NCBI GenBank assembly: GCA_016188245.1
Contig: JACPIE010000028.1
Span: 5,704-69,703, forward strand
Direction of reading: 5' to 3'
From: Candidatus Woesearchaeota archaeon
GTDB taxonomy: Archaea; Nanobdellota; Nanobdellia; Woesearchaeales; GW2011-AR4
DNA: 64,000 bases
How positions within the stretch are numbered: position 1 is the stretch's first letter; every line of letters starts with the position of its first letter. Under the pieces are notes generated by a model. That model did no database searches. It was not told the DNA's origin and saw nothing but the letters and a program-made list of their open reading frames with translations. This document shows positions 1 to 64,000 of this stretch, piece after piece. The position numbers were made by a program, and so were the translations under genes.

Positions 1-1
1 A

Positions 2-592
2 GTGCTGTCAGGCCCAAACCATGCTGAGGAAGTTAGCATAAAAATGCCGACTGCAAGCGTTGTTGCAAGCAGCGACAGGAAAGTGTCAAAAATTGCTGCG
101 GAACTGCTGGCAACACCAACTTTCAAATTATACCAGCTTAAGGATGTTACAGGGGTTGAAACCTGCGGAGCGCTAAAAAATATATCGGCCATTGCAACAG
201 GTGTTGTTGACGGGCTGAGCTTCGGCGACAATGCAAAAGCGTCCATAATGACTTTGGGATTGATGGAGATGAACAATTTCGGCAGGCACTTCGGGGCAAA
301 AAGGGGAACTGCCTATGGGTTGGCCGGAGTGGGTGATTTGATTGCAACATGCATGAGCATACATTCAAGAAACAGGTTTTTGGGCCAGCAGCTGGCAAAA
401 GGCAAATCAATTGACGAAATCAAAAAAGAGATGAGGGGCATGATTGCAGAAGGAGTTCCTACGACAAAAGCAGTCTATGAATACAGCAAGCAGCATAAAA
501 TTGAAATGCCACTAACGCAGCAGGCTTATGAAGTTCTTTTTGAGAACAAGGACTTGAAAAAAGCGATAACTGATTTGCTAAGATTGGTTTAA
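2..592 (+). CDS. gpsA: NAD(P)H-dependent sn-glycerol-3-phosphate dehydrogenase, C-terminal part (5' end outside the window)
   Basis: Frame is open to the window edge; stop TAA 590-592. Motifs GALKNISAIATGVVDGL, GDNAKAS, GLAGVGDLIATCMS and SRNR match the conserved GpsA C-terminal domain. Confidence 0.85.
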   Translation: MLSGPNHAEEVSIKMPTASVVASSDRKVSKIAAELLATPTFKLYQLKDVTGVETCGALKNISAIATGVVDGLSFGDNAKASIMTLGLMEMNNFGRHFGAKRGTAYGLAGVGDLIATCMSIHSRNRFLGQQLAKGKSIDEIKKEMRGMIAEGVPTTKAVYEYSKQHKIEMPLTQQAYEVLFENKDLKKAITDLLRLV

Positions 593-594
593 AT

Positions 595-1194
595 CTATTC
601 CTCTGTAAAATCTTCAATCTTATTGGAAAATTCCTCGTCAGATTTCAGTTTTCCTTTCAATTTCAAGAACTCTTTTGTCAATATATAAAACAGCAAGCCA
701 AGGCTTTTCTTTCCCTTGTTGTTGCAGGGCATGACAAAATCAATGAAATTGCTCTGGTTGTTTGTGTCACACAATGCAACCACGGGAATTCCAACCTTTA
801 CAGCATCTAAGACAGCATTCCTGTCAGGCCACGCGTCGACAACAAACACTATCTTCGCTTCCGTATACTCCTCCAAATTGGGGTTAGTTAGAATTCCAGG
901 CGGATAGCGGCCGGCGAACGCCCTTACCCCTGTCAATTTGCTGAAAAGCTCAACAGCCTTCCATCCGTTCTCTCTTCTGCAGACAACCAAGATATCCTCT
1001 ATGCCATACTGGGCGAGAAAAGATGCAGCAACCCTCAGCCTTTCATCTATCTTCTGCAGGTTCAGCACAGACAGCCCATCCGGCCTTGTCTTGTAAATAA
1101 ACTGCTCCATGTACGCAGTCCTGAATTTTGTGCCTATGTGTATTCCTGACTTCAGGTAAGCATCCCTCGGAACCAAAAAACTTTCTTCAGCCAT
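595..1194 (-). CDS. rps2: 30S ribosomal protein uS2 (archaeal type)
   Basis: 199 aa; N-terminus LVPRDAYLKSGIHIGTKFRT and the central VVDAWPDRNAV..IPVVALCDTN are typical archaeal/eukaryotic uS2. Confidence 0.9.
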   Translation of the reverse strand: MAEESFLVPRDAYLKSGIHIGTKFRTAYMEQFIYKTRPDGLSVLNLQKIDERLRVAASFLAQYGIEDILVVCRRENGWKAVELFSKLTGVRAFAGRYPPGILTNPNLEEYTEAKIVFVVDAWPDRNAVLDAVKVGIPVVALCDTNNQSNFIDFVMPCNNKGKKSLGLLFYILTKEFLKLKGKLKSDEEFSNKIEDFTEE

Positions 1195-1337
1195 TCTTAA
1201 TTGCAGTCTCCTATTGGAATTTTTAACTTTGTTTTAAACAGTCCAGAAGCTGAACTGACTTTTATAGCCTCTCAGTCGTTGAAGTGACCAGCACTTCGTA
1301 GGCAATATGCACGGGATTGCACAGCCATTTAAAAACC

Positions 1338-1868
1338 TTACTGATTGGAATTGAAAACGGCGACATCTTCATAGACTGGCCCTTCTGCAGTCAAATCTGA
1401 TTTAACCAGCCTGAAACTGCCGATTTCAATTTTTTTGCCTTCAACTTTTGTCTTTTTCAACTTCTCAAGAAACTGTTTTTTGCCTTCAGGATGGTTAACC
1501 CTTGCCAGCGTTATATGGGCTTTGAAATTTTTTTCTTTCCTGAACAATGGACTTAAAGATTCATCAATGTTTTTTTGCAATTCCGAAACTATTTTTTCAG
1601 GGCTGACTCCAACCCAAACAACCTTTACATGCCATCCATCCTGGAAAAAACCAATGTCTCCGAGAAAAACGCCAAATTGTTTATACCTTACACCATTTAA
1701 CCTGCTTATGACATCCCCAATATTATCAGAATGAACTTCTCCCAGAAATTTTAAAGTCATGTGGAAAGATTTTACAAGGCTGAAATCCGCATTTTTGGGC
1801 AAGCGGCTCTGCAATTCAAGAAAGTAACCCTTCAACTCATTGAAATCAACTGCAATAAAAAGCCTCAT
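1338..1868 (-). CDS. thpR: RNA 2',3'-cyclic phosphodiesterase / 2'-5' RNA ligase family (LigT/ThpR)
   Basis: 176 aa with the two HxTx motifs of the 2H phosphoesterase fold (HMTLKFLG and HITLARV). Abuts the next gene (1869). Confidence 0.8.
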   Translation of the reverse strand: MRLFIAVDFNELKGYFLELQSRLPKNADFSLVKSFHMTLKFLGEVHSDNIGDVISRLNGVRYKQFGVFLGDIGFFQDGWHVKVVWVGVSPEKIVSELQKNIDESLSPLFRKEKNFKAHITLARVNHPEGKKQFLEKLKKTKVEGKKIEIGSFRLVKSDLTAEGPVYEDVAVFNSNQ

Positions 1869-2528
1869 CTAATGGCTGAAAGCATCCGCATAAATATACT
1901 TTTCCTTTGGCAGCTGCTGCTTTGTGCCGAACACGTAATCGGCAAGCGGAAGTATCACATTTAGATTTGTGCTTGGATTCAGATGATGCTGGTAGTGGTG
2001 TCTGTTAATAACCTTCATGATGCCGGTGCTGCAAATCCACCTCCATTTATTTGGCACATGCATTACTGCGTGCAGCCATTCATAGGCCGCATAATACGCC
2101 GCAAAAGCCAATCCAAATCCAATCACTTCAGGCATAAGAAGCGCAACAGAAATACCGAGCATCATGCGTATTGAGGCATCAATTCCATAAACAACGGCTG
2201 TTGCAGATGCAACAATCAGAAACCCCTCATACCATGAAAAAGTCAGCACTTCGTTCTTGTTTGTATCATCACGTGTGTAATGGTCATCCGGGGCGTAATT
2301 AGAATGATGGGAAACAACATGGCCATGCCACATCCCTTTCACATATTTGATTTTCCTTAAATGCTTTGGGGTGCTGTGAAGAAAATACTTATGAATCCCA
2401 TACTCCATGAAGCTGCCTAATGCCACTCCTGCAGCAAACCCGGCACTTATCCCAGCCCAATTGACCAATATTTTGCCTCTTTTGTCATTCCATCCCCCAT
2501 AGGTATATAAATCAATATGTTCAATCAA
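1869..2528 (-). CDS. Membrane di-iron fatty acid hydroxylase / sterol desaturase superfamily protein
   Basis: Histidine boxes HKYFLH, HGHVVSHH and NRHHYQHH, interspersed with hydrophobic segments. Confidence 0.55.
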   Translation of the reverse strand: MIEHIDLYTYGGWNDKRGKILVNWAGISAGFAAGVALGSFMEYGIHKYFLHSTPKHLRKIKYVKGMWHGHVVSHHSNYAPDDHYTRDDTNKNEVLTFSWYEGFLIVASATAVVYGIDASIRMMLGISVALLMPEVIGFGLAFAAYYAAYEWLHAVMHVPNKWRWICSTGIMKVINRHHYQHHLNPSTNLNVILPLADYVFGTKQQLPKEKYIYADAFSH

Positions 2529-2552
2529 AAATAAAACAAAAAAAGAACAAGC

Positions 2553-2909
2553 TTATTGATTATCCTCTCCGAAATTCTCAGAATCTTCTCCGGAGTACTG
2601 CTCTTCTGCAGGCTCATCTGAGCTTTCGTAGTTTTCTTCTGAAGCAGGCCCTTCATTCGATTCGCTTGCCGCTTCCTGGCTTTTTTCTCCAGCTACCTCA
2701 GCAAACCCGACTTTTTGAAGCACTCGTGTCACTCTTATCCTCACTTCATCGCCTTGCTTTGTGCCTGGCACAAAAAGTACAAATCCGTCTTTCTTTGCTA
2801 TCCCGTCTCCCTTCTCGCCAACAGCCTCTATCTTCACATCAAGCTCATCGCCTACTTTGACAGGCGCGAAACTTCTATCCCTAAAACTACTTCGTCTTTC
2901 GTGTCTCAT
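2553..2909 (-). CDS. TRAM domain protein with acidic C-terminal tail
   Basis: VKVGDELDVKIEAVGEKGDGIAKKDGFVLFVPGTKQGDEVRIRVTRV matches the TRAM beta-barrel pattern. The tail is rich in E/S/D. Confidence 0.7.
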   Translation of the reverse strand: MRHERRSSFRDRSFAPVKVGDELDVKIEAVGEKGDGIAKKDGFVLFVPGTKQGDEVRIRVTRVLQKVGFAEVAGEKSQEAASESNEGPASEENYESSDEPAEEQYSGEDSENFGEDNQ

Positions 2910-3029
2910 ATCAATTTACCTCTACCATATTTAATCTTTTTGATGTTCTTTAGAACTAGATTCTAAAAAACAACCACATATCTACAGCAATAAAAGACAA
3001 GTAATATTTAAAGCTTACCACTTATTTGG

Positions 3030-3764
3030 CTAAAAATTCAATCCCCCATCAACTCTGATGACATCTCCTGTGATGTATCCTGCTTTGTCAGATGCAAGGA
3101 AAACGACAAGATTTGCGACATCTTCCGGCATTCCGGGCCTGCCAAGGGGCACCATTGCCATAATTATCTTTTTCCTTATGAAGGGCATGCCTTTCGTCAT
3201 GTAAGTTTCTATAAACCCCGGAGCAATGGCGTTCACAGTAACTTTTTGCTTGCCTAGCTCCCTTGCAAGAGATTTAGTAAAGCCGATTACCCCTGCCTTT
3301 GAAGCAGCGTAATTTGTTTGGCCATGGTTGCCGCTTATGCCCACAATTGAGCTTATGTTGATGATCCTTCCATTTTCCCTTATCAACGGGAGAGCGTTCT
3401 TCGTCACATTAAAAATGCCGTCCAGATTGGTCCTTACAACAAGATCCCACTGCCCCTTATCCATATTTTTCAGCGTTCTGTCGGAGATTGCGCCTGCATT
3501 ATTCACCAAAATGTCCAGATAGCCGAACTTTTTTTTAACAGCATCCATCATAGAAGAGCACTCTTCAAACTTGGAAACGTCTGCTTTAACAGCAATCGAA
3601 TCAACTCCGAGCTTTTTAATCTCTTCCACGACACCAGCCGCTTCTTTTTCATCTTTATAGTAATTGACAGCTATATCGGCATTGTTTTTAGCCAGCTCTA
3701 TAGCTATTGCCTTTCCAATTCCCCTCGAAGCTCCTGTCACCAAAGCAACTCTTCTGTTTTGCAT
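3030..3764 (-). CDS. Short-chain dehydrogenase/reductase, 3-oxoacyl-(ACP/CoA) reductase-like (FabG-like)
   Basis: TGASRGIGKAIA Rossmann motif, NNAG, and YAASKAG catalytic Y-x3-K. Start moved to ATG 3762-3764; the longer track ORF overlaps the upstream gene. Confidence 0.8.
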   Translation of the reverse strand: MQNRRVALVTGASRGIGKAIAIELAKNNADIAVNYYKDEKEAAGVVEEIKKLGVDSIAVKADVSKFEECSSMMDAVKKKFGYLDILVNNAGAISDRTLKNMDKGQWDLVVRTNLDGIFNVTKNALPLIRENGRIINISSIVGISGNHGQTNYAASKAGVIGFTKSLARELGKQKVTVNAIAPGFIETYMTKGMPFIRKKIIMAMVPLGRPGMPEDVANLVVFLASDKAGYITGDVIRVDGGLNF

Positions 3765-3774
3765 TTTTTCCCTC

Positions 3775-4743
3775 CTAAATTTTAATCGCCGTAAAATACA
3801 CCCACTCTGCCGTAAAACTTTTTCCATCAGCAAACGGATTGTTGCTTTCAAGCTCCTTAAACAATTTCAATGAAGCAATCGTTATTAATTCATCTCTGTC
3901 CTGTTCCTCTTGTTGAGAAGGCTCTTTGCCTCCAACCTCAGGCAATATTCCAGCTTGCAATCTTTTAACTCTCAAAAAATCAAGCCAATCTTTGTATTTA
4001 ACTTTAATAAGTTTATGATGTGTGCCTATATCGTCAAAACCTGCGTTTTTTAACATCTTTAGATAAACTTCTATACGCCTTGGCTCAGGAAACACAAACT
4101 TACGCTGCACATCTTCATTTTCTATCTTTTCATCAAGTCCTATCCAGTATATTTTGTATTTGACATCTGTGCGTATCAATTCCAAAGCAATTTCATGCAC
4201 CCTTTTAACAGTATCATCAATCATCAATACTCCTTTTTTCCTGCCTTCCCTCATGATATTCCCGCTTTGAAAAGCGAAGCTTCCTCCACGGCGCAATGCG
4301 GCATTTATTCCTAAAAAAGCACTTTTCAGGTCTTGTATCAGGTGAAATGTGTTGGCAGACACCACATGATTTGCAATATTCTCTCCAACTGTCTCTGCAA
4401 GCGTAGCATACCTTTCATCAATCTTATCCAGAACGAAAAACTCAACATGCGGGTTCTTTCCCAGGATTTCATAAGCCTTGCCCAGCCAGGCAGCAGAATT
4501 GTCAACAAGCCAAAGCCTGAAATTTGACTTTACGGTTTTCAAAAAATAAAAGGACAAACCCCCTGTCCCGGCTCCAAAATCAACCACGATATCCTTATCT
4601 TTTACCTTTCCCTGCACTACCCTTATAAGCTCGCTTACATTTTCGACATGCCAGGAAGCATTAATCACAGCATCGTGGTAAGCCGCAGCCCCTCTCGATA
4701 CGGGCTTGCCAGGCTGCCATGTTTTTTCCATCATTTTTTGCAT
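3775..4743 (-). CDS. Class I SAM-dependent methyltransferase
   Basis: Motif I VVDFGAGTGGLSFYF, followed by LVDNS. Track start 4758 is TTG; first ATG is at 4741-4743. Confidence 0.6.
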   Translation of the reverse strand: MQKMMEKTWQPGKPVSRGAAAYHDAVINASWHVENVSELIRVVQGKVKDKDIVVDFGAGTGGLSFYFLKTVKSNFRLWLVDNSAAWLGKAYEILGKNPHVEFFVLDKIDERYATLAETVGENIANHVVSANTFHLIQDLKSAFLGINAALRRGGSFAFQSGNIMREGRKKGVLMIDDTVKRVHEIALELIRTDVKYKIYWIGLDEKIENEDVQRKFVFPEPRRIEVYLKMLKNAGFDDIGTHHKLIKVKYKDWLDFLRVKRLQAGILPEVGGKEPSQQEEQDRDELITIASLKLFKELESNNPFADGKSFTAEWVYFTAIKI

Positions 4744-4779
4744 TTTATTCTGAAACAAAGCACGATTTTTAAACTTTCC

Positions 4780-5895
4780 TCACAATACAACCCCACTTTT
4801 TTTAAGCCTGCTTATGTATCCCTTACCATACCCCATTTGATGCATTATCTCCATAGTGTTTTCGCCAAGTTTAGGCGCCTTCTTATAACTGATTTTTTTG
4901 ACTGAAGAGAATATCACGGGCATGGCAGCTTGCCTAAACCCGTCAATATCTACAAAATTTCCCCTTTTATTTAATTCCTTATCACGAATGACATCTTCAA
5001 TCTTCTTGACAGGCTCACAGCAAAAATCATACTTTTTTCTAAGCCTTAACCAATCGCCCATCTCTTTGCTCTTGAATATCTTCTTTACTTCCTTTATTGT
5101 ACCCTCATCAAACTGCTTAGATACCAAATCACTCCTTTTGACCGCATCGCAAAAAGAATTCCAGAATTTAGTTTCTATTGCCCCAAAGCTTGCATATTTC
5201 CCATCTTTTGTTTCATAAACATTGTAGCAGGCTTTGCTGCCGGACAGAACAGTTTTTCGGTTTTTAGATACTGAATGGCGTGCAAAATGCATCCCAATAA
5301 CAGAAAGGGCGCTTCCAAATATGGAAACGTCAATATAGCTGCCTTTGCCTGTTTTTTCTCTATTATACAAGGCTGAAACTATTGAAAACGCTGCAATAAA
5401 TGCACTTGCCGCATCTGCCATTTGCACTCCCGGCACAAACGGGTTAGAAGATAGCACGTCTAGCATCCCGCTCAAACCCGAATAATTTAAGTCATGGCCT
5501 GCCTTGTTTTTGTATGGGCCTTTTTGCCCATATCCTGAGATTGAGCAATAAACTATTTTTGGGTTTACCTTTTTAATACTTTTATACCCGATTCCTAGCG
5601 CATCAGATTTTCCAGGCCTGAAACCCTCAATAATCACATCAGTATCTTTTGCAATATCAATAAATATTTTTCTACCTTCAGCTGCCTTAAGGTTTATCGC
5701 TATGCTTTTTTTGTTCCTGTTTAATGCAGAAAAATAAGGGCTTTTTTTGCCCAACATTTCAAAATGCCTCATAAAATCACCATTAAGGCTTTCCACTTTG
5801 ATTACTTCGGCGCCAAGATCAGCCAAGAATAAAGAGCACAATGGTCCCGGAAGCAGGGTTGACAAATCCAAAACTTTTATGCTTTTTAGCAGCAT
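4780..5895 (-). CDS. CoA-transferase family III protein (CaiB/BaiF / alpha-methylacyl-CoA racemase-like)
   Basis: N-terminus IKVLDLSTLLPGPLCSLFLADLGAEVIKVE and GFRPG are family III CoA-transferase hallmarks. Confidence 0.75.
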   Translation of the reverse strand: MLLKSIKVLDLSTLLPGPLCSLFLADLGAEVIKVESLNGDFMRHFEMLGKKSPYFSALNRNKKSIAINLKAAEGRKIFIDIAKDTDVIIEGFRPGKSDALGIGYKSIKKVNPKIVYCSISGYGQKGPYKNKAGHDLNYSGLSGMLDVLSSNPFVPGVQMADAASAFIAAFSIVSALYNREKTGKGSYIDVSIFGSALSVIGMHFARHSVSKNRKTVLSGSKACYNVYETKDGKYASFGAIETKFWNSFCDAVKRSDLVSKQFDEGTIKEVKKIFKSKEMGDWLRLRKKYDFCCEPVKKIEDVIRDKELNKRGNFVDIDGFRQAAMPVIFSSVKKISYKKAPKLGENTMEIMHQMGYGKGYISRLKKSGVVL

Positions 5896-5907
5896 TTGTA
5901 ATCACAA

Positions 5908-7044
5908 TCAATTAAGATTCTTGAATATGTGGACCGTGGCAACGCTGCCAACTCCTCCGATATTGTGAGCCAGCCCGTACTTTGGCTTTTTTAATTGCCT
6001 GTCTCCAGCCTCGTTCCTCATCTGCTTAACAATCTCATACACTTGCGAAATCCCGGTAGGGCTTATTGGATGCCCTTTTGCCTTTAGGCCTCCGCTTGTA
6101 TTCACAGGCAGCTTTCCGTCAATATTGGTGATGCCTTTCCTTATCATTTCTTTTCCTTCGCCTTTTTTGCAAAATCCAAGGTCTTCATATGAAATCATTT
6201 CCAACGGAGTGAAAGCATCATGCACTTCTGCCATGCCTATATCTTCCGGTCCAACTCCTGCCTGTTTGTACGCTTCTTCGGCAGCAAGCCTTGTTGCTTC
6301 CAGCGATGTCATATCCTCTCTCTCAAAAGGGCTTAAATAATCGTTCTCTTCCCCAGAGCCAACTACTTCCACATCCGACTCCGCTTTTGAAAGTACCAAT
6401 GCAGCTGCCCCATTGCACGAGATGCTGCAGTCAAAAATTCTCAATGGGGAAGCCACAACAGGGGAATTCTTGATTTCTTCCAAAGAAACATTTTTCTTGT
6501 AAAACCTTGCCTTTGGGTTCAGGAAAGCATTCTTATGGTTCTTGTAAGCGACAAGCGCAAAATCATCAGTTGTGGCGCCATGCTTCATCATATACTGCTG
6601 CGCTACAAGCGCATTTTGGGCAGGAAAGTTCAGGCCTTCAGCCTGCTCGTAGATTCTTTCTGCAGCCATCAAAATCTCATCAGTTACTTTTTTGCCAGTT
6701 GTTGCAACAAGCTTATCAAATCCAATAACAAGTATGTTTTCATAATTTCCTGATTTTTGGATTCTTAAAGCTGTCCACAAGGCAGTTCCGCCGCCGGCAC
6801 ATGCAGCAGGAACTGTTATAATCGGCAATTTTTTTTGGAATAAGCTGCTCATTTGGGAAGCACTATGCCTTTGCCTTTCCCCATTGCTTAAAAAATCATG
6901 ATTTGAAAGCACAATGGCATCAACATCATTCATTGACAGTTCTGCATCGTTCAAAGCATCCAGAGTTGCTTCGTAGACAAGATGGGTTGATGCATCCTCC
7001 TGTATCCCGAACTTAGTCATACCTACTCCCTTAATGAAACTCAT
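5908..7044 (-). CDS. Thiolase-like protein (archaeal acetyl-CoA C-acetyltransferase / SCP-x type), paralog 1
   Basis: 378 aa; GVGMTKFG N-terminus, ACAGGGTAL active-site Cys region, C-terminal NTSGGLKAKGHPISPTG and NIGGVG. Start overlaps the stop of the upstream gene (ATGA at 7041-7044). Confidence 0.8.
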   Translation of the reverse strand: MSFIKGVGMTKFGIQEDASTHLVYEATLDALNDAELSMNDVDAIVLSNHDFLSNGERQRHSASQMSSLFQKKLPIITVPAACAGGGTALWTALRIQKSGNYENILVIGFDKLVATTGKKVTDEILMAAERIYEQAEGLNFPAQNALVAQQYMMKHGATTDDFALVAYKNHKNAFLNPKARFYKKNVSLEEIKNSPVVASPLRIFDCSISCNGAAALVLSKAESDVEVVGSGEENDYLSPFEREDMTSLEATRLAAEEAYKQAGVGPEDIGMAEVHDAFTPLEMISYEDLGFCKKGEGKEMIRKGITNIDGKLPVNTSGGLKAKGHPISPTGISQVYEIVKQMRNEAGDRQLKKPKYGLAHNIGGVGSVATVHIFKNLN

Positions 7045-8495
7045 CTGATCACCCTTGAAAGAAGTTTTTTCATTTTGGATTTTACTTTATCAACCGGAGT
7101 TATTTTTGGCATGCCTTTTGTATCCAGCAATTTTTTTAACAGCACAAGCTGCTCAACAGCATCAAGCCTTTCATCTATCCGGACAACAGATGCTATGCCC
7201 ATTTCATCAATTTTTTTTGATGCACAATCCCCCAAAACAACCAGCCTTTCCCTGCCTTTTAGCATATCCTCGCTGAGCATTGAGCCGATAACCAAATTGA
7301 GCTCATCCCCCCTCAATCCCACTAATTTTGAAGTGAGGCTGTACATCATATTCAGGCAGGCAGGGCATGCTTTTCCGTCAATGACTTTAATATCCGGATG
7401 GGGAGTTTCGTTTGGGGTAGGCTGCTTAATTGGATACTTAAGCGCTTCAAGATCATTTCCCACAATTTCAATGTTTTTGATGTTGATTTTCCCTAGAGAG
7501 TTTGTTACATGCAAAGGTATCGGCAAAATAGTTGATTCGCAAAAGACAGTGTCAAGCGCAGCGGCATTCAATCCTGCAAAAACCAGATTCAAGAAAGCCG
7601 GCTCTCCCAAAACCAAAGGGCCCTGTGCCTGCATTCCATTTGTTGCATCAGCTATTGTAACAATGCCAGGAAGCAGCTTTGCCATCTGCGGAAGCGTTTT
7701 ATCAATTCCCTTAAAATACATCTGCCTTTGGGTTTCCTCATCAGCAAGCCTTGATAGATTTTCCAATGCACCAGAAATCCCAATCTGAAAATTTGTCTTC
7801 ATTATCGGCACATTTACAATTTTCCTTTTCAAAGCCTCTTTAGATAAGCTGAACATGAAACCGTCTGACTCAATTTCCTCAAAAGGGCCTTTTGAAATAT
7901 CCTCGAACTTTACTGAATGCTTCTTGCACACCTCAAGAATTCCTGATTTTGAGGCAGCATCCATCACATCGCTTCCTATAAGCGCCTGCTCGGCAACAAT
8001 AATATTGCCTTTGCCTATGCCATATTCAAACAGGACTTTAAGCAATGCGTCCAAAAAATCAGGGTTAGTATTAACTGCCTGATAAGGGTAGGCTGCTGTT
8101 ACAATGCTGGGCTTGATGAGTATCTTGTCATCCGGGCTGAATTTGATGCCATTCAAAAGCCCAACTGCTTCTTTTATTGCTTCATAAATGTCGTACTTTA
8201 CTTTCACGACAGCGACAGCATCTTTTGTTTTTGCATTTGGCTGAGAATAAGCATCGCCTATCTTGTAATCTTTCATGGTTTTTTTCGGCATCCTGTTGCC
8301 AAACTCATCTTCAAGAAGAAGTATATTGTAAGGCGTAATCGGATGCATAGGTGACGGGATTGCCACTTTGGTTATACCGGAAACTTTTATCTTAGTTCCT
8401 TTCTGCTTTGTGATTGTTCCCTTGCAATAGACACATTTCTCAACAGGATAAATCCATTTCTTATTGCATTTTTCACATATCCATCTTATTATCAT
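7041..8495 (-). CDS. Fusion protein: DUF35-type zinc-ribbon + OB-fold N-terminus joined to a DUF362 domain
   Basis: N-terminus CEKCNKKWIYPVEKCVYCKG followed by an OB-like segment, as in the DUF35 scaffold of archaeal thiolase complexes. The rest (ILIKPSIV..NTNPDFLDALLKVLFEYG..IIVAE, C-terminal ACPACL) resembles DUF362. Translationally coupled to both thiolase genes. Confidence 0.6.
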   Translation of the reverse strand: MIIRWICEKCNKKWIYPVEKCVYCKGTITKQKGTKIKVSGITKVAIPSPMHPITPYNILLLEDEFGNRMPKKTMKDYKIGDAYSQPNAKTKDAVAVVKVKYDIYEAIKEAVGLLNGIKFSPDDKILIKPSIVTAAYPYQAVNTNPDFLDALLKVLFEYGIGKGNIIVAEQALIGSDVMDAASKSGILEVCKKHSVKFEDISKGPFEEIESDGFMFSLSKEALKRKIVNVPIMKTNFQIGISGALENLSRLADEETQRQMYFKGIDKTLPQMAKLLPGIVTIADATNGMQAQGPLVLGEPAFLNLVFAGLNAAALDTVFCESTILPIPLHVTNSLGKINIKNIEIVGNDLEALKYPIKQPTPNETPHPDIKVIDGKACPACLNMMYSLTSKLVGLRGDELNLVIGSMLSEDMLKGRERLVVLGDCASKKIDEMGIASVVRIDERLDAVEQLVLLKKLLDTKGMPKITPVDKVKSKMKKLLSRVIR

Positions 8496-9616
8496 AAGCT
8501 CACCTTCTTCAGTATGTTCACAGTCACGGTGCTTCCTGCCCCGCCAATATTCTGCGCAAGGCCATACCTCACATTGTTAACCTGCCTGTCTCCTGCTTCA
8601 TTCCTCATCTGCTTAACAATCTCATATACCTGTGAAACGCCTGTTGCGCTTATCGGATGGCCTTTTGCCTTCAACCCTCCGCTTGTGTTTACAGGCAATT
8701 TTCCGTCAATGTTTGTAACGCCTTTCCTTATCATTTCTTTTCCTTCGCCTTTTTTGCAAAATCCAAGGTCTTCATAGCTAATCAGCTCAACAGAAGTAAA
8801 GGCATCATGCAGCTCTGCAATGTCAATATCAGCAGGAGAAATTCCAGCCTGGTTGTAAGCTTCCTCAGCAGCAAGCTTTGTAGCATCCCAGGATGTCATG
8901 TCCTGGCTTTCAAAAGCAGGAAGCCTGTCAACATATAAGCTCGAGCCTGCAATCTCAATGTCAGTCTTCTCTTTTGTCAATATAGCTGCGGCAGCGCCAT
9001 TGACAGACAGGCTGCAGTCAAAAAGCCTTAACGGAGAAGCAACAACAGGAGATTTCTTAATTTGTTTTAAAGTGACTTCTCTTTTGTAGAACCTTGCCTT
9101 CGGGTTCAGGAAAGCATTCTTATGGTTTTTATATGCAACCAAAGCAAAATCATCAAGAGTCACCCCATATCTGAGCATGTACTGCTGCGCTACAAGCGCA
9201 TTTTGGGCAGGAAAGTTCAGGCCTTCAGCCTGCTCGTAGATTCTTTCTGCAGCCATTAAAATCTCATCAGTTATCCTCATGGAGTTGTTTGTCAGCAGCC
9301 TTTCAACACCTACAACAAGCACATTATTGTAATCAAGCTTGTTGGCTGTCCACAAAGCTGCTCCGCCGCCGCCGCAAACAGCAGTTGCGGTTAAGATAGG
9401 CACTTTCTTTCTTAAGATGCTGTTTAGGATATTTGAAAACAGCCTTTGCCTTTCTCCATTGCTTTCCGTGTCAACTGCAGAAACCACAACTGCATCAATA
9501 TCCCCTATCCCGGAATCAGCATTCTCGACAGCTTCCAAAGTAGCCTCGTAAACAAGCTTCTGGCTAGAGTCTGTCTGTGCCCCAAACTTTGTCATGCCCA
9601 CCCCCTTAACATACAT
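8492..9616 (-). CDS. Thiolase-like protein, paralog 2
   Basis: 374 aa, collinear with 5908-7044. Shares long identical peptides (ITDEILMAAERIYEQAEGLNFPAQNALVAQQYM, FCKKGEGKEMIRKG, IDGKLPVNTSGGLKAKGHPIS). Confidence 0.8.
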   Translation of the reverse strand: MYVKGVGMTKFGAQTDSSQKLVYEATLEAVENADSGIGDIDAVVVSAVDTESNGERQRLFSNILNSILRKKVPILTATAVCGGGGAALWTANKLDYNNVLVVGVERLLTNNSMRITDEILMAAERIYEQAEGLNFPAQNALVAQQYMLRYGVTLDDFALVAYKNHKNAFLNPKARFYKREVTLKQIKKSPVVASPLRLFDCSLSVNGAAAAILTKEKTDIEIAGSSLYVDRLPAFESQDMTSWDATKLAAEEAYNQAGISPADIDIAELHDAFTSVELISYEDLGFCKKGEGKEMIRKGVTNIDGKLPVNTSGGLKAKGHPISATGVSQVYEIVKQMRNEAGDRQVNNVRYGLAQNIGGAGSTVTVNILKKVSL

Positions 9617-9625
9617 AGAATCACC

Positions 9626-10114
9626 TTACTTAAACTTTGCCCTGAACTCTTCTTTGCTGACAATCGCCAGCATAAGGAGGGCTTCTGCAACTAACACGCC
9701 TTTGCTAAAAGTTTTGCCCTGAAGAATAGCACCTCTTTCATCCTGGGCTATCAAATCAACTTCAAATCTTACCTGAGCCGGGGGCAGTATCGGCGCAAAA
9801 AACTTAACTTCTTTAAGCTTATGGGCAAGCACATCCTTTTCCTGATGGTTTGGGATGTTGCTTCTTGCCAATAAAGTGGCTGCCTGCCCCATGCCTTCCA
9901 CTGTCAAAGCGCCAGGGGTGATTGGGAATCCAACAAAATGGCCTTTGTAAAAATCTTCTTTGCCGGTGAATTCTTTTACCGCTATCACTTTGTTTCTTGT
10001 TAGGCTTGTAATCTTGTCCAGGAATAAAAAAGGCTTGTCATAAGGGATTATCTTCATAATGCCCGGAATGCCAATTTCTCCCTGTGAATTTTTAAGCTCG
10101 TTGATTGTATTCAT
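9626..10114 (-). CDS. Hotdog-fold dehydratase, FabZ/FabA-like (3-hydroxyacyl thioester dehydratase)
   Basis: FLFLDKITSL and GHFVGFPITPGALTVEGMGQAA match the FabZ active-site region. Confidence 0.7.
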   Translation of the reverse strand: MNTINELKNSQGEIGIPGIMKIIPYDKPFLFLDKITSLTRNKVIAVKEFTGKEDFYKGHFVGFPITPGALTVEGMGQAATLLARSNIPNHQEKDVLAHKLKEVKFFAPILPPAQVRFEVDLIAQDERGAILQGKTFSKGVLVAEALLMLAIVSKEEFRAKFK

Positions 10115-10176
10115 TTCAGTAAATTTACCTCTTTGCCCATTTAAAAAACTTTCTACTGGGCTATTCTACAATCTAT

Positions 10177-12180
10177 ATGTCACAACAAATATATTCAAAA
10201 CTATTAATACTTCACATAGGGTGCAAATCTTTATATAACCTGCTGCAAAATTCAAGTACTATGTTTAAGCACAAGAAAGCAGGGCTGGATATGAAGCAGG
10301 GCCATAAATTCATGGCAAACTTCCTTAATAAAATGTTCAAGCCAATTGAGAGGTACTGCGGCATATTAATCGGCTCTATTTTAAAATCAAAGGAAAAATT
10401 TCCAGCGATTTATAAATATCTTGAAAATGTGGTAAGCCGCCACATCATTACCCCAAGCAAAAGCCTGTTCAACTCTTCCAAGATTGAAGATATGGGCAGC
10501 TTTATAACTGCCAATGTAATAAAAAGGCTTCCAAATGTCGATGAATTCAAGGTAGACCAAATATTAAGCAATCCTTCTGCCAAATCCTTTTTGGGGGTAC
10601 TAACAGCAGGGCTGGGCATAAACAAGGAAAAAGAAAGAACGTACACAAAACTAGGCAACAAAGGATTCAAAAGGATACTAATAGCCAACAGGGGAGAGAT
10701 AGCATTAAGGGTTATACGGGCATGCAGGGAGCTTGGAATTGAAAGCGTTGTTGTATACTCTGAAGAGGAAAAAGATTCGCTTGCTGTTAAATTTGCTGAC
10801 AAATCCTATAATATAGGAAAATCAAAAAATTATCTTGACATCAAAAAAATAGTAAAAATTGCAAAGCAGGCAAATTGTGACGCAATACATCCAGGCTACG
10901 GATTTCTTGCTGAAAACCCAATATTTGCAAAACTATGCGAAAGAAAGAATATAAAGTTCATAGGCCCTTCTTCCAAGATGATAAGGAAGCTTGGCGACAA
11001 GGTCGAGGCTAAAAAGGCAATGCTTAGGGCAAGCATACCGGTCATAGAAGGATTAAAAGAAGAATTAAGGAGCAAAAGGCATGCCCTGAAGGTTGCAAAA
11101 AGGATAGGATTCCCTGTCATAATAAAGGCATCTGCAGGCGGCGGAGGAAAAGGGATGAGGATTGTTGGCAAAGCCGAAGAACTTTTTGATTCTTATGAAA
11201 ATGCAAAGAAAGAAGCGCTCAATGCTTTTGGAGATGACTCACTCTACATTGAAAAATACCTTGAAGAGCCCCACCATATAGAATTTCAGGTGCTGGCTGA
11301 CAAATATTCCAATGTCATACACCTTGGCGAAAGAGACTGCAGCATACAAAGAAAACATCAAAAATTGGTGGAAGAATCGCCAAGCCCTGCGCTTAACAAT
11401 GAGCTGAGGGAGATGATGGGAAATGCCGCTGTAAATGCAATAAAGGCAATAGGATATGAGGGGGCAGGCACGGTTGAATTCCTGCTGGACAAAAACAGGA
11501 ATTTTTATTTTATTGAGATGAACACGCGAATACAAGTTGAGCATGGTGTGACTGAAATGGTGACCAACGTTGATTTGGTGAAGGAACAGATAAAATTAGC
11601 CGAAGGAGCCAGACTTGCCTATAAGCAGGAAGACATCAAAGTTGAAGGGCATGCAATTGAGTGCAGGATTAACGCAGAGGATGCTGCAAATAATTTTGCC
11701 CCATCTCCGGGCACAATCACAAATTATCTGCCGCCCGGAGGCCCAGGAATAAGGATAAGCAGCTCATGCCATTCAGGCTGCAAGATTTCTTCGCAATTTG
11801 ATTCGCTGATTGCCCTGCTGATATGCCATGGGAAGACAAGGAATGAAGCCATAGCCAGAATGAAAAGGTCTTTGGACGAATTTATCATAGAAGGGGTGAA
11901 CACAACAATACCCTTCCATAGGCTTGTTTTGGGCAAAAGGCAGTTTTTAAGGGGAAACATCACAACCTCTTTCATAGAAAACAACAATTTAATGGAAGAG
12001 CTTAAAGGAACGAGAGAAATGAAAAAAGAAGAGCTGCCAAAAGAAAAGAAAGTCCTTATTGTCACAACAGCTGTTGCCCAGTATCTTGCAAAGAAGCAGC
12101 ATGGAAACAGCAGGAGAATAAATCCGTGGGTAATGGCAGCAAGGCAGGAGTCAATGAACGAGGGCAGCTTTGAGGAATAG
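10177..12180 (+). CDS. accC: Biotin carboxylase subunit of an acyl-CoA carboxylase, with N-terminal (58-164 aa) and C-terminal extensions
   Basis: KRILIANRGEIALRVIRACRELGIE, ATP-grasp segments GGGGKGMRIV, EMNTRIQVEH and HAIECRINAED. The canonical domain starts near residue 165 of the ORF; the last upstream ATG is residue 106, so the true start is uncertain. Confidence 0.85.
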   Translation: MSQQIYSKLLILHIGCKSLYNLLQNSSTMFKHKKAGLDMKQGHKFMANFLNKMFKPIERYCGILIGSILKSKEKFPAIYKYLENVVSRHIITPSKSLFNSSKIEDMGSFITANVIKRLPNVDEFKVDQILSNPSAKSFLGVLTAGLGINKEKERTYTKLGNKGFKRILIANRGEIALRVIRACRELGIESVVVYSEEEKDSLAVKFADKSYNIGKSKNYLDIKKIVKIAKQANCDAIHPGYGFLAENPIFAKLCERKNIKFIGPSSKMIRKLGDKVEAKKAMLRASIPVIEGLKEELRSKRHALKVAKRIGFPVIIKASAGGGGKGMRIVGKAEELFDSYENAKKEALNAFGDDSLYIEKYLEEPHHIEFQVLADKYSNVIHLGERDCSIQRKHQKLVEESPSPALNNELREMMGNAAVNAIKAIGYEGAGTVEFLLDKNRNFYFIEMNTRIQVEHGVTEMVTNVDLVKEQIKLAEGARLAYKQEDIKVEGHAIECRINAEDAANNFAPSPGTITNYLPPGGPGIRISSSCHSGCKISSQFDSLIALLICHGKTRNEAIARMKRSLDEFIIEGVNTTIPFHRLVLGKRQFLRGNITTSFIENNNLMEELKGTREMKKEELPKEKKVLIVTTAVAQYLAKKQHGNSRRINPWVMAARQESMNEGSFEE

Positions 12181-12209
12181 TTTTAATACTTCTTGATTAT
12201 ACTTTAGAT

Positions 12210-12929
12210 ATGTATAAAATATTCCGCTTTAAATCCTTAACATCAACCCAGGACAAAGCTAAAGAATTCTCCAAGAAAGGATTAAGCGATATAGTAGTTG
12301 TTGCCGGTGTTCAGACAAAAGGAATTGGGCGCTTCAAGAGAAAATGGCATTCCGGCAAAGGCGGATTATGGATGTCGATTTTGCTGAAGCCAAAAAGCAT
12401 CAAAAATTCCCAATATCTCACTTTTATTGCTGCAATCTCTGTTGCTGAATCAATACAAAAGATATCAAAATTAAAAACAAATATTAAATGGCCAAATGAT
12501 GTGCATTACAAAAGGAAAAAACTATGCGGCATACTTACAGATGGCATTTTTGGCAAAGATAATTTTATTGCTGTCGGAATAGGATTAAATGTCAACCAAA
12601 ATAAATTTCCAAGAGAAATAAGCAATACGGCAACTTCATTAAATCTCATAAAGCACAGGGCTTTCAGCATCAAAAAATTACTGGACGAAATAACGAATAA
12701 GTTCTTTTATTTGTATGAAAATTACTACATCAAAAATAAATTAGAATATATACTAAACTCATGGAAAAAATATAGTGACACTATAGGCAAGAATGTAATA
12801 GTTGCCACAAGAACAAAAAAGATTTACGGAAAAGCCATAGGCATCGATAAAAACTGCAATTTGCTATTAAGGCAAAAAAAAAGAAGAATAACAAAGATTA
12901 TTGAAGGAGACATAACTGTCAGGCATTAG
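12210..12929 (+). CDS. birA: Biotin-[acetyl-CoA-carboxylase] ligase
   Basis: GIGRFKRKWHSGKGGLWMSILLKP matches the GRGRxGRxWxSxxGxL biotin-ligase motif; also KWPNDV. No N-terminal HTH is evident. Confidence 0.8.
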   Translation: MYKIFRFKSLTSTQDKAKEFSKKGLSDIVVVAGVQTKGIGRFKRKWHSGKGGLWMSILLKPKSIKNSQYLTFIAAISVAESIQKISKLKTNIKWPNDVHYKRKKLCGILTDGIFGKDNFIAVGIGLNVNQNKFPREISNTATSLNLIKHRAFSIKKLLDEITNKFFYLYENYYIKNKLEYILNSWKKYSDTIGKNVIVATRTKKIYGKAIGIDKNCNLLLRQKKRRITKIIEGDITVRH

Positions 12930-13324
12930 CCAATCTTAATCTTCTTCCTTAAATCGTCTGGAATCTTGATTGACTTCATTTTTTTCCAGTCCACAAAAAC
13001 ATTTACAGTGTAGCCTGCTGCAAGCAGCTTTTTGTCCTTCTTCCTGTAAACCTTATGCTCAAATTTAACGCTTTTTTCCTTTATTTCTGTGATATTTGTT
13101 TCTACAATTACAACATCATCATACCTAGCAGGGTGGAAATAATTGCAATGTGCTTCGACAACAGGAGTGATTATGCCTCTTTCGCTAAGCGCATTGTAGC
13201 CAATCTTCAAGCTTCTGAATATCTCTCGCCTTCCGCTTTCAAACCACCTAAAATAGTTGGCATAATAAACAACCTGGCCGGCGTCTGTGTCGCCATATAT
13301 AACACGGTGCTCTACCTTGTGCAT
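12926..13324 (-). CDS. Acyl-CoA thioesterase, 4HBT/YbgC hotdog family
   Basis: HRVIYGDTDAGQVVYYANYFRWFESGRREIFRSL is the YbgC-type catalytic Asp region. Track start 13342 is TTG; ATG is at 13322-13324. Confidence 0.75.
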   Translation of the reverse strand: MHKVEHRVIYGDTDAGQVVYYANYFRWFESGRREIFRSLKIGYNALSERGIITPVVEAHCNYFHPARYDDVVIVETNITEIKEKSVKFEHKVYRKKDKKLLAAGYTVNVFVDWKKMKSIKIPDDLRKKIKIG

Positions 13325-13439
13325 GGCAAATGCAAAAAGCAAGTACTATTTATGCTTTGCCACAATTAAGGAAGATACTCAATTTTTGAATCCAACAGTT
13401 TCAAAACCTTTAAAAAAGCCATGAATTAACTTCATCTTA

Positions 13440-13667
13440 ATGTCTATTTTGAAGAACGTGCCTATCCTGGGAAAGCTTCTTGAAATAGGCTATGCAATGC
13501 TTGTTGTGGTGGTATTAAGCGCATTGGTTGGGCTGATTCTTGCATTTCCTGTTATGTGGCTGTGGAACTTTGTTTTCGGGAACCTGCACAAAATAAGCGT
13601 GTTCCAGGCATGGGCGCTGAATGTGCTTGCAGGAATACTCTTCGGGCAGAGAAATTCTAATAAATAA
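13440..13667 (+). CDS. Small membrane protein (2 predicted TM segments)
   Basis: 75-aa ORF with an ATG start and two hydrophobic stretches. No recognisable family. Confidence 0.35.
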   Translation: MSILKNVPILGKLLEIGYAMLVVVVLSALVGLILAFPVMWLWNFVFGNLHKISVFQAWALNVLAGILFGQRNSNK

Positions 13668-13786
13668 TGATATCAACAAGCTTATTTTAAAGAAATAAAG
13701 GTGGGCACATCCTAAGTTCAGCGTTTAGAAACAATGGAAAAGCAGTCTTTGCTCCCGATGTAGATTTTGGAACATTAGTTTTCGGA

Positions 13787-16081
13787 TTGGATATTGGATT
13801 AGATATTCTGACGGGCGGAAGCGGGCAAAGAAGAAAACATATTGAAACAGCGACAGAGCCAAAAGAAGAAGAGACAACAAAAGCAGCGCTTCCATCCCCA
13901 TTCTTTTTGGACGATTTTGTAATGCCGAAGGATGCAGGGGTTCTGGAGAAAAAGGTATTTTTTGTCGCTTACACCAGTTTACAACCTGTAAATTCCATTT
14001 TTGACTATTTATTTTCTGGCGCTGATTCAAGGATAATAGGTAATTTTAATCCGCGCTATTTGGTTTACAAGGCTCTTGAATTTCCAGTGCAAAATTACCT
14101 TGGATATGCGGCGCCTCAAGATGGTTCTGTTTCTGCTTATCAAAGCGAACAGGCTTATGGGCCATCAAGCAGTTTTGTTGCTTACCGGTCAACATTGCAA
14201 ACTGAAATAAAACCATATACATTTCCTTTGCCCAAGCCAGAAGAATTATTTGCACCTGAATATAGGCAAGCAAATTCTGCTCCGAACTATGACATGCCAA
14301 AGCATGCGATTGAAGCTTTAAGTCATAATCTTTGGGAGGCTTCGCCTTATTTTGTTGGTTTTTATAAGCCTTTTACAGAATCTTTAATGCCTAGCACTCA
14401 AACTCAAAAAGAAATTCCAAAGAAAACATTAGATTTTATTGTTGCAAAAACTCCTGATGTTAAGACAGCTCCCTTTAGAATGATATACTCCATAAGCATA
14501 GGAATTCCGGCACATCCGATACAGGCAAACACAAGAGGCATTGAACTGATAGCTCAAGCAGCTTTTGTACACCAAAAACAAAATCAACCAAAATCACCAT
14601 ATACTGGAAGCAGACAGCCAAATTACGATTCACAAAAGCAATATATTGATATTATGAGTTCAAGCTTTTGGAGAGAATCATCTTCGTATGAAGGTGAATA
14701 CCGGGCTGATGGGAATTTAGCAGACCAAGCTAAAAAAGATAAAGTCCATGGAAACGGAGTTTACAGAAGAAGAAAAAGAAATCCAAAAAATGATGGAAAA
14801 TATGATATTAAAAAATTGAAAAAAGCAGAAAAAGAGTCAAAGAAAAAAACAAAAAGAATCGCTGCAAAAGAGCAAACAAATGGACATAAACAAAATCATG
14901 TTAGAAATCCAAAAACTTATCATACAAATAGTCAAATGACCGAATATTCTCCACAAAAACAACAATATGATGAAAAAAATCAGCCAGCAGTTGCATTATA
15001 TCTGGCAGCTATATCCAAGATAGCATTTCTTTTTGAAAGAGGAGTAAGATATTTGCTCAATGGAAAAAATAAGTTTAGAGGTGAGCACAAAGCTTTCATT
15101 GCTGATTATGAAAACTGGAGAGGTAGGGCAGAAAAAGATTTGGGGGTAAAAATATATGATTTTTTTATGGATACGAAAACCAGCTCTACTTATGGTCATG
15201 GCGAAAATGTTGTTGTGCCATCGGCATCATTGAATAAAATAGGCATAGGTGATGCTTTGGTATCTATGCTACAGGAAGGCAGACTGGATATAAACAAAGA
15301 AGTACCTCACATTCCTGAATTAGTTCTTGATCGTGAAACCAGGAAATACAAGCAATTTGGTAAAGATGGAAATAAAAGTCATAAGCTTGCGGATTTGAAT
15401 GTATTAATGGAAAAATTCTCTTGTAATGGCGCAACTAACCATATCCTATATGCTCTCGGTCATGAGGACGATTACAAAGAAAACCCAACACCAGCAGAAA
15501 TAAAAAGGCAGATAGATAAGGGTATGCAAATAGTAATGAATTATGCTTCAAGAAAAGGCGTTTATATAAAAATGGAAGCCCCTTATGTTGATGAGCCAAA
15601 ATTAAGGGTGTTGGGATATTCTAAAGATTGGAGTTCAAATACCACCACTGCAAAAGACATTGGATTGCTTATGGCATCAACACAAGCAGATGGCCATTTA
15701 AGTGAAGAATACCGAAGAATGTGGGTTGAGCCGCTGGAACAAGAAGAAACCATGCAATGGTTTAAAAGAATACTTGGTGTAGAAAATGCACCTGGAAAAC
15801 CCGGCATTGACAGGCATAATAATGGCTATGCGATCGTGCTTAATGGTAAAGTGTTAACAATAATATTAGATCAACATCCTAGTCCGATTTACGATAATCC
15901 AGACAATAAATCTGAAATACATAATACGGCAACACCACAAGGAAAAAAGACATTTAATTATTTAGCAGAACTCGGCACAATCTTACATAACTATTGGGTA
16001 AATCCTTCGCAAAAAAAAGTCTACAATCCGATTTTTCTTGACGTACTTAAATCAGCCAAACCAAATCAAAAACCAGCCTAA
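13787..16081 (+). CDS. Large hypothetical protein: Q/N/Y/P-rich N-terminal half, lysine-rich linker, C-terminal serine beta-lactamase / DD-peptidase-like domain
   Basis: The C-terminal about 250 aa carries ordered S-x-x-K (SLNK), S-x-N (SCNGATNHIL, compare class A SDNTAANLL), TTTAKDIGLLM and a KTG-like KPG. Track start is TTG, so the true start is uncertain. Confidence 0.5.
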   Translation: MDIGLDILTGGSGQRRKHIETATEPKEEETTKAALPSPFFLDDFVMPKDAGVLEKKVFFVAYTSLQPVNSIFDYLFSGADSRIIGNFNPRYLVYKALEFPVQNYLGYAAPQDGSVSAYQSEQAYGPSSSFVAYRSTLQTEIKPYTFPLPKPEELFAPEYRQANSAPNYDMPKHAIEALSHNLWEASPYFVGFYKPFTESLMPSTQTQKEIPKKTLDFIVAKTPDVKTAPFRMIYSISIGIPAHPIQANTRGIELIAQAAFVHQKQNQPKSPYTGSRQPNYDSQKQYIDIMSSSFWRESSSYEGEYRADGNLADQAKKDKVHGNGVYRRRKRNPKNDGKYDIKKLKKAEKESKKKTKRIAAKEQTNGHKQNHVRNPKTYHTNSQMTEYSPQKQQYDEKNQPAVALYLAAISKIAFLFERGVRYLLNGKNKFRGEHKAFIADYENWRGRAEKDLGVKIYDFFMDTKTSSTYGHGENVVVPSASLNKIGIGDALVSMLQEGRLDINKEVPHIPELVLDRETRKYKQFGKDGNKSHKLADLNVLMEKFSCNGATNHILYALGHEDDYKENPTPAEIKRQIDKGMQIVMNYASRKGVYIKMEAPYVDEPKLRVLGYSKDWSSNTTTAKDIGLLMASTQADGHLSEEYRRMWVEPLEQEETMQWFKRILGVENAPGKPGIDRHNNGYAIVLNGKVLTIILDQHPSPIYDNPDNKSEIHNTATPQGKKTFNYLAELGTILHNYWVNPSQKKVYNPIFLDVLKSAKPNQKPA

Positions 16082-16471
16082 TCACTCCAGCACAGCCAGC
16101 ACATCCCCTTTGTTCACATTATCGTTCTTTTTGACTTTGATTTCTTTGATAATTCCGTCCCTTGGCGCAACAACATCATTTTCCATCTTCATTGCAATAA
16201 GCGTAAACAAGCTTTGCCCTTGCCCAACCTTGGCTCCGTCCTTAACTTTAACATCATAAATTACGCCTGGCAGCGGCGCTGTTATCTCAATTTTCCCCCC
16301 TTCAGCTGCCTGCTTTTTATGAAGCCTCTCAATGGCTGACTGCTCAATATCCTTTTTAGTTTCAACCTCGTAAACATCGCCTTCGCAATGGACAAGAACC
16401 TTGCCTTGCTCTGTTTCCTCTACAAGAACCTTGTATTCCTTGCCGTCAACCTTAACAACTATCTCTTCCAT
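16082..16471 (-). CDS. accB: Biotin carboxyl carrier protein (biotinyl domain)
   Basis: C-terminal LIAMKMENDVVAPRDGIIKEIKV contains the AMKM biotinylation motif. Sits 2 nt downstream of the carboxyltransferase gene. Confidence 0.85.
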   Translation of the reverse strand: MEEIVVKVDGKEYKVLVEETEQGKVLVHCEGDVYEVETKKDIEQSAIERLHKKQAAEGGKIEITAPLPGVIYDVKVKDGAKVGQGQSLFTLIAMKMENDVVAPRDGIIKEIKVKKNDNVNKGDVLAVLE

Positions 16472-16473
16472 GT

Positions 16474-17991
16474 CTACAAAGGAATGTTGCCGTGTTTTTT
16501 AGAAGGCCTTTTTTCCCTTTTGGAAAGCAGCATGTCAAGGCACTTAATCAGGGAAATCCTTGCATCTTTGGGCTCTATAATCATGTCAACCTTGCCAAGC
16601 TCAGCAGCAGCATAAGGATTAAGGTATTTTTTTGTATATTCATTTACAAGGTCTGCTTTGGCTTTTGTGTTTTTGCTCATCTCTTCCCTGTTTATGATGC
16701 TGACAGCCTGCTCTGCCCCCATTACTGCAATTTCAGCAAACGGCAATGCGATAACCTTGTCAAACCCCATATCCTTTGAGACCATTGCAATATACGCCCC
16801 TCCATAAGCTTTTCTTAACACAAGAGATATCTTGGGAACAGCAGCCTCAGAATAAGCAAAAAGGACTTTTGCACCGTGCCTTATAATCCCATTATGCTCC
16901 TGCTCTGTGCCAGGCAGGTAGCCGGTTACATCAACAAGATTAATCAATGGAATGTTGAAGCAATCGCAAAATCTTACAAATCTTGCCATCTTATCCGAAG
17001 AGTTTATGTCAAGGCAGCCTGCAAGCACTTTTGGCTGGTTTGCCACTATTCCGACAACATTGCCGTTAAGCCTTGCAAATCCGGCTATTATATTGGATGC
17101 ATAAGCAGCCTGAATCTCAAAAAAAGATTTTTTGTCGAAAACCTCAATAATCACATCTTTCATGTCATACGCTTTTTTAGGGTCTTCAGGCACTATTGAC
17201 TCAAGCTTTTTGGTTTCCCTGTCTGCAGCATCATTCGCATAGTAAGGCGGGCTTTCCAGGTTATTCTGGGGAAGGTAGCTCAGCAAAATTTTCAGCATAT
17301 CCAGGCAGTCCTTTTCACTGTCAGCAGCAAAATGCGCAACGCCGCTTTTTTCATTATGTATGGAAGAGCCTCCAAGCTTCTCGAAATCTATTGACTCATT
17401 AGTTACGGTCTTGATGACTTCAGGGCCGGTAATGAACATATAGCTTGTTTTTTTTACCATCAAAATGAAATCAGTCAGAGCAGGAGAGTAAACAGCTATT
17501 CCTGCGCAGGGCCCCATTATGGCCGATATCTGCGGCACAATGCCAGACATTGTTGTATTAAGCTGGAATATTCTGCCTCCTGTGTCCAAAGCCGAAATCC
17601 CTTCCTGTATCCTTGCCCCCCCTGAATCGAGCAATCCTATGCAAGGGCATCCTGTTTTCAACGCCAGCTCCATAACATTGGCGATTTTCCTGTTGTGCAT
17701 CTCACCCATTGAGCCCCCGACAAAAGAGAAATCCTGGGCGTAGACGTAAACTGGCTTTTTGCCTATCATCCCATATCCCGTAATGACCCCATCTCTTGGC
17801 TTTTTCTTCCCAAGCTGCTGGCTTTGATGCTCTGCAAATGCATCCAGCTCAACAAAAGAACCAGGATCAAGCAGATAGTTCAGCCTTTCTTTCGCTGTCA
17901 GCTTGCCTTTCTTGTGCTGCAGCTCAGCAGCCGGCTTGTCATTATCCAGCTCTTTTCTTTTCTCAAGAAACTCCTTAAGCTTTCCCCCCAT
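16474..17991 (-). CDS. Acyl-CoA carboxylase carboxyltransferase subunit (propionyl-CoA carboxylase beta / methylmalonyl-CoA decarboxylase alpha family)
   Basis: 505 aa; DSGGARIQEG, MGPCAGIAVYSPALTDF and ANQPKVLAGCLD are typical of the fused carboxyltransferase family. Confidence 0.85.
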   Translation of the reverse strand: MGGKLKEFLEKRKELDNDKPAAELQHKKGKLTAKERLNYLLDPGSFVELDAFAEHQSQQLGKKKPRDGVITGYGMIGKKPVYVYAQDFSFVGGSMGEMHNRKIANVMELALKTGCPCIGLLDSGGARIQEGISALDTGGRIFQLNTTMSGIVPQISAIMGPCAGIAVYSPALTDFILMVKKTSYMFITGPEVIKTVTNESIDFEKLGGSSIHNEKSGVAHFAADSEKDCLDMLKILLSYLPQNNLESPPYYANDAADRETKKLESIVPEDPKKAYDMKDVIIEVFDKKSFFEIQAAYASNIIAGFARLNGNVVGIVANQPKVLAGCLDINSSDKMARFVRFCDCFNIPLINLVDVTGYLPGTEQEHNGIIRHGAKVLFAYSEAAVPKISLVLRKAYGGAYIAMVSKDMGFDKVIALPFAEIAVMGAEQAVSIINREEMSKNTKAKADLVNEYTKKYLNPYAAAELGKVDMIIEPKDARISLIKCLDMLLSKREKRPSKKHGNIPL

Positions 17992-18044
17992 GCACCAAGC
18001 TTATGAACGGATGTTTAAAAAGGTTTTCAAAAAATTTTTCTAGG

Positions 18045-18764
18045 CTAAAACAGCTTAAACCCTTTGCTTTCTGTGGTTCCGATTATCCCGCCGTCAACTA
18101 TCTTGAAGATAAATTCCTTTTCCGGCTGGATTGACCTGTGCTTCTTCAGTATAAGCCTTCGGTTGTTGTTTGGGGTTATCTGCAGCTCTATGAGGCATTT
18201 GCTTCCATATCTAAGAATGTCCCCCCCTACAATATTGACTTTGTCTTTGTTGTCAAAATCAGAGTAGACCTGGTTTGTCACAAGGATAGGAATTTCCTTT
18301 TTCCTTGCTATCTCTGTAAGGTATGCTATCTGCTTTCCAAGCTCCCTGTTAACCTCATGGATGTCCTCATTTTTGCCAAGCTCGAGCCTGTAAAGCATTG
18401 CTATCGTGTCAACAATTATCAGGCCTATCTTGTCATTCACTATGTCTTTTAATTTCTCAAACGATTTTTTTTGCTCGGCAAAGCTTGCGGGCTTCAGGAA
18501 AATGATATTGTCAAGCAGTTTCTTGTAATCCTGATTGATATGGGAAGAGATTTGCTTCAGCCTTTCAAAGGAAAAACCGCCTTCGCTGTCAACATAAACC
18601 ACTTTTTTGCCTTTCATTGCAACATTTATTGCGCAAAGCAGGCAAAGAACCGTCTTGCCGGAGCCTGCAGGGCCGTATACAGTTGTTATTACATCCTTTT
18701 CATAGCCTCCGTTCAGCATTTCATCAAGTATTTTGCTTCCTGTCGGCAGCCTGTTATCTTCCAT
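18045..18764 (-). CDS. radB: RadA paralog RadB (KaiC/RecA-like ATPase)
   Basis: LPTGSKILDEMLNGGYEKDVITTVYGPAGSGKT (Walker A) and LIIVDTI (Walker B), at RadB size. Start set to the internal ATG at 18762-18764. Confidence 0.75.
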   Translation of the reverse strand: MEDNRLPTGSKILDEMLNGGYEKDVITTVYGPAGSGKTVLCLLCAINVAMKGKKVVYVDSEGGFSFERLKQISSHINQDYKKLLDNIIFLKPASFAEQKKSFEKLKDIVNDKIGLIIVDTIAMLYRLELGKNEDIHEVNRELGKQIAYLTEIARKKEIPILVTNQVYSDFDNKDKVNIVGGDILRYGSKCLIELQITPNNNRRLILKKHRSIQPEKEFIFKIVDGGIIGTTESKGFKLF

Positions 18765-18852
18765 GGCAATAAGCGCTTTGAAGCTTTTTATAAAATTTGT
18801 TATTATCCCAATACCCAAAAAATTTTAAATAAAGGCAGCATATCCAGCTTAC

Positions 18853-20109
18853 ATGCCTGCATCAATCTATGTTAAGGCTGTATTATGGACAGCTTATCTT
18901 ATCTCTCTGTATTTTGCAGTATTCTGGTTTCTTGTGCTTATCGACAGGGAAACCAAGCAAAAGACAAAAAAGCTGAAAAGCCACCCTTTAGTAAGCATTG
19001 CAATTCCGGCATATAATGAAGAAAAGAACATAGCAAAAACTTTAGCGTCGCTAACAGAACTGAAGTATCCAAAAAACAAGCTGGAGATAATTGTTGTCAA
19101 TGACGGCAGCACTGACGGAACAAAAGAGGCCGTCACTAAGCTCATCTCAGAAAACAGGCAATTTGATATAAAACTAATCAACAAAAAGAATCAAGGAAAA
19201 GGCGCTGCCCTGAATCATGCCCTAAAAACTGCCAGGGGCGAGTTTTTTGTCTGCCTGGATGCAGACTCAATCGTGACAAAAGGCGCTCTGCTGAAGATAC
19301 TGCCTCATTTTACAAGCGGCAACATAGCTGTAGTGCTTCCGCTGCTTAAAGTTGAAAAGCCGAAAAATATCTGGCAGAAAATGCAGTGGCTCGAGTACAT
19401 TGTCAATATGTTTTACAAGAAGCTCATGGGCAAGCTTAACTGCGTTCATGTCTCTCCGGGCCCATTCAGCGTTTACAGAAAGAGCATATTAAAAAATATC
19501 GGGGGATTTGACGAGAACAACTTAACAGAGGATTTGGAAATAACTTTGAGGCTGCAAAGCAAAAATTACATAATAGTCCAGCTGCTTGATGCGGAAGTCT
19601 TTACTTTGGCGCCAAAAACATTCAAAGAGCTGTACAAGCAAAGAAACAGGTGGTATAAGGGCTCTGTTATCAATGCATTCAGGTACAAGCACATGATGTT
19701 CAACAAGCAATACGGGGATTTTGGCATGATCCAGATGCCGACAATAATAATTTCCGGGCTAATAGCGATGATACTGGTTTCATCTGCCATGTATTACGGA
19801 TTGAAGCCGTATTTTAAAATAATGCACAACTCAATTTTTATCGACTTTGATTTTTATACATTGGCAAAGGCATTCAAGTTCGATTTCAGCTTTATGGATT
19901 TAAATTATATGGCAATTTTAGTTGCAGCCATAATGCTTGCAATATCCGTTCTTGTCTTGAAAAAATCACATACAGCAACAAATGAGAACCCAAACAAGCA
20001 TGGACTGTTCTCTCTGGTTTCATATACTTTCTTCTATTTTTTAGTCATAGGATTTATATGGGTAGGGATAACTTTGGATTTAATGTTTGGAAAAAAGCAG
20101 AAGTGGTAA
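18853..20109 (+). CDS. Membrane-embedded family 2 glycosyltransferase (processive type)
   Basis: VSIAIPAYNEEKNI, VVNDGSTDGT, LDADS and QRNRWYKG (QxxRW), plus N- and C-terminal TM segments. Confidence 0.75.
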   Translation: MPASIYVKAVLWTAYLISLYFAVFWFLVLIDRETKQKTKKLKSHPLVSIAIPAYNEEKNIAKTLASLTELKYPKNKLEIIVVNDGSTDGTKEAVTKLISENRQFDIKLINKKNQGKGAALNHALKTARGEFFVCLDADSIVTKGALLKILPHFTSGNIAVVLPLLKVEKPKNIWQKMQWLEYIVNMFYKKLMGKLNCVHVSPGPFSVYRKSILKNIGGFDENNLTEDLEITLRLQSKNYIIVQLLDAEVFTLAPKTFKELYKQRNRWYKGSVINAFRYKHMMFNKQYGDFGMIQMPTIIISGLIAMILVSSAMYYGLKPYFKIMHNSIFIDFDFYTLAKAFKFDFSFMDLNYMAILVAAIMLAISVLVLKKSHTATNENPNKHGLFSLVSYTFFYFLVIGFIWVGITLDLMFGKKQKW

Positions 20110-20110
20110 T

Positions 20111-20797
20111 ATGAGAATCTTAAGCAAAGACAAATATGTAATTGCAGGAGTTATAACTCTTGGAATATTCCTGCTTGGGCTTTTCTTGGGGCTAGCCATA
20201 GAGGGAAAAAGGGTAAACTACATAGAATCAGTCAGCAGGAGGCAAAACCTTGATTTCGGCAGCCTTCAGCTCCAGTATGCGTTCATAGACCAGCTCAGCC
20301 AGGACAATAACTGCCTGGCTGTGCAGAAAACCTTTGAGCACAACATCAACAATCTTGAATCAACGAGAATAAGGCTTGAAAATTTCAACAGGGATGCAAC
20401 ATTAAACAAAAATGAGCTGGACATATTGAAGAACGAGTATATTCTTGCCCAAATAAGGTACTGGCTTCTTGCGGAAAGAACGAAAGAAGTTTGCGGCTCT
20501 GACATAGTGAACATCCTTTATTTTTTTTCAGATGAGGAAGAATGCCCAGACTGCGAGAAGCAGGCATTTGTACTGACTTACCTCAAGAAAAAATTCAAGG
20601 ATAAGCTGCTTATATTCTCATTTGACTCAAAATTCAAGGACGAGCCAATGATAGGCCTGCTTAAAAACACATATGCTGTTGACAAGTACCCTTCATTAGT
20701 CATTGAAGGGAATCCCTCAAGCGGATTCAAGGACAAAAATGCGCTTCTGGAGCAGATATGCCCCAGTTATAAGGAAAAAACTGAAGATTGCGCCTGA
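20111..20797 (+). CDS. Membrane-anchored protein with a thioredoxin-like CxxC segment
   Basis: N-terminal TM helix; LYFFSDEEECPDCEKQAFVLTYLKK resembles a thioredoxin-fold CxxC site. ATG at 20111 lies directly after the GT2 stop. Confidence 0.35.
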   Translation: MRILSKDKYVIAGVITLGIFLLGLFLGLAIEGKRVNYIESVSRRQNLDFGSLQLQYAFIDQLSQDNNCLAVQKTFEHNINNLESTRIRLENFNRDATLNKNELDILKNEYILAQIRYWLLAERTKEVCGSDIVNILYFFSDEEECPDCEKQAFVLTYLKKKFKDKLLIFSFDSKFKDEPMIGLLKNTYAVDKYPSLVIEGNPSSGFKDKNALLEQICPSYKEKTEDCA

Positions 20798-20799
20798 AA

Positions 20800-22152
20800 A
20801 TGATAGGTGTTCTCAGGAAAAACAAAATATACTTAATAGTTTTTTTGTACCTTGCACTGAAGCTTCTTACGCTATTCAGCTATAATTCCACATGGTGGGA
20901 TTCTGCCGTTTACATCGGAATGGGGAAGTACTTATATTCACTGGGCAATTCTGGATTATGGGAGCCTTCAAGGCCTTTGGTTTGGCCCATTATTCTGGGC
21001 ATTTTTTGGAAAACAGGGCTGGCAACTTCAGCAGCAAGGATACTGGAGATTGCCTCTGGCAGCTTAGCAATCTTTCTTGCATACCTCATAGGGAAAAAGA
21101 TATTTGATGAAAAAACTGCACTGATTTCATCATTTTTTCTTGCGATATCCCCAACATACTTTTTCTATAATGGAGTCATGCTTACCGAGACGATATCGAC
21201 AGCATTCTCTTTGGCTGCAATCTACCTTTTGATTAAGCAGAAGCATCTTGCTTCCGGGCTGCTTTTTGGGATTGCATTTATGACGAGATTTTTGCAGATA
21301 TTCGCATTTATCGGAATTATTTTAGCGTTAATTTATCCTAAAAGAAACATAAAAACCCTGCAAAAAATATTTTTCGGATTAATTATCGCGGTTATTCCTT
21401 ACCTGATCTTTAACCTAGTATTGTACGGCAACGCATTTTTCCCGTTTTTTGACCAGATACTCCTTACAAACAACAGCGGCTGGCAAAATCACCATACGGC
21501 AAGCTATTATTTTACAGAATTGTTCAGGGAAAACTATCTTTATCTTATGTTCATAGTTGGAATAACACTGACATTTAAAAAATCAAACAGCAGGCTGGTT
21601 TTATTTCCCTTCATGACCCTATTCCTGTTTTTTAACATAATCAAACAGAAAGAGATGAGATTTTTGATAATGCTGCTGCCATACATGTACCTGCTTATGG
21701 CATATCCTATTTCCAATTTTATGAAATCCAGAAAAATAAAACCGGTTGCAATGGCACTTATGCTCATCATGTTTGTTTCTTCTATAACCCAAATATCGGC
21801 AGCCATTGCTTCAGAATCAGGAAAAACAAACCAATATGGGTTGCTTCAGAATAAGCTCGAGCAGGCAAAAGGCAGCATATGGATTTCAAGCCCGGTGATG
21901 GCTGCCAACAGCGACAAGAGAATTGAAAAACTAGTCTATTACCCCTATTTCAGCCAAAATTTTGATGAATTGACCAAAGGATCTAAAAGTGCTGACTTTA
22001 TCTTTGTTGACACTTGCGACCTGGCATGCGGGCCTCTTGATGCAAAGTGCGAGAATAACAGGAAAGAGCTGATACGGCATTTCCAGCAGGAATTTAAGAC
22101 TGATTATTCTTCAAAAACAGGCAGTTGCGAGCAGTTTGCTTTCCAGAAATGA
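20800..22152 (+). CDS. Polytopic GT-C type glycosyltransferase (ArnT/PMT family 39-like)
   Basis: About 12 hydrophobic segments. The first loop WWDSAVYIGMG resembles the DE/DS acidic motif of GT-C enzymes. Track start is TTG; ATG is at 20800. Confidence 0.5.
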   Translation: MIGVLRKNKIYLIVFLYLALKLLTLFSYNSTWWDSAVYIGMGKYLYSLGNSGLWEPSRPLVWPIILGIFWKTGLATSAARILEIASGSLAIFLAYLIGKKIFDEKTALISSFFLAISPTYFFYNGVMLTETISTAFSLAAIYLLIKQKHLASGLLFGIAFMTRFLQIFAFIGIILALIYPKRNIKTLQKIFFGLIIAVIPYLIFNLVLYGNAFFPFFDQILLTNNSGWQNHHTASYYFTELFRENYLYLMFIVGITLTFKKSNSRLVLFPFMTLFLFFNIIKQKEMRFLIMLLPYMYLLMAYPISNFMKSRKIKPVAMALMLIMFVSSITQISAAIASESGKTNQYGLLQNKLEQAKGSIWISSPVMAANSDKRIEKLVYYPYFSQNFDELTKGSKSADFIFVDTCDLACGPLDAKCENNRKELIRHFQQEFKTDYSSKTGSCEQFAFQK

Positions 22153-22183
22153 TGAGATTGTTTATGATTAAGCATTTGCCGCC

Positions 22184-23017
22184 CTATACAACTTTAAAAT
22201 CCGCACATATCCTGTAAAATCCAGGCGCATACTGCCCGCACTTTACAATGTTCAAAATCCTGCATTTTTTCTTTGCTTTCCCGCACGCTCTTTTGATTTT
22301 TTCTTCAGCGGCATTAAGCTCATTCTCATGCAGGAAGATGTAAAAATGAATATTCCCGCCTTTTTTTATGTGCTTCAAAGCCAATCCCAGAAAAGCTTCC
22401 CCTCCTTTCGGCAGCGGCATCAGGATCCTATCAAATTTTTTATTTAGCTTCGGCATAACTTTTCTGGCATCGCCTAAAAACAGCTTTACTTTATTTTCAA
22501 GCTTGTTTTTCTTGATATTTTCCAAAGCGTATCTATGGGCAACTGGATTCATTTCAATCCCGTAAACTTCCCTGCATTCCGAATTTTTGGCAATTACCAG
22601 CGGATAGGCCCCGGAGCCTGAAAACATGACTAAAACAGACTCATTTGGAATGATTAAATCTTCAATCCTTTTCCTTTCATTCGACATTCTCGGGGAAAAA
22701 TATACTTTTTCAACATCAAGCTTTACAAGAACATTGTTTTCCTTGCATACTGTTTCTTTTTTCTTTTCACCTGCAATAACCTTAAGCTTAGGCGTCCTGA
22801 ACTTTCCCGAGTATTTTTTCGTTTTTTTTAGTACAGTCTTTATGTGGCCGTAATTTTCAAGAATCGTCTGCCCGATTAATCTTTCTTTTTTAGAAAGCTC
22901 TTTCGGAAAATCAGAAAAAATCATGATGTCTCCGACTACATCAAAAGAGGAAGGCACCAATTCAAGCTCTTTTTTTGGCAATTTATCTTTTAGGTAAAAT
23001 TTTAGGTTTTGTTTCAT
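22184..23017 (-). CDS. trm5: tRNA (guanine37-N1)-methyltransferase Trm5 (Met-10+ family)
   Basis: FDVVGDIMIF, VLVMFSGSGAYPLVIAK, YGIEMNPVAHRYALENIKKNKL and DRILMPLPKG. Track start is GTG; ATG is at 23015-23017. Confidence 0.8.
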   Translation of the reverse strand: MKQNLKFYLKDKLPKKELELVPSSFDVVGDIMIFSDFPKELSKKERLIGQTILENYGHIKTVLKKTKKYSGKFRTPKLKVIAGEKKKETVCKENNVLVKLDVEKVYFSPRMSNERKRIEDLIIPNESVLVMFSGSGAYPLVIAKNSECREVYGIEMNPVAHRYALENIKKNKLENKVKLFLGDARKVMPKLNKKFDRILMPLPKGGEAFLGLALKHIKKGGNIHFYIFLHENELNAAEEKIKRACGKAKKKCRILNIVKCGQYAPGFYRICADFKVV

Positions 23018-23019
23018 AG

Positions 23020-24057
23020 TCACCCAAAAAACTCCCCCAGCCCTTTCTGCCTTTTTTTCTCTTTTGCCTTAGCCAATCCTTCAATCTGGTTCCTGACCCT
23101 TTCTTCAGAGAAATCATGCTTGTCAACAAGCAGCTTCATTATCTTTTCTTCGTCAATATTTTTCCATTCAAGATGGAAGTTCTCATCAGCAGGCATATTC
23201 CTTATCAGTTCAAATACTTCTTTCCATTCAAACTCAAAAAAATCACTCCATTTGGCATCCTCAAACAATTTTTCAAAATTTGTCCCGTGCTCCCTGACTA
23301 GCTTCAATGCGGTTTTCGGCCCAACACCCTTTATCCCTCCGCCGTTGTAATCAGTCCCGATAAGCATTGCCAACGCCACCAATTGGTCATGGCTGATGCC
23401 CATATGATCAAGATTTTCTTTTAAATCTATCATGTCAGGGCTTATAATCTCAAAACTCAGCTTGTCTTTTCTTTTCTTTTTGCCGGCAATGTTCAGGTTT
23501 CTCACAATCCTTGGGGCTCCAAAAAGCAAAGCATCTGCATCATTTGTAGCCAGTGCAAATGCGTTTCCAGTCTTAACAATAAGGGATGCCTGAGCTTCTG
23601 CTTCAGAAGGCGCTTCAATGACCGGCAAGCCAAAAGCCTCAACAAGCCTTTTTGCCTCGCCAATCATCTCCTCTGTCAGCCTTGAAGTTCTCGATGCATA
23701 CTTTTTCATAAGATCTTCATCAGCCTTTTCCTTTGCCTGCTCAAACTTTTTTTGCGCTTCAATCTTCACTTCCTTTCTTTTTTCAAGCGTCAAATGCTTC
23801 AATTTTGGAGGTTTGCCGTCAAACACAAAAGCGAGATTTATATCGCTTTGGAGCAGGCTTGAAACCCTCGAAAGCAGCCCAATCAGATGGGATGTCACAT
23901 TGCCCTTTGAATCCGTGAGCAAAGTTCCGTCCCTCTGCCTTATGGAACTTAAGAACTGGTAGAGCCACATGGGAGAGTCAACAGCCAAAACTTTATTTTT
24001 AAGCAGCCCTATGTCAATCTGCTTAATTAGCAATAGTTCTGTTAAGGCAACTCCCAT
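23020..24057 (-). CDS. fen: Flap endonuclease 1
   Basis: MGV..L..LL N-terminus, AVDSPMWLYQFLSSIRQRDGTLLTDSKGNVTSHL, and the H3TH region GIKGVGPKTALKLV. C-terminal PIP box QKGLGEFF. Confidence 0.9.
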   Translation of the reverse strand: MGVALTELLLIKQIDIGLLKNKVLAVDSPMWLYQFLSSIRQRDGTLLTDSKGNVTSHLIGLLSRVSSLLQSDINLAFVFDGKPPKLKHLTLEKRKEVKIEAQKKFEQAKEKADEDLMKKYASRTSRLTEEMIGEAKRLVEAFGLPVIEAPSEAEAQASLIVKTGNAFALATNDADALLFGAPRIVRNLNIAGKKKRKDKLSFEIISPDMIDLKENLDHMGISHDQLVALAMLIGTDYNGGGIKGVGPKTALKLVREHGTNFEKLFEDAKWSDFFEFEWKEVFELIRNMPADENFHLEWKNIDEEKIMKLLVDKHDFSEERVRNQIEGLAKAKEKKRQKGLGEFFG

Positions 24058-24058
24058 T

Positions 24059-24973
24059 TTATATCTTCTTGAATGTTAAATTTAATTCTTTTCCCATCAT
24101 CCCTTGCGCCTTTTCTGATAAATCTCCTCCAGAAATAAAAAGGACCGGCAATCTTTTCATCTGCCCCTTTACATATGCGCTGCTAAGGTCAGAATCGCTT
24201 ATCCTTTTCTTGCTCTTTGCCCTGCAGTAATACTGCAGATTGCCAACAACGCTTGGAATCTCAAGAATGAACTCAATTTCAGAGTTTTTTTTTATTATCT
24301 CGCTTGTTATTATACTTATTTTATTTTTTTCAAAAAATTTATTTATTTCTTTGAGGAACTGGTCTTCATTGTCTTTGGAATGGTGTTTTCTTTTTTCCTT
24401 TGGCTGTTTTGAAATTGTTTGGGGATTATCTTCTTTCTGTACCCCTTCTTTTTGCCTTAAATCCAATTGCCTCTCTTCAATCTTTTTTTCTACCGGCTTT
24501 TCTTCTATTTTATTCTCAAAAGGCTTTTCCGGAATATTCAGTTTTGACTTTATCAGCTTTTCAGCATCTTCATTGCTTTCCAAGTACCACTTCCAGAAAA
24601 TTTCCTTGCTGTCGTCATGCGTGACATTCAAAGGCACTGCAAAATCTTTGATTTCCCTCAATGCAACCCTGATGACCGGCTCAAGCTCTGAATCCCTCAA
24701 TGCCCTGCCTTGCTGCAGCATATCATAAGCCTTTTTTTCCTTGTCATTCATGCCTGATACAAATTTTTGCAGCATTGATTCTTGCCCTTGAAGGTAGTAG
24801 AGCGGAGAGTTCCCAACCTTTATTGCTGAAACCTTCAGCTTGTTTGTTGCAGTCAATTCCGCAAGATGCGCAGAAGCCATAAGAATGTCGCTTCCTATCT
24901 CCTTTGCAATCTGCACAGGCAGCACAGGGCCTTTTAGTTTTATAAATTCAAGGATTTTGTCTCTGTGGTCCAT
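24059..24973 (-). CDS. Hypothetical protein: N-terminal winged-helix, K/E-rich repeat linker, C-terminal Mrr-like PD-(D/E)xK-type domain
   Basis: N-terminus ILEFIKLKGPVLPVQIAKEIG is wHTH-like. C-terminus IEFILEI..YYCRAKSKKRISDSDLSSAYVKGQMKRLPVLFISGGDLSEKA resembles the Mrr_cat core. Confidence 0.35.
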   Translation of the reverse strand: MDHRDKILEFIKLKGPVLPVQIAKEIGSDILMASAHLAELTATNKLKVSAIKVGNSPLYYLQGQESMLQKFVSGMNDKEKKAYDMLQQGRALRDSELEPVIRVALREIKDFAVPLNVTHDDSKEIFWKWYLESNEDAEKLIKSKLNIPEKPFENKIEEKPVEKKIEERQLDLRQKEGVQKEDNPQTISKQPKEKRKHHSKDNEDQFLKEINKFFEKNKISIITSEIIKKNSEIEFILEIPSVVGNLQYYCRAKSKKRISDSDLSSAYVKGQMKRLPVLFISGGDLSEKAQGMMGKELNLTFKKI

Positions 24974-25016
24974 AATCCAGAATAAGGAAGGTTTGTTTTT
25001 ATATTTTGTTGTTGGA

Positions 25017-25616
25017 CTATGGCCTTAACCACTTAATCTCATAATAGGTCACATCATTTTCTGCATCAACTATCCCTATCAGCAGCCTTTTTTTTGTAGA
25101 ATGCGCAACACGATTCTTTGCCGCAAATTCATACCACGTCAATACAGACCCTTCATGCACCGGAAAAACAACCCACCTTGCATGGTCTTCTCCTGGCTTC
25201 ACTCCCCTGTCATAAATCCTAAAGTCTGCTCCGAACTTCAATGCCGTCTTTATTATATATCCCCTGTTCCTTATGTCTTTATAGACACAATACCTTACCC
25301 AGAAATTCGGCTCAAATTTTTGCGCTTTTTTCAGGAATTTCTCGAAGCCAACCGGCTTATTCCTCTGGTCATAGGCTATCAGCCTTTTTTTTTCAAGCAG
25401 ATAAACTGACTCTATCAGGGAAAGCTGAACTCTGCCGTCATCCAATAATTCACCATACCTGCTTTGGTTATAGAACTCTCTAGCGTTGTCCGAGCTTTCT
25501 GTTAGCACCCTTTCATTTGAAAGGTATGCATTGACAGGCTCCTTGATTATCTTCTCTTCTTTGGCTTCTTTTTTGGGAAGCACTTCTTCGGCGTCTTCTT
25601 TTTTCTTTGATGTCAT
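25017..25616 (-). CDS. endA: tRNA-splicing endonuclease (single short subunit, about 199 aa)
   Basis: Catalytic C-terminal domain ALKFGADFRIYDRG..HARWVV..HSTKKRLLIGIVD, with a K/E-rich N-terminal extension. Confidence 0.8.
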   Translation of the reverse strand: MTSKKKEDAEEVLPKKEAKEEKIIKEPVNAYLSNERVLTESSDNAREFYNQSRYGELLDDGRVQLSLIESVYLLEKKRLIAYDQRNKPVGFEKFLKKAQKFEPNFWVRYCVYKDIRNRGYIIKTALKFGADFRIYDRGVKPGEDHARWVVFPVHEGSVLTWYEFAAKNRVAHSTKKRLLIGIVDAENDVTYYEIKWLRP

Positions 25617-25715
25617 AAAATAGAGAATAATGGTATATTATCTCATTTAAAAACTTATTTCTTTTCAATATCGAAAACAAAAACCATTAAATATCCTGAT
25701 TCAATACTTGGCTTC

Positions 25716-26606
25716 ATGCAAATAACATTCCTTGGAACTTCTTCAATGGTTCCGACAAAAGAGAGAAACCAGATGGCTGTTTTTCTTAGCTATGGCTCTG
25801 AAGGAATCTTGTTTGACTGCGGGGAAGGCACCCAAAGGCAGCTCAAGATAGCGGGCATAAGCCTGACAAAGGCAACAAAAATCTTAATAAGCCACTGGCA
25901 CGGCGACCATGTTCTCGGATTGCCTGGCTTGATTCAGACATTGAGCTCAATGGATTACAGCGGAAAGCTGGAAATTTATGGCCCAACAGGAACAAAAAAA
26001 AGAATGGAAATGATGTTCGAGGCGTTCATCTTCGACAAGAGGCTGGACTTTATCGTCAAAGAAGTGAAAAGCGGGATTTTTTTTGAAAATAATGATTTTC
26101 AGCTGGAAGCACATGGGCTGGAGCACGGAATTGAGACGCTAGGCTATAGGTTTGTTGAAAAAGACAAACGAAAAATAGACATGAAAAAAGTAAGGAAGCT
26201 GGGCATTCCGCCTGGGCCACTGCTCGGCAAACTTCAGGACGGAAAAAGCATAGAATTCAACGGAAAAAAGATTGATGCAGATGAAGCTACTTACACTGAA
26301 GCCGGCAAAAAAATCGCATATATAACTGACACGCTGCATTGCGACAATTGCTATAAAATAGCCCAAGATGCAGATTTGCTCATGTGCGAGGCAACTTACT
26401 CCTCCAAGCTTGAAAGCAAAGGAGAAGAATACGGGCACATGACTGCAAAGCAGGCAGGACAGATTGCAAACAAGTCGAATGCAAAGCAGCTTGTCTTAAT
26501 TCATTTCAGCGCAAGATACAAAAACACCCAGGAATTAGAGGAGGATGCAAGGGACATTTTTGACAATGTGATATGCGCAAAGGATTTCATGAAAATTGAT
26601 TTATAA
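25716..26606 (+). CDS. rnz: Ribonuclease Z (tRNA 3' endonuclease)
   Basis: MQITFLGTSS..PTKERN, ILISHWHGDHVLGLPGLIQT (HxHxDH) and a C-terminal LIHFS motif. Confidence 0.85.
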   Translation: MQITFLGTSSMVPTKERNQMAVFLSYGSEGILFDCGEGTQRQLKIAGISLTKATKILISHWHGDHVLGLPGLIQTLSSMDYSGKLEIYGPTGTKKRMEMMFEAFIFDKRLDFIVKEVKSGIFFENNDFQLEAHGLEHGIETLGYRFVEKDKRKIDMKKVRKLGIPPGPLLGKLQDGKSIEFNGKKIDADEATYTEAGKKIAYITDTLHCDNCYKIAQDADLLMCEATYSSKLESKGEEYGHMTAKQAGQIANKSNAKQLVLIHFSARYKNTQELEEDARDIFDNVICAKDFMKIDL

Positions 26607-26620
26607 AAAAGAGCGGAATA

Positions 26621-27013
26621 ATGTCATCCAAATCCAAAGGAAGCAATGCTGAAAGGGAGTTGCTGCATAAATTTTGGAGCACTGGAAAATGGTGTGCAAT
26701 CAGATCAGCCGGCAGCGGCTCTATGAAATACCCGGGTCCTGACTTGTTAGCTGGCAACTTGGCAAGAAGAATGTCTATCGAATGCAAATCGTCAAAAAGC
26801 AATAAAATCTACTTAACTAACGAGGATATCGCCCAGTTAAATCAATTCTCAAAAGTATTTGATGCAAGGCCGTGGTTCGCAGTCAAGTTTTTCAGGAAAG
26901 ACTGGCTATTTGTAAGCATAGAGGATCTGGAAAAAACACCTAAAGGATACGCCATCGGTTTAAAAGAAGCAGAGCTTAAAGGGCTGTCTTTCGAAGAATT
27001 GATATCATATTAA
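26621..27013 (+). CDS. hjc: Holliday junction resolvase Hjc
   Basis: KGSNAERELLHKFWSTGKWCAIRSAGSG, PDLLAGN and IECKSSK form the Hjc PD-(D/E)xK signature. Confidence 0.8.
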   Translation: MSSKSKGSNAERELLHKFWSTGKWCAIRSAGSGSMKYPGPDLLAGNLARRMSIECKSSKSNKIYLTNEDIAQLNQFSKVFDARPWFAVKFFRKDWLFVSIEDLEKTPKGYAIGLKEAELKGLSFEELISY

Positions 27014-27016
27014 AAA

Positions 27017-27208
27017 CTAATGCCTCTTCTTCATGGCCCTTTCAATCTTTATCTCTTCCCTGACGATTTTGTCTACAACCCTTTCAATGTGCATCTCTAT
27101 CCTGGCAATTCTTCTTTCCATCAGGACCAGAATCCTCAAAGAATAAACAATAGCAGCCAAAGTTCCTATTATAACTGCAAGAGTTATCTCCTGAACGCCA
27201 AAAACCAT
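27017..27208 (-). CDS. Small single-TM protein with charged helical tail
   Basis: 63-aa ORF with ATG start: one hydrophobic helix, then an R/E/K-rich helix. Confidence 0.3.
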   Translation of the reverse strand: MVFGVQEITLAVIIGTLAAIVYSLRILVLMERRIARIEMHIERVVDKIVREEIKIERAMKKRH

Positions 27209-27318
27209 CTAATCACCTCTATTTTGCATTAATCCCATTTTATTCGCTTATTTAAATAGTTTTCGCAAATTGAGAATTTGCGAGAACTCCCGAAAACTTT
27301 GTTTTCGAAAAATTTGGA

Positions 27319-28665
27319 TTATGACGTTGCATCTTTCTTGGGTTTTTCCGCCTTTTTGCCTTTTCCTTTGTTTTGGTTCATCATCCAAGCTTTTTTTGTC
27401 GTGTATTGGGCCGGATTCCGTATCCTCTGGCAGAAACTGTCGGGCTTGCATACCCCAATCCCAACCATATACGCTTCATTGCTGCAGTTTGGAGGCAAAA
27501 CTTTCTTGTGGCTTTGCTTGTGGTACCTCAGCTGCCCCATAAGGTAAACTTCCCTTAACGGCTCCCTGTTTTTTGAATTCCATTCATTGAGCTTTTTTTC
27601 TATGGCATCATAGCCCCATCCTATTGAAGTGAAATAATTAAGCAGGACAAGCAATGCCCTTTTTCTTCCGTCCTCCAATCCGTTGAGTATGAGCTTCACA
27701 CACGGCGGGAACAGCTCTTCAGGCAACGCATTTTCAGGTGCTGCAAACTCTTTTTTTCCGCCAAGCTTGACCTCTTCATGCCTGATTCCAAAATCCAAGG
27801 CTTCCATCAGCAGCCCTTTTGCCTCATCGCTTTTGGCATTCTCCCTTGCAAGAAACACATGCCTGCTTATCCTGACATTTTTTGGAGCCGCAAGCTCCTT
27901 CCTGAAAAGCAAGACTTTTTCAGGATTTAATGGCGTTGAAGCCAATCCAGACTTTTCATGCAGGGAGTACGGCATCCTGTACAAGTGCCTTGAGGAAATA
28001 AGCAAAGTGTCTATGTTCAGGAACGGCTCGGCATTCAGTGCCCTGTTTTTGTTAATGTAGTAAGTTATTTCATTTGCGTTTTTGCCAGTCTTTTTCATTA
28101 TGGCATTAAAGTCATTATTTTCAAAGCCCATTATCTTTTCCCCAAGCGGCTTTTTTATCATCTCCTTTATGTACAGCGCAATCTGCCTTGGGGCATCGGG
28201 AAACAGCTTTTTTGTGCCTTCATTCCTTATCTTCTCAGGGAAAGCCTCAAAAGGCACCCCTATATGGAACCCCTTGTTGCCTGAGAACTTGCATGAAATC
28301 GATTTTATGCCGTGAAACTTCAAAGCCTTTACAATCAAATCAGCGGCTATTTTCGAATATTCAAAAAATCCGCAGTCTATGTCAAGAACCAAGTCCCACC
28401 CGGACCTTAAATTGTCAAGCTCATGCTTCTTCATCGAAGTGTCAAGCTGCAAAGGGTTTCTCCAAAGCTCTTCAGATGCGTGAAAAGAAGTTGCGCCCTG
28501 CTTGGCAAGCTCAAGAATATCGCCCGAATGCCTCAGCACGTCAGGCCTTTTGCCGAAATTATCGCTGAATTTGACTGCAATTTCCCTGTCTTTGGAATTT
28601 GCAATTATCCCTTCCCGGATATCTTCCCTTTTGTAATAGCTTAAAGAAACATTTAAAGGAATCAT
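27319..28665 (-). CDS. DNA primase, fused small (PriS) and large-subunit C-terminal (PriL-like) domains
   Basis: N-terminal catalytic motifs DLVLDIDC and SGNKGFHIGVPF. The C-terminal ELFPPCVKLILNGLEDGRKRALLVLLNYFTSIGW and Cys-rich end resemble the PriL CTD. Lys-rich tail. Confidence 0.7.
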   Translation of the reverse strand: MIPLNVSLSYYKREDIREGIIANSKDREIAVKFSDNFGKRPDVLRHSGDILELAKQGATSFHASEELWRNPLQLDTSMKKHELDNLRSGWDLVLDIDCGFFEYSKIAADLIVKALKFHGIKSISCKFSGNKGFHIGVPFEAFPEKIRNEGTKKLFPDAPRQIALYIKEMIKKPLGEKIMGFENNDFNAIMKKTGKNANEITYYINKNRALNAEPFLNIDTLLISSRHLYRMPYSLHEKSGLASTPLNPEKVLLFRKELAAPKNVRISRHVFLARENAKSDEAKGLLMEALDFGIRHEEVKLGGKKEFAAPENALPEELFPPCVKLILNGLEDGRKRALLVLLNYFTSIGWGYDAIEKKLNEWNSKNREPLREVYLMGQLRYHKQSHKKVLPPNCSNEAYMVGIGVCKPDSFCQRIRNPAQYTTKKAWMMNQNKGKGKKAEKPKKDATS

Positions 28666-28706
28666 AGCCCTGGGTATGTTTTTTGTTATTTAAGGCTTTT
28701 GCAGCA

Positions 28707-29093
28707 ATGTTTAAAAAGAATAAGCCAGCACGAAAGCCAATGGACAGGAAGTTAGAAGATTTCAACAGCCTTGTTGAAAAAATAAAAGATTTGGATACTC
28801 CTGTCATTGTTGAAGGCAAGAAAGACAGGGCAGCATTGGAAAAATTCGGCATCAGGAACATAATTGAGCTCAATAAAAAGCCATTGTTCCAGATTATCGA
28901 GGAAATTTCAAGCTCAAATAATGAATGTATTATCCTGACTGACCTGGACAAAGAGGGAAAAGAGATATACGGAAAGCTGAATTCAGGCCTGCAAAAGCAC
29001 GGCACCAAAGTTAACAATAAACTGAGGAATTTCCTGTTTAAAAATACGAAGCTCAGGCAGATTGAAGGAATCGGCTCTTATTTTGGAATATAA
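28707..29093 (+). CDS. Small Toprim domain protein
   Basis: VIVEGKKDRAALEKFGI and ILTDLDKEGKEI supply the Toprim E and DxD motifs. Track start is TTG; ATG is at 28707. Confidence 0.65.
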   Translation: MFKKNKPARKPMDRKLEDFNSLVEKIKDLDTPVIVEGKKDRAALEKFGIRNIIELNKKPLFQIIEEISSSNNECIILTDLDKEGKEIYGKLNSGLQKHGTKVNNKLRNFLFKNTKLRQIEGIGSYFGI

Positions 29094-29134
29094 GCATTAA
29101 GTTTTTAAATAAAAACGCATTATACAATCACAAG

Positions 29135-29980
29135 ATGACAATAAAAAATCAGCTGAAAACAGCCATACTGCTTGCGCTGCTAACATCCATTCTGCTGTGG
29201 ATTGGCAGCCTGTTCGGAAAAGCAGGATTCTATTTTGCATTGATATTTGTGGGACTGATGAATTTTGGCTCTTATTGGTTTTCTGATAGGATTGTGCTTT
29301 GGATGTACAGGGCAAAAGAGGCAAAGCAAAGCGAATATCCAAATTTTTACAAGATTGTGAAGGAAATTTCTAAATTAAGCGGATTGCCAATGCCTAAAGT
29401 TTATGTTATTCCGACAAATTCGCCGAACGCCTTCGCAACAGGAAGGAACCCTGGTCATGCAGCAGTTGCAGCAACGGAAGGCATCCTGAAACTGCTGAAC
29501 GAGGAAGAGCTTAAAGGCGTTATCTCCCATGAATTTGCCCACATCAAGAACCGGGATATCTTAATTTCAACAGTTGCAGGAACAATTGCAGGAATCATCT
29601 CTTACATAGCCAATATGTTCATGTGGAGCGCAATTTTTGGCGGCAGGGACGATGACAACAGGGGCAACATAATCAGCTTATTGGTATTGGCAATACTCAC
29701 CCCAATAATCGCTTCATTAATCCAGCTTGCAATTTCAAGAAGCAGGGAATATCTTGCTGACGAGACTGGAGCAAAAACCGTAAAAAATGGAAATTCTCTT
29801 GCAGATGCCTTGGAGAAAATAGAGAAGAATGTCGACGCAAATCCATTAAGGTTTGGGAACCAGTCAACAGCGCATTTATTCATATCCAACCCGTTCAGAG
29901 GGCAGGCGCTCATGGCATTGTTCATGACGCACCCGAGCACCAAAGAGCGCACCCAAAGGCTCAGGGCAATGAAATTTTAG
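29135..29980 (+). CDS. htpX: Zinc metalloprotease HtpX (peptidase M48)
   Basis: NAFATG, HEFAHIKNRD (HExxH), EYLADETGA and THPSTKERTQRL. Confidence 0.85.
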   Translation: MTIKNQLKTAILLALLTSILLWIGSLFGKAGFYFALIFVGLMNFGSYWFSDRIVLWMYRAKEAKQSEYPNFYKIVKEISKLSGLPMPKVYVIPTNSPNAFATGRNPGHAAVAATEGILKLLNEEELKGVISHEFAHIKNRDILISTVAGTIAGIISYIANMFMWSAIFGGRDDDNRGNIISLLVLAILTPIIASLIQLAISRSREYLADETGAKTVKNGNSLADALEKIEKNVDANPLRFGNQSTAHLFISNPFRGQALMALFMTHPSTKERTQRLRAMKF

Positions 29981-30960
29981 GCTTTTTTCCTGCTTTTCTT
30001 CTTCGGCTTAATTGAGGATTCTTTAATCACTTCTTTTTGCGCTGATTTTTTCTTTCGGGCAAATGTATAGATCTTCCCGGCTATACCTATAGATAAAAAC
30101 ACAATTCCCAAAATTATTATTGCATGAGTATAGGTTCTCAGAAACAAAAGAAGAGCCACACTTATCAGCGCTTTTGGCTCAATGCCAAACCCTTCTCCAA
30201 ACATGTTCCCGAGGATTGATGTTGTGTCTATCCCGACAAAATTGTCATAAATGACTATCACCATGTACGGCAGCATTATAAAAATTCCGATATTCAAAGA
30301 AATGCCTGCCAATTCCAAAACAAACAATTTTACGTCCATCAACAACAAATACAGCAAAATCAGCAGTATAAGTATGGCGGCAAAATAGACAAGCTTATTG
30401 TTGCTTAAATAATTCATGAATTTAGCATAGCCTTCAAAAACCCCGCTATCCGGAATTTGGCCCGGCATTGCCCCTCCAACAACATCAAAGAAAAACTCCC
30501 TGTCATTTATTTTGCCGGACTTGTAATCCTTGCACAAGCTTCCTATCTTGCTCAAATCAGGTAGCAATGAACTTTTCTGCATTTTATTGCATTGGTTTTC
30601 AATCTCCCCTGATTCTATTTTGCTGCAGCTCTCTCTCACTCTGGCTTCATTTTCAATTTTGGCATTGCTTTTTTTTAGCTCCCGGTAACCTGCACAATCC
30701 TCTTTCATTGACTCAAGCAGGCTTCTGTTGGCGCAAATCTGGCTTATGGTTACCAAGTTTCCCTGCTCCAGCGATGAGCATGACTCTGCCAACTGGCCAA
30801 TTACTTGCTTTTGGGCATCGGGCGAGGCGTATGCAAAAATGTCCCCAAAAATTCCCTTAATCAGGTCCGGAAAATCAAAAGCTACTGAAGAAAAAATCAA
30901 TGTCGCGACAACTAAAACAATAAGAGATTTGACTATTGATATGGGGAATTTTTTTACCAT
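29977..30960 (-). CDS. Polytopic membrane protein with Cys-rich extracytoplasmic domain and Lys-rich tail
   Basis: N-terminal TM, about 150-aa soluble Cys-containing segment, 4-5 TM segments, KKKSRKKA tail. Start overlaps the upstream NTase gene by 7 nt. Confidence 0.35.
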   Translation of the reverse strand: MVKKFPISIVKSLIVLVVATLIFSSVAFDFPDLIKGIFGDIFAYASPDAQKQVIGQLAESCSSLEQGNLVTISQICANRSLLESMKEDCAGYRELKKSNAKIENEARVRESCSKIESGEIENQCNKMQKSSLLPDLSKIGSLCKDYKSGKINDREFFFDVVGGAMPGQIPDSGVFEGYAKFMNYLSNNKLVYFAAILILLILLYLLLMDVKLFVLELAGISLNIGIFIMLPYMVIVIYDNFVGIDTTSILGNMFGEGFGIEPKALISVALLLFLRTYTHAIIILGIVFLSIGIAGKIYTFARKKKSAQKEVIKESSIKPKKKSRKKA

Positions 30961-31472
30961 GAGCCCTCCTGCACAATTCCGTTTAATAAATTTGCCTTGA
31001 ATTCTTCGCTTATTTTGCCTAAACTTACTTCATGCACGCTTATTGCCTTTTTTAATATATTTTCATATTTTGACAAATCCAAATTTAATCTCTTGCTTGT
31101 TATGACAGCAATACCTATGTCTGATTTTTCGATGTCTTCTCCTCTTGAGAAGCTTCCAAACAAGATGATTGTTTTTGGCTGGTTGTATGATTCGGAAAGG
31201 CAGTCTATGATGCCTGATCGGTATATCAGCTCCAAATTATGCAGTCTTTTAAGCCTTGCAAAATCAATGTTTTCCCTGTTTGCAAAAACCTTTGTTATTA
31301 CCTTGCCCTTTTCCTTTATTATTAACCTCTCTTTTGCTAATCTGTCTGTTGCAGAAATGATGGTTGGCATGGATAATTTTAATATTCTGGAAAGCTCTCT
31401 AAGATGGAATTCCCTTGATGGATTATCAAAAAATACCGCTAAAACCTTCTGTATGGTAGATTTTTCTATCAT
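30954..31472 (-). CDS. Winged-helix + minimal nucleotidyltransferase (MNT-like) protein
   Basis: N-terminal FHLRELSRILKLSMPTIISATDRL is wHTH-like. ILFGSFSRGEDIEKSDIGIAV matches the GSxxRGxxxxxSDID NTase motif. Confidence 0.6.
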   Translation of the reverse strand: MIEKSTIQKVLAVFFDNPSREFHLRELSRILKLSMPTIISATDRLAKERLIIKEKGKVITKVFANRENIDFARLKRLHNLELIYRSGIIDCLSESYNQPKTIILFGSFSRGEDIEKSDIGIAVITSKRLNLDLSKYENILKKAISVHEVSLGKISEEFKANLLNGIVQEGSW

Positions 31473-31655
31473 TTGATAGATAAAAGTATCAATTGATATT
31501 TAAAACTATCGGTTTAATAAAGGACATAAAAATTTCTGAAAATTACCACCCTTCCTTGCCATATCTTTGAAAAATTTACTCTCTTATCAACTTTTATTTT
31601 TTCTTTCATTATAAATAAAAGTATTATTGAATGTATAAATGTTTTGGTTAGACAG

Positions 31656-31993
31656 AAAAGTTCGTGAAACGTACAATATTAAACGAGCTTTTTTCCCTCG
31701 TAAATTTTGTCCTCGTGAGGATTTTTTTGAGGCAGCCCACAAAAAATCCGAAACAGAGCTGACAAAATTTTCAGAGCTGGAAAAAAGTTAAGTTGAGTGA
31801 AGCGAAGCTACGAAGTGGCGAGCGGAACGAACCGTTTAATATGTGTTATATTCTTTTCCCATGCGTAGTGTGGGAAAACTGCGTCCGCAGACTTTTTCTG
31901 CGCCCAAGTGTGTTTGAGGCGACTTTTATGTAAGAAAAGGGCGTATAATCTACAGAGATTATGCGTAGGCTCAAATAGGATAATGAGGTTAGA
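31656..31993 (+). repeat. Left copy of a block-conserved inverted element (blocks A-D), expanded by hairpin insertions; possible structured ncRNA
   Basis: Blocks AAAAGTTCGTGAAAC (31656-31670), GTGTTATATTC (31843-31853), ACTTTTTCTGCGCCC (31891-31905) and GGATAATGAGGTTAGA (31978-31993) recur in the same order, reverse-complemented, at 38428-38525. The spacers fold into stems, including a 10-bp stem with one G-U pair at 31942-31965. TATAAAT lies at about 31634-31640. Confidence 0.5.
31676..31842. repeat. 167-nt hairpin-forming insertion bounded by 10-nt perfect inverted repeats (MITE-like or inserted RNA helix)
   Basis: ATATTAAACG (31676-31685) pairs with CGTTTAATAT (31833-31842). Inside is a three-tier nested stem: CTTTTTTCC/GGAAAAAAG, AAATTTTGTC/GACAAAATTT and GGATTTTTT/AAAAAATCC (31688-31787). 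Absent from the right copy, where blocks A and B are 2 nt apart. Confidence 0.5.
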
Positions 31994-32068
31994 TACTAGA
32001 GTACTTACGTTAGGCGAACTTTCCCAAATTAAGAAAATTTATAAATCAAAAAATCTTCTTTTTTGTTA

Positions 32069-32749
32069 ATGACAAATACTAAATGGAAAGCTTTTGAGGA
32101 ACTTGTCAAAAAAATTTATGATATATTCCTATCAGAATACGATAAAAATGTTAAGCACGATATTAAAATTAAAGGAAAATCTGGGCTGGAACATCAAATT
32201 GATGTTTTTGTTGAAATTTTTATGCCAATTCTAACAATTAAAGACATAATAGACTGTAAACATTGGAATAGCAGAGTTAAAAAATCTGACGTAAAAGAAA
32301 TTTATACTACTAGGGATGAGGTCAATGCTAATAGGGCTACAATAATTTCTCGTAAGGGATTTCAAAGTGGTGCAATTCAGTTTGCTAAATTTAACGGGAT
32401 TAATTTATATAAAATTCTGAAACCAGAAGAATTGGGATTGCACACTGCTGTTTTTAAGGTAGAAGGCATAAAAGAAGAAGTCATTAAACTTAATGTTCAA
32501 TTAGAAGCTGAAAATCCCGAACAATTAAATCAATTATTTTCAAAATTTCATAAGAAGAAAAATTATAATGAGGTCACGATTTATAACCAAAAAGGAGAAG
32601 CGATAGCAAATGTTTTCGATTTGATGGATGATGCTTTTAGTCATTTGCGAAAAATTCCAGAACCAGGTTTAGAATCTACGACAAGGTTTTTAAATAGTTA
32701 CATGATAATAGATGGCAAGAAAAGAAAGGTTAACTTTATTGAAATATGA
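32069..32749 (+). CDS. Restriction endonuclease-like protein (Mrr_cat type PD-(D/E)xK N-terminal domain + unknown C-terminal domain)
   Basis: WKAFEELVKKIY, GKSGLEHQIDVFVE, IIDCKHW and ATIISRKGFQSGAIQFAKFNGINLY follow the Mrr catalytic-domain pattern. Track start is TTG; ATG is at 32069. Confidence 0.6.
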   Translation: MTNTKWKAFEELVKKIYDIFLSEYDKNVKHDIKIKGKSGLEHQIDVFVEIFMPILTIKDIIDCKHWNSRVKKSDVKEIYTTRDEVNANRATIISRKGFQSGAIQFAKFNGINLYKILKPEELGLHTAVFKVEGIKEEVIKLNVQLEAENPEQLNQLFSKFHKKKNYNEVTIYNQKGEAIANVFDLMDDAFSHLRKIPEPGLESTTRFLNSYMIIDGKKRKVNFIEI

Positions 32750-32879
32750 ATTCAAAAGAGACCAATAAAAACAGAGAGATCTCAAGACATTAAAAATATA
32801 AAATTGCTCATAAACGATGTAGTTAATAACAAAATGTTTCTTGTTGAAAAACCAATTGGATTTGATTTGTTGGAAAAGG

Positions 32880-33647
32880 ATGGAATTTAAATGGGTAGTG
32901 AATAAAGAGGATATAGAAAGATTAAATAATTTCGTAGATAAATTTAAAGGAAATAATTTTGTGAAAGGTAGGGTTAAGAGGAACTTATCCGACAGTATAC
33001 CTCAATTTACTGAATCTGAATTTTGGAAATGGATGATTGGCTGCCTCTTGACAACACAACAGAGATCTGGTCCAAACAGCAGAATTTCTAAATTCTTAAT
33101 AATCACCCCTTTCCCCTTAAGCTATGATTCTTGTAAAAAGACTAAAAATCTTAAGAATTATTCATATGAGGTGCTTACCAAATCAAGAGGAATAAGAAGA
33201 ACAAACAAAATCAGTGAAGAAATTAAATTTAATTTTGATTGGTTGGTGAATGATGGTTGGGAAAAGATTATCAACATTTCAGAAAAGCTTATGGAAGCGA
33301 GGAAACAAAAGCCTTCAACAGAAAACATTAAGGTAGAACGAGAAGCATGCTTACTTGTTCAAGATTTGAAGGGGATAGGACCTAAGCAATCAAGGAATTT
33401 ATGGCAGGCTATGGGTTTAACAAGATATGAGATACCAATTGATAGCAGAATTATAAAATGGTTAAATAAAAATGAATTTCCATTTACTTTATCACCATCT
33501 GGATTATCGGATGAGAACTATTATCAGATGTTAATGGGGGGTATACAGGAATGGTGTGAAAGAGCGGATATTTTTCCTTGCATTTTTGATGCAGCAATAT
33601 TCTCAAGCTATGATGAAGAATGGCCAGAAGATTATGAACTTTGGTGA
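32880..33647 (+). CDS. HhH-GPD superfamily DNA glycosylase-like protein
   Basis: LKGIGPKQSRNLWQAMGLTRYEIPIDSRIIKWL is a helix-hairpin-helix plus a downstream Asp, as in EndoIII/OGG/AGOG enzymes. Track start is TTG; ATG is at 32880. Confidence 0.5.
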   Translation: MEFKWVVNKEDIERLNNFVDKFKGNNFVKGRVKRNLSDSIPQFTESEFWKWMIGCLLTTQQRSGPNSRISKFLIITPFPLSYDSCKKTKNLKNYSYEVLTKSRGIRRTNKISEEIKFNFDWLVNDGWEKIINISEKLMEARKQKPSTENIKVEREACLLVQDLKGIGPKQSRNLWQAMGLTRYEIPIDSRIIKWLNKNEFPFTLSPSGLSDENYYQMLMGGIQEWCERADIFPCIFDAAIFSSYDEEWPEDYELW

Positions 33648-33674
33648 ATATTAAAATTAATTTTTTCAGAAAAA

Positions 33675-34247
33675 ATGAAAAATAAAAAACTCACAATTGA
33701 AGAAAATATAAAAAAATTAAATTATTTTACTAGTATAGCTAAGGAAGCCGAGAAATCTGAGGATTTTCCAACAAAATTGGGTGCCTTGACTATTTATGCC
33801 GGAATGGTGGATTTCTCTGCTATACAAGCAGCAAAAGTTCTCGAACAAGTAATACTAAAATCACAGATAAAATTAAACAAAAGACCCTCATTTAAACCAA
33901 AATCTGATGAATATTTTTATAATTTTCAAGTCCCTAGCAGAAGAATAGGTAGAGTAATAAGCTCTCATTTACCTTTCAGACCCTTAGCTGGAACTAATGA
34001 AGAAAAAGCTCAGGAAATTACTTCTAAAGCTAAAAAATTTTTAGAATCACTGAATAACTTTCTTAATTATCGGAACACTCTGGTTCACCATTTAGGAAAT
34101 TCTAAGTTTAGTAAAGAATATTTATACGAACTACTAAATAAAGCAATATCAAAGTACAAAGAATATGTTATGGCTCATGAAGAATTTATGGACATAATAG
34201 CACCCTACACTCTTACTAAAGAACAAAGAGAAGAACTTTACAAATAG
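33675..34247 (+). CDS. Hypothetical all-helical protein with HEPN-like RNxxxH motif
   Basis: 190 aa; LNYRNTLVHHLGN fits the R-N-x3-H motif of HEPN RNases. No other recognisable feature. Confidence 0.35.
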   Translation: MKNKKLTIEENIKKLNYFTSIAKEAEKSEDFPTKLGALTIYAGMVDFSAIQAAKVLEQVILKSQIKLNKRPSFKPKSDEYFYNFQVPSRRIGRVISSHLPFRPLAGTNEEKAQEITSKAKKFLESLNNFLNYRNTLVHHLGNSKFSKEYLYELLNKAISKYKEYVMAHEEFMDIIAPYTLTKEQREELYK

Positions 34248-34332
34248 AAAATTAGAAAAGATGATATTACTATTATCAATTCAGCTATTATGTTCTCAAA
34301 AATGCCATCTAAAGTTATCATTTTTAGTTAAA

Positions 34333-34995
34333 TCAACCTATATAATCTGGCTTTTCTTTCTTGTTTTTTCTCTCTTGATATTTTCTAATGAAATATCTTA
34401 TTAACCAACGTGAGCCTGCGTATATTGTACATATTAAAGTCAATAGCGTTGTCCATGTCACAAAAAAGGTCAATTTATTTGTGAAATCTTTAGAGCTTTC
34501 AATAATGTAATCCAAGAGTGAAGGATCAGGAATTCGGATAAAATTATAGTAAGTTCCATTAAATCCAACATAAAGCCATGTAGGAATTGTCCGGATTTGT
34601 ATTGTGGTAGTCCCATTAACTAATTTTAGATTTTTTTCATGTAGTTCTTTTCCATTGCCAAAATCATAATACAAATCAGCAGAACAATCTTGGCATGGAA
34701 CACAAACAGGTTCAAAACTACTACATAAGTTTAACGTGATATGTAGCAAATCTCTTTCGCCAAAATTTTCATTATATGCTGCATCAATGTTATATGCTGG
34801 TACTATAGACATCATGCCGGGAATTGGAATCGCTACTCTATCTCCACTCCACCATAAAAATTGCTGATAAAAGAGAAGAGAAACCATCACGAATGAAAGA
34901 AATGCCGTCAGTAAAATTCTTTTTTCTGTAGGAATACCTCTAACAAACTCGTGCATTTTCTCAGCATTGGTTTTATATTTCTTCTTTTTCTTCAT
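34333..34995 (-). CDS. Hypothetical bitopic membrane protein with Cys-rich extracytoplasmic domain
   Basis: 220 aa; TM near the N-terminus and TM near the C-terminus; CSSFEPVCVPCQDCS cluster. Last gene of a 3-gene minus-strand cassette. Confidence 0.35.
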   Translation of the reverse strand: MKKKKKYKTNAEKMHEFVRGIPTEKRILLTAFLSFVMVSLLFYQQFLWWSGDRVAIPIPGMMSIVPAYNIDAAYNENFGERDLLHITLNLCSSFEPVCVPCQDCSADLYYDFGNGKELHEKNLKLVNGTTTIQIRTIPTWLYVGFNGTYYNFIRIPDPSLLDYIIESSKDFTNKLTFFVTWTTLLTLICTIYAGSRWLIRYFIRKYQERKNKKEKPDYIG

Positions 34996-35296
34996 TTATG
35001 TATTCTAGAGCTCTTTTTTTATTCCATTTATGTACTCCTTTTTCTTTAAATTCCACTAATAATGTTGTATTACTAAAATATCGTCCACAAGTATATGCTA
35101 ATAAAACTAAAACAATTATAAAAAAAGGGTATATGACCCAAGTTTCTCCACTTAAGATGGCTCTTAAAAAATCAAAAAAAGTTATGATAAGTACAACTAA
35201 AAAACTAACCATAAAAGCTTGATAAACACTCAACTGTCTCTTTAATTCTGATAATTTTGATTTTTTTACAATATTTAGCATTTTTTCTGCATTCAT
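34973..35296 (-). CDS. Hypothetical small membrane protein (2 TM)
   Basis: 107 aa; overlaps the downstream gene by 23 nt and lies 9 nt after the upstream gene. Confidence 0.3.
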   Translation of the reverse strand: MNAEKMLNIVKKSKLSELKRQLSVYQAFMVSFLVVLIITFFDFLRAILSGETWVIYPFFIIVLVLLAYTCGRYFSNTTLLVEFKEKGVHKWNKKRALEYINEEKEEI

Positions 35297-35305
35297 TTGT
35301 CAAAA

Positions 35306-35986
35306 TCATTTAGTTTCTCTTTTTATAAAATTAACAAATTTATAACCGAATTCATTTTGCCTAAACTCGAGATTTGGTTTATGGAAAAAATGATCATATG
35401 GCATAGAACCAGTATTTGCTTCTCTTTTCAATTGTTCAAATGATTCCCCAACCTTTTCGAAAGCCCGACCAATCGAATCAATATCCCTTTGTACTAAGCC
35501 GTGTCCAGACAGCACATTTATCAAGGATTTTTCTCGTGGATTTAAAAAAGATTCATTAATTATAGTATGATCTTCCTCGTAGATACTTAATAGATAGACA
35601 AGTTCTTCCTCAGATAGTCTATCTAAAATATTAAGAAACGAGAGTTTTTCGTCAAAAGAAATTTTCTTTTTATAAGAATTTATTGCCAAATTTAAATATC
35701 TCTTTCGTTTTTCTTCTCTATTCTCAAAAGCTACCTTTTGAACAAGTTCTCGGATAAATTGTATATTTTCCGCAGATTTCCTAGCATCATCAATCATAAA
35801 CAAAACATCGACTTCATTGATAAATTCTTCCCACCACTCTTTATTTCTTTTACTAAGATATTCAAAGCCCTGAACTAGCAAGGCAAAAGATCCTGTTGTT
35901 GCCCCAACAATCCCCCCAAATAGAATGTCTATTATTGGTGCTACAGTCTTAAAGACTTCAATTCCAAACTCTTTTTTCTCATTCAT
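35306..35986 (-). CDS. Hypothetical protein (N-terminal Gly-rich hydrophobic segment, helical body)
   Basis: 226 aa with ATG start; first gene of the minus-strand cassette. No family recognised. Confidence 0.4.
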   Translation of the reverse strand: MNEKKEFGIEVFKTVAPIIDILFGGIVGATTGSFALLVQGFEYLSKRNKEWWEEFINEVDVLFMIDDARKSAENIQFIRELVQKVAFENREEKRKRYLNLAINSYKKKISFDEKLSFLNILDRLSEEELVYLLSIYEEDHTIINESFLNPREKSLINVLSGHGLVQRDIDSIGRAFEKVGESFEQLKREANTGSMPYDHFFHKPNLEFRQNEFGYKFVNFIKRETK

Positions 35987-36158
35987 TTTTATTTAGTTGG
36001 TTTCTAATCCTTTAAAAAGGCTTCCATACATTACACTGAAAATGTTTGACATAACGTTAACAGAGTATGCAAATATGAGAAACTTACCTATCCAAAAATC
36101 AGTAACCTTTAAATTCCCTTATTCATTCTATTTTCTATAGTAAAAGGGATTGATAATC

Positions 36159-36320
36159 ATGCTTGATTGGGATAAAAAGCAATGGAAATTATTCTGGCTA
36201 GGTAGTACTGGATTTTTCATTATAACTGGTGTTTTTGGGATAATGAGTCAAGTTTGGTATACGATTGCAATCTCGGTAATTATGACATCTATCTCAATTA
36301 TACAATATAAAAAAATTTAA
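36159..36320 (+). CDS. Small membrane protein (53 aa, 2 TM), below the ORF-track cutoff
   Basis: ATG 36159, TAA 36318-36320; translates to MLDWDKKQWKLFWLGSTGFFIITGVFGIMSQVWYTIAISVIMTSISIIQYKKI. Ends 2 nt before the next ATG. Confidence 0.25.
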   Translation: MLDWDKKQWKLFWLGSTGFFIITGVFGIMSQVWYTIAISVIMTSISIIQYKKI

Positions 36321-36322
36321 TC

Positions 36323-37429
36323 ATGAGTAAAGAAGAGCTAGATAGGAAAATTTCTGAATTCAGGGATTTTTTAGAGAAAAATAATTTTCCTGTTGTGAAT
36401 TTAATATTTGAAAATTTTCTTAGTGGGAAAATAAAAAACAAATTCTTAGATTTAGTTAAATTATCAAAAAAAGTAGATACCTCAAAACAGGAAAACGAAA
36501 TAAAATTTGATTTAATAAAACTACTCGATAGAATCGTTAGATTAGATCCAACAAGAATTAAGAAATATTATCTTTGGGATATTGCTGTTGAAGAAAAAAC
36601 AGATTTTGTATTTGAGAAATTCCCAGAGGTAAAAGAATTATTGGACGAAGATGGGCTTATTCAAATACCTTACAACTCTGATTTAAATAAGAATGGATTC
36701 AGATACAAGGATAGTTATCTAATTTTTGAGAATGCTTACAGCAGAAATTTTCATCTAACACAATGGTTAATAGAAAATTGGAAAAATAATTTTGTACTAA
36801 AACTTCCGATTAACAAAAACTGTTTAGGAGTTTCTGAAACAAGGAGACAAGTAGAATTACTTTCTCATTGGCAAGGTCCTAAAACAATTAATCAAATTAA
36901 AGAATCTTTAGCGGGAAAGGAATTTGTCGTGAAAGGCCCAAGTTTTTTTGATGCACCTTTGATGGATAAAACAGAGTTCTTATTTAATTCACGAGATAAT
37001 AAGTGGCATTTGCAAATTGAGGAGTTGTTACCTCTAGACGGCATTGAACTTGGAACAATAATTAATTATCAAGACAAAGAACATAAATTTTATACTAGGT
37101 ATCTACATGCAATTACTAACAAAAATCTGTCAGAATGTTTTCATATGGATGGTGGAATAAGAGTTTACAAAACTTATGAAAATTTTGAAAGGAGGAATAA
37201 ATCTGAATTAAAAGATTCTAGCATAACAAGTTACTCAGATAGATATAAATTTTTTAGAGTAGATTCAGAAAGTGGAATTTCATCCTTTCAAGAGATTATT
37301 GGTTTGTTTTTCATAGCAAACCCTTATGTTTTAGAGTTTTTTGATGGAGAAAGTAATTTCACCAAAGATTTAGAAAAAAACAGAACAGGCATTTTAGAAA
37401 TAGATTTTAAGTATAAAAAATTCAATTAA
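36323..37429 (+). CDS. Hypothetical soluble protein, 368 aa
   Basis: Long ATG-initiated ORF in an A+T-rich context where stop codons are frequent. No family recognised. Confidence 0.45.
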   Translation: MSKEELDRKISEFRDFLEKNNFPVVNLIFENFLSGKIKNKFLDLVKLSKKVDTSKQENEIKFDLIKLLDRIVRLDPTRIKKYYLWDIAVEEKTDFVFEKFPEVKELLDEDGLIQIPYNSDLNKNGFRYKDSYLIFENAYSRNFHLTQWLIENWKNNFVLKLPINKNCLGVSETRRQVELLSHWQGPKTINQIKESLAGKEFVVKGPSFFDAPLMDKTEFLFNSRDNKWHLQIEELLPLDGIELGTIINYQDKEHKFYTRYLHAITNKNLSECFHMDGGIRVYKTYENFERRNKSELKDSSITSYSDRYKFFRVDSESGISSFQEIIGLFFIANPYVLEFFDGESNFTKDLEKNRTGILEIDFKYKKFN

Positions 37430-37483
37430 TTAACAAGTTAAATAAAGTAATCCTTAAATACATATTGATATTTGTAAAAATTT

Positions 37484-38407
37484 ATGAATAATATAATAAT
37501 AAATGCTTCGAATGGAATCAACGCTTCTATATCTATTTTAAACAACAATCCACCTATAAATTATTCTATAATAGAAAGTATAGCAAATAATGCTGTTTCA
37601 ACTTTAACAAGTGCTAATACGGCTTTTATTGATCCTTACTGGTTTTATAGTGCCGCTGCACAATCTGCCGCAGCAATTGTTGGTCTTATGGGTGCTTTCT
37701 TAACCACTAAAATCATAAGTATACATAGTCAGAAAAAACAATTAAAACAGAATATTTCGACTTACAAAAATCAGATAGAGTTTATAGAAAAAGAAATAAA
37801 ACCATTTCAAGAATGGATAAAAAAAATTGATGAGGATGAAGAAAGAAAAAATGTTATAAAATTCTTGGATGAAATAAAAGAAACAATAAATCTAGATAAT
37901 CCCCCAGAGTTTGAATCAATTCTGAAAGAAGCAAGAGAATCTGAAGATTTTAAAGACATCAGTGAAGAAATTCTAAAAGAAGAGTACAATGAAGAATTTT
38001 TTAATTCAGTAAGAAACTATCGCCGTACGCCACCTTTTGCTAGGGGACTCTCTAACTTATTCACTTCAAATTTAGACGCAACTAGAGATAAATGGAATAG
38101 GTATCGAGAATATTCTGATTATATAGATAAAAAATTAGTAGAAGTTGAATCACTCAAAAAATTAATTTCCATAAAAGAAGATGAAATAAAAAGTCTAGTA
38201 ACACTAAAGGAGTTAAGAGATAACATTTTTTCACTAATAATATTTTCTATATTGGGTGTTGTTGTCCCATTAACTTTATTAATGTTGAATTATGAGACAA
38301 TGCTTAAATGGCGATTAATCGTTCTTGCTCTTTTTATTTTTGGATTAAGTCTTGTTGTTGTTACTATTAGCAATGAAATAAGAAAAATATTTTCAAGCAA
38401 ATATTGA
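37484..38407 (+). CDS. Hypothetical membrane protein: TM - long coiled coil - two C-terminal TM segments
   Basis: 307 aa; hydrophobic AAAQSAAAIVGLMGAFLTTKII, an E/K-rich heptad-like middle, and a C-terminal LIIFSILGVVVPLTLLML / LIVLALFIFGLSLVVV. Confidence 0.4.
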   Translation: MNNIIINASNGINASISILNNNPPINYSIIESIANNAVSTLTSANTAFIDPYWFYSAAAQSAAAIVGLMGAFLTTKIISIHSQKKQLKQNISTYKNQIEFIEKEIKPFQEWIKKIDEDEERKNVIKFLDEIKETINLDNPPEFESILKEARESEDFKDISEEILKEEYNEEFFNSVRNYRRTPPFARGLSNLFTSNLDATRDKWNRYREYSDYIDKKLVEVESLKKLISIKEDEIKSLVTLKELRDNIFSLIIFSILGVVVPLTLLMLNYETMLKWRLIVLALFIFGLSLVVVTISNEIRKIFSSKY

Positions 38408-38427
38408 TACATAAAACAAATAAATAG

Positions 38428-38525
38428 TCTAACCTCATTATCCGTTAGTCTTTCTTTCTCTTAAGAGAAACAGTAATCGAAGGGGCGCAGAAAAAGTGAA
38501 TATAACACTAGTTTCACGAACTTTT
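38428..38525 (-). repeat. Right (compact) copy of the block-conserved inverted element
   Basis: Reverse complements of blocks D (38428-38443), C (38483-38497), B (38498-38508) and A (38511-38525). The C-D spacer contains a 16-nt perfect palindrome TTTCTCTTAAGAGAAA (38455-38470). Confidence 0.5.
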
Positions 38526-38557
38526 ACTTTATTTTCATACGTAAATTTTCCATTTTT

Positions 38558-40768
38558 CTAACTCTCCTTATACTCCCCTTCGACAACGTCCTTTATCTGC
38601 TTTGCCTTTAAAGGGCCTATCTTGCCGACTTCCTGCAGCTCCTTTTCAGAGGCATTCACAATGTTTTTTATTGTCTTGAAATGCTTCAGCAAGGGCTTTG
38701 CCAAAGTAAGGTTTATGCCGGGCAGCGAGCTTACAAAATACTCCTGCTGCTCTTTTAATGTGGCTGGCTTTCTGTCGGCATGCAGGCTGAAGTCCTTGCC
38801 CGTTTCGTCCTGCTCCCTTCTTGCTATTATCTGCAGCAAGGCAGCAGTTTCCTTAGAGCTTCTTGTCTGCACAATCGGGATGCCGTAGCTTACGGCAATC
38901 GTGGCAAGCATACCCAGGATTGAATTTTGATGCACGTTCCTCACGCTGTAGATGTCTTGGTTTCCTTCTATGACCACCATGGGCCTTTCAAAATTATTCT
39001 TGAGATTTTTTATCTGCTCAAGCAGCCTTCCGTCAATTATGCTGTCAACAAAATCGTGCACTGCTTTGACTTCAATGCCGCACCTTGAAGAAACAATATA
39101 ATCCGCATAATCCAGCTTTTCCAGGCTTATGGAAACATCATTTTCAGCAAGCTCTTTTAAAATGCCGCTTCCCTTTTCCCTATAGTCGGCAAATATCCTT
39201 AACCTGCCGGCGAACCTGTTCACCGGAACCTCTTTTTTAACATTCAATGAAAGATTCAGCTTTTTCCTCAAATTTTCCAGGTGCCTGTGCATCTTCTTTT
39301 CATTATGGTGCGCAACCCACCTGTAGGCTTCATCTCTTGTGCCTTCTGCCATAAGAATAATGACTCTGCCCTTATCCTGCCTTCCTGTCCTGCCTCTCCT
39401 CTGTATGCTCCTTATCGCGCTTGGAATAGGCTCGTAAAAAATAACCAAGTCCACTTTTGGAATATCCAGCCCTTCCTCCCCGATTGAAGTTGCCACAATG
39501 ACATTAAACAAGCCCTGCCTGAAATCGTCAAGCATCTGCTTCTGCTCTTTCTGGCTCAATCCAGTGTCATTTTTTTTCTGCTGCCCGACAAAAATATTGG
39601 CCTTGACGTTTGGAATCATGTTAAGCTTTCTCATAACATCAAGGGCGTTATCCCTGTATTGGTTGAAAATCATTATTTTTACATTTTCATTTTGCCTGAC
39701 TTCATTTTCGACAATATTCTGCAGCTCTATCAGCTTCGGGTGCTCTACTTTTTCCTCGTGCAAAATCCTTGCCTTGACCATCGCAGACTTGAAGTTTGAA
39801 TCGCCCATTACGGATTTTATCGCCTTGGTTTTGCCTGTCCTTGATTCGGCGATAAGCTTTTCAAAGTACTTGTGCAGCGCGGCAATTCCCTGGCTTTCAA
39901 GCAACTCCAGGGCATGATGCACCTTCATCATTTCAGCAAGCAAGGAAATTGAGTTCCATACAACAAAATCCTTTTCGCCGGAAGATATCTTTCCTCTCAG
40001 CTCAGCCTGCAGCTGCAGCAAGTCAGACTTTGAGGCAAACTTGGAATTCTGCCTCTGCAGGATGCCCCATTGCCTGAGCTTTTCAAACCTCTCTTTCAAA
40101 AACAGCAGCAAAAATTTTTGTATGTCTATGAATACCTTTGGAAGCTTAACTTTGACCCAGTCTATCTGCATCTCCTGTATGTACGGCTTTACATCAGGAT
40201 CTTCGTCAGTCCTTACTTCAATTCCCTCAATGAAAAGATTCCTGCAGACATCCTCTATCTTGGCCATATCGCTTCCGGGAGAGGCTGTCAAGGCAATTAT
40301 CCTCGGAAATCTTGAAAGCTTCATGAACTGCTTCGCGACAAAAACATAAGAATAATCCCCAACAGCGCGATGGGCCTCGTCAATCCCAAGCAGGCAAACT
40401 TCTTCAAGATTTATCCTGCTGCTTATTATGTCATTTTCCAGGCCTTGGGGAGTTGAGAAAATTATTTTTGATTTGCCCCAGAGCTCCTGCCTTTTTTCCG
40501 GGCTTACCATTCCTGTAAAAACTGCCATATCACTGCCATCGATGACAAAATGCTCCCTGAAAACATTTATGTACTGCTCAATCAAGGGTTTTGTGGGGCC
40601 TATGAAAAGCACCTTTGAATTCGGATACTGCTTGAGCCTTTGCGCAGCAAGCATAAGGAAAATGTTGGTCTTGCCCATGCCTGTAGGCAGCACAACCAAA
40701 GTGTTCTTTTCAGCGGCTGTTGCAAGAATTGTCTGCTGGTACAGCCTTGGCTCAAAGTTCTTAATCAT
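38558..40768 (-). CDS. hef: Hef: helicase-associated endonuclease for fork-structured DNA (SF2 helicase + ERCC4 nuclease + HhH2)
   Basis: LPTGMGKT, GIDEAHRAVG, TSIGEEGLDIP, QRRGRTGR, then ERCC4 YADYIVSSRCGIEVK and the C-terminal LPGINLTLAKPLL HhH pair. Track start is TTG; ATG is at 40766-40768. Confidence 0.85.
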   Translation of the reverse strand: MIKNFEPRLYQQTILATAAEKNTLVVLPTGMGKTNIFLMLAAQRLKQYPNSKVLFIGPTKPLIEQYINVFREHFVIDGSDMAVFTGMVSPEKRQELWGKSKIIFSTPQGLENDIISSRINLEEVCLLGIDEAHRAVGDYSYVFVAKQFMKLSRFPRIIALTASPGSDMAKIEDVCRNLFIEGIEVRTDEDPDVKPYIQEMQIDWVKVKLPKVFIDIQKFLLLFLKERFEKLRQWGILQRQNSKFASKSDLLQLQAELRGKISSGEKDFVVWNSISLLAEMMKVHHALELLESQGIAALHKYFEKLIAESRTGKTKAIKSVMGDSNFKSAMVKARILHEEKVEHPKLIELQNIVENEVRQNENVKIMIFNQYRDNALDVMRKLNMIPNVKANIFVGQQKKNDTGLSQKEQKQMLDDFRQGLFNVIVATSIGEEGLDIPKVDLVIFYEPIPSAIRSIQRRGRTGRQDKGRVIILMAEGTRDEAYRWVAHHNEKKMHRHLENLRKKLNLSLNVKKEVPVNRFAGRLRIFADYREKGSGILKELAENDVSISLEKLDYADYIVSSRCGIEVKAVHDFVDSIIDGRLLEQIKNLKNNFERPMVVIEGNQDIYSVRNVHQNSILGMLATIAVSYGIPIVQTRSSKETAALLQIIARREQDETGKDFSLHADRKPATLKEQQEYFVSSLPGINLTLAKPLLKHFKTIKNIVNASEKELQEVGKIGPLKAKQIKDVVEGEYKES

Positions 40769-40808
40769 GGAAAAAGAGGGTGTTTCCGGATTTAAATATC
40801 TATTGCAG

Positions 40809-41585
40809 TCATCTCTGTATTTCAACAGTCAAAACCGCTTTTCTAACTCCTGAAGCAGGCCAATAGCTCGTTATTTTAGTCTCGTCCTTCATTGTAAACT
40901 CCCTTGTTATAGGCTGCTCGCCTTTCAGCTTGTAGTTGATGTCCTGAAAAGGCCCTTTTATATCTATGCCTGCAAAATAGATTGAGCTGTCCCTGAATTT
41001 GAAGCTTATTTTCACTTTATCGCCAATTTTTGCCTTTATAGTGCTTGGGTAAAAGCCATTGTCATCGGATTCTACTGTAAACTCTGCAATGCCCTGCGGC
41101 ATCTCCTGCTTTGGAGGCACATAATCAGATTCAACATCAATAGTGATTGCTTTAGTCACTTTTGGGCTTAACGAGGAATGGTTGCTTTGGACAAGCTCGG
41201 CCACTATGGTGTGTTTTCCTGAAACAATGTTATCAAAAGAGATTATGCTGTCAGCCGTGACTCTTTTATCGCTGTCGAGCCACACATGAAAGTGGCCTTC
41301 TCCCTTTCTTGGAGGCTTGCCTATCTCAACAATCCTGAAGTTTGAAGCGCTTACATTGACAGCTACTGTGCTGTTCTTTATAATGCTGCCATCTTTCGGA
41401 AATATTATCCTAATTTCCGGATTTTGGGCAGTTTCCTCAGTATCATTAATCTCTATCTTTGTAGTCCTCATGTATGCATTGTCTTTGATGACTCTTTCAA
41501 TGGAAGAATCTTCTATCCTGACGGACTCTTCGGAGCATGCAGCCAGCAAGGCAAATGCCATAAAAAAAGCAAAAAAATATCTCAT
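40809..41585 (-). CDS. Secreted lipoprotein, DUF4399-like + cupredoxin-like C-terminal domain
   Basis: Signal/lipobox FALLAAC; GEGHFHVWLD resembles DUF4399; C-terminal beta-rich segment. Confidence 0.45.
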   Translation of the reverse strand: MRYFFAFFMAFALLAACSEESVRIEDSSIERVIKDNAYMRTTKIEINDTEETAQNPEIRIIFPKDGSIIKNSTVAVNVSASNFRIVEIGKPPRKGEGHFHVWLDSDKRVTADSIISFDNIVSGKHTIVAELVQSNHSSLSPKVTKAITIDVESDYVPPKQEMPQGIAEFTVESDDNGFYPSTIKAKIGDKVKISFKFRDSSIYFAGIDIKGPFQDINYKLKGEQPITREFTMKDETKITSYWPASGVRKAVLTVEIQR

Positions 41586-41586
41586 T

Positions 41587-41910
41587 TTAGAATCTTATAT
41601 CCTTCAAAATTTTCTTGTTATACAGGCTGTAGCTTAAAATTGCGCCTATGACAAACAGCATGATCATCAGCCTTTTGTTTCCGTAATACACCCCTATCAG
41701 GTAGCCTATCACAAAGCCGGCAATAATGAGGAGATAAGGCAGCTGCATCTTGTTCTTCCTTTCATAAATCAGCCTTCCTGCAAACATCCCAACAAAGAAT
41801 ATGATGAAATAGCTTATGGCTGCGCTTGGCGATGCCAAGGCAACAATCATGCCCAAAGCCATGAGCACAACGAAAAAAAACTCCATCCAGTTCTTGTAAA
41901 ATTCAAACAT
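41587..41910 (-). CDS. Small membrane protein (3 TM)
   Basis: Start set to ATG 41908-41910, which removes the overlap with the upstream gene. Confidence 0.35.
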   Translation of the reverse strand: MFEFYKNWMEFFFVVLMALGMIVALASPSAAISYFIIFFVGMFAGRLIYERKNKMQLPYLLIIAGFVIGYLIGVYYGNKRLMIMLFVIGAILSYSLYNKKILKDIRF

Positions 41911-41914
41911 AAAT

Positions 41915-42673
41915 TCACCTTGGGCCCGGATAAGCCCTGTTCTCAAAGCTTATGTAATATGCCAGCCATAATGCAATTCCGACCAAAAAGGAAATAACCA
42001 AAGACAGGAATATCGGGACTTTAGTTATCATAAGTACGGCTGCAACTATTATTGCAGGCAGTGAAAATGCGTAAAGCATCCTGCTCCCAAAATAAATTTT
42101 GCTTCCGTCAAATGGAGGCAGAGGCAATAGGCATGTTATTATATAAATTACATTGAAGATTATTGCCTTTTCTATAAGCGGGTTGGAGGAGAAAACACTC
42201 AAAATTTTAAGCAATATCAGGAGCATCAATGAGAACAAAGGACCTGCGAGCGCAATCATGGCCTGACCGAAGTAATTAATCCCGTACCTGAACCAGCCCA
42301 AGCGAGGGCCGGCAAGATGGTGAATCATAAAACCTCCGGGCATTATGAACCATAAGCTCCCATTGCTGATGAATGCCAATACCAATGCAATGATTAGTCC
42401 AAAAGTCCACATCTTGAACTCAACCCTGTAGCCTATTGCAAGCCCCCAAAGCCTTTGCCCCATATCATGGACAAGGATAGACAATGCAGCAATAAGGACT
42501 GCATTAAAAAGATTGAAAAGTCCATCAGCCAAATCAAATGATGATGTGCCCCACTCCTTGAATGATATGATGAAAGCAATGACAAGTATGGATATTGTTA
42601 ATCCTCTTACCTCATAAGGCGTAAGCTTGTAAAATCTCTTTACTTTGTCTATATAGTCGACTATCTCTCCCAT
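41915..42673 (-). CDS. Polytopic membrane protein, site-2-protease (M50)-like with degenerate metal motif
   Basis: The HExxH position reads VHDMGQR; a later LPLPPFDGSKI resembles the M50 LDG motif. Confidence 0.35.
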   Translation of the reverse strand: MGEIVDYIDKVKRFYKLTPYEVRGLTISILVIAFIISFKEWGTSSFDLADGLFNLFNAVLIAALSILVHDMGQRLWGLAIGYRVEFKMWTFGLIIALVLAFISNGSLWFIMPGGFMIHHLAGPRLGWFRYGINYFGQAMIALAGPLFSLMLLILLKILSVFSSNPLIEKAIIFNVIYIITCLLPLPPFDGSKIYFGSRMLYAFSLPAIIVAAVLMITKVPIFLSLVISFLVGIALWLAYYISFENRAYPGPR

Positions 42674-42715
42674 ACCAACTCAATTCAAAATAATGTATTT
42701 AAATATATCGGAATG

Positions 42716-43381
42716 TCATGCATCTTTTACCAGCCCAAGCACTTCATCAATATGGCCTGCCCCCAAAATCACAAGAATCTTCTTGTCCGGCTCGGCATCC
42801 ATGAGCTTTTTCAGCTTATTTGCGATGACAGCATTCCTTTCCTCAATCAGCACCTTGTAAACATTCGGATAGCGCTCTTTTAATTTGCCTGTCAGCTTTT
42901 TTATTATTTTTTTGTCCGGGACAGTTGCCAGGTCAAAATCCACCCTTTCTTTTTTCAGGAGCAATGCCTTTAAGATATCGGCAATGAAATTCATCTTTTC
43001 TTTCCAGGTTATCGAGCCTGAAAATCTTTTTAGGGTTGTTTCTATGTCCTGGTCTACAAGTGCAATCCTGATGTTTTCTTTTCTGGCAATCCTTATTGCC
43101 TGCTTCATTTCAGAGCCCGGAGCGACCCCGACAAGATTGCCGAGCTTCTTTTCAGCCCATGCCCCAAATAATGAAAAAAGAAATCCCTTGAGCCCAATCT
43201 TTTTTATGATTTTGACTTCAAACTTTCTTTGCCCATTGCTCATGAGGGCATTGATTCTCTTCGCATCAAGCTCCAGCGCAATAATCCCGGGCTTTTCCGA
43301 TTCTATGTTTCTTTTGACTTCATCAAGGCTCTGCTTTGCTATATGGGAGGTCCCCAAGAACACCAGATTTTTGTATCTCAT
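42716..43381 (-). CDS. TraB/PrgY family protein
   Basis: FLGTSHIAKQSLDEV, PGIIALELD and VILGAGHI are typical of the TraB family. Confidence 0.7.
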   Translation of the reverse strand: MRYKNLVFLGTSHIAKQSLDEVKRNIESEKPGIIALELDAKRINALMSNGQRKFEVKIIKKIGLKGFLFSLFGAWAEKKLGNLVGVAPGSEMKQAIRIARKENIRIALVDQDIETTLKRFSGSITWKEKMNFIADILKALLLKKERVDFDLATVPDKKIIKKLTGKLKERYPNVYKVLIEERNAVIANKLKKLMDAEPDKKILVILGAGHIDEVLGLVKDA

Positions 43382-43483
43382 AAGTTACCAGAAAACAGCA
43401 CTTTTTATAAAACCTATCCAAAAGATTTATATACTTGGCAGTAGATAAAATGGAAGTTAATTAAAACAATAAAGGTGATCTGA

Positions 43484-43783
43484 ATGCTGAAGATGAAAAA
43501 GATAAGCGAGACTTTTGATATGAGGGTTTTTACCGATAATGGAGAATATTTTGGGGATGTTGAAGAAAGCATATTGACCCAGAACAAGGTGTTCGGATGG
43601 AGGGTAAGGGCAACAAAGAATTCTTTCCTTAACAAAGTTTTAGGAAGCGCAAAAGGCGTCATTGTCCCTCACCAGCTTGTCAAGAGCATTGGCGACATCA
43701 TGATAATAAGCAAGGCTGCTGTGCCTTCCTACAGTGAAGGAGAATCTGAATCAAAAGGAAAATCTGCAAAGGATGAAGATTAA
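43484..43783 (+). CDS. PRC-barrel domain protein
   Basis: FDMRVFTDNGEYFGDVEESILTQNKVFGWRV fits the PRC-barrel pattern. Confidence 0.5.
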   Translation: MLKMKKISETFDMRVFTDNGEYFGDVEESILTQNKVFGWRVRATKNSFLNKVLGSAKGVIVPHQLVKSIGDIMIISKAAVPSYSEGESESKGKSAKDED

Positions 43784-43786
43784 TTA

Positions 43787-44104
43787 TTAAAAGCTTAAAA
43801 CCCTTGCATTGCAGTAAGGGCAGTTCTTTGGCTTCTTGGTTTCTGGGTCTATCTTGAATTTATACCCGCATGAGCTGCATTTGTGGGAAATTTTAGCATC
43901 TGTTTCAGCCTCAGCATGCCTTTGCTCTGGCTTGTGGAAAACTTCTTTTTCAATCTCTTTATGAATGCTTTTGTTTTTGATGCAGTCCGGGCATATCATC
44001 TTTTTCTCATCAAAGTCAAGCTTCAGGGAGGAAGCAGTCACTTTATTGCCGCATTTCCTGCACGGAACCATCACATCTTCCTGCTTTGGCTTTAGCCATT
44101 CCAC
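43787..44104 (-). CDS. Double zinc-ribbon protein
   Basis: Cys pairs CRKC..CPDC and CSSC..CPYC; paralog of the next gene. Confidence 0.45.
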   Translation of the reverse strand: MEWLKPKQEDVMVPCRKCGNKVTASSLKLDFDEKKMICPDCIKNKSIHKEIEKEVFHKPEQRHAEAETDAKISHKCSSCGYKFKIDPETKKPKNCPYCNARVLSF

Positions 44105-44107
44105 AAG

Positions 44108-44392
44108 TTAGTCACCCTTCATCTTGGCAACATCAGCCATTATCCTGGCTACGCTGCCTTTGACCATCAAAGATCCTGAATCGCAGTATGGGCAAGTGCT
44201 TATAACAAGATGCTTCGCCCTTTTAAAGCTGTACTTGCATGATTTGCAGAAGTATTCTTTCATAGGACTTTCTTGTTTTTGCTGCTTAGGCTCGGCAGTT
44301 TTTGCCGAAACGCCCTTTTGCACAGGCTTTCTCTCAATGCAGCTCCTGCACATCAAGCTCTTGCCGTCAGGAGCCATGCGCATCATTGACAT
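44108..44392 (-). CDS. Double zinc-ribbon protein (paralog)
   Basis: CRSC and CKSC..CPYC; same C-terminal architecture as 43787-44104. Confidence 0.45.
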   Translation of the reverse strand: MSMMRMAPDGKSLMCRSCIERKPVQKGVSAKTAEPKQQKQESPMKEYFCKSCKYSFKRAKHLVISTCPYCDSGSLMVKGSVARIMADVAKMKGD

Positions 44393-44528
44393 TTCATATT
44401 CATTGCCGCATTTACGGCACTTTATCCTGATTTCAGTGTTTTTTTCTATTTTCCATCACCGTTTTAAAAACAAAAATTCATTTCCATGCCTAATATTTAA
44501 ATATTATTGTTTAATACCGCAAGTTTAT

Positions 44529-44654
44529 ACGGCTGTGGTCTAGTGGTTTGATACGAGCTTCCCAGTAACATAAAGTTATGAAAGAGCTTGTGGTCCGGGT
44601 TCGATTATGTGTGAAGTGAGCAATGCTTTCACATCGCAAGTCCCGGCAGCCGTA
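44529..44654 (+). tRNA. tRNA-Gly(CCC) with two introns (after position 37, and in the T-loop)
   Basis: Acceptor ACGGCUG/CAGCCGU plus discriminator A. D-arm GUC-UAGUGGUUU-GAU. Anticodon stem CGAGC/GCUUG, with loop UUCCCA interrupted by about 20 nt (44565-44584). T-arm CCGGG-UUCGAUU-CCCGG interrupted by 35 nt (44607-44641) that forms a UGUGAAG/UUUCACA helix. Confidence 0.75.
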
Positions 44655-44699
44655 TTTATTTAGAAACCTATTTATACTAATCCCCATAGTTCATGAGTT

Positions 44700-45308
44700 A
44701 TGGTATGGGGTCTGTTTCACGAGATAGGAAGAAAGATAATCCACATAACGATTCTTTTCGTGCTTGGAGCTTATTTCCTTATACAGGAAAGCCTTACAGG
44801 TGCCGGCTATACAGCTGCACTTGCAAAACAGGTTGCACTGCTTTTTCTTGTTGCACTGCTGATCATTTTTTTGATACTTGAATACCTGAGGCTGGAGCTC
44901 GGATGGAGAATGCCGTTCTTTTCGCAGTTTATAAGGCCAAAAGAGCAAAATAGGATGTATGGGGTCATTTATTTTCTCTCAGCAACTGTCATTTCGCTTG
45001 CTGTATTCGACCATAAGATTGCCTTGGCAGCGCTGCTCATGACAACTTTTGGGGACATGGCTGCCGCGTTAATAGGAAAAAGATACGGAAACACTTTAAT
45101 TTACAGGAACAAAACCTGGGCGGGTTTTTTGGCAGAGCTCGGAGTGAATTTAGCTGTTGGGTTTTTTGTGCTGAACAACATCTATGTCATAATAGGCATG
45201 GCATCGATTGCCACAGTCGTGGAAACATTAGTTGACGAGCTGGACGACAACCTTCTCATACCCCTGTTTGCCGGTTTTGCAGGCCAGATAATACAGTTTA
45301 GCCTATAA
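44700..45308 (+). CDS. Polyprenol/dolichol kinase-like membrane protein (CTP-dependent cytidylyltransferase-fold family)
   Basis: Polytopic; TFGDMAAALIGKRYGN and KTWAGFLAE resemble the dolichol kinase / CDS-family motif. Confidence 0.5.
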   Translation: MVWGLFHEIGRKIIHITILFVLGAYFLIQESLTGAGYTAALAKQVALLFLVALLIIFLILEYLRLELGWRMPFFSQFIRPKEQNRMYGVIYFLSATVISLAVFDHKIALAALLMTTFGDMAAALIGKRYGNTLIYRNKTWAGFLAELGVNLAVGFFVLNNIYVIIGMASIATVVETLVDELDDNLLIPLFAGFAGQIIQFSL

Positions 45309-45764
45309 TTTTGCAATCAACTGGCCTTCATCTATTGGCTCCACCATTTCAAACATCGACTTCAGCCCATTCTCCAAAGAAGACTCGTCGCATATCTTGT
45401 GGTGGGTATGCGGGAAAACTATCCATTTTTTGTCAAGCCCGGAAAAAGGATTCACAAATATTATGCTAAGAAACTTAAAGTTTATCAGCTTCTGCCAGTT
45501 TTTTATAACTGTGTCAAAATTGCCCTTGGAGTTTAAGGCCACAATGCCGAAATAGGCGTTATTGCTTATTCTTTGTATGATCGCATTCATATCCGAGATG
45601 CTTGGCGCAATTATAAAATACTGCTCCCTGTCTTTGTATCTGACATACAGGTCAAAGCCGTCTTTGCCATTCTCTATTTTCTCTATTTTTTTGGAGACAA
45701 TATCCTTGTTTTTTATGAAGTTTACTGTCCAGTCTGCCAGGAACAATGCTGCTTTGTCCTTCAT
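45303..45764 (-). CDS. Hypothetical protein, 153 aa
   Basis: ATG-initiated ORF with a TATA-like element about 25 nt upstream. No family recognised. Confidence 0.4.
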   Translation of the reverse strand: MKDKAALFLADWTVNFIKNKDIVSKKIEKIENGKDGFDLYVRYKDREQYFIIAPSISDMNAIIQRISNNAYFGIVALNSKGNFDTVIKNWQKLINFKFLSIIFVNPFSGLDKKWIVFPHTHHKICDESSLENGLKSMFEMVEPIDEGQLIAKL

Positions 45765-45788
45765 GGCAAAATTTTTAGAATTCTTATT

Positions 45789-45806
45789 TATAAAATTATC
45801 GAAAAA
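45789..45806 (-). promoter_or_regulatory. TATA-box-like promoter element (copy 1 of an 18-nt direct repeat)
   Basis: TATAAAATTATCGAAAAA reads TTTTTCGATAATTTTATA on the minus strand, with TTTTATA about 25 nt upstream of the ATG at 45764. An identical 18-mer lies at 45852-45869. Confidence 0.35.
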
Positions 45807-45893
45807 TTTCGTTTTTCGGAATTTTATATTCGAAAATTTTAATTTTCTTTATATAAAATTATCGAAAAACTTGGATTTGATTTTAAAGTATTC

Positions 45894-46637
45894 TCAGTCG
45901 TTCTCCACCCTTGGAGCAAGAATAAATGAAAGCATTACCTTGTCAACTGTCTTGTATTCAAGCTTTAAGGGGTAGTCCTTGTTGAATTGTATCGTAACAT
46001 CGCCGCTGAGCTTGGAGCCATTAATCATCTTTTTAAGGTATTCTATGCTGTATTTTGCCTTTACCTTTTCATTTCCATCCATGCTTATTTTTGTGATTTC
46101 ATCTTCTTTTATGTCGATTTTTGCCTGGTTTAGGTCGCCCTCTGCATGCAGTGTAAACTTTTTCGGCTCTGCAATGAAAGCCACGCTCTCACCTACAACA
46201 TCAACATCGGCAACAGCCTCATTAAGGACGCTTGAAGATGTTTTTATAGTGACCGGAAACTTCAAATCAGGGACTTTTTGCTCTTTATCTTCCAGGTCAA
46301 TTATCGGCAGATTGAATGTCCTTGTCGTGCCGCTTTTCAGCTCTATCTTGAGCCTGCCTTCTTCAAGCTCAAGGGTCAGCATATCCTTTGGAGAAGCCCT
46401 CCTGAGCACCTGCTTCAGATTGGCAAGATTGATTGCAATCTCAGTGTCTTTTGTGACATCATACTCTGTGAAAGAGCTGCTAAGCAGCTTGAATACAACC
46501 ATTGCGACATTTGCCGGGTCCATTGCAACCAATTCAATTGCATTCGGAGTTATTTTGAACCTTGCTTCATTCACTAAGTCAGAAATAATGGCAATGCTCT
46601 CCTTCAAGTAGCTCGGTTCTGCTAAAGTAAGTCTCAT
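45894..46637 (-). CDS. pcn: DNA polymerase sliding clamp PCNA
   Basis: LKESIAIISDLVNEARFKITPNAIELVAMDPANVAMVVF plus C-terminal YPLKLEY..LSFILAPRVE. Start set to ATG 46635-46637. Confidence 0.9.
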   Translation of the reverse strand: MRLTLAEPSYLKESIAIISDLVNEARFKITPNAIELVAMDPANVAMVVFKLLSSSFTEYDVTKDTEIAINLANLKQVLRRASPKDMLTLELEEGRLKIELKSGTTRTFNLPIIDLEDKEQKVPDLKFPVTIKTSSSVLNEAVADVDVVGESVAFIAEPKKFTLHAEGDLNQAKIDIKEDEITKISMDGNEKVKAKYSIEYLKKMINGSKLSGDVTIQFNKDYPLKLEYKTVDKVMLSFILAPRVEND

Positions 46638-46687
46638 GAAACACCCCATATCAGGTTATAGTGCTTCATTTATAATTTTTATGGTTT

Positions 46688-48016
46688 TTATAGCCTGACC
46701 CTCTCCCCATTGCCCATTACATGCACATTCTCCCCTTTTTTATAACCCATCTCAGCTGCCAAGTCAGCCAGTGCAGAAGTCATGCTTCGCTCTCCATGCG
46801 CAGGGATTATATGCTTTGGCTTGACAAGATTTATCAAATCTCTTAAGTCTTCCCTTGCAGCATGCCCGCTTTGGTGTACATCTTTGAAAATCCTGACATT
46901 AAAATCCCTTAAATCGGCTTCCAGCCTCTTCCTGTTCTCAATGTTTGTCGGAGTCGGAATTGTCCTGCATGAGAATATCACGTGGTCTTCAGGCATAAAA
47001 TTAAATTTAAGCTCCCCATTCATCATCTTTGAAAGCACGGAATTAGGTTCCCCTTGATGACCAGTTGCAACCATCAAGTACCTGCCCCTGTCTTTGGCAA
47101 TTGCCTTGAGCTTTCTTTTTATCTGCCCGCTGAATTTTAAAACTTCAACTTTGTTGGAAAAGTTCGCAATGCCGGCTGCCTCTGCAGCCCTTACATATTT
47201 TGCCATTGAGCGGCCCATGAAAACTATCTTCCTGTTCATCTTCCTGCCGAATTCAACTATGGAATTCAGCCTTGCGATATGGGATGAAAATGTTGTTACA
47301 ACAACGTGCTTGTTTTTTGACTCTATGCCGAGCATTATCTCTCTCAGCATCTCCTTTGCTATGCTCTCAGAAGGCATTTTTCTCGCATCAGCTGCATAGG
47401 TCGAGTCGCAGACCAAAGCCAAGACTTTTTGATTGCCGAGCTCTTCCAGCCTCCTGAAGTTCGGCTTTTTTCCAAGCGTCGGAAACAGGTCAAACTTGAA
47501 GTCATTTGCGTAAAGTATGATTCCCTCTTTTGTGTGCAAAGCAATAATTACTGTATGGGGAGTTGAATGGGTCATGTGCACGAACTCTATCTTCACATTG
47601 CCTGATGCCTGGAATGATGAGTTGGCAGACATGCTCCTTATCTTGCTGTTGAGTCTTATCTTGTCTTCTGTTATGATGCCATTTATTACTTCTGAAGTGA
47701 AAGGGGTGCACATTATTGGGGCTTTGAAGTTGTTTGCAAGGTAAGGTATTGCGCCGACATGGTCAAGATGCGCATGGGTTGGCAGGATCATCTTGACTTT
47801 TGACTTCCAGTCGCCAATTGCAGAAATGTCAGGAACAGCGCCTGCATCCATGAGCTCATTGGGATTTATGCTTATTATGTCCTCGTCCCTTGTGTATTTT
47901 ACATAATTCTCAAGGTGAATCCCCAAATCAAGAATGTAAACTTCGTCCCCAATCTTCACGGCTGTTGAGTTTTTCCCGACTTCATCATAGCCGCCCACTG
48001 TGCAGATTTCTACCAT
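46688..48016 (-). CDS. rnj: Archaeal RNase J (metallo-beta-lactamase / beta-CASP ribonuclease)
   Basis: GGYDEVGKNSTAV, ILPTHAHLDHVGAIP, beta-CASP region, and C-terminal HQSGHAAREDL..IIPAHGE. Confidence 0.8.
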   Translation of the reverse strand: MVEICTVGGYDEVGKNSTAVKIGDEVYILDLGIHLENYVKYTRDEDIISINPNELMDAGAVPDISAIGDWKSKVKMILPTHAHLDHVGAIPYLANNFKAPIMCTPFTSEVINGIITEDKIRLNSKIRSMSANSSFQASGNVKIEFVHMTHSTPHTVIIALHTKEGIILYANDFKFDLFPTLGKKPNFRRLEELGNQKVLALVCDSTYAADARKMPSESIAKEMLREIMLGIESKNKHVVVTTFSSHIARLNSIVEFGRKMNRKIVFMGRSMAKYVRAAEAAGIANFSNKVEVLKFSGQIKRKLKAIAKDRGRYLMVATGHQGEPNSVLSKMMNGELKFNFMPEDHVIFSCRTIPTPTNIENRKRLEADLRDFNVRIFKDVHQSGHAAREDLRDLINLVKPKHIIPAHGERSMTSALADLAAEMGYKKGENVHVMGNGERVRL

Positions 48017-48050
48017 TGAGGATTAGCAATCAGAGGATGGTATAAAAAGG

Positions 48051-48443
48051 TTATGTAGATAATTCGTTCAATAGTTTCATTGCTTCTTTTGATTTTCCAA
48101 TAGGAACAAACAAGTGGTCATGATAATAGGCAGAAACAGCATTAATACTTATCCCATTGGAGGCGAGCTTATTTGTTATCACCGCTAAGAAACCTATTGC
48201 ATTTAAATTAGAATGAACGGTTAAAGTAATCATTGCCCATTCATTTTCATAAGAAATTTTATTTTGGTCAGCAATTTTCTTTTCCAAAATAATTGTGATT
48301 CCTTCTTTCTCCTTAAAAATCATTATTGCTTCATCTTTTAACTTTAATTTTAAATTTTTTACAGTACAAAAAACAAAGCTTTCACCCATCAGTTTAGGCT
48401 TTATTGATTTTAGCAGAATGTTCAAATCTTTAATACCTTTCAT
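48051..48443 (-). CDS. ACT domain protein
   Basis: ITLTVHSNLNAIGFLAVITNKLASNGISINAVSAYYHDHLFV is ACT-like. Start set to ATG 48441-48443 to clear the adjacent tRNA. Confidence 0.6.
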   Translation of the reverse strand: MKGIKDLNILLKSIKPKLMGESFVFCTVKNLKLKLKDEAIMIFKEKEGITIILEKKIADQNKISYENEWAMITLTVHSNLNAIGFLAVITNKLASNGISINAVSAYYHDHLFVPIGKSKEAMKLLNELST

Positions 48444-48458
48444 TTTGTTAATAATATA

Positions 48459-48617
48459 TGCGGGGAGCAGGATTCGAACCTGCGAAGGCACTAAGCCAAT
48501 AGATGGCTCGCAAGTACTTCATCAGCTTTTTGAGCCTCGTTACTTCAAACTTGAGTTTGGATGTTTAGCACCCTAATGCCAAAACGCTATCCCGTTTGGC
48601 CGCTCCGGCATCCCCGC
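48459..48617 (-). tRNA. tRNA gene with about 80 nt of intervening sequence; anticodon unresolved (Leu-like acceptor/D-arm)
   Basis: Reverse complement has acceptor GCGGGGA/UCCCCGC plus discriminator A, D-arm CCG-GAGCGGCCAAA-CGG and T-arm GCAGG-UUCGAAU-CCUGC. Several alternative anticodon-arm-like hairpins lie between D- and T-arms. Confidence 0.6.
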
Positions 48618-48816
48618 ATAGGGTTTAGAATTAAAATTGGCTTTAAAAACATTGCTGAAAAATCAATTACGATAGTAATATCAAAAATCAATCACGAGAG
48701 CGACTTTGTGTTTCATCAGGTTAAGAAAGTAATCCGCTTTGGACAGAGCATTAAATTAATAGGAGAGCCAGAACTTGTGGCAGGCAGTGAGGGTGGGCAC
48801 AAGATATTGTTGCGAA

Positions 48817-48867
48817 GCCCTAAAAAATCCATAGGATTTTTGGGCACCAAAAATGCTTTGCATTTTT
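48817..48867 (-). terminator. Two tandem hairpins with U-tracts downstream of the 50219-48909 operon
   Basis: GCCCTAAAAAATCC-ATA-GGATTTTTGGGC (48817-48845) and AAAAATGC-TTT-GCATTTTT (48849-48867). On the minus strand each ends in a T-run, 40-90 nt after the stop at 48909. Confidence 0.35.
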
Positions 48868-48908
48868 TAGTGCAACGGAATGAAAAAAATTTAAGAAAAA
48901 ACAATCTT

Positions 48909-49337
48909 TCAAATCAAATTCTTCAGCTTGCCTTCTATCGCGCTTAGCTGTGATTCAAGCTTCTCCACTTCAGTCATGTCTTTTTTTGGAGGGGCATTAT
49001 CTTTTTTCTGAGGTGTTTTTTCCTTTTTCTGCTCAGGAGCTTTTGATTTTTTCTTCTTATGGTTTTTTTTGGCAGGAGCTTCCCTGACGACAACAGCCCT
49101 CAGGTTGGTCTGCGGCAGCTTGCCCCTTAAGTCGCCAAGCATTTTGTTTGCCTGCCTGATTTGGACTCTAAGATGGTTTATCTTTTCAATCTTTTCGTGC
49201 CTTATCTGCCTGAATTTCTCAAAGCTCTGCAGCACCCCGACTATCTCCTTCAGGGTTTCAAGAATGCTTCTCCTGACTTCAGCAGGGTTCCTGACCTGCA
49301 CGAAAAAAAGCTCGCTGTCCTGCTCCTTTTTTACCAT
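48909..49337 (-). CDS. Hypothetical coiled-coil protein with Lys-rich middle (paralog group member 3)
   Basis: LFFVQVRNPAEVRRSILETLKEIV aligns with the VFVKIDEYKEIL / IYVKVDKFKATL openings of the two upstream genes. Overlaps the upstream gene by 7 nt. Confidence 0.4.
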   Translation of the reverse strand: MVKKEQDSELFFVQVRNPAEVRRSILETLKEIVGVLQSFEKFRQIRHEKIEKINHLRVQIRQANKMLGDLRGKLPQTNLRAVVVREAPAKKNHKKKKSKAPEQKKEKTPQKKDNAPPKKDMTEVEKLESQLSAIEGKLKNLI

Positions 49338-49573
49338 GTCTGTTCCGGCTCAAACATAATCTTGTCAATTCCTTCTATCTTCCTTTCTATCTCATTTATG
49401 GTGTTGTTCCACATGGAAAGCTCACCATCCTCTTCATTTCGCAATGAATTGATGCTGCCAAGCGTTTCCCTTATCTCCCGTATCTTGGACTTCACCATCT
49501 CCAAAACATCCAGTATCTCCTTATACTCATCTATCTTAACGAAAACAGGCGCTCCGGTTCTTTGCTCTTGCAT
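49331..49573 (-). CDS. Hypothetical small coiled-coil protein (paralog group member 2)
   Basis: Start set to ATG 49571-49573, 1 nt after the upstream stop. Contains PVFVKIDEYKEILDVLEMVKSKIREIRETLGSI. Confidence 0.4.
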   Translation of the reverse strand: MQEQRTGAPVFVKIDEYKEILDVLEMVKSKIREIRETLGSINSLRNEEDGELSMWNNTINEIERKIEGIDKIMFEPEQTW

Positions 49574-49574
49574 T

Positions 49575-50219
49575 TTACTCACCTTCAAATAAAGTTTTGT
49601 CAATGAAAATAAGTTTTTTCTGCAGGTCATCAAGCGAGGATTTTACCCTGTCAAAAGCCCTGTCCTTTGAATTTTTTATGCTCTCAAGCTTCGCCAGCGC
49701 TTCCTCAGTTTTTTTCAAATCGCTCCTGACAACATTGATGCTTCCAAGAGTGGCTTTAAATTTGTCCACTTTTACATAGATTGTTTTGCCTGTCGGCCTT
49801 TCCCGCAACGGCTTTTCATGGGAAAACAGCCTTCTGCCCATTTTTGACCTGCCCATCTGCGTAAATTTGGGCTCTTCCGGGGCAGCGATGTTCTCTTCTT
49901 CAGGCTCAGCAACCGCCATTGGCTCCGGAATATTCGGAGAAGTCATAGTGGCGCTTATATCCTGCACAGTGGCTGCAGCAGGCGCTTCAACAGCCCGGAT
50001 ATCGGGATTTTCAAGCTCCGGAATCTCAGGCAAGGGCTCTTCATTCATATCAAAATTAGGCATATCTTTTGGGGCAGAAATTTTCTCCTCGGGAAATTCA
50101 GGAAACTCCGGAAGATCCATGCTTCCTTCTGCATTCCCAAGTGAAGGCGGCGCAGGCGGCAAATCTAGCTCATCCAAATCAGCTTTCTTTTCCCTCTTCA
50201 AGAACTTTAAAAAACCCAC
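49575..50219 (-). CDS. Hypothetical protein: N-terminal amphipathic MGFLKFLKR, Pro/Glu-rich linker, C-terminal coiled coil (paralog group member 1)
   Basis: 214 aa; low-complexity acidic/proline linker; C-terminus TIYVKVDKFKATLGSINVVRSDLKKTEEAL. Confidence 0.45.
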   Translation of the reverse strand: MGFLKFLKREKKADLDELDLPPAPPSLGNAEGSMDLPEFPEFPEEKISAPKDMPNFDMNEEPLPEIPELENPDIRAVEAPAAATVQDISATMTSPNIPEPMAVAEPEEENIAAPEEPKFTQMGRSKMGRRLFSHEKPLRERPTGKTIYVKVDKFKATLGSINVVRSDLKKTEEALAKLESIKNSKDRAFDRVKSSLDDLQKKLIFIDKTLFEGE

Positions 50220-50344
50220 TCAATCACACCCTATTGGATATACTTAGCCGTTCTTATTAAAATTTTTGTTAGCATTGTTAAATGGTAAAGTATATATGCT
50301 TGCTGGAATAAAAGATATATACTCCAAGCACGCAATCAAATAAA

Positions 50345-51070
50345 ATGAAAAAACTGGCAATTTTCCTGCTTTTCTCGGTTGTTTATATGAACTTTTCATT
50401 TGCACAGGCAACTTGCGATTATAAGGTTGAAATCCTTGCCGACGGAGACGAATTTGAAGCAGAAGAATTCAAGTGGCGCATGAAAGCAACAAAAATAGAG
50501 GGCAAATCAACAAATATAACAGGAACTGCAAAAATTGAAGATTCAGGCGGCAGGGCTGTCAAAAGCTACAAGCCATGGACTTCCCAGTCAATTTCAAAGC
50601 AGAAAACCTCGAGTGAATATTCGCCCAACTTAAAGCCCGGAGAATACAAAATAACGGCAGAAATCAAAGTTGAATGCGATGACACAGACAAGTCAAATAA
50701 TGAGGATGAAAAAGAGATTGAAATAAAAGGCGAAATAAAAGAAAAAACATCCAAAAGCAGCAAAAATGATGAAGAAACTGCCGATGAAGGCACAGGGGGC
50801 GAGCAAAGACAGCAAACAGCTAAAACCACACAAACTGCAGCAAAAGAAAAGCCGAGCAAACAAGCCACAGAAGAGCTTGAGAATACAGTGGAATTGAAGT
50901 CACAGGCTGTCCAGCGAAACAAAGAGCTGCCGGCAACAGCAAACATAATCTCGAATGAAAAAATAGAAACCGTCTATGCATCAAGCAATGAGCGGGCAAA
51001 AGGGTGGATTATGGCACTCCTATTGACTATATCGGTATTGCTGAATATCATCCTGATATGGAAAAGATGA
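50345..51070 (+). CDS. Secreted, C-terminally membrane-anchored protein
   Basis: Signal peptide MKKLAIFLLFSVVYMNFSFAQA, a beta-rich domain, an acidic/Lys-rich linker, and C-terminal TM WIMALLLTISVLLNIILIW. Confidence 0.4.
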   Translation: MKKLAIFLLFSVVYMNFSFAQATCDYKVEILADGDEFEAEEFKWRMKATKIEGKSTNITGTAKIEDSGGRAVKSYKPWTSQSISKQKTSSEYSPNLKPGEYKITAEIKVECDDTDKSNNEDEKEIEIKGEIKEKTSKSSKNDEETADEGTGGEQRQQTAKTTQTAAKEKPSKQATEELENTVELKSQAVQRNKELPATANIISNEKIETVYASSNERAKGWIMALLLTISVLLNIILIWKR

Positions 51071-51697
51071 TCAGCGCCTTGAATGCCAAACATACACAAA
51101 TTCCCCGGCATTCCTGCATTTTTCAATAAAACCATTCAAGAGCCTGTAAATCTCCCTGCATTTCATTATGTCAATGGAATTCTTGTAAAAATGGAACAGT
51201 TCAGAAAGCGCTTCATTGCAAATATCTTCCGAATCATCTTTTAGAATCTGCAGTTTTTTGTAATGAGCCAATGCTTCATCTGGCTTTTTCGCGCCGAATG
51301 CCTTGTTTAGCCCTTCTGCCGAGACGCAAATGGCATTTACAAGCTTTAACATATGGCTGTCAATGCGCTCAATGCCCAGGGCCATAAGTTTGGATGATAA
51401 ATCAGCCAGCAAATCTGCAGCCTCGCGCAAAAGCAAAGCAATGCTGTACATGTTGTTTTTTCCGGATAAGCCGCCGCTGCCAAGCTTGAGAACAATCTCT
51501 TGATGCAGCTCATCAGACTGCCCTTTGAGCTTTTTAATATGCTGGACTCTTGATTTTCTTTCGCTCCTGTCAAGCTTTGAATAATCATCAACAATGGATT
51601 TCAGCTCATTTGCCGAAACAAGAACGTTTGCAGACTGGCCTGCAAGCATATCAAATATGGCTTTTTTTGGCGCAAGCCAATGCATGATATTTTTCAT
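51071..51697 (-). CDS. Hypothetical helical protein (possibly DUF47/PhoU-like)
   Basis: All-helical heptad-like sequence of DUF47-like size. Start set to ATG 51695-51697; assignment is weak. Confidence 0.3.
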   Translation of the reverse strand: MKNIMHWLAPKKAIFDMLAGQSANVLVSANELKSIVDDYSKLDRSERKSRVQHIKKLKGQSDELHQEIVLKLGSGGLSGKNNMYSIALLLREAADLLADLSSKLMALGIERIDSHMLKLVNAICVSAEGLNKAFGAKKPDEALAHYKKLQILKDDSEDICNEALSELFHFYKNSIDIMKCREIYRLLNGFIEKCRNAGEFVYVWHSRR

Positions 51698-51773
51698 AAT
51701 TTCAGACGATAGCCTTTTGTATAAATAAGTTTCGTTGCAAAGATTTTTAAACAAATATCTTTACTTTGGGCAT

Positions 51774-52355
51774 ATGGCAGAAGAGCAGCAAGGAGAACAT
51801 GCACATATAAGGTGCAGGGCAATAATTGAAGTACTGGGCAAGCCGAAAGAGCATGTTGAAAATGCGATAAAAGAGTACATAGAGCACATCAAGCAGGACT
51901 CCGAGCTTGTCATTTTAAATGAGGAATACTCGGATGCAGAAGAGCATGGCAGCCTCTGGAGCAAATTTGTTGAAATTGAACTTGTGGTAAAAGGAACAAA
52001 AAAACTTATTGCCTTTTGCTTTGAATACATGCCGTCCTCTCTTGAGATTCTAAAACCGGAGCACTTAGTAATGACTAATCCGGAGCTTTCAAGCTTCCTT
52101 AATGACTTGCAGGCAAGGCTGCATGATGTTGACATGGTGGTCAAGAAGCTGAAGGCAGAGAATGATTTTCTAAGGCTCAACATGAATGCAATCCTGCATA
52201 ACTCAATACTCATCTGCCTTAAAGTCAGCAGGCTTAGCATTGAGCAGATTTCCCAAATTACAGGGGTTGACAAGAAGGAGATTGAGATTTTTGTTGAAAA
52301 AATGCTCAAGGAAAACAAGATTAAAAAAGAAGACGAGCTTTACACTTTAGCATGA
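51774..52355 (+). CDS. Hypothetical protein with C-terminal wHTH-like segment, translationally coupled to scpB
   Basis: Start at ATG 51774. C-terminus LSIEQISQITGVDKKEIEIFVEKML. ATGA overlap with the next gene at 52352-52355. Confidence 0.35.
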   Translation: MAEEQQGEHAHIRCRAIIEVLGKPKEHVENAIKEYIEHIKQDSELVILNEEYSDAEEHGSLWSKFVEIELVVKGTKKLIAFCFEYMPSSLEILKPEHLVMTNPELSSFLNDLQARLHDVDMVVKKLKAENDFLRLNMNAILHNSILICLKVSRLSIEQISQITGVDKKEIEIFVEKMLKENKIKKEDELYTLA

Positions 52356-53347
52356 TTGAGCTTAAAAAACCAAGCGCCAAAAGCAAGATAGAGGCAATCA
52401 TATTCTCCACAGGGCACAGAATCAGCCTGGATGAGCTCAGCAAGCTGAGCCGCTCAAGAAAAGAAGATGTTCTTGCTGCATTAAAGGAGCTCCAAAAGGA
52501 ATATGAGGAAAAGCAATCATCATTAATGCTTGTTGAGGAAGGCGATTTCTGGAAATTCACAGTCAAAGACCATTTTATCCCCATGGTGAGAAAAATAGTC
52601 ACTGAAACAGAGCTTACAAAAAGCGTGCTTGAGACATTGGCGGTAATAGCATTTAAATATCCAATCCTGCAGTCTGACATGATAAAGATAAGGACGAACA
52701 AGGCATATGACCACCTTGTTGAGCTGGAGAAGTCCGGCTATATCTCAAGGCAGAAGCACGGCAGGACAAACCTGATTAAGCTGACAGACAAGTTCTTCAA
52801 ATACTTTGACCTGACAGAGGATAAGCTCAAGGAGCAGTTTAAAGATTTTGGAAGCATAGCCAAAGCCATCAAGGATAAAGAGGAAGAAGTTGAAAAAATC
52901 AAGGAAGAGCAAAGAAGCAGGGCGGAGGAGCTCAAGAAACAGGACGAGACCATAAAGAAAGAGATTGAATCGCTTGATGAATCCGGAGAAGAATTTGAAG
53001 TTCCGCTTGAGACTTACAAAGCGAAGCAAAAAGAAAACGTTTCAGAGGAATTTGAGCAGGAAGGAAGCCTAATTCTTGAAAAGCAGAAGCTCGGAGAGAT
53101 GGAAATTGTTGATGAGGAAAAACAAAAAATAAAAAAAGAGCAACAAGCTCAGGAAAAAGCAGAAATGCAGCAGGAGCAGGAAACAGCCGAGACCCATCCG
53201 GCTTTTGAAAAACAGGAAAAAGCCCGAAAGAAGCATGCAAAAAAGAGCGAAGGAATCAAGATGACTCCTGAAATGGAAAAGGCTGCCGATGATAAAGTCA
53301 ATGAGATGCTAGGGGCAGCAAAAGAAGAAAATAAAGAAAACCAATAA
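52352..53347 (+). CDS. scpB: Segregation and condensation protein B-like, with long K/E-rich tail
   Basis: KIEAIIFSTGHRISLDELSKLS and a second wHTH LETLAVIAFKYPILQSDMIKIR match the ScpB tandem winged helices. Confidence 0.7.
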   Translation: MIELKKPSAKSKIEAIIFSTGHRISLDELSKLSRSRKEDVLAALKELQKEYEEKQSSLMLVEEGDFWKFTVKDHFIPMVRKIVTETELTKSVLETLAVIAFKYPILQSDMIKIRTNKAYDHLVELEKSGYISRQKHGRTNLIKLTDKFFKYFDLTEDKLKEQFKDFGSIAKAIKDKEEEVEKIKEEQRSRAEELKKQDETIKKEIESLDESGEEFEVPLETYKAKQKENVSEEFEQEGSLILEKQKLGEMEIVDEEKQKIKKEQQAQEKAEMQQEQETAETHPAFEKQEKARKKHAKKSEGIKMTPEMEKAADDKVNEMLGAAKEENKENQ

Positions 53348-53348
53348 A

Positions 53349-53489
53349 ATGTTTCTTCTCCAATGCCCGAAATGCAAAAACAAAATGAAATATCAAAGTA
53401 AGGATATTTATTTAACCAGCAAAAAGAAAAAATGCGTTTATTGCGGGTTCTCAATAAGTGTCAGCAAGGCAATTGTGAGGAAGGTTTAA
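53349..53489 (+). CDS. Small zinc-ribbon protein (46 aa), below the ORF-track cutoff
   Basis: ATG 53349, TAA 53487-53489; MFLLQCPKCKNKMKYQSKDIYLTSKKKKCVYCGFSISVSKAIVRKV has CxxC..CxxC. Confidence 0.35.
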   Translation: MFLLQCPKCKNKMKYQSKDIYLTSKKKKCVYCGFSISVSKAIVRKV

Positions 53490-53605
53490 CTTTGTTTTCC
53501 ATATTGAAGTTTTCCATATAGACAACAATACAAAAACGTAACTCTTATAAAGCATAAAATACACCATTTTGTAGACGATAAAATGGTTTTGACATTCTCA
53601 CAAAA

Positions 53606-56600
53606 ATGACAGAGGAAACAGTGCAAAAATCAGGCACAAGAATAGTGCCAAGAGTCATCCAGGAAGAGATGAAGCAGAGCTACCTTGATTATTCAATGTC
53701 TGTTATTGTAGGGAGGGCACTGCCTGACGTGAGGGACGGATTAAAGCCCGTCCACAGAAGAGTGCTTTTTACGATGTGGGATATTGGATTGACTCATGAC
53801 AAGCAATTCAAAAAATCCGCCAATGTTGTCGGAAACTGCATGGCGCGTTTTCATCCGCATGGCGATTCGGCAATTTATGATACGCTTGTCCGCTTAGCCC
53901 AGGATTTTTCTATGAGGTATCCTTTGATTGACGGGCAGGGAAATTTTGGTTGTTTTACAGCTGATACAAAAGTCAAGCTGACTGACGGAAGAGATATAAC
54001 TTTTACAGAATTAATAGAAGAGCATAAACAGGGAAAAAGGAATTTTACATTTACCATCGACGAAAAAGGATTTGTTAAAATAGCAGAGATAAAAAACCCA
54101 AGACTAACTAAAAAGGATCAGAAATTAATGAAAGTTGTCCTTGATAATGGGGAGGAAATTAAATGCACTTTGAATCATAAATTTATGTTGAGGAACGGCG
54201 CATATAAAGAAGCTCAGGATCTAAAGCACGGTGATTCCTTAATGCCGCTTAACTTAAGATTTTCTACCAAAGAAGATGCTATAAAACCAGAGCTTGTTGG
54301 TTATCAAATGATTCATCAACCAAATGTAGATGAATGGACTGGTGTCCATGTTCTTGCTGATGAATGGAATTTAGAGCATGGAGTATATGCAAGAAGTTCA
54401 GGAAAAATAAGGCATCACATGGATTTTAACAAATTGAACAACAGCCCAGACAATTTAGTCAGAATGCAATGGAAAGACCATTGGAAATTACATGCAGAAC
54501 ACGCTTCACATCTTCATAATAATCCAGAATATCGTAAAAAGATATCTGAAGGAAGGAAAAAATATTGGTCTGCAAAAGAGAACAGGGAAAAAGCAGCCAA
54601 GATACTTTCTGACGGAAATAAGCAAAACTGGAAGGATGCAAATTACAGGAATTTAATGATAAAAATGTTAAGTGAAATTAATATTGAACACTACAAAAAA
54701 CATCCTGAACTAAGAAAAGTCATTAGTAACAGATTAAAAAATTTATGGAAAAATGAAGAATATCAAAGGTTAATGAGTACATTTAAGTCGAAAGAAACGA
54801 AGGAGAGATGGAAAAATAAAGACCCGTCTTTAAGAAAATTTACATCTGAAGAATCCAAAAAGATATGGTCTAATCCTAGGCATAGAGAATTTGTTTCTAG
54901 CCTAATGAAAGAAATTTGGCAGAATGAGGGATATAGAATTAGGATGGGCAAAGAGTCAAAGGAAAGATGGGAAGATGCCACATATCGCTCGAAATTTAAT
55001 CAAAATCATTTTCAAAATCATTTTAGTCAAATGGCAAAAAAATTGTGGACAGATCCAAATATACATAAACTACATAGTGAAAAAACATCACTTCAATGGA
55101 AAAATCCTGAATTCCGTGAAAAAATTATTAGCCAAGTAAAAAAAAGCAACGAACAACGACTGCAAAAAGATCCAGATTATATGAAAAAATTAGCAAAGAA
55201 AGCCAGTATGTCATTAAGAGAAAGATGGCAACATACACACTATAAAAAAAAAATCATAAAAAATAAGATTTTGGGTTATGTCAATTCCCTCAATAAAAAA
55301 TATGCAGAAATAACACCTGAAATTTACGAAAAAGAAAGGTACAATAACAGTATTCCAAGAATCAGCACTGCCCTAAAATATTTTGATAATTTCTTTGATA
55401 TGGTTAAACAAGCAGAGACCTATAACCATAAGGTTTTGTATGTTGAAATTCTTACAAAAAACGAAGATGTTTATGATTTGACTGTAGCAGAAACCCATAA
55501 TTTTGCCCTTAGTGCTGGAGTTTTTGTACATAATTCTGTTGACGGGGATCCGGCAGCCGCAATGCGCTACACAGAATGCCGCCTGACCAAGCTGTCAGAA
55601 GAGATGCTTGAAGATATCGATAAAAAAACAGTCAGGTTCATTTCAAACTTTGACAGCAGCACGACTGAGCCGATTGTGCTGCCTTCCAAGCTTCCCAATC
55701 TCCTTATCAACGGCAGCTCGGGAATTGCAGTCGGCATGGCGACAAACATGCCACCAAACAATGTCGGCGAAATTATCGATGCAGTTACTATGCAAATATC
55801 CAATCCTGAAATAGGAATTAACGAAATATTAAACATAGTCCGGGGGCCTGATTTTCCCACAGGCGCATTAATATGCGGAAAAAACGGCATCAGGGAAGCC
55901 TACTCAACCGGAAGAGGCAAGATTCTCGTAAGGGCAAAAACCACAATTGAACAGGACAAAAATAAATCAACAATCATCGTGAACGAAATACCATTCATGG
56001 TGAATAAGTCAGAGCTGCTTGAAGAGATAGCTGACATGGTAAGGGACAAGAAAGTAATAGGGATTTCTGATTTGAGGGATGAAAGCGACAGGCATGGAAT
56101 AAGGATTGTGATTGAGCTGAAAAAAGATGCTGATGCCAATGTGGTCCTTAACCAGCTGTTTGAGCATTCAAGGCTGCAGACAACTTTCGGAATCATAATG
56201 CTTGCCCTTGTGAGCAATGAGCCAAAAATCCTCAATATAAAACAGCTGATACATTTTTACATAGAGCACAGGAAGGATGTTGTCAGAAAAAGAACATTGT
56301 TTGACCTAAACAAGGCCCAAACCAGGGTGCATGTTTTGGAAGGGCTGATAATTGCGCTTAGTAACATCAGTAGTGTAATCAAGCTGATTAGGGAAAGCAA
56401 ATCAGTGGAAACAGCGAAAGATGCCCTGGCATCAAGCTTCAACCTTACAAATGAGCAGGCAATTGCAATCCTCGAAATGAGGCTGCAAAGGCTGACTTCC
56501 CTGGAGCAGGAAAAAATAAAGCAGGAGCATTCTGGATTACTGAAGCTCATCGAGGAGCTGGAATCTATATTGTCGAACCCGCAGAAAATATTAGGCATAA

Positions 56601-57643
56601 TCAAAAAAGAGCTTGGAGAGCTGAAGGAAAAGTACAACGATGCAAGAAGAACGCAGGTGATAGAGGCTGAAAATGAGGAGCTTGAGACAGAAGACCTGAT
56701 AAAAGACGAGGAGATGGCAATAACCATAACCAACTCCGGATATATAAAAAGGCTGCCACTGCAGACTTACAAGCTCCAGCACAGGGGAGGCAAAGGCGTC
56801 ATAGCTGCAGCAGCCAAGGAACAAGACATAGTCAAGGACATATTTGTTGCAAGCACACATTCTTACATTCTGGTTTTCACAGACAAAGGAAGGGTGTACT
56901 GGCTGAAAGTGTATAATGTTCCGGAGGCAAGCAGGCAGGCAAGAGGCAAGGCCATTGTGAATATGCTTGAAATGCAGGGCAATGAAAAAGTCACAGCTTT
57001 TGTTCCTGTAAGGAATTTTGACAGCGGAAAATACCTTATCATGTCAACAAAAAAAGGCACTGTAAAGAAAACAGAAATAATGGCTTACAGCAACCCAAGA
57101 AGGCACGGCATAGTTGCAATCACGCTTGAGCAGGGGGATGAGCTGATAAATGTTGAGCTTACTGACGGCAACCAGCAAATAATCCTGGCAACCAAAAACG
57201 GCCTGGCTGTAAGATTTGAGGAAAAAGATGTTAGGGCAACGGGCAGGAGCGCGCAAGGCGTAAGGGGAATATCTTTGAAGGACAATGATGGAGTCATAGG
57301 GATGGTTGTGGCATCTGATGAAACCACCCTTATGAGCGTTACTGAAAACGGGTACGGAAAAAGAACGCCAATTTCCGAGTACAGGCTGATAAATCGAGGA
57401 GGATCAGGAGTTATAAACATCCAATGCAGCGAAAGGAATGGCAAGGTTGTCTCAATCTGCCCTGTGGCAGAAAATGACGACATAATCTTCATAAGCAAGA
57501 ACGGCATTGTCATAAGGGTTTCAGCAGCCGACATTTCAGTCATTGGCAGGAACACCCAAGGCGTCAAAATAATGAAGCTTGATGAAAGCGACAAGGTTGT
57601 GAGCGCTGTAAAGGTGGCTAAAGAGGAAAATAACCACGAGTAA
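53606..57643 (+). CDS. gyrA: DNA gyrase subunit A, interrupted by an intein
   Basis: Extein motifs SMSVIVGRALPDVRDGLKPVHRRVL, HPHGD, PLIDGQGNFG | SVDGDPAAAMRYTE (catalytic Tyr), and a C-terminal beta-pinwheel with repeated G-rich blades. The extein sum is 817 aa. Confidence 0.9.
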   Translation: MTEETVQKSGTRIVPRVIQEEMKQSYLDYSMSVIVGRALPDVRDGLKPVHRRVLFTMWDIGLTHDKQFKKSANVVGNCMARFHPHGDSAIYDTLVRLAQDFSMRYPLIDGQGNFGCFTADTKVKLTDGRDITFTELIEEHKQGKRNFTFTIDEKGFVKIAEIKNPRLTKKDQKLMKVVLDNGEEIKCTLNHKFMLRNGAYKEAQDLKHGDSLMPLNLRFSTKEDAIKPELVGYQMIHQPNVDEWTGVHVLADEWNLEHGVYARSSGKIRHHMDFNKLNNSPDNLVRMQWKDHWKLHAEHASHLHNNPEYRKKISEGRKKYWSAKENREKAAKILSDGNKQNWKDANYRNLMIKMLSEINIEHYKKHPELRKVISNRLKNLWKNEEYQRLMSTFKSKETKERWKNKDPSLRKFTSEESKKIWSNPRHREFVSSLMKEIWQNEGYRIRMGKESKERWEDATYRSKFNQNHFQNHFSQMAKKLWTDPNIHKLHSEKTSLQWKNPEFREKIISQVKKSNEQRLQKDPDYMKKLAKKASMSLRERWQHTHYKKKIIKNKILGYVNSLNKKYAEITPEIYEKERYNNSIPRISTALKYFDNFFDMVKQAETYNHKVLYVEILTKNEDVYDLTVAETHNFALSAGVFVHNSVDGDPAAAMRYTECRLTKLSEEMLEDIDKKTVRFISNFDSSTTEPIVLPSKLPNLLINGSSGIAVGMATNMPPNNVGEIIDAVTMQISNPEIGINEILNIVRGPDFPTGALICGKNGIREAYSTGRGKILVRAKTTIEQDKNKSTIIVNEIPFMVNKSELLEEIADMVRDKKVIGISDLRDESDRHGIRIVIELKKDADANVVLNQLFEHSRLQTTFGIIMLALVSNEPKILNIKQLIHFYIEHRKDVVRKRTLFDLNKAQTRVHVLEGLIIALSNISSVIKLIRESKSVETAKDALASSFNLTNEQAIAILEMRLQRLTSLEQEKIKQEHSGLLKLIEELESILSNPQKILGIIKKELGELKEKYNDARRTQVIEAENEELETEDLIKDEEMAITITNSGYIKRLPLQTYKLQHRGGKGVIAAAAKEQDIVKDIFVASTHSYILVFTDKGRVYWLKVYNVPEASRQARGKAIVNMLEMQGNEKVTAFVPVRNFDSGKYLIMSTKKGTVKKTEIMAYSNPRRHGIVAITLEQGDELINVELTDGNQQIILATKNGLAVRFEEKDVRATGRSAQGVRGISLKDNDGVIGMVVASDETTLMSVTENGYGKRTPISEYRLINRGGSGVINIQCSERNGKVVSICPVAENDDIIFISKNGIVIRVSAADISVIGRNTQGVKIMKLDESDKVVSAVKVAKEENNHE
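53951..55534 (+). mobile_element. Intein (528 aa) with HNH-type endonuclease motif and NUMOD3-like repeat array
   Basis: Begins CFTADTKVKLTDG (block A, Cys1) and ends VYDLTVAETHNFALSAGVFVHN, followed by Ser+1. The interior has HHMDFNKLNNSPDNL..H..H and about 10 repeats of the type W-x-[ND]-P-E-[YF]-R / S-x-E-[ST]-K-x-x-W. Confidence 0.85.
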
Positions 57644-57686
57644 AAAAATCCAAACTTATTTATACACCTTAAATTTGATTTCTGTT

Positions 57687-58946
57687 ATGAAAAATGTTAA
57701 TGCAGTGCTTGATGAAGCCCTTACAGGCATCCAGCCGGACAAAAATTACGAGAAAGAAATATTCGAGAAGCTCAGCCTGATAATAAAAAAAATAAACCAT
57801 AACCAGAAAAGCATCAAGGCAGTCCTCGGCGGCTCCGGGGCAAAAGGGACATGGCTCAAAACTTTCGATGCGGACATATTTGTCCTGTTCAATTACGGCA
57901 GATTCAAGGGCAAAAGCGACAAACTTTCAGATATCCTGGAAAAAATGCTGAAAAGGAAATTCAAGAATATTGCAAGGCTCCATGGCTCTAGGGACTATTT
58001 CCAAATTAACCAGGGAAAATTCACTTTTGAAATTGTGCCGATATTAAGGATAACAAGGGCAGAGCAGGCAAAAAACATAACTGACGTGAGCCCGCTGCAC
58101 TCGAACTGGGTTAAAAAGCACAAAAAACTGGTTGATGACATCAAGCTGACAAAGCAGTTTTGCCAGGCCCGGGGAATTTACGGGGCAGAAAGCTATATAA
58201 TGGGATTTTCAGGATATGTGTGCGAAATCCTGACAGTTTATTACGGCTCATTTCTTAGCCTGATAAAAAATGCCGCGAAATGGCAGGACAAAACAGTTGT
58301 GGATGCGCAAAAATATTACAAGGGGAAGGATGTTTTCAGGCTTGTCAACACGTCAAAGCTGGCCTCTCCGCTTATAGTCATAGACCCTGTCCAAAAAGAC
58401 AGGAACGCTGCAGCAGCCCTGAGCCGGGAAAAATTCGAGGCCTTCAGGAAAGCGGCAAATGAATTTTTAAAAAAGCCATCAAGAAATTTTTTCATTAAAA
58501 AGGACATGAAATCTGCATTTTTAGAAGAAAAATCAAAAAATACCAAGCTCATAGCAGTCAATGCAGGGCCTTTGCCGGGGAAAACAGATGTCATCGGCAG
58601 CAAACTGCTGAAGATTTATGAATTTTTAAAAGAGCAGCTGCAAAAAAACGGATTTAAGCCAATCAAGTCCGGCTGGGAATGGGACAAGAAAAACGAAGCC
58701 GTTTTCTATTTTATTTTAGATAAAATGCCTTTGCCAAAAACTGCCGAGGCAGAGGGCCCCCCGCTTAAGATGGAGCAGCATGCTGAAAATTTCAGGAAGA
58801 TTCACAGGAAAACATTTGTAAAAAACAACAAGATTTATGCAATTGAAAACAGGGAGTTTACATTGCCGGAGCAGTTAGTCAAAAACCTGATAAAAAATCG
58901 ATTTATCATAGAAAGGGCAAAACATATTAAAATAAAAATTCTCTAA
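57687..58946 (+). CDS. cca: CCA-adding tRNA nucleotidyltransferase (archaeal class I)
   Basis: LGGSGAKGTWLKTFDADIFVLF is the class I NTase motif. Track start is TTG; ATG is at 57687. Confidence 0.85.
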   Translation: MKNVNAVLDEALTGIQPDKNYEKEIFEKLSLIIKKINHNQKSIKAVLGGSGAKGTWLKTFDADIFVLFNYGRFKGKSDKLSDILEKMLKRKFKNIARLHGSRDYFQINQGKFTFEIVPILRITRAEQAKNITDVSPLHSNWVKKHKKLVDDIKLTKQFCQARGIYGAESYIMGFSGYVCEILTVYYGSFLSLIKNAAKWQDKTVVDAQKYYKGKDVFRLVNTSKLASPLIVIDPVQKDRNAAAALSREKFEAFRKAANEFLKKPSRNFFIKKDMKSAFLEEKSKNTKLIAVNAGPLPGKTDVIGSKLLKIYEFLKEQLQKNGFKPIKSGWEWDKKNEAVFYFILDKMPLPKTAEAEGPPLKMEQHAENFRKIHRKTFVKNNKIYAIENREFTLPEQLVKNLIKNRFIIERAKHIKIKIL

Positions 58947-58947
58947 A

Positions 58948-59922
58948 ATGCAGGCAGTTATCTTGGCAGCAGGAAAATCAACAAGAGCATACCCTTTAAC
59001 ACTCACAAGGCCAAAGCCCCTGCTTAAAGCCGCCAACAGGACTTTGCTGGAGCATAATCTGGACAGCCTAAGCGGCACTGCGGATGAGGCCATAATTGTC
59101 GTAGGCTACAAAAAAAGCATGATTAGAAGGCACATCGGAAACAAATACAAATCCATAAAAATCAGGTATGTCGGGCAGAAACAGCAGCTGGGGACGGCAC
59201 ACGCAGTTTCCTTAGCCAGGCGCCTCATCAAAGATAGGTTTATTTTGCTGATGGGCGATGACATTTATCCAAAAGAAGACATAAGAAAATGCACACGCCA
59301 CAGGTATTCAATACTGGCAGCAAGAATAAAGAACCCGCAGAATTTTGGGGTCATAACAGAAAAAAACGGATTTTTGGCTGATTTTGCCGAGAAGCCGAAA
59401 AAATTTGTTTCAAGCCTGGCCAGCACTGCGCTTTATTCCCTGGATAAAAAAATATTCATCCATATAAAAAAGATAAAAAAATCAAACAGGGAAGAATTTG
59501 AGCTTCCGGATGCCATCAAACTGCTTGCCAAGGAAGAAAATATAAGTATTGTAAAAACAAGCAAATGGCTTCCGGTCGGCAATGCGTCTGATTTGCTGGA
59601 AGCTGACAGGATATTAAGAAAAAATAAAAATAAATTAGGCAAAAATTCCAAAATCTCCGGGAACATAAAAAACTCAAGCATTGGGAACGGCTGCATCATA
59701 ATGGGCAATGTCAAAAACTCGATAATAATGGACAAGGCGATAATTGGCAAAAACTCAACTGTTGAAAACTCAGTTATAGGCGAGAATGCCCATGTTAACG
59801 GCAGGGCATTGAACTGCATAATGGCAGACAACACCAAGATAAGCAATTCAATTGTTAAAAACTGCAGGATATGGCCGAATAAGTCTATTGCAAACAAAAT
59901 AATCCAGAATGATGTGAAATGA
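58948..59922 (+). CDS. Sugar-1-phosphate nucleotidyltransferase with C-terminal left-handed beta-helix (GlmU/RmlA-like)
   Basis: MQAVILAAGKSTRAYPLTLTRPKPLL N-terminus and a hexapeptide-repeat C-terminus. Confidence 0.75.
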   Translation: MQAVILAAGKSTRAYPLTLTRPKPLLKAANRTLLEHNLDSLSGTADEAIIVVGYKKSMIRRHIGNKYKSIKIRYVGQKQQLGTAHAVSLARRLIKDRFILLMGDDIYPKEDIRKCTRHRYSILAARIKNPQNFGVITEKNGFLADFAEKPKKFVSSLASTALYSLDKKIFIHIKKIKKSNREEFELPDAIKLLAKEENISIVKTSKWLPVGNASDLLEADRILRKNKNKLGKNSKISGNIKNSSIGNGCIIMGNVKNSIIMDKAIIGKNSTVENSVIGENAHVNGRALNCIMADNTKISNSIVKNCRIWPNKSIANKIIQNDVK

Positions 59923-60533
59923 TTGTAGAAAAAATAATTGAGTATATAGTGCTTGGCATGTCGGCATTCGGGTATTTTGGCCTGTTCATACTTATGGCTC
60001 TGGAAAGCATGATAGCCCCTGTGCCGAGCGAGGTTGTCATGCCGTTTGCAGGCTACCTGGCCCTGCAGGGAAGATTTAGCTTCTGGACAGCTGCTTTTGT
60101 CAGCGGCCTTGGCTCCGTTTTCGGATCTTTGGCATCGTACTACATGGGAAGCTATCTTGGGCGCCCATTTATTCTTAAATTCGGAAGATATCTGCTTTTG
60201 GAAGAGGAGCACCTTGACTGGACTGAGAAATGGTTTAAAAAACAAGGCGACAAAACAATTTTCATAAGCAGATTTGTCCCTGTTGTGAGGCATTTGATAT
60301 CAATACCGGCAGGCATCGCAAAGATGCCCATGAAAAAATTTGCAGGATACACTCTCATTGGAGCCACTATGTGGAATATTATATTGCTTTATGCGGGCTA
60401 TAAACTAGGCTCGCATTGGGACAAAATCCACCAGTACTCAAAGCAGCTTGACATTGTGTTTATTGCAGCCGTTGCTTTGTTTTTAGCTTACTTTGTATGG
60501 AAGCACCATAAAAAAAATGAAAAAACCAAATGA
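59919..60533 (+). CDS. DedA family membrane protein
   Basis: ESMIAPVPSEVVMPFAGYL and FISRFVPVVRHLISIPAG. ATGA overlap with the upstream gene. Confidence 0.75.
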   Translation: MIVEKIIEYIVLGMSAFGYFGLFILMALESMIAPVPSEVVMPFAGYLALQGRFSFWTAAFVSGLGSVFGSLASYYMGSYLGRPFILKFGRYLLLEEEHLDWTEKWFKKQGDKTIFISRFVPVVRHLISIPAGIAKMPMKKFAGYTLIGATMWNIILLYAGYKLGSHWDKIHQYSKQLDIVFIAAVALFLAYFVWKHHKKNEKTK

Positions 60534-61080
60534 CGCCGCAATACTTATAATTGGAATCATCATATTTGCCATTTCATACAGCATTGACAATCAGGCAAGC
60601 GCATTTTTTAAAGAAGCAAAATTCCCGCTTTTTGATGCCGTGTTCAGCACTATAACTAATTTCGGAGTTGTCCTGATCGTGATGCTTGCAATCCCGTCAA
60701 TCATGATTTACAAGAAAAAAAGAAAACTGGCCTACCTGCTGCTGGCGGCTTTCTTCATCTCTTTTGCGCTGGCATTTGTTTTGAAATTGGCATTCCTGAG
60801 GCAGCGGCCCATAGACGCGTTTACATACCCATTTACCGGCATCATAAATTATTCTTTTCCAAGCATGCATGCAATGGTTGTTTTCGCATTGCTGCCGATT
60901 CTGGCCAAATATCTGCAAAAACAAAGAACTTTTTGGCTTTCATTCGCTTTTTTGGCTGTTTTTAGCAGAATTTACCTCGGTTTTCATTTTTTAAGCGATG
61001 TTGTGTTTGGGGCATTATCGGGATACTTCATCGGCACATGTTTGCTCAGATATTCAGAAAATAAAAAATGGCTGAAATAA
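60517..61080 (+). CDS. PAP2 family phosphatase (polyprenyl-diphosphate / phosphatidate phosphatase type)
   Basis: KLAFLRQRP, PSMHA and SRIYLGFHFLSDV form the three PAP2 motifs. Start set to ATG 60517. Confidence 0.75.
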   Translation: MKKPNDAAILIIGIIIFAISYSIDNQASAFFKEAKFPLFDAVFSTITNFGVVLIVMLAIPSIMIYKKKRKLAYLLLAAFFISFALAFVLKLAFLRQRPIDAFTYPFTGIINYSFPSMHAMVVFALLPILAKYLQKQRTFWLSFAFLAVFSRIYLGFHFLSDVVFGALSGYFIGTCLLRYSENKKWLK

Positions 61081-61661
61081 ACAAGTTTGAATTTGGCAGG
61101 CAGCTTTTTCATATATTTCTTGGAGTATTTATCGTGATTTTATTGATGTATAACCTCATTGGCAAAAACACGATATTGGCGGCTGTAATAATCGGATTGG
61201 CGCTCTCTTACCTGAGCAAAAAAGCCAAAATTCCGGCAATTTACCAATTGCTTCAAAAATTTGAGAGAAAAAAAGAAATCAAAAAATTTCCAGGAAAGGG
61301 ATTAATATTTTACCTAATTGGGGCTTATATCTCCCTATCCTTCTTTCCAAAAGACATTGCAATGGCTTCAATAATGGTGCTCGCCCTTGGGGATTCATTT
61401 TCCCACCTGTTTGGAATTCATTACGGCAAAACAAAGCACCCATTGTCAAAAACAAAATTTCTGGAAGGAACAATTGCCGGATTTGCAGCAGGATTCCTCG
61501 GCGCTTTGGTGTTCTTGCCGTGGCACGAGGCATTTTTTGCTTCGCTTGCAGCAATGCTGGCCGAAGCAATGGATATTCAGCTAGGCACCCATCAGGCTGA
61601 TGACAACCTGATTGTGCCTTTTGTGGCAGGGGCTGCGGTTTGGATTGTCAGGATGGCTTAA
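61068..61661 (+). CDS. Polyprenol/dolichol kinase-like membrane protein (paralog of 44700-45308)
   Basis: ALGDSFSHLFGIHYGKTKHPLSKTKFLEGTIAGF is the same motif architecture as 44700-45308. Confidence 0.5.
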   Translation: MAEINKFEFGRQLFHIFLGVFIVILLMYNLIGKNTILAAVIIGLALSYLSKKAKIPAIYQLLQKFERKKEIKKFPGKGLIFYLIGAYISLSFFPKDIAMASIMVLALGDSFSHLFGIHYGKTKHPLSKTKFLEGTIAGFAAGFLGALVFLPWHEAFFASLAAMLAEAMDIQLGTHQADDNLIVPFVAGAAVWIVRMA

Positions 61662-61809
61662 ACGAAAGAATGATATACTCGTTCTCTCAAGAGCATAGTA
61701 CATGGTTAAAGATGCGTGTGAAGGAAGAATTTGCTTTTATAAAATAGGATACTCTCTCAGATTTTTAAATATCGAAATTCCACTTATGTCATGAAAATCA
61801 AAGATTCAG

Positions 61810-61855
61810 CGAAAATCATAGATTTTCGAGGTGATCGAAAACTTATAGTTTTCGA
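61810..61855. promoter_or_regulatory. Two adjacent 8-bp-arm palindromes upstream of the AAA+ activator gene (candidate operator or RNA hairpins)
   Basis: CGAAAATC-ATA-GATTTTCG (61810-61828) and TCGAAAAC-TTATA-GTTTTCGA (61835-61855), about 140-185 nt upstream of the ATG at 61996. Confidence 0.3.
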
Positions 61856-61995
61856 CATTCGAGTGTGCTCGGAAATCGCTTTGTGATTCGCCGGCATATG
61901 GCTGGCGGTTTTTGACACTTGATAAACAATGCAATGACTTAAAAGTGGTGAAAGAACAGAAAGATTTAAAAATTTGAAGTGAAAATAACAATAAA

Positions 61996-63117
61996 ATGGC
62001 AACTGTGACGGTTGATGCACCAACAATAGAATTATGCCTTCCCCATTATGTTAGCAGGGAAGGGTTGGTAATCGTTTCTCGTTCGATGCAAGCAGTTTAT
62101 GCGGATATACAAAAAGCTGCAAGTGTCATATCGAATTTGTTAATCCTTGGAGAGAGCGGAACAGGCAAAGACACGGTAGCGTATGCCGTCCATAAAAATA
62201 GCAGTAGGCAGGGCAAAAAGCTTGTCCGCGTTGATATGGCAGCTTTACCAAGAGAATTGCTGGAAGCTGAGTTGTTTGGATATTGCAAAGGTGCATTTAC
62301 TCACGCAATTAAGGACAGGCAAGGCAGGTTTCTGTATGCTCACGGAAGCACATTATTCCTTAACGAGATAGTGGAAATAGACACTCAACTGCAGGCAAAG
62401 CTATTATCCGCCATCGAATACAAGGAAGTGACCAGGCTTGGCGAAGATGAAGCAAAGACTGTTGATGCAAGAATTATCGCAACAACTAATAGGGATATAC
62501 ACCAAGAGATGAGGCAAGGAAATTTTAGACAAGATCTTTATTATAGGTTAGCCGTCTTGACAATTCATCTTCCGCCGCTTAGAGAAAGAAGGGAAGACAT
62601 ACCCTACTTGATAGCTTTTTTAATGCAAAAACATCAACGAATTCTCGATATAGCAACAACACCATTTAAACAGCAGGAGTATGGCGTATTTCAAAATGAA
62701 TATGATTGGCCGGGAAATGTCAGGGAATTAAGCAATGTGGTTGAGCATATCATAGCTACAGGAAAGGATAAAATTGGCGTATTGGATAAAATGAGAAAAG
62801 AAGCACTTACTATATACGGGGCTAGGAACCCGGGCTTAGGAAGCGCATCAATGGGTGTTCAAAAATTGGCAGAAACTGAAAAAAGCCAAATTTTAAGCGC
62901 ATTAAGGGAATATAAGGGAAATATCACCTTAATAGCAGACAAACTAGGAGTCACGCGACAAACATTGAAATTTAAGTTAAATCAATATATTACTAGAGAC
63001 GATATAACAAGAGCTTTGGAACAATCAAATGGAGATAGAAATGCAGCTGCAGGTTTGCTTGGGATGAAACAGCAAACATTTCATGGAATGTTAATTCATC
63101 ATAAGATATCTTTATAA
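61996..63117 (+). CDS. NtrC-family sigma54-interaction-domain AAA+ transcriptional activator (no receiver/sensor domain) with C-terminal Fis-type HTH
   Basis: GESGTGKD, ELFGYCKGAFTHA, GSTLFLNEI, RQDLYYRLAVLTIHLPPLRERREDIPYL, WPGNVRELSNVVEH, and the HTH GNITLIADKLGVTRQTLKFKL. Confidence 0.8.
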   Translation: MATVTVDAPTIELCLPHYVSREGLVIVSRSMQAVYADIQKAASVISNLLILGESGTGKDTVAYAVHKNSSRQGKKLVRVDMAALPRELLEAELFGYCKGAFTHAIKDRQGRFLYAHGSTLFLNEIVEIDTQLQAKLLSAIEYKEVTRLGEDEAKTVDARIIATTNRDIHQEMRQGNFRQDLYYRLAVLTIHLPPLRERREDIPYLIAFLMQKHQRILDIATTPFKQQEYGVFQNEYDWPGNVRELSNVVEHIIATGKDKIGVLDKMRKEALTIYGARNPGLGSASMGVQKLAETEKSQILSALREYKGNITLIADKLGVTRQTLKFKLNQYITRDDITRALEQSNGDRNAAAGLLGMKQQTFHGMLIHHKISL

Positions 63118-63155
63118 ACATTAATCCTTTTTCTCTCTGGTTTAAATTATTCAAA

Positions 63156-64000
63156 ATGCTAAGCGAACAACTGACGGAAATATTCCTGAAAAACAAAGAG
63201 CCGTTTGCAGACATACTTGGGCAGGAAAATGCAAAGCAGGGCATCAAGTCAGCCTTGCTTGCCGACAGGCACATAGTCATTGTAGGCTCACCGGGAATCG
63301 GAAAAACTACATTGGCAAAGAACATAGCAAAACTGCTGCCTGATATGGAAGCCATAGAAGGCTGCCATTACCATTGTGCTCCGGAAAATCCGGTATGCCC
63401 TGCATGCAGGCAAAAAAAGCACCAAAAAACAGCCAGATTAAGCGGGGAAAAGCGATTTGTCAGGATACAGGGAAGCCCAGACTTAACAGTTGAAGACCTG
63501 CTTGGAGATATAGACCCGATAAAAGCCCTGAAATTCGGGCCCTTGAGCCTGGAAGCGTTCACTCCCGGAAAAATATTCAGGGCCAACAACGGAATTTTAT
63601 TTTTTGACGAGCTGAACAGATGCCCTGAAAAGCTGCAGAATGCCTTATTGCAGGTCCTGGAAGAAAGAAAAGCAACTATCGGCTCTTATGATGTTGACTT
63701 TGATGTTAATTTCATATTCATAGCTACGATGAACCCGGAAGACACTTCTACAGAAAAGCTGAGCGATGTGCTGCTTGACAGGTTTGACATTATTTACATG
63801 GGATATCCTGAAAACAACGAAACAGAAAAGCAGATTGTTTTGATGAAAGGAAAAAAATTGGCAAATGTTAACGATGAGCTGCTCAATCTGATTGTTTATT
63901 TCATCAGGCTGCTCCGCCAAGACGAAAAACTCGAAAAAAAGCCGAGCGTAAGGGCTTCAATCGGGCTGTATGAAAGGGCGCAAAGCAACGCACTCCTGAA
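63156..64000 (+). CDS. Mg-chelatase ChlI/BchI-like AAA+ ATPase (3' end outside the window); not in the ORF track
   Basis: My own translation from ATG 63156: FADILGQENAKQGIKSALLADRHIVIVGSPGIGKTTLAKNIAKLLP, Zn-ribbon-like insert GCHYHCAPENPVCPAC, GILFFDELNRCPEKLQNALLQVLEER, ATMNPED and LLDRFD. Open to the window end. Confidence 0.75.
   Translation, partial: MLSEQLTEIFLKNKEPFADILGQENAKQGIKSALLADRHIVIVGSPGIGKTTLAKNIAKLLPDMEAIEGCHYHCAPENPVCPACRQKKHQKTARLSGEKRFVRIQGSPDLTVEDLLGDIDPIKALKFGPLSLEAFTPGKIFRANNGILFFDELNRCPEKLQNALLQVLEERKATIGSYDVDFDVNFIFIATMNPEDTSTEKLSDVLLDRFDIIYMGYPENNETEKQIVLMKGKKLANVNDELLNLIVYFIRLLRQDEKLEKKPSVRASIGLYERAQSNALL

What the first reader, a model, noticed from the sequence alone, without database searches (positions are those of the whole stretch)
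3030..17991. Bacterial-style acyl/fatty-acid gene neighbourhood in an archaeal genome
Fifteen kilobases contain eleven acyl-metabolism genes: a FabG-like SDR, a family III CoA-transferase, two thiolases, a DUF35-DUF362 fusion and a FabZ-like dehydratase, together with biotin carboxylase, BirA, a 4HBT thioesterase, BCCP and carboxyltransferase. No ACP, ketoacyl-ACP synthase or enoyl reductase is visible in the window. This composition matches the proposed ACP-independent archaeal fatty-acid route (thiolase + reductase + dehydratase acting on CoA esters). It could equally be a reversed beta-oxidation or a carboxylation module. Together with gpsA at the window edge, it raises the question of whether this presumably host-dependent archaeon makes fatty-acyl lipids or scavenges them.
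Basis: partly seen in the sequence, partly recalled or inferred. Interest (0 to 1): 0.65.

Follow-up and report, generated by a model that had tools for sequence, protein, structure and literature searches.

The report
ACP-free fatty-acid gene cluster, Woesearchaeota
A small, probably host-dependent archaeon carries a conserved gene block that looks able to build fatty acids on coenzyme A without an acyl carrier protein. The block sits next to genes for attaching fatty acids to bacterial-type glycerol-3-phosphate, so this archaeal lineage may make bacterial-style membrane lipids itself.

Summary
The window comes from a DPANN archaeon of the Woesearchaeota/Nanoarchaeota.

About 40 related contigs keep the same layout. 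A carboxyltransferase, BCCP, BirA and biotin carboxylase lie on one side. Facing them is a tight operon: FabZ, thiolase, DUF35-DUF362 fusion, thiolase, sometimes a CoA-transferase and methyltransferase, then FabG. GpsA and two PlsC-type acyltransferases follow a few genes on. In this window they would lie just beyond the left edge.

Sister lineages add a Bcd-like acyl-CoA dehydrogenase with EtfAB, which supplies the enoyl reductase missing here. No ACP, KAS or FabD was found anywhere.

The condensing core is archaeal-type: two thiolase paralogs flank a gene for a DUF35 domain. The reductase and dehydratase are bacterial-type. The DUF35 domain is fused to a LarA-like DUF362 domain of unknown role.

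Best reading (about 0.6): CoA-based fatty-acid synthesis feeding G3P ester lipids. Rivals are butyrate-type fermentation, cofactor precursor supply and catabolism. I rate it a new variant of a known kind.

The parts
2..592 (+). 3' part of gpsA (NAD(P)H-dependent glycerol-3-phosphate dehydrogenase). The gene start lies beyond the left edge of the window. In relatives, two PlsC-type acyltransferase genes lie directly upstream of it.
   Evidence: Pfam NAD_Gly3P_dh_C 5.7e-56 and GPD_NAD_C_bact. NCBIfam PRK00094 family, 253 bits. Relatives show PlsC-PlsC-GpsA.
1869..2528 (-). Membrane protein of the FA_hydroxylase (di-iron lipid hydroxylase/desaturase) superfamily. Possibly an accessory lipid-modifying enzyme.
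   Evidence: Pfam FA_hydroxylase 1.2e-09. Present at the same place in L003 and L020 only.
3030..3764 (-). FabG-type 3-ketoacyl reductase (244 aa). It is the last gene of the operon.
   Evidence: adh_short_C2 2e-68. TIGR01830 297.7 bits against a cut-off of 297.75. E 2.4e-71 to B. anthracis FabG 2UVD. Motifs TGASRGIG, Ser and YxxxK are present. A GGAGG lies before ATG at M30.
3775..4758 (-). Class I SAM-dependent methyltransferase of unknown substrate. It is an accessory member and is fused to the SDR in some relatives.
   Evidence: Generic Methyltransf_12/31/25 hits around 1e-7. BioC scores only 29.5 bits against a cut-off of 185. No PDB relative. A 573-aa MT-SDR fusion occurs in L005. The gene is absent from the short-fusion lineages and some others.
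4780..5895 (-). Family III CoA-transferase/racemase homologue. It is an accessory member, present in about half of the clusters.
   Evidence: CoA_transf_3 5e-94. Closest PDB entries are SUGCT 9BR6 (3.5e-52), formyl-CoA transferase, and alpha-methylacyl-CoA racemases (about 1e-40). Presence and absence are shown.
5908..7044 (-). Thiolase B (378 aa), an SCP2/archaeal-type thiolase.
   Evidence: Thiolase_C_1 1e-49. Closest PDB entries are 7YVY, the 6ESQ thiolase, 4YZO and BbsB. The nucleophile Cys, the GHP His and the HDAF motif are invariant in 26 orthologues. Its start overlaps the fusion gene's stop (ATGA).
7041..8495 (-). DUF35-DUF362 fusion (484 aa). It has an N-terminal Zn-ribbon plus OB fold (DUF35), then a LarA-like two-domain body with a Cys-containing C-terminal part.
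   Evidence: Pfam DUF362 1e-24. AF2 pLDDT 81. Foldseek matches residues 1-100 to DUF35 subunits (6OK1, 7PXP, 5M3K, 6ESQ) and the rest to LarA-family enzymes (9EIA, 7S91, 9Q3J; E 2e-7 to 3e-4). It is 65-78% identical across its 120 closest cluster representatives, all Woesearchaeota, Nanoarchaeota or Pacearchaeota where named.
8492..9616 (-). Thiolase A (374 aa), a paralogue of thiolase B (67% identity).
   Evidence: Its stop overlaps the fusion gene's start (ATGA).
9626..10114 (-). FabZ-like (3R)-hydroxyacyl dehydratase. It is the first gene of the operon.
   Evidence: FabA/FabZ Pfam 4e-18. FabZ PDB hits about 1e-19, with the GHF His and VEG Glu present. NCBIfam FabZ models score below their cut-offs.
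10115..10260 (.). A 146-bp AT-rich divergent intergenic region. TATA-like elements lie upstream of both FabZ and the biotin carboxylase gene.
   Evidence: Sequence read: TTTAAAAAA at 10140-10148 and TTTATATAA at 10230-10238. The divergent arrangement is conserved in all relatives.
10261..12180 (+). Biotin carboxylase (639 aa). It carries a conserved N-terminal extension of about 135 aa of unknown function.
   Evidence: Biotin_carb_N, CPSase_L_D2 and Biotin_carb_C. TIGR00514 accC 651 bits. The extension aligns in all 26 relatives. It has no Pfam or NCBIfam hit. Its AF2 model is uninformative (pLDDT 48).
12210..12929 (+). BirA-type biotin-protein ligase without a repressor domain.
   Evidence: BPL_LplA_LipB and BPL_C. 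TIGR00121 171 bits against a cut-off of 83.
12926..13342 (-). YbgC/FadM-type 4HBT acyl-CoA thioesterase. It is an accessory member.
   Evidence: 4HBT_2 2e-23. TIGR00051 106 bits against a cut-off of 68.7. Present in about half of the relatives.
13440..13667 (+). Conserved 75-aa hydrophobic membrane protein. It is always found beside BirA, BioY or the 4HBT gene.
   Evidence: ORF and sequence. tblastn gives 60-87% identity in nearly all loci. No family hit. It is not ACP-like.
16082..16471 (-). Biotin carboxyl carrier protein.
   Evidence: Biotin_lipoyl 1e-18. The AMKM motif is present.
16474..17991 (-). Single-chain acyl-CoA carboxyltransferase of the PccB/AccB type.
   Evidence: Carboxyl_trans 2e-180. 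Closest PDB entries are 1VRG (2.5e-181) and S. coelicolor PccB (1.4e-175). Ile occupies the position of PccB Asp422.

Best explanation
The interval is the core of a lineage-wide Woesearchaeal supercluster for fatty-acid synthesis on CoA esters, without an acyl carrier protein. It is coupled to synthesis of glycerol-3-phosphate ester lipids.

Proposed flow, with each step marked as shown or inferred:

1. The three-subunit biotin carboxylase makes malonyl-CoA from acetyl-CoA. The subunits are BC with an extra N-terminal domain, BCCP and a PccB-type CT. The adjacent BirA charges the carrier with biotin. The genes and motifs are shown. The substrate is inferred from Ile at the PccB-D422 position.
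2. Two paralogous archaeal-type thiolases perform the Claisen condensation that extends acyl-CoA by two carbons. The DUF35 domain encoded between them holds them together. The genes, the overlapping start and stop codons, and the intact nucleophile Cys and His residues are shown. Complex formation is inferred from the 6ESQ, BbsAB, PhlABC and Sulfolobus FAS precedents. Whether the extender is acetyl-CoA or malonyl-CoA is unknown. The invariant carboxylase neighbourhood, and the absence of the SCP2-thiolase acid/base Cys (HDAF instead of HDCF), make a decarboxylative reaction plausible.
3. FabG reduces the 3-ketoacyl-CoA. FabZ dehydrates the (3R)-hydroxyacyl-CoA. The genes and catalytic residues are shown.
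4. The enoyl-CoA is then reduced. In sister lineages a Bcd/AcrC-like acyl-CoA dehydrogenase with EtfAB is encoded in the same gene string, which is shown. In the window's lineage the reductase is not in the neighbourhood and remains unidentified.
5. The acyl-CoA is transferred by two PlsC-type acyltransferases to glycerol-3-phosphate made by GpsA. The genes and the HX4D and PEGxR motifs are shown in relatives. In the window these genes would lie just beyond the left edge.

The LarA-like DUF362 body fused to DUF35 is tethered to the thiolases. It either acts on their substrate or product, or recruits the reductase and dehydratase. Its chemistry is unknown. The CoA-transferase, methyltransferase and thioesterase are accessory and lineage-variable. 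They probably serve chain release or modification.
For: The operon is tight. The ThlA/fusion and fusion/ThlB junctions overlap by ATGA, and the other gaps are 9-21 nt. It shares a 146-bp divergent promoter region with BC-BirA.

Synteny is conserved in about 40 contigs from groundwater, marine (Tara) and other metagenomes, at 44-86% protein identity.

GpsA and two PlsC-type genes are always nearby. In L041, L043 and the P0158 contig they form one co-directional string: FabZ-Thl-fusion-Thl-FabG-ACAD-EtfB-EtfA-PlsC-PlsC-GpsA.

The ACAD scores best against clostridial acryloyl-CoA reductase AcrC (538 bits). EtfB carries GRQAIDGDTAQVGP, which from my own knowledge is the signature of bifurcating Etf.

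The PlsC-type proteins have HX4D and PEG[TG]R.

The DUF35 fold of the fusion matches the thiolase-binding subunits of 6ESQ, 7PXP, 5M3K and 6OK1.

A DUF35 protein assembles thiolase, SDR reductase and dehydratase into a fatty-acid synthase in S. acidocaldarius (bioRxiv 10.1101/2024.07.05.601840).

CT has Ile at the PccB-D422 position, as in the D422I chain 1XNW.

No ACP was found in the window or in about 0.7 Mb of related loci.

Thiolase plus DUF35-DUF362 pairs also occur outside this lineage. One sits next to FakA/FakB, an acyltransferase and a glycosyltransferase (L047). Another sits with an SDR and a methyltransferase (L045).

Biotin uptake (BioY) or biotin synthesis (bioB/F/D) genes fill the variable slot beside BirA. 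This fits an operational carboxylase.

Prior literature reports 'bacterial fatty acid synthesis' genes and G3P dehydrogenase in Woesearchaeota (PMC8204110), and GpsA/PlsC in DPANN (PMC6431249).
Against: - No enoyl reductase lies in the window or within +-10 kb in any long-fusion relative. One short-fusion relative (L044) also lacks ACAD/Etf nearby.
- Nothing indicates the chain length of the product.
- The thiolases are not known decarboxylating enzymes. The characterised Sulfolobus ketothiolase does not use malonyl-CoA.
- No CDP-diacylglycerol or head-group genes were seen.
- DPANN are generally thought to take lipids from hosts (PMC11868695). No lipid data exist for this lineage.
- The FabZ scores fall below the NCBIfam FabZ cut-offs.
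- In the window's lineage, GpsA and the PlsC genes are separated from the operon by TRAM, LigT and S2 genes and lie on the other strand.
Confidence: 0.6

Rival explanations
1. Fermentative reverse beta-oxidation. The thiolases, FabG, FabZ and (elsewhere or in sister lineages) Bcd/EtfAB convert acetyl-CoA from pyruvate into butyryl- or short-chain acyl-CoA. The purpose would be redox balance and ferredoxin-linked energy conservation. The CoA-transferase or thioesterase would release the acid.
For: Sister lineages encode a clostridial-type Bcd/AcrC-like ACAD with EtfAB. In L040, L042 and L043 the three pyruvate/2-oxoacid:ferredoxin oxidoreductase subunits are inserted in the operon. The window has a CoA-transferase and a 4HBT thioesterase. 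Woesearchaeota are described as fermenters (PMC5994134).
Against: A biotin carboxylase set with its own BirA is adjacent in all but one relative whose contig reaches that far (L041 has RtcA there instead). It has no role in butyrate fermentation. PlsC-PlsC-GpsA follows EtfA directly in the same orientation. The reductase and dehydratase are the (R)-specific FabG and FabZ types, not Hbd and crotonase. The CoA-transferase is family III, not the butyryl-CoA:acetate type. It is missing from about half of the clusters, including all the Bcd/Etf-containing ones. Two thiolase paralogues are retained everywhere.
Confidence: 0.15
2. The pathway mainly supplies short acyl precursors for cofactors, not membrane lipids. 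One candidate is a pimeloyl thioester for biotin, made by a BioC-like methyltransferase that disguises malonyl-CoA. Another is octanoate for lipoate.
For: The methyltransferase gives a weak BioC hit and is fused to the ketoreductase in some genomes. bioB, bioF and bioD lie beside the cluster in L007 and L015. The CoA-transferase's closest solved relative acts on dicarboxylates (SUGCT). Schmerling et al. raise cofactor synthesis as a role for archaeal fatty acids.
Against: The BioC score is 29.5 bits against a cut-off of 185. The methyltransferase is present in genomes that carry the BioY transporter instead of bio genes. It is absent from many clusters that keep everything else. No BioH-type esterase is conserved. 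The GpsA and PlsC linkage is not explained.
Confidence: 0.08
3. Catabolic beta-oxidation or remodelling of fatty acids scavenged from a host. The thiolases would work thiolytically. The carboxylase would handle propionyl-CoA from odd-chain substrates.
For: Thiolases, ACAD/ETF (in sister lineages), a CoA-transferase and a PccB-type carboxyltransferase are all standard catabolic parts. DPANN are thought to depend on host lipids.
Against: FabG and FabZ are biosynthetic, (3R)-specific types. No acyl-CoA synthetase, crotonase or 3HCDH, and no methylmalonyl-CoA epimerase or mutase, was seen in the window or relatives. CT carries Ile rather than Asp at the propionyl-selective position. The ACAD resembles reductive AcrC/Bcd enzymes. 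The cluster is co-localised with glycerolipid acyltransferases.
Confidence: 0.07
4. The thiolases and DUF35 belong to the mevalonate pathway as the archaeal thiolase/HMG-CoA synthase/DUF35 complex. The carboxylase belongs to leucine or propionate metabolism. The co-location would be coincidental.
For: Thiolase-DUF35 pairs are the canonical partners of archaeal HMG-CoA synthase (6ESQ). The thiolases' closest solved relatives include that thiolase.
Against: No HMG-CoA synthase lies in the window. Where relatives have an HMGCS-like gene, it comes with its own separate thiolase-like and DUF35 genes downstream of FabG (L003, L015, L027, L037, L038). The carboxylase has separate BC and BCCP subunits and a PccB-type CT that scores far higher against PCC/ACC beta subunits than against methylcrotonyl-CoA carboxylase. 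The gene order is conserved across about 40 contigs.
Confidence: 0.03

Closest known systems
Archaeal fatty-acid synthase complex of Sulfolobus acidocaldarius: ketothiolase Saci_1121 / DUF35 Saci_1120 + SDR ketoacyl-CoA reductase Saci_1104 + MaoC dehydratase Saci_1085, with a separate ECR Saci_1115 (Schmerling et al., bioRxiv 10.1101/2024.07.05.601840)
   Same: Both are ACP-independent and run on CoA esters. Both use a thiolase as the condensing enzyme, paired with a DUF35 domain. Both use an SDR ketoreductase and a hot-dog-fold dehydratase.
   Different: Here two thiolase paralogues flank the DUF35 gene. The DUF35 is fused to a roughly 380-aa LarA-like DUF362 body. The dehydratase is FabZ-type, not MaoC-type. 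The reductase is a close homologue of Firmicute FabG. An acyl-CoA carboxylase with BirA is adjacent in all but one relative whose contig reaches that far, whereas the Sulfolobus route was shown not to use malonyl-CoA. The enoyl reductase is Bcd/EtfAB in sister lineages and unknown here. GpsA and PlsC genes are linked to the cluster.
[quoted passage not shown]
   Same: The thiolases are of the same type (E 4e-63 and 2.5e-57). A DUF35 Zn-ribbon/OB module is encoded next to them. Two thiolase-superfamily proteins flank one DUF35.
   Different: The second thiolase-fold partner is another thiolase (67% identical), not an HMG-CoA synthase. The DUF35 is a domain of a larger protein. The thiolases carry HDAF where 6ESQ has HDCF.
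Bacterial type II fatty-acid synthesis (FabD/H/F, ACP, FabG, FabZ, FabI) with acetyl-CoA carboxylase
   Same: A FabG homologue, essentially at the equivalog cut-off (297.7 bits against 297.75). A FabZ-like dehydratase with the catalytic His and Glu. A biotin-dependent carboxylase plus BirA. GpsA and PlsC-type acyltransferases downstream.
   Different: No ACP, AcpS, FabD, KAS I/II/III or FabI/K/L/V was found. The carboxyltransferase is a single 55-kDa PccB-type chain, not AccA/AccD. There is no PlsX/PlsY or PlsB.
Clostridial butyryl-CoA pathway (Thl-Hbd-Crt-Bcd/EtfAB), also called reverse beta-oxidation
   Same: Chain extension is CoA-based and thiolase-driven. Sister lineages have a Bcd/AcrC-like dehydrogenase with EtfAB, sometimes with POR.
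   Different: FabG and FabZ take the place of Hbd and crotonase. A carboxylase and lipid acyltransferases are attached. Bcd/Etf is absent from the window and its close relatives.
Lactate racemase LarA and LarA-like nickel-pincer-nucleotide enzymes (PDB 9EIA, 7S91, 9Q3J). DUF362 and DUF2088 share Pfam clan CL0471 (PMC11770544).
   Same: The overall two-domain fold of residues ~100-484 of the fusion (Foldseek probability 1.0, E 2e-7 to 3e-4).
   Different: There is no detectable sequence similarity. TM-scores are low (0.31-0.41). No His is invariant in the DUF362 domain across long and short forms. The short-form proteins lack the C-terminal part.
Archaea with bacterial-type glycerolipid genes (GpsA/PlsC in DPANN and in environmental Euryarchaeota; Coleman et al. 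2019, PMC6431249; Castelle et al. 2021, PMC8204110)
   Same: This is the same lineage-level observation: Woesearchaeota carry GpsA and 'bacterial fatty acid synthesis' genes.
   Different: Those surveys list presence and absence of genes. As far as I could find, they do not describe the thiolase/DUF35-DUF362 core, the carboxylase linkage, the Bcd/Etf variant or the operon architecture.

Membership tests
Archaeal DUF35-mediated fatty-acid synthase (Sulfolobus type) | A ketothiolase gene paired with a DUF35 (Zn-ribbon + OB) protein | tested here: met
   Two thiolases flank the fusion gene, with overlapping stop and start codons. The DUF35 fold of residues 1-100 is supported by Foldseek, and four Cys are invariant across the 28 long-form sequences.
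Archaeal DUF35-mediated fatty-acid synthase (Sulfolobus type) | An SDR 3-ketoacyl-CoA reductase in the pathway | tested here: met
   A FabG-type SDR is the last operon gene. Specificity for CoA against ACP was not tested.
Archaeal DUF35-mediated fatty-acid synthase (Sulfolobus type) | A MaoC-type (R)-hydroxyacyl-CoA dehydratase | tested here: not met
   The dehydratase is FabZ/FabA-type. A MaoC gene occurs only in a separate second gene set in some relatives.
Archaeal DUF35-mediated fatty-acid synthase (Sulfolobus type) | [quoted passage not shown] | tested here: not met
   None in the window or in related loci. Sister lineages use ACAD + EtfAB instead.
Archaeal DUF35-mediated fatty-acid synthase (Sulfolobus type) | A stable physical complex, and condensation from acetyl-CoA without malonyl-CoA | not testable with these tools
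   This needs reconstitution. The conserved carboxylase neighbourhood suggests the extender may differ.
Bacterial type II FAS | An acyl carrier protein and its synthase | tested here: not met
   No PP-binding hit in the scanned ORFs. The regex gave 0 hits. The tblastn best E was 0.18 over the window plus 44 loci. The rest of the genome was not searched.
Bacterial type II FAS | KAS I/II/III condensing enzymes and FabD | tested here: not met
   Only SCP2/archaeal-type thiolases are present.
Bacterial type II FAS | FabG and FabZ | tested here: met
   FabG scores 297.7 bits against TIGR01830 (cut-off 297.75). FabZ-like has the His and Glu but scores below the FabZ cut-offs.
Thiolase/HMG-CoA synthase/DUF35 mevalonate complex | An HMG-CoA synthase gene adjacent to the thiolase and DUF35 genes | tested here: not met
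   There is no HMGCS in the window. In relatives the HMGCS-like gene has its own thiolase-like and DUF35 genes.
SCP2-type thiolase (catalytically competent) | A nucleophilic Cys, a GHP His, and the HDCF motif with the acid/base Cys | tested here: inconclusive
   The Cys and both His are invariant. The motif is HDAF in all 56 orthologues, as in 7YVY. Another invariant Cys (FDCS) could substitute.
Acetyl-CoA carboxylase (archaeal/actinobacterial three-subunit type) | BC, a BCCP with MKM, a single-chain CT, and acceptance of acetyl-CoA | tested here: inconclusive
   All three subunits and the AMKM motif are present. Ile occupies the PccB-D422 position. From my own knowledge of Diacovich et al. 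2004 this permits acetyl-CoA. Activity was not tested.
LarA / nickel-pincer-nucleotide enzymes | A LarA fold plus the cofactor-binding Lys/His and catalytic His residues | tested here: inconclusive
   The fold similarity is significant but loose. There is no sequence match. No His is invariant in the DUF362 domain across long and short forms. A residue-level structural alignment was not available.
BioC malonyl-thioester O-methyltransferase | A score above the BioC equivalog cut-off, and co-occurrence with bio genes | tested here: not met
   29.5 bits against a cut-off of 184.95. The gene is present with BioY-only neighbourhoods and absent from some clusters.
Glycerolipid acyltransferases (PlsC/LPLAT family) | HX4D and (F/P)EGTR motifs | tested here: met
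   Both motifs are present in the two paralogues of L007. In L041 the second block was confirmed in PlsC2 only; PlsC1 reads PEGHR. The genes themselves lie outside the window.

The most novel reading that the evidence does not exclude
Woesearchaeales operate a third kind of fatty-acid synthase that depends on malonyl-CoA but lacks ACP. Two Cys-His-His thiolase paralogues lack the usual acid/base cysteine and are bridged by a DUF35 domain. They would perform decarboxylative condensation on CoA esters. The fused LarA-like DUF362 domain would be a new catalytic component. In the long form it could be the missing enoyl or ketoacyl reductase, or an acyl-handling enzyme. The acyl-CoA products would go straight to PlsC-type acyltransferases. 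A DPANN archaeon would then build bacterial-type G3P ester phospholipids de novo and so cross the 'lipid divide' naturally.
Probability: 0.2. Interest if true: 0.85.

Novelty: new variant of a known kind. Interest (0 to 1): 0.62.

Why it matters
DPANN archaea are usually described as unable to make membrane lipids and as stealing them from hosts. Archaea in general are defined by isoprenoid ether lipids on glycerol-1-phosphate.

This lineage keeps a nearly self-contained gene set under strong purifying selection. It covers acetyl-CoA carboxylation, CoA-based chain elongation, G3P formation and two acyl transfers.

If the set is functional, three things follow. It gives a natural and testable case of an archaeon making bacterial-type phospholipids. 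It extends the newly demonstrated archaeal DUF35-type fatty-acid synthase to a different architecture. It also assigns a first physiological context to the large DUF362 family, with about 6,700 clusters at 50% identity. The small set of proteins is directly amenable to reconstitution.

Tried and rejected
1. ACP hidden in small ORFs. The 75-aa conserved ORF at 13440-13667 is a hydrophobic membrane protein, not an ACP. The regex and tblastn searches were negative.
2. The N-terminal extension of the biotin carboxylase as a carrier or docking domain. It is conserved. It has no family hit. Only 4 fragmentary homologues were retrieved. The AF2 model is unusable (pLDDT 48).
3. A sequence-level link of the fusion to solved structures. 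None was found.
4. Pfam detection of DUF35. None even at E<=5. I relied on fold evidence.
5. A clean rule that the short fusion goes with ACAD/Etf and the long fusion lacks it. L044 and L038 are short forms without ACAD/Etf nearby, so the C-terminal domain as a replacement reductase remains only a hypothesis.
6. The methyltransferase as BioC or as a CFA synthase. The BioC score is far below cut-off and there is no CMAS hit. It has no PDB relative.
7. An aryl-polyene or flexirubin-type pathway, suggested by ApeI-like and FlxB sub-threshold hits. I rejected it because there is no KS, ACP or adenylating enzyme.
8. PHA synthesis. I rejected it because there is no PhaC.
9. Recovering the window's own contig to read beyond the left edge. 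The look-ups returned only 2-kb Logan contigs or nothing.
10. Literature searches for 7YVY and a broad FabG/FabZ query were unproductive. The Vögeli et al. PNAS paper is not held.

Full report
**Organism and setting**

The window is archaeal. It encodes PCNA, FEN1, a tRNA-splicing endonuclease, Hjc, a Hef-type helicase/nuclease, the primase small subunit and an archaeal CCA-adding enzyme. The closest relatives of its proteins that carry names are from Candidatus Woesearchaeota, Pacearchaeota or Nanoarchaeota. Several MAGs in the genome collection are titled 'uncultured Methanosarcinales' but carry the same genes, so I take those titles to be placeholders. G+C across the interval (0.36-0.44) does not stand out from the rest of the window. 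Archaeal informational genes flank the block on both sides. I therefore see no sign of a chimeric contig or a recent insertion.

**Check of the observation**

Four refinements follow.

- FabG starts at Met30 of the long ORF, behind a GGAGG, which gives 244 aa.
- The biotin carboxylase starts at Met29 of the ORF, at position 10261. It keeps an N-terminal extension of about 135 aa that is conserved in all 26 relatives examined and matches no known family.
- The 'DUF35' part of the fusion is invisible to Pfam. It is nevertheless real. An AlphaFold model (pLDDT 81) matches the DUF35 subunits of Ltp2-ChsH2, benzoylsuccinyl-CoA thiolase, PhlABC and the archaeal thiolase/HMG-CoA synthase complex over residues 1-100. 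It matches LarA-family racemases over the remainder. The four Zn-ribbon cysteines are invariant across the 28 long-form sequences.

I found no ACP, ketoacyl-ACP synthase, FabD or enoyl reductase in the window.

**Operon anatomy**

On the minus strand the order is FabZ, thiolase A, fusion, thiolase B, CoA-transferase, methyltransferase, FabG. The gaps are 9-21 nt. The thiolase A/fusion and fusion/thiolase B junctions are 4-nt ATGA overlaps, a layout usual for subunits made in fixed proportion. A 146-bp AT-rich region with TATA-like boxes on both sides separates FabZ from the divergently transcribed biotin carboxylase and BirA genes. BCCP and the carboxyltransferase lie a few kilobases further on. 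Between them is a slot whose content varies between genomes.

**Comparative evidence**

A scan of one genome per species found 34 loci, all in Woesearchaeota or Nanoarchaeota MAGs. Contig look-ups added more. I mapped the window's proteins and extra queries onto all loci with tblastn. The result is one recurrent architecture:

- CT, BCCP
- a variable slot: BioY, or bioB/F/D, or the beta-lactamase-like gene
- the small membrane protein, sometimes 4HBT, then BirA and BC
- facing these: FabZ, Thl, fusion, sometimes a second FabG, Thl, sometimes CoA-transferase, sometimes methyltransferase, FabG
- sometimes a set of HMGCS-like, thiolase-like, DUF35, MaoC and SDR genes
- TRAM, LigT, S2
- GpsA, PlsC, PlsC

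In the window, S2 and the 3' end of gpsA are the last genes at the left edge. The two acyltransferase genes would therefore lie just outside it.

Protein identities across these loci range from 44 to 86%, so the order is maintained by selection and not by recent common descent. The variable slot always relates to biotin supply or is filler. That fits a working biotin enzyme.

**The enoyl reductase**

A more distant group has a shorter fusion (~375 aa, 44-47% identity) that lacks the C-terminal ~125 residues. It shows one co-directional string: FabZ, Thl, fusion, sometimes the three POR subunits, Thl, FabG, acyl-CoA dehydrogenase, EtfB, EtfA, PlsC, PlsC, GpsA. The dehydrogenase scores best against clostridial acryloyl-CoA reductase AcrC. 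EtfB carries the GRQAIDGDTAQVGP sequence, which I recall as typical of bifurcating Etf. This fills the reductase gap in those lineages and puts the lipid acyltransferases in the same string.

In the window's own group no ACAD/Etf lies within 10 kb in any locus. One short-fusion locus (L044) also lacks it. That locus carries instead a pyridine-nucleotide-disulphide flavoprotein and a B12-binding radical-SAM/DUF4070 gene. So the tempting idea that the long fusion's extra domain replaces Bcd/Etf is not established.

**Enzymology that can be read from sequence**

- *Thiolases.* The two are 67% identical. Their closest solved relatives are archaeal and SCP2-type thiolases that work with DUF35 partners. 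In 30 and 26 orthologues respectively, the nucleophilic Cys, the GHP His and the His of the HDxF motif are invariant. The acid/base Cys of the SCP2-thiolase HDCF motif (role described in PMC12329534) is always Ala. Another invariant Cys (FDCS) might take over that role. Alternatively, enolate formation might come from decarboxylation of malonyl-CoA. The second possibility would explain why a carboxylase is adjacent in all but one relative whose contig reaches that far. This is inference. The Sulfolobus ketothiolase does not use malonyl-CoA.
- *Carboxyltransferase.* It is PccB-like (E 1e-181 to 1e-175). It has Ile where S. coelicolor PccB has Asp422. It aligns to the Ile of chain 1XNW, which I take to be the D422I mutant. 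From my recollection of Diacovich et al. 2004, that substitution admits acetyl-CoA.
- *FabG.* It has the TGASRGIG, Ser and YxxxK motifs and is close to Firmicute FabG.
- *FabZ.* The catalytic His and Glu are present.
- *Acyltransferases.* Both paralogues in L007 carry HX4D and PEG(T/G)R. In L041 the second block was confirmed in PlsC2 only; PlsC1 reads PEGHR.

**The DUF362 part**

DUF362 shares a Pfam clan with the LarA N-terminal domain (PMC11770544), and the model's fold agrees. There is no sequence-level match to any solved structure. No histidine is invariant in the domain when long and short forms are aligned. The invariant polar residues are K128, Y138, T143, E169, D199, N228, T234, E245, N246, D283 and D315. 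Three low-confidence loops of the model coincide with highly conserved motifs, as expected for ligand- or partner-binding loops.

A profile search of 1.84 billion representatives finds about 6,700 DUF362 clusters. Only a few dozen also cover the DUF35 region. Four of these more distant fusions were located on contigs.

- One is Woesearchaeal (L046).
- One sits in thiolase-fusion-SDR order with a flavodoxin-like protein, a methyltransferase and acyl-CoA mutases (L045).
- One overlaps a thiolase gene beside FakA/FakB, an acyltransferase and a glycosyltransferase (L047).
- One stands alone in a bacterial genome (L048).

The thiolase plus DUF35-DUF362 pair is therefore a recurring module of acyl and lipid metabolism. 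By analogy with ChsH2-DUF35, where DUF35 tethers the neighbouring pathway enzyme to a thiolase-fold partner, I infer that DUF362 acts on, or organises enzymes acting on, the thiolase substrate or product. Its reaction is unknown.

**Interpretation**

The most economical reading is an ACP-free, CoA-based fatty-acid synthase whose product feeds G3P ester-lipid synthesis. It is a hybrid. The condensing core is the archaeal thiolase/DUF35 kind shown to work in S. acidocaldarius. The reductase, dehydratase, G3P dehydrogenase and acyltransferases are bacterial-type.

It differs from the Sulfolobus system in six respects: the paired thiolases, the DUF35-DUF362 fusion, FabZ instead of MaoC, the attached carboxylase, the Bcd/Etf reductase in sister lineages, and the lipid genes.

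The rivals are listed with their evidence in the rival section: butyrate-type fermentation, cofactor precursor supply, catabolism, and mevalonate with leucine or propionate metabolism. None of them explains the carboxylase-BirA adjacency together with the PlsC-PlsC-GpsA linkage.

**Relation to the literature**

Castelle et al. [quoted passage not shown] Coleman et al. 2019 record GpsA and PlsC in DPANN. Later work still assumes these archaea cannot make the building blocks themselves (PMC11868695). I found no description of the thiolase/DUF35-DUF362 core, its carboxylase linkage or the Bcd/Etf variant in the searchable library. The Sulfolobus paper does not mention DPANN. I therefore rate it a new variant of a known kind, of moderately high interest.

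**Limits**

Only the window and +-10 kb around relatives could be read. Absence of ACP or of a reductase from whole genomes is not shown. Chain length, extender unit, complex formation and expression are all untested. Several mechanistic rules I used come from memory and are marked as such: the Etf bifurcation motif, the PccB D422 rule, and the ACP query sequences.

Noticed in passing
window 10261-10665: The biotin carboxylase carries a conserved N-terminal extension of about 135 aa, with motifs such as ITxNVxKRLPHVDE and SFLEILTxGFGIN. It is present in all Woesearchaeal orthologues, which are 616-646 aa long. It has no Pfam, NCBIfam or structural assignment.
   Followed up: partly
window 13440-13667: A 75-aa hydrophobic protein with two or three predicted membrane helices is conserved at 60-87% identity next to BirA, BioY or 4HBT in nearly every related locus. 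Its function is unknown. It may relate to biotin transport.
   Followed up: partly
window 61996-63117: An AAA+ protein with a sigma-54 interaction domain and a Fis-type HTH_8, that is a bacterial enhancer-binding-protein architecture, lies in an archaeal genome that should have no sigma-54. It has no receiver domain.
   Followed up: no
window 53606-57643: A DNA gyrase A subunit of 1345 aa is interrupted by an intein (Intein_splicing hit spanning residues 125-643).
   Followed up: no
window ~32000-38400: A low-G+C island (0.28-0.30, against about 0.40 elsewhere) holds an Mrr-type restriction endonuclease and several ORFs without any family hit. It is probably a mobile or defence island.
   Followed up: no
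window 59919-61080: A DedA/VTT-domain membrane protein and a PAP2 phosphatase lie side by side. Both families act on membrane lipids or lipid carriers.
   Followed up: no
window 13787-16081: A 764-aa protein with a weak class-A beta-lactamase-like domain (residues 460-657) and a long low-complexity N-terminal half occupies the slot that holds BioY or bioB/F/D in other genomes. Relatives are only 25-31% identical to it.
   Followed up: no
L003 15759-19406; also L015, L027, L037, L038: Some relatives have a second gene set after FabG: HMGCS-like, thiolase-like, DUF35, MaoC, SDR. Its thiolase-like protein has Asp or Glu in place of the nucleophilic Cys (AGDASG against AACASG in 6ESQ), so it is probably not a thiolase.
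   Followed up: partly
L044 12314-15253: One short-fusion relative has a B12-binding radical-SAM/DUF4070 gene and a pyridine-nucleotide-disulphide flavoprotein inside the fatty-acid cluster. The literature reports possible membrane-spanning-lipid synthase homologues in Woesearchaeia (PMC11868695, PMC13159169). Whether this gene is one of them was not tested.
   Followed up: no
L047 5347-7532 and L045 6574-9927: More distant DUF35-DUF362 fusions (~340-350 aa) outside the Woesearchaeal cluster also sit directly after a thiolase gene. One is beside FakA/DegV, an acyltransferase and a glycosyltransferase. The other is with an SDR, a flavodoxin-like protein, a methyltransferase and acyl-CoA mutases.
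   Followed up: partly
L040, L042, L043 (for example L043 11139-13490): Three subunits of a pyruvate/2-oxoacid:ferredoxin oxidoreductase are inserted between the fusion gene and the second thiolase gene in some short-fusion lineages. This links acetyl-CoA and reduced-ferredoxin supply to the operon.
   Followed up: partly

What the first reader, a model, noticed from the sequence alone, without database searches (positions are those of the whole stretch)
31473..38557. A+T-rich 6.4-kb accessory island of unassignable genes bracketed by inverted copies of a block-conserved element
This stretch lies between an ordinary NTase/membrane operon and hef. It looks visibly A+T-richer than its flanks (judged by eye, not computed) and its proteins are rich in N/K/I/F. 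It holds nine ORFs in three strand-switching cassettes (32069-34247 plus, 35986-34333 minus, 36159-38407 plus), and none has a housekeeping identity. Four sequence blocks occur in the same order at its two ends in inverted orientation: AAAAGTTCGTGAAAC, GTGTTATATTC, ACTTTTTCTGCGCCC and GGATAATGAGGTTAGA. The left copy is at 31656-31993 and the reverse-complemented right copy at 38428-38525. No integrase, transposase or flanking tRNA is present. The boundaries therefore do not fit the usual archaeal integrative-element pattern of direct att repeats. They suggest a non-autonomous or novel mobile cassette, an invertible segment, or two diverged ncRNA genes framing a defence island.
Basis: partly seen in the sequence, partly recalled or inferred. 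Interest (0 to 1): 0.8.

Follow-up and report, generated by a model that had tools for sequence, protein, structure and literature searches.

The report
Archaeal gene cassette with paired ends
A 6.4-kb A+T-rich block of defence-like genes in a groundwater DPANN archaeon is bracketed by a long and a short inward-facing copy of one conserved non-coding element, and the same pair brackets other gene sets in other genomes, which points to an undescribed kind of movable gene cassette.

Summary
The island has 29.4% GC against 40.7% for the rest of the window. The four blocks are exact, colinear and inverted; 0 of 20,000 shuffles reach the observed 57-nt chain.

The genome is a Woesearchaeota (DPANN) archaeon. 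In relatives hef is followed directly by the membrane-protein gene (an empty site) or by other toxin-antitoxin or defence genes. None of 49 related loci carries any of the nine island genes.

The blocks belong to a recurrent non-coding element with two forms:
- a long form (L; here 31656-32022), strongly structured, with an extra tail that is the reverse complement of block 1;
- a short form (S; 38428-38525).

L/S pairs facing inward bracket different cargo at unrelated loci in two other metagenomic contigs. S copies occur in three more. Homology stops exactly at the cargo junctions.

No recombinase, tRNA, Rfam family or viral or plasmid match was found.

Best reading (confidence 0.45): a non-autonomous cassette for accessory or defence genes, moved or exchanged by a recombinase encoded elsewhere. 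Rival reading: the ends are small-RNA or promoter modules. An invertible segment has no support.

The mechanism is unresolved. The element family appears undescribed.

The parts
30954..31472 (-). Left flank: wHTH-nucleotidyltransferase (MNT-type) gene. It is itself accessory and lacks its HEPN partner here.
   Evidence: Pfam Polbeta/NTP_transf_2 and PADLOC PDC-M05A. Present in only L001, L003, L011 and L034 among relatives; L001 has the HEPN gene next to it.
31473..31655 (-). NTase promoter plus a decayed AbrB/VapB antitoxin gene and its promoter. This is the old content of the hotspot, not part of the element.
   Evidence: 78-98% DNA matches to L001, L003, L011, L023 and L034 upstream of the NTase and vapB genes. 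Remnant C-terminus ..KDMAR.GW read.
31656..32022 (+). Long (L) form of the boundary element, in order:
- block 1, 31656-31670
- a window-specific 172-nt hairpin insert, 31671-31842, with 10-bp inverted ends ATATTAAACG/CGTTTAATAT
- block 2, 31843-31853 (TATA-like)
- block 3, 31891-31905
- conserved hairpin, 31942-31965
- block 4, 31978-31993
- tail, 31994-32022, reverse complement of block 1
   Evidence: Sequence. nhmmer with the 3-copy L model gives E 7.5e-54. Fold z -3.97 on the + strand against -2.54 on the - strand. Homologous L copies in L281 and L291.
32023..38427 (.). Cargo: nine genes at 29% GC.
- 32069-32749 (+): Mrr-type restriction endonuclease, with a polymorphic premature stop at 32747
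- 32880-33647 (+): weak HhH/Ogg-like match
- 33675-34247 (+): unknown
- 34333-34995 (-): membrane protein
- 34973-35296 (-): 2-TM protein
- 35306-35986 (-): weak Abi_alpha match
- 36159-36320 (+): small membrane protein
- 36323-37429 (+): conserved 368-aa protein with no known fold
- 37484-38407 (+): coiled-coil membrane protein
   Evidence: ORFs. Pfam, PADLOC, NCBIfam and PHROGs scans. No tblastn hit in 49 related hef loci. Logan contigs are 100% identical. The 368-aa family was studied.
38428..38525 (-). Short (S) form of the boundary element, read on the - strand: block 1 (38525-38511), block 2 (38508-38498), block 3 (38497-38483), a variable 12 nt, hairpin TTTCTC-TTAA-GAGAAA, AGAAAGACTAAC, block 4 (38443-38428). 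Its block-4 end lies 20 nt from the stop codon of the last cargo gene.
   Evidence: Sequence. nhmmer with the S model gives E 1.2e-27, with five other S copies in L281 and L288-L291. Not significantly structured, z about 0.
38558..40825 (-). Right flank: hef helicase-nuclease, the conserved anchor of the hotspot.
   Evidence: 86-40% identical homologues in 49 loci of Woesearchaeota and other archaea. Synteny table.

Best explanation
The 6.4-kb island is the cargo of a non-autonomous gene cassette. Two forms of one conserved non-coding element delimit it: a long, highly structured form (L, 31656-32022, + strand) and a short form (S, 38428-38525, - strand). They face each other across the cargo.

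The cassette sits in a hypervariable hotspot between hef and a membrane-protein gene of a groundwater Woesearchaeota genome.

Shown:
- the hotspot is empty or differently filled in relatives;
- the L/S pair recurs around different cargo at unrelated loci;
- blocks 3 and 4 are almost invariant across nine copies;
- homology stops exactly at the cargo junctions, after block 4 in S and after the tail ..CGAACTTT in L;
- the two copies within one locus share the same block-2 variant, so they evolve in concert.

Inferred:
- a recombinase encoded elsewhere recognises the element (host Xer-type, an integrase of a co-resident element, or an unidentified transposase);
- it moves the whole unit, or swaps cargo between L/S frames, by recombination at or next to the conserved inner blocks, much as dif modules flanked by inverted pdif sites are thought to move;
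- the cargo (an Mrr nuclease here, an OLD nuclease in L289, membrane proteins, and a 368-aa protein that otherwise rides on integrase-bearing islands) is accessory and probably defence-related.
For: Hotspot.
- In relatives hef is followed within 44-110 nt by the membrane-protein gene (L004, L005, L008-L010, L015, L016, L018).
- In others hef is followed by unrelated cargo: L001 (Mrr-like nuclease, VapBC, NTase-HEPN), L011 (HNH), L007 (AIPR, RloB, ATPase).
- None of the nine island proteins hits any of the 49 loci.

Recurrence.
- L281: L, then 3.9 kb with 6 genes, then inverted S. Two of the genes are 76% and 80% identical to island genes. The right flank is not hef.
- L291: S, then one 392-aa membrane-protein gene, then inverted L, then a RelE toxin-antitoxin pair outside.
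- L289: a block-1-like terminus, an OLD nuclease gene, then S, with a 7-bp direct repeat CTTAAAG on both outer sides.
- S also occurs in L288 and L290.

Sequence constraint.
- Blocks 3 and 4 are invariant or nearly so in all copies while the spacers vary.
- Both copies in a locus carry the same block-2 variant: GTGTTATATTC twice in the window, TGTTAAATGC twice in L281 and twice in L291.

Junctions.
- Logan contig ends at 31993 and 38457 minus or plus k-1 (Logan's k taken as 31 from my own knowledge, not read from any tool output) fall at 32022, the last tail base, and at 38428, the first base of block 4.
- This is expected if other L/S copies with other cargo coexist in the same samples (this step is an inference).

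Cargo.
- The cargo is compositionally foreign.
- Homologues of the 368-aa protein lie next to tyrosine integrases or inside RM/OLD islands.

Chance is excluded: 0 of 20,000 shuffles reach the observed chain.
Against: - No recombinase was identified in cis or linked in any instance.
- There are no target-site duplications in the window or in L291. The only one, in L289, is a single 7-mer.
- The outer block 1 is less conserved than the inner blocks 3 and 4, and is missing in L288 and L290. Ordinary terminal-inverted-repeat transposons show the opposite.
- Only about eight instances were found in very large databases. Only two copies lie in this 64-kb window, so copy number per genome is unknown.
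- No excision circle, alternative junction or precise empty site with a single clean footprint was seen. L007 and L013 only carry diverged L-like remnants next to hef.
- The contig-end argument is indirect.
Confidence: 0.45

Rival explanations
1. L and S are two paralogous small-RNA or promoter modules that belong functionally to the cargo.

Block 1 and block 2 would act as upstream element and TATA box. Transcription would start near GCGCC at the end of block 3 and run through block 4.

L would give an RNA of about 130 nt ending at the tail. S would give an RNA of about 70 nt running antisense into the 3' end of the last cargo gene.

The pair would insulate or regulate the island by convergent or antisense transcription, for example to keep toxic defence genes in check. 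It would travel with the cargo for that reason, not because it is a recombination site.
For: - Block 2 (TTATATTC or TTAAATGC) matches the TATA-like hexamers found 28-34 nt upstream of most start codons in this window.
- No ORF starts at the predicted transcription start. The pseudo-ORF through S has stops in four of six copies, and a search of 5.8 billion proteins with it returned only two short ORFs (57 and 71 aa) that look like further copies of the element.
- L is strongly structured, with z -3.97 in the window and -4.76 in L291. The element strand folds about 10 kcal/mol (L291) to 28 kcal/mol (window) better than the complement.
- Three G.U-type substitutions keep pairing only on the block 1 to block 4 strand: position 3 of the L hairpin, S hairpin 1 in L289, and S hairpin 2 in L291.
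- The block-4 end of S always lies 4-20 nt from the stop codon of a convergent cargo gene.
- U-rich tracts follow block 4.
Against: - S itself is not structured, z about 0. Its consensus fold is weak, -6 kcal/mol with no compensatory pair.
- Covariation in the L hairpin is thin: one double change.
- The invariant part of block 3 (ACTTTTTCT) would lie upstream of the predicted start, so RNA function does not explain it.
- Block 1 pairs with the tail but would not be transcribed.
- The first cargo gene has its own TATA box downstream of the tail.
- No Rfam match.
- This reading alone does not explain different cargo between identical ends, or the empty sites.
Confidence: 0.25
2. Classical composite or MITE-type transposon. 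L would be a miniature inverted-repeat element whose own terminal repeats are block 1 and the tail. S would be a one-ended deletion derivative. The outermost block-1 copies would serve as terminal inverted repeats of a composite unit mobilised by a DDE transposase encoded elsewhere in the genome.
For: - Block 1 and the tail are inverted repeats: 15 of 17 positions pair in the window and 15 of 16 in L291.
- The outer block-1 copies of L and S are inverted relative to each other.
- L289 shows the pattern 7-bp direct repeat, inverted terminus, gene plus S, inverted terminus, 7-bp direct repeat.
- L288 has an IS481/IS630-like HTH (HTH_28, E 7.5e-10) gene fragment abutting S.
- Long and short size classes recall Correia-type elements (my own knowledge).
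Against: - No target-site duplication around L, or around the composite unit, in the window or L291.
- The termini (block 1) are the least conserved blocks and are absent in L288 and L290.
- No transposase with matching ends was found. The HTH protein has only three relatives, and the intact one (L295) has no S nearby.
- There is no sign of many dispersed copies: two in the 64-kb window, and none in 49 other Woesearchaeota loci apart from a remnant in L007.
Confidence: 0.15
3. Relic of integrase-mediated integration. The blocks would be att-like scars left by one or several canonical integrative elements that targeted this hotspot, with the integrase since lost.
For: - Homologues of the 368-aa cargo protein lie beside tyrosine integrases in L282, L285 and L294.
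- L282 shows a canonical direct att repeat overlapping the integrase 5' end.
Against: - The repeats here are inverted, not direct.
- They are block-wise conserved over about 100 nt rather than forming one contiguous core.
- No tRNA gene or gene-end target is present.
- Integrase-bearing islands with the same cargo protein lack L and S.
Confidence: 0.05
4. Invertible segment. A site-specific invertase or homologous recombination between the inverted copies would flip the 6.4-kb block.
For: Inverted orientation of the repeats. Contig breaks near block 4 in several Logan assemblies.
Against: - The contig ends (31977, 31993, 38457) are not where a de Bruijn graph with k = 31 (value from my own knowledge) would break for an inversion at block 4. 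Those positions would be 31978 and 38443, or 31964.
- Window, L281 and L291 all have the same arrangement, with L upstream of and co-oriented with the first cargo gene.
- No invertase is present.
- Identical stretches are at most 16 nt, which is too short for efficient homologous recombination.
Confidence: 0.03
5. Artefact or chance: an assembly chimera, or a fortuitous match in A+T-rich DNA.
For: The source is a MAG. The S side lies in low-complexity, A+T-rich sequence.
Against: - 0 of 20,000 shuffles reach the observed chain.
- Independent Logan assemblies of at least five runs reproduce the island and the S junction at 100% identity.
- The same element pair occurs in unrelated datasets.
Confidence: 0.02

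Closest known systems
dif modules flanked by inverted pdif (XerC/D) sites on Acinetobacter plasmids
   Same: Both are discrete modules of accessory, toxin-antitoxin or resistance genes bracketed by short conserved sites in inverted orientation. Both are found in many contexts with no recombinase in the module. Movement is presumed to depend on a host recombinase. Background: PMC6449649 and PMC11705084, which turned up in the search (titles and abstract openings seen there; the papers were not opened), plus my own knowledge.
   Different: - pdif sites are 28-bp 11-6-11 dyads that are identical in kind at both ends. Here the ends are about 100 nt and 200-370 nt, asymmetric, and share four ordered blocks.
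- Only the L hairpin can be read as an 11-6-11 dyad, and S lacks it.
- The host is an archaeon and the site is chromosomal.
- Xer involvement is untested.
MITE-flanked composite units (for example integron mobilisation units) and Correia-type elements with long and short forms
   Same: Non-coding elements with inverted termini (block 1 and tail), strong hairpin potential and two size classes. They possibly carry promoter signals. Two copies bracket a gene set.
   Different: - No consistent target-site duplication.
- The termini are less conserved than the inner blocks.
- There is no evidence of high copy number.
- No cognate transposase was found.
Integron gene cassettes (attI/attC), including the reported archaeal integrons
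   Same: Promoter-proximal platform, then variable cargo, then a structured recombination-site-like element immediately after the last ORF. GTTRRRY-like motifs occur at block 4 (GTTAGAC/T) and in the tail (GTTAGGC), as read from the sequence.
   Different: - No IntI gene.
- One cassette frame rather than arrays of direct attC sites.
- S does not fold as an attC-like bulged hairpin, z about 0.
- Cargo runs on both strands and has its own promoters.
Defence islands and hotspots next to conserved anchor genes
   Same: A conserved anchor (hef) next to a variable slot. Across relatives the slot holds restriction, toxin-antitoxin, Abi-like, AIPR and OLD genes.
   Different: In this case the cargo is delimited by a specific, recurrent pair of non-coding elements. 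Those elements are also found away from hef.

Membership tests
Archaeal integrative element (tyrosine integrase type) | Integrase gene within or at the edge of the element | tested here: not met
   No recombinase domain in the nine ORFs. No tblastn hit in the window to the integrases of L282 and L285.
Archaeal integrative element (tyrosine integrase type) | Direct att repeats, usually overlapping a tRNA gene or gene end | tested here: not met
   The repeats are inverted. There is no tRNA gene in 64 kb.
MITE or composite terminal-inverted-repeat transposon | Terminal inverted repeats | tested here: met
   Block 1 and the tail pair at 15 of 17 positions in the window and 15 of 16 in L291. The outer block-1 copies of L and S are inverted and identical over 15 nt.
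MITE or composite terminal-inverted-repeat transposon | Target-site duplication of fixed length | tested here: inconclusive
   None in the window or L291. A 7-bp CTTAAAG repeat lies on both sides in L289.
MITE or composite terminal-inverted-repeat transposon | Many dispersed copies, and a cognate transposase with the same ends | tested here: not met
   Two copies in the window. None in 49 other Woesearchaeota loci except a remnant in L007. Four hits in the metagenome scan. No transposase found. Whole genomes were not available.
Integron cassette / attC | IntI integrase with an adjacent attI and an array of attC sites in direct orientation | tested here: not met
   No integrase. There is a single inverted pair, not an array.
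Integron cassette / attC | attC folds as an imperfect hairpin with R''/R' cores | tested here: not met
   S folds no better than shuffled sequence on either strand. GTTRRRY-like motifs are present but are short enough to occur by chance.
Xer/dif-type module | 28-bp dyad (11-6-11) at both boundaries | tested here: inconclusive
   The L hairpin GGCGTATAATC-TACAGA-GATTATGCGTA fits the 11-6-11 geometry stated in PMC8371274. S has a different, shorter dyad. The dif site of this lineage is unknown.
Xer/dif-type module | Recombination by the host Xer recombinase | not testable with these tools
   Needs biochemistry or read-level junction data.
Invertible segment (inverton or shufflon) | Both orientations present in a population | not testable with these tools
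   No reads available. The indirect evidence is negative: contig ends do not fit an inversion, and three instances share one orientation.
Invertible segment (inverton or shufflon) | Invertase gene nearby | tested here: not met
   The 55 window ORFs outside the island region (those between 28.5 and 41.6 kb were not in this scan) were scanned against Pfam, but only the 25 families with most matching members (of 93) were displayed.
Known non-coding RNA family (Rfam 15) | Covariance-model match at or near the gathering score | tested here: not met
   The best hits score 9-29 bits against gathering scores of 40-149, with E values of 0.28 or higher.
Defence island | Known defence genes in the cargo, and a variable slot holding defence genes in relatives | tested here: met
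   Mrr_cat at 2e-9. Relatives carry Mrr-like, VapBC, MNT-HEPN, HNH and AIPR genes at this slot; an OLD nuclease is the cargo of the unrelated L/S locus L289. Most island genes remain unassigned.

The most novel reading that the evidence does not exclude
L is the gene or site for a structured nucleic acid of about 130-200 nt. S is its minimal partner site. Together they direct a host recombinase to exchange whole gene cassettes between L/S frames. That would be a structure-guided or RNA-guided cassette-exchange system specific to DPANN archaea. It would resemble integron attC recognition or IS110 bridge RNAs in principle, but would be unrelated to them in sequence.
Probability: 0.12. Interest if true: 0.9.

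Novelty: new variant of a known kind. Interest (0 to 1): 0.65.

Why it matters
DPANN archaea have tiny genomes and few recognised mobile elements or defence systems, and how they acquire and shuffle accessory genes is poorly understood.

This is a recurrent pair of conserved non-coding boundary elements that frames interchangeable, defence-like cargo with no recombinase of its own. It would be a new vehicle for gene flux in these lineages.

The element can be searched for with about 30 invariant bases. That gives a direct handle for cataloguing cargo, including a conserved 368-aa protein with a confident predicted fold and no known structural relative. It also gives a handle for finding the enzyme that acts on the element.

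If the long form turns out to be a functional RNA, it would be a new archaeal RNA class.

Tried and rejected
- Single-block scans of IMG/VR gave only chance-level hits, with no contig holding two blocks together. Two-block and L-specific patterns found nothing in viral contigs.
- blastn of the L core against the plasmid and phage collections found nothing.
- Rfam gave no match at permissive thresholds.
- Coding hypothesis for S: a reading frame through blocks 3 and 4 looks protein-like (..LFLRP..EKERLTDNEVR). It has stops in four of six copies, and block 3 shows no synonymous variation at all. A profile search of 5.8 billion proteins returned only two short ORFs (57 and 71 aa) that look like further copies of the element. 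Rejected.
- attC-like folding of S: rejected.
- Inversion read from contig ends: the positions do not fit.
- Covariation test of the L hairpin: pairing is kept in 96% of cells but with only one double change. It is consistent with structure and not decisive.
- Search for a cognate transposase through the HTH fragment next to S in L288: three relatives only, and no S near the intact copy.
- Structure search for the 368-aa cargo protein: a good model (pLDDT 89) with no PDB or BFVD match at E <= 0.001. A PDB sequence search with its family profile and single-sequence searches with two other cargo proteins gave nothing.
- Exact-protein look-ups for the NTase and Hef found no record.

Full report

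Sliding-window GC falls from 0.40-0.44 in both flanks to 0.27-0.33 between about 31.5 and 38.5 kb. The nine-gene block 32069-38407 has 0.294 GC against 0.407 for the rest of the window. No other 6.3-kb stretch goes below 0.379. Third-codon-position GC is 0.227 in the island against 0.486 in flank genes. N, F, Y, E and K are modestly enriched.

The nine ORFs and their three strand blocks are as described. The four blocks are exact at both ends, in the same order and inverted, and occur nowhere else in the window. The colinear chain of exact matches is 57 nt. In 20,000 dinucleotide-preserving shuffles of the right intergenic region the maximum was 32. The window has no tRNA gene. No recombinase domain is found in the island.

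**2. Where are we?** Hef homologues identify the genome as a Woesearchaeota (DPANN) archaeon from groundwater. The closest relative is 86% identical in Hef.

In 49 related loci the conserved order is o40809, hef, a variable slot, membrane protein, htpX, Toprim. In eight loci hef is followed by the membrane-protein gene after 44-110 nt, which is an empty site. In two loci it is followed directly by htpX. In the rest it is followed by 0.5-2.7 kb of unrelated genes. Examples:
- L001: an Mrr-like nuclease, VapB/VapC, NTase and HEPN.
- L011: an HNH gene.
- L007: an AIPR protein, an RloB-like protein and an ATPase.

None of the nine island proteins matches any of these loci.

The NTase flank is itself accessory. 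31473-31655 is its promoter plus a decayed AbrB-type antitoxin gene shared with L001, L011, L023 and L034.

**3. What are the blocks?** They are the conserved parts of a recurrent non-coding element with two forms.

Homologues of the 368-aa island protein led to contig L281, from a different study. There a related A+T-rich segment of 3.9 kb is again bracketed by the same blocks in inverted orientation. It has six genes, two of them 76% and 80% identical to island genes. Its right flank is not hef.

A two-block pattern scan of JGI metagenomes then found four more contigs.

- **Short form (S; window 38428-38525, minus strand).** About 100 nt: block 1 (AAAGTTCG..), block 2 (GTTATATTC or GTTAAATGC), block 3 (ACTTTTTCTGCGCC), about 12 variable nt, a small hairpin (TTCTC-loop-GAGAA), AGAAAGACTAAC, block 4 (GGATAATGAGGTTAGA).
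- **Long form (L; window 31656-32022).** It has the same four blocks plus:
  - a conserved hairpin (CGTATAATCT-ACAG-AGATTATGCG);
  - a 29-nt tail after block 4 whose end (TTACGTTAGGCGAACTTT) is the reverse complement of block 1, giving a long closing helix or internal inverted repeat;
  - in the window only, an extra 172-nt hairpin between blocks 1 and 2.

L folds far better than shuffled sequence: z -3.97 in the window and -4.76 in L291. It also folds well on the complementary strand, but 10 kcal/mol (L291) to 28 kcal/mol (window) less stably. S does not fold better than shuffled sequence.

**4. Architecture of the instances.**

| Locus | Arrangement |
|---|---|
| Window | L(+), 9 genes, S(-) |
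| L281 | L(+), 6 genes, S(-) |
| L291 | S(+), one 392-aa membrane-protein gene, L(-), then a RelE/antitoxin pair outside |
| L289 | only a block-1-like terminus on one side, then an OLD-family nuclease gene, then S; a 7-bp direct repeat CTTAAAG lies immediately outside both termini |
| L288 | S lacking blocks 1 and 2, abutting a truncated HTH_28 gene; the intact homologue (L295) has no S |
| L290 | S next to the contig end |

The L/S loci share these features:
- L and S point inward.
- The L tail lies 40-150 nt upstream of the first cargo gene and on the same strand.
- The block-4 end of S lies 4-20 nt from the stop codon of a convergent cargo gene.
- Similarity between copies stops exactly after block 4 in S and after ..CGAACTTT in L.
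- Within each locus both copies carry the same block-2 variant, which differs between loci. This indicates concerted evolution of the pair.

nhmmer models of L and S find no further copies in the 49 Woesearchaeota loci. The exception is an L-like remnant directly after hef in L007 (E 5e-4). A hairpin remnant in L013 was seen by eye.

**5. Population hints.** Logan assemblies of several runs of one project reproduce the island at 100% identity. Their contigs end at 31993 (twice), 31977 and 38457 (twice). For Logan's k of 31 (a value I take from my own knowledge, not from a tool output), 31993+29 = 32022, the last base of the tail, and 38457-29 = 38428, the first base of block 4. That pattern is expected if other L and S copies with different neighbours coexist in those samples. 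It is an inference, not a demonstration. The positions do not fit an inversion at block 4.

The Mrr gene carries a stop codon at 32747 in the window and in two runs. It reads CAA in another run.

**6. Coding or non-coding?** One frame through S reads like a peptide, but:
- it is interrupted by stops in four of six copies;
- block 3 shows no synonymous variation;
- a profile search of 5.8 billion proteins returned only two short ORFs (57 and 71 aa) that look like further copies of the element.

The constraint is therefore on the nucleotides.

Block 2 matches this genome's TATA-like hexamers, which lie 28-34 nt upstream of most start codons, so most mRNAs are leaderless. A transcript could then start near the GCGCC of block 3. 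Three wobble-type substitutions keep pairing only on the block 1 to block 4 strand. However, covariation in the L hairpin is weak, with one double change. There is no Rfam match.

**7. Cargo.**
- A clear Mrr-type restriction endonuclease domain (2e-9).
- Weak HhH/Ogg and Abi_alpha matches.
- Several membrane proteins.
- The 368-aa protein. Its family has 22 members. Its AlphaFold model is confident (pLDDT 89, pTM 0.86) but has no PDB or viral structural neighbour. Elsewhere its homologues sit beside tyrosine integrases (L282, L285, L294) or in an RM/OLD island (L292). Those islands lack L and S.

The cargo is accessory and associated with mobile elements. A defence role is plausible but unproven.

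**8. Mechanism.** I commit, at 0.45, to a non-autonomous cassette whose L and S ends are cis-acting sites for a recombinase encoded elsewhere. The whole unit would move between loci, or cargo would be exchanged between L/S frames, by recombination at or next to the conserved inner blocks.

- Shown: the hotspot and empty sites, recurrence of the pair around different cargo at different loci, sharp junctions, concerted ends, foreign composition.
- Inferred: the recombinase, the point of strand exchange, mobility itself.

The main rival (0.25) is that L and S are promoter or small-RNA modules that regulate the cargo by convergent transcription. The two readings are not exclusive. A classical MITE or composite transposon (0.15) has two things in its favour: the block 1/tail repeats, and the single 7-bp duplication in L289. 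Three things count against it: the lack of duplications elsewhere, the poorer conservation of the termini, and the absence of a transposase. Integration scars, an invertible segment and an artefact are unlikely.

**9. Comparison and novelty.** The closest analogues are dif modules bounded by inverted pdif sites, MITE-flanked composite units or Correia-type elements, and integron cassettes. For each, at least one defining feature tested here is not met or could not be settled (see the membership table). The element has no match in Rfam, plasmids, phages or IMG/VR. Literature searches did not turn up a description.

I rate it a new variant of a known kind: a non-autonomous gene cassette with inverted ends. 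It has an unusual asymmetric, structured end pair, and it occurs in a lineage where such systems are not described.

Noticed in passing
window 32747: The stop codon (TAA) that truncates the Mrr-type nuclease to 226 aa reads CAA in Logan contig L267 (SRR12113422), giving a 273-aa ORF. The window and two other runs carry the stop. This is a population polymorphism, or pseudogenisation in progress.
   Followed up: partly
window 30954-31655: The NTase (MNT-type) gene has lost its HEPN partner, which is present in L001. Upstream lies a decayed AbrB/VapB antitoxin gene whose PIN partner is gone. These are layers of eroded toxin-antitoxin modules in the same hotspot.
   Followed up: partly
window 36323-37429: A 368-aa protein family with only 22 detectable members, including one from a Halosimplex genome. 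The AlphaFold model is confident (pLDDT 89) but has no structural neighbour in PDB or BFVD. The gene recurs beside tyrosine integrases and in RM/OLD islands.
   Followed up: yes
L282 7107-8201 and 13343-13417: Codons 20-44 of a Phage_integr_3 integrase are repeated about 6 kb downstream at 84% identity (25 aa). This marks the direct att repeat of a canonical integrative element carrying a homologue of the 368-aa protein.
   Followed up: no
L289 2418-2424 and 4178-4184: A 7-bp direct repeat CTTAAAG lies immediately outside inverted AAAAGTTCG-type termini that enclose an OLD-family nuclease gene plus an S element. It is the only target-site-duplication-like signature seen.
   Followed up: partly
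L288 4560-4892; L295: A small HTH_28 (IS481/IS630-like) gene is frameshifted and cut off about 19 nt before the block-4 end of an S copy that lacks blocks 1 and 2. The intact 121-aa homologue in L295 has no S element.
   Followed up: partly
L007 12212-12420; L013 7600-7660: L-like remnants lie directly after the hef stop codon in two related genomes, without cargo or S. They include the hairpin CGCATAATCTCTGTAGATTATACG and TTTACGGGGG-type segments that are also present in the window's 172-nt insert. The element may therefore be old at this locus.
   Followed up: partly
window, whole 64 kb: No tRNA gene was detected in 64 kb. TATA-like hexamers sit 28-34 nt upstream of most start codons, which implies largely leaderless mRNAs.
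   Followed up: no
window 1-28500 and 41600-64000: A Pfam scan of the remaining ORFs lists Sigma54_activat, GPD_NAD_C_bact, biotin carboxylase and carboxyltransferase, thiolases and a CoA-transferase. That is an unusual metabolic and regulatory set for a DPANN genome. It could reflect horizontal acquisition or a binning or assembly chimera.
   Followed up: no
window 31475-31510: A 36-nt near-palindrome (GATAGATAAAAGTATCAATTGATATTTAAAACTATC) lies just upstream of the NTase start and is conserved in L001, L003, L011 and L034. Five of six Logan contigs end at 31482, inside it.
   Followed up: no
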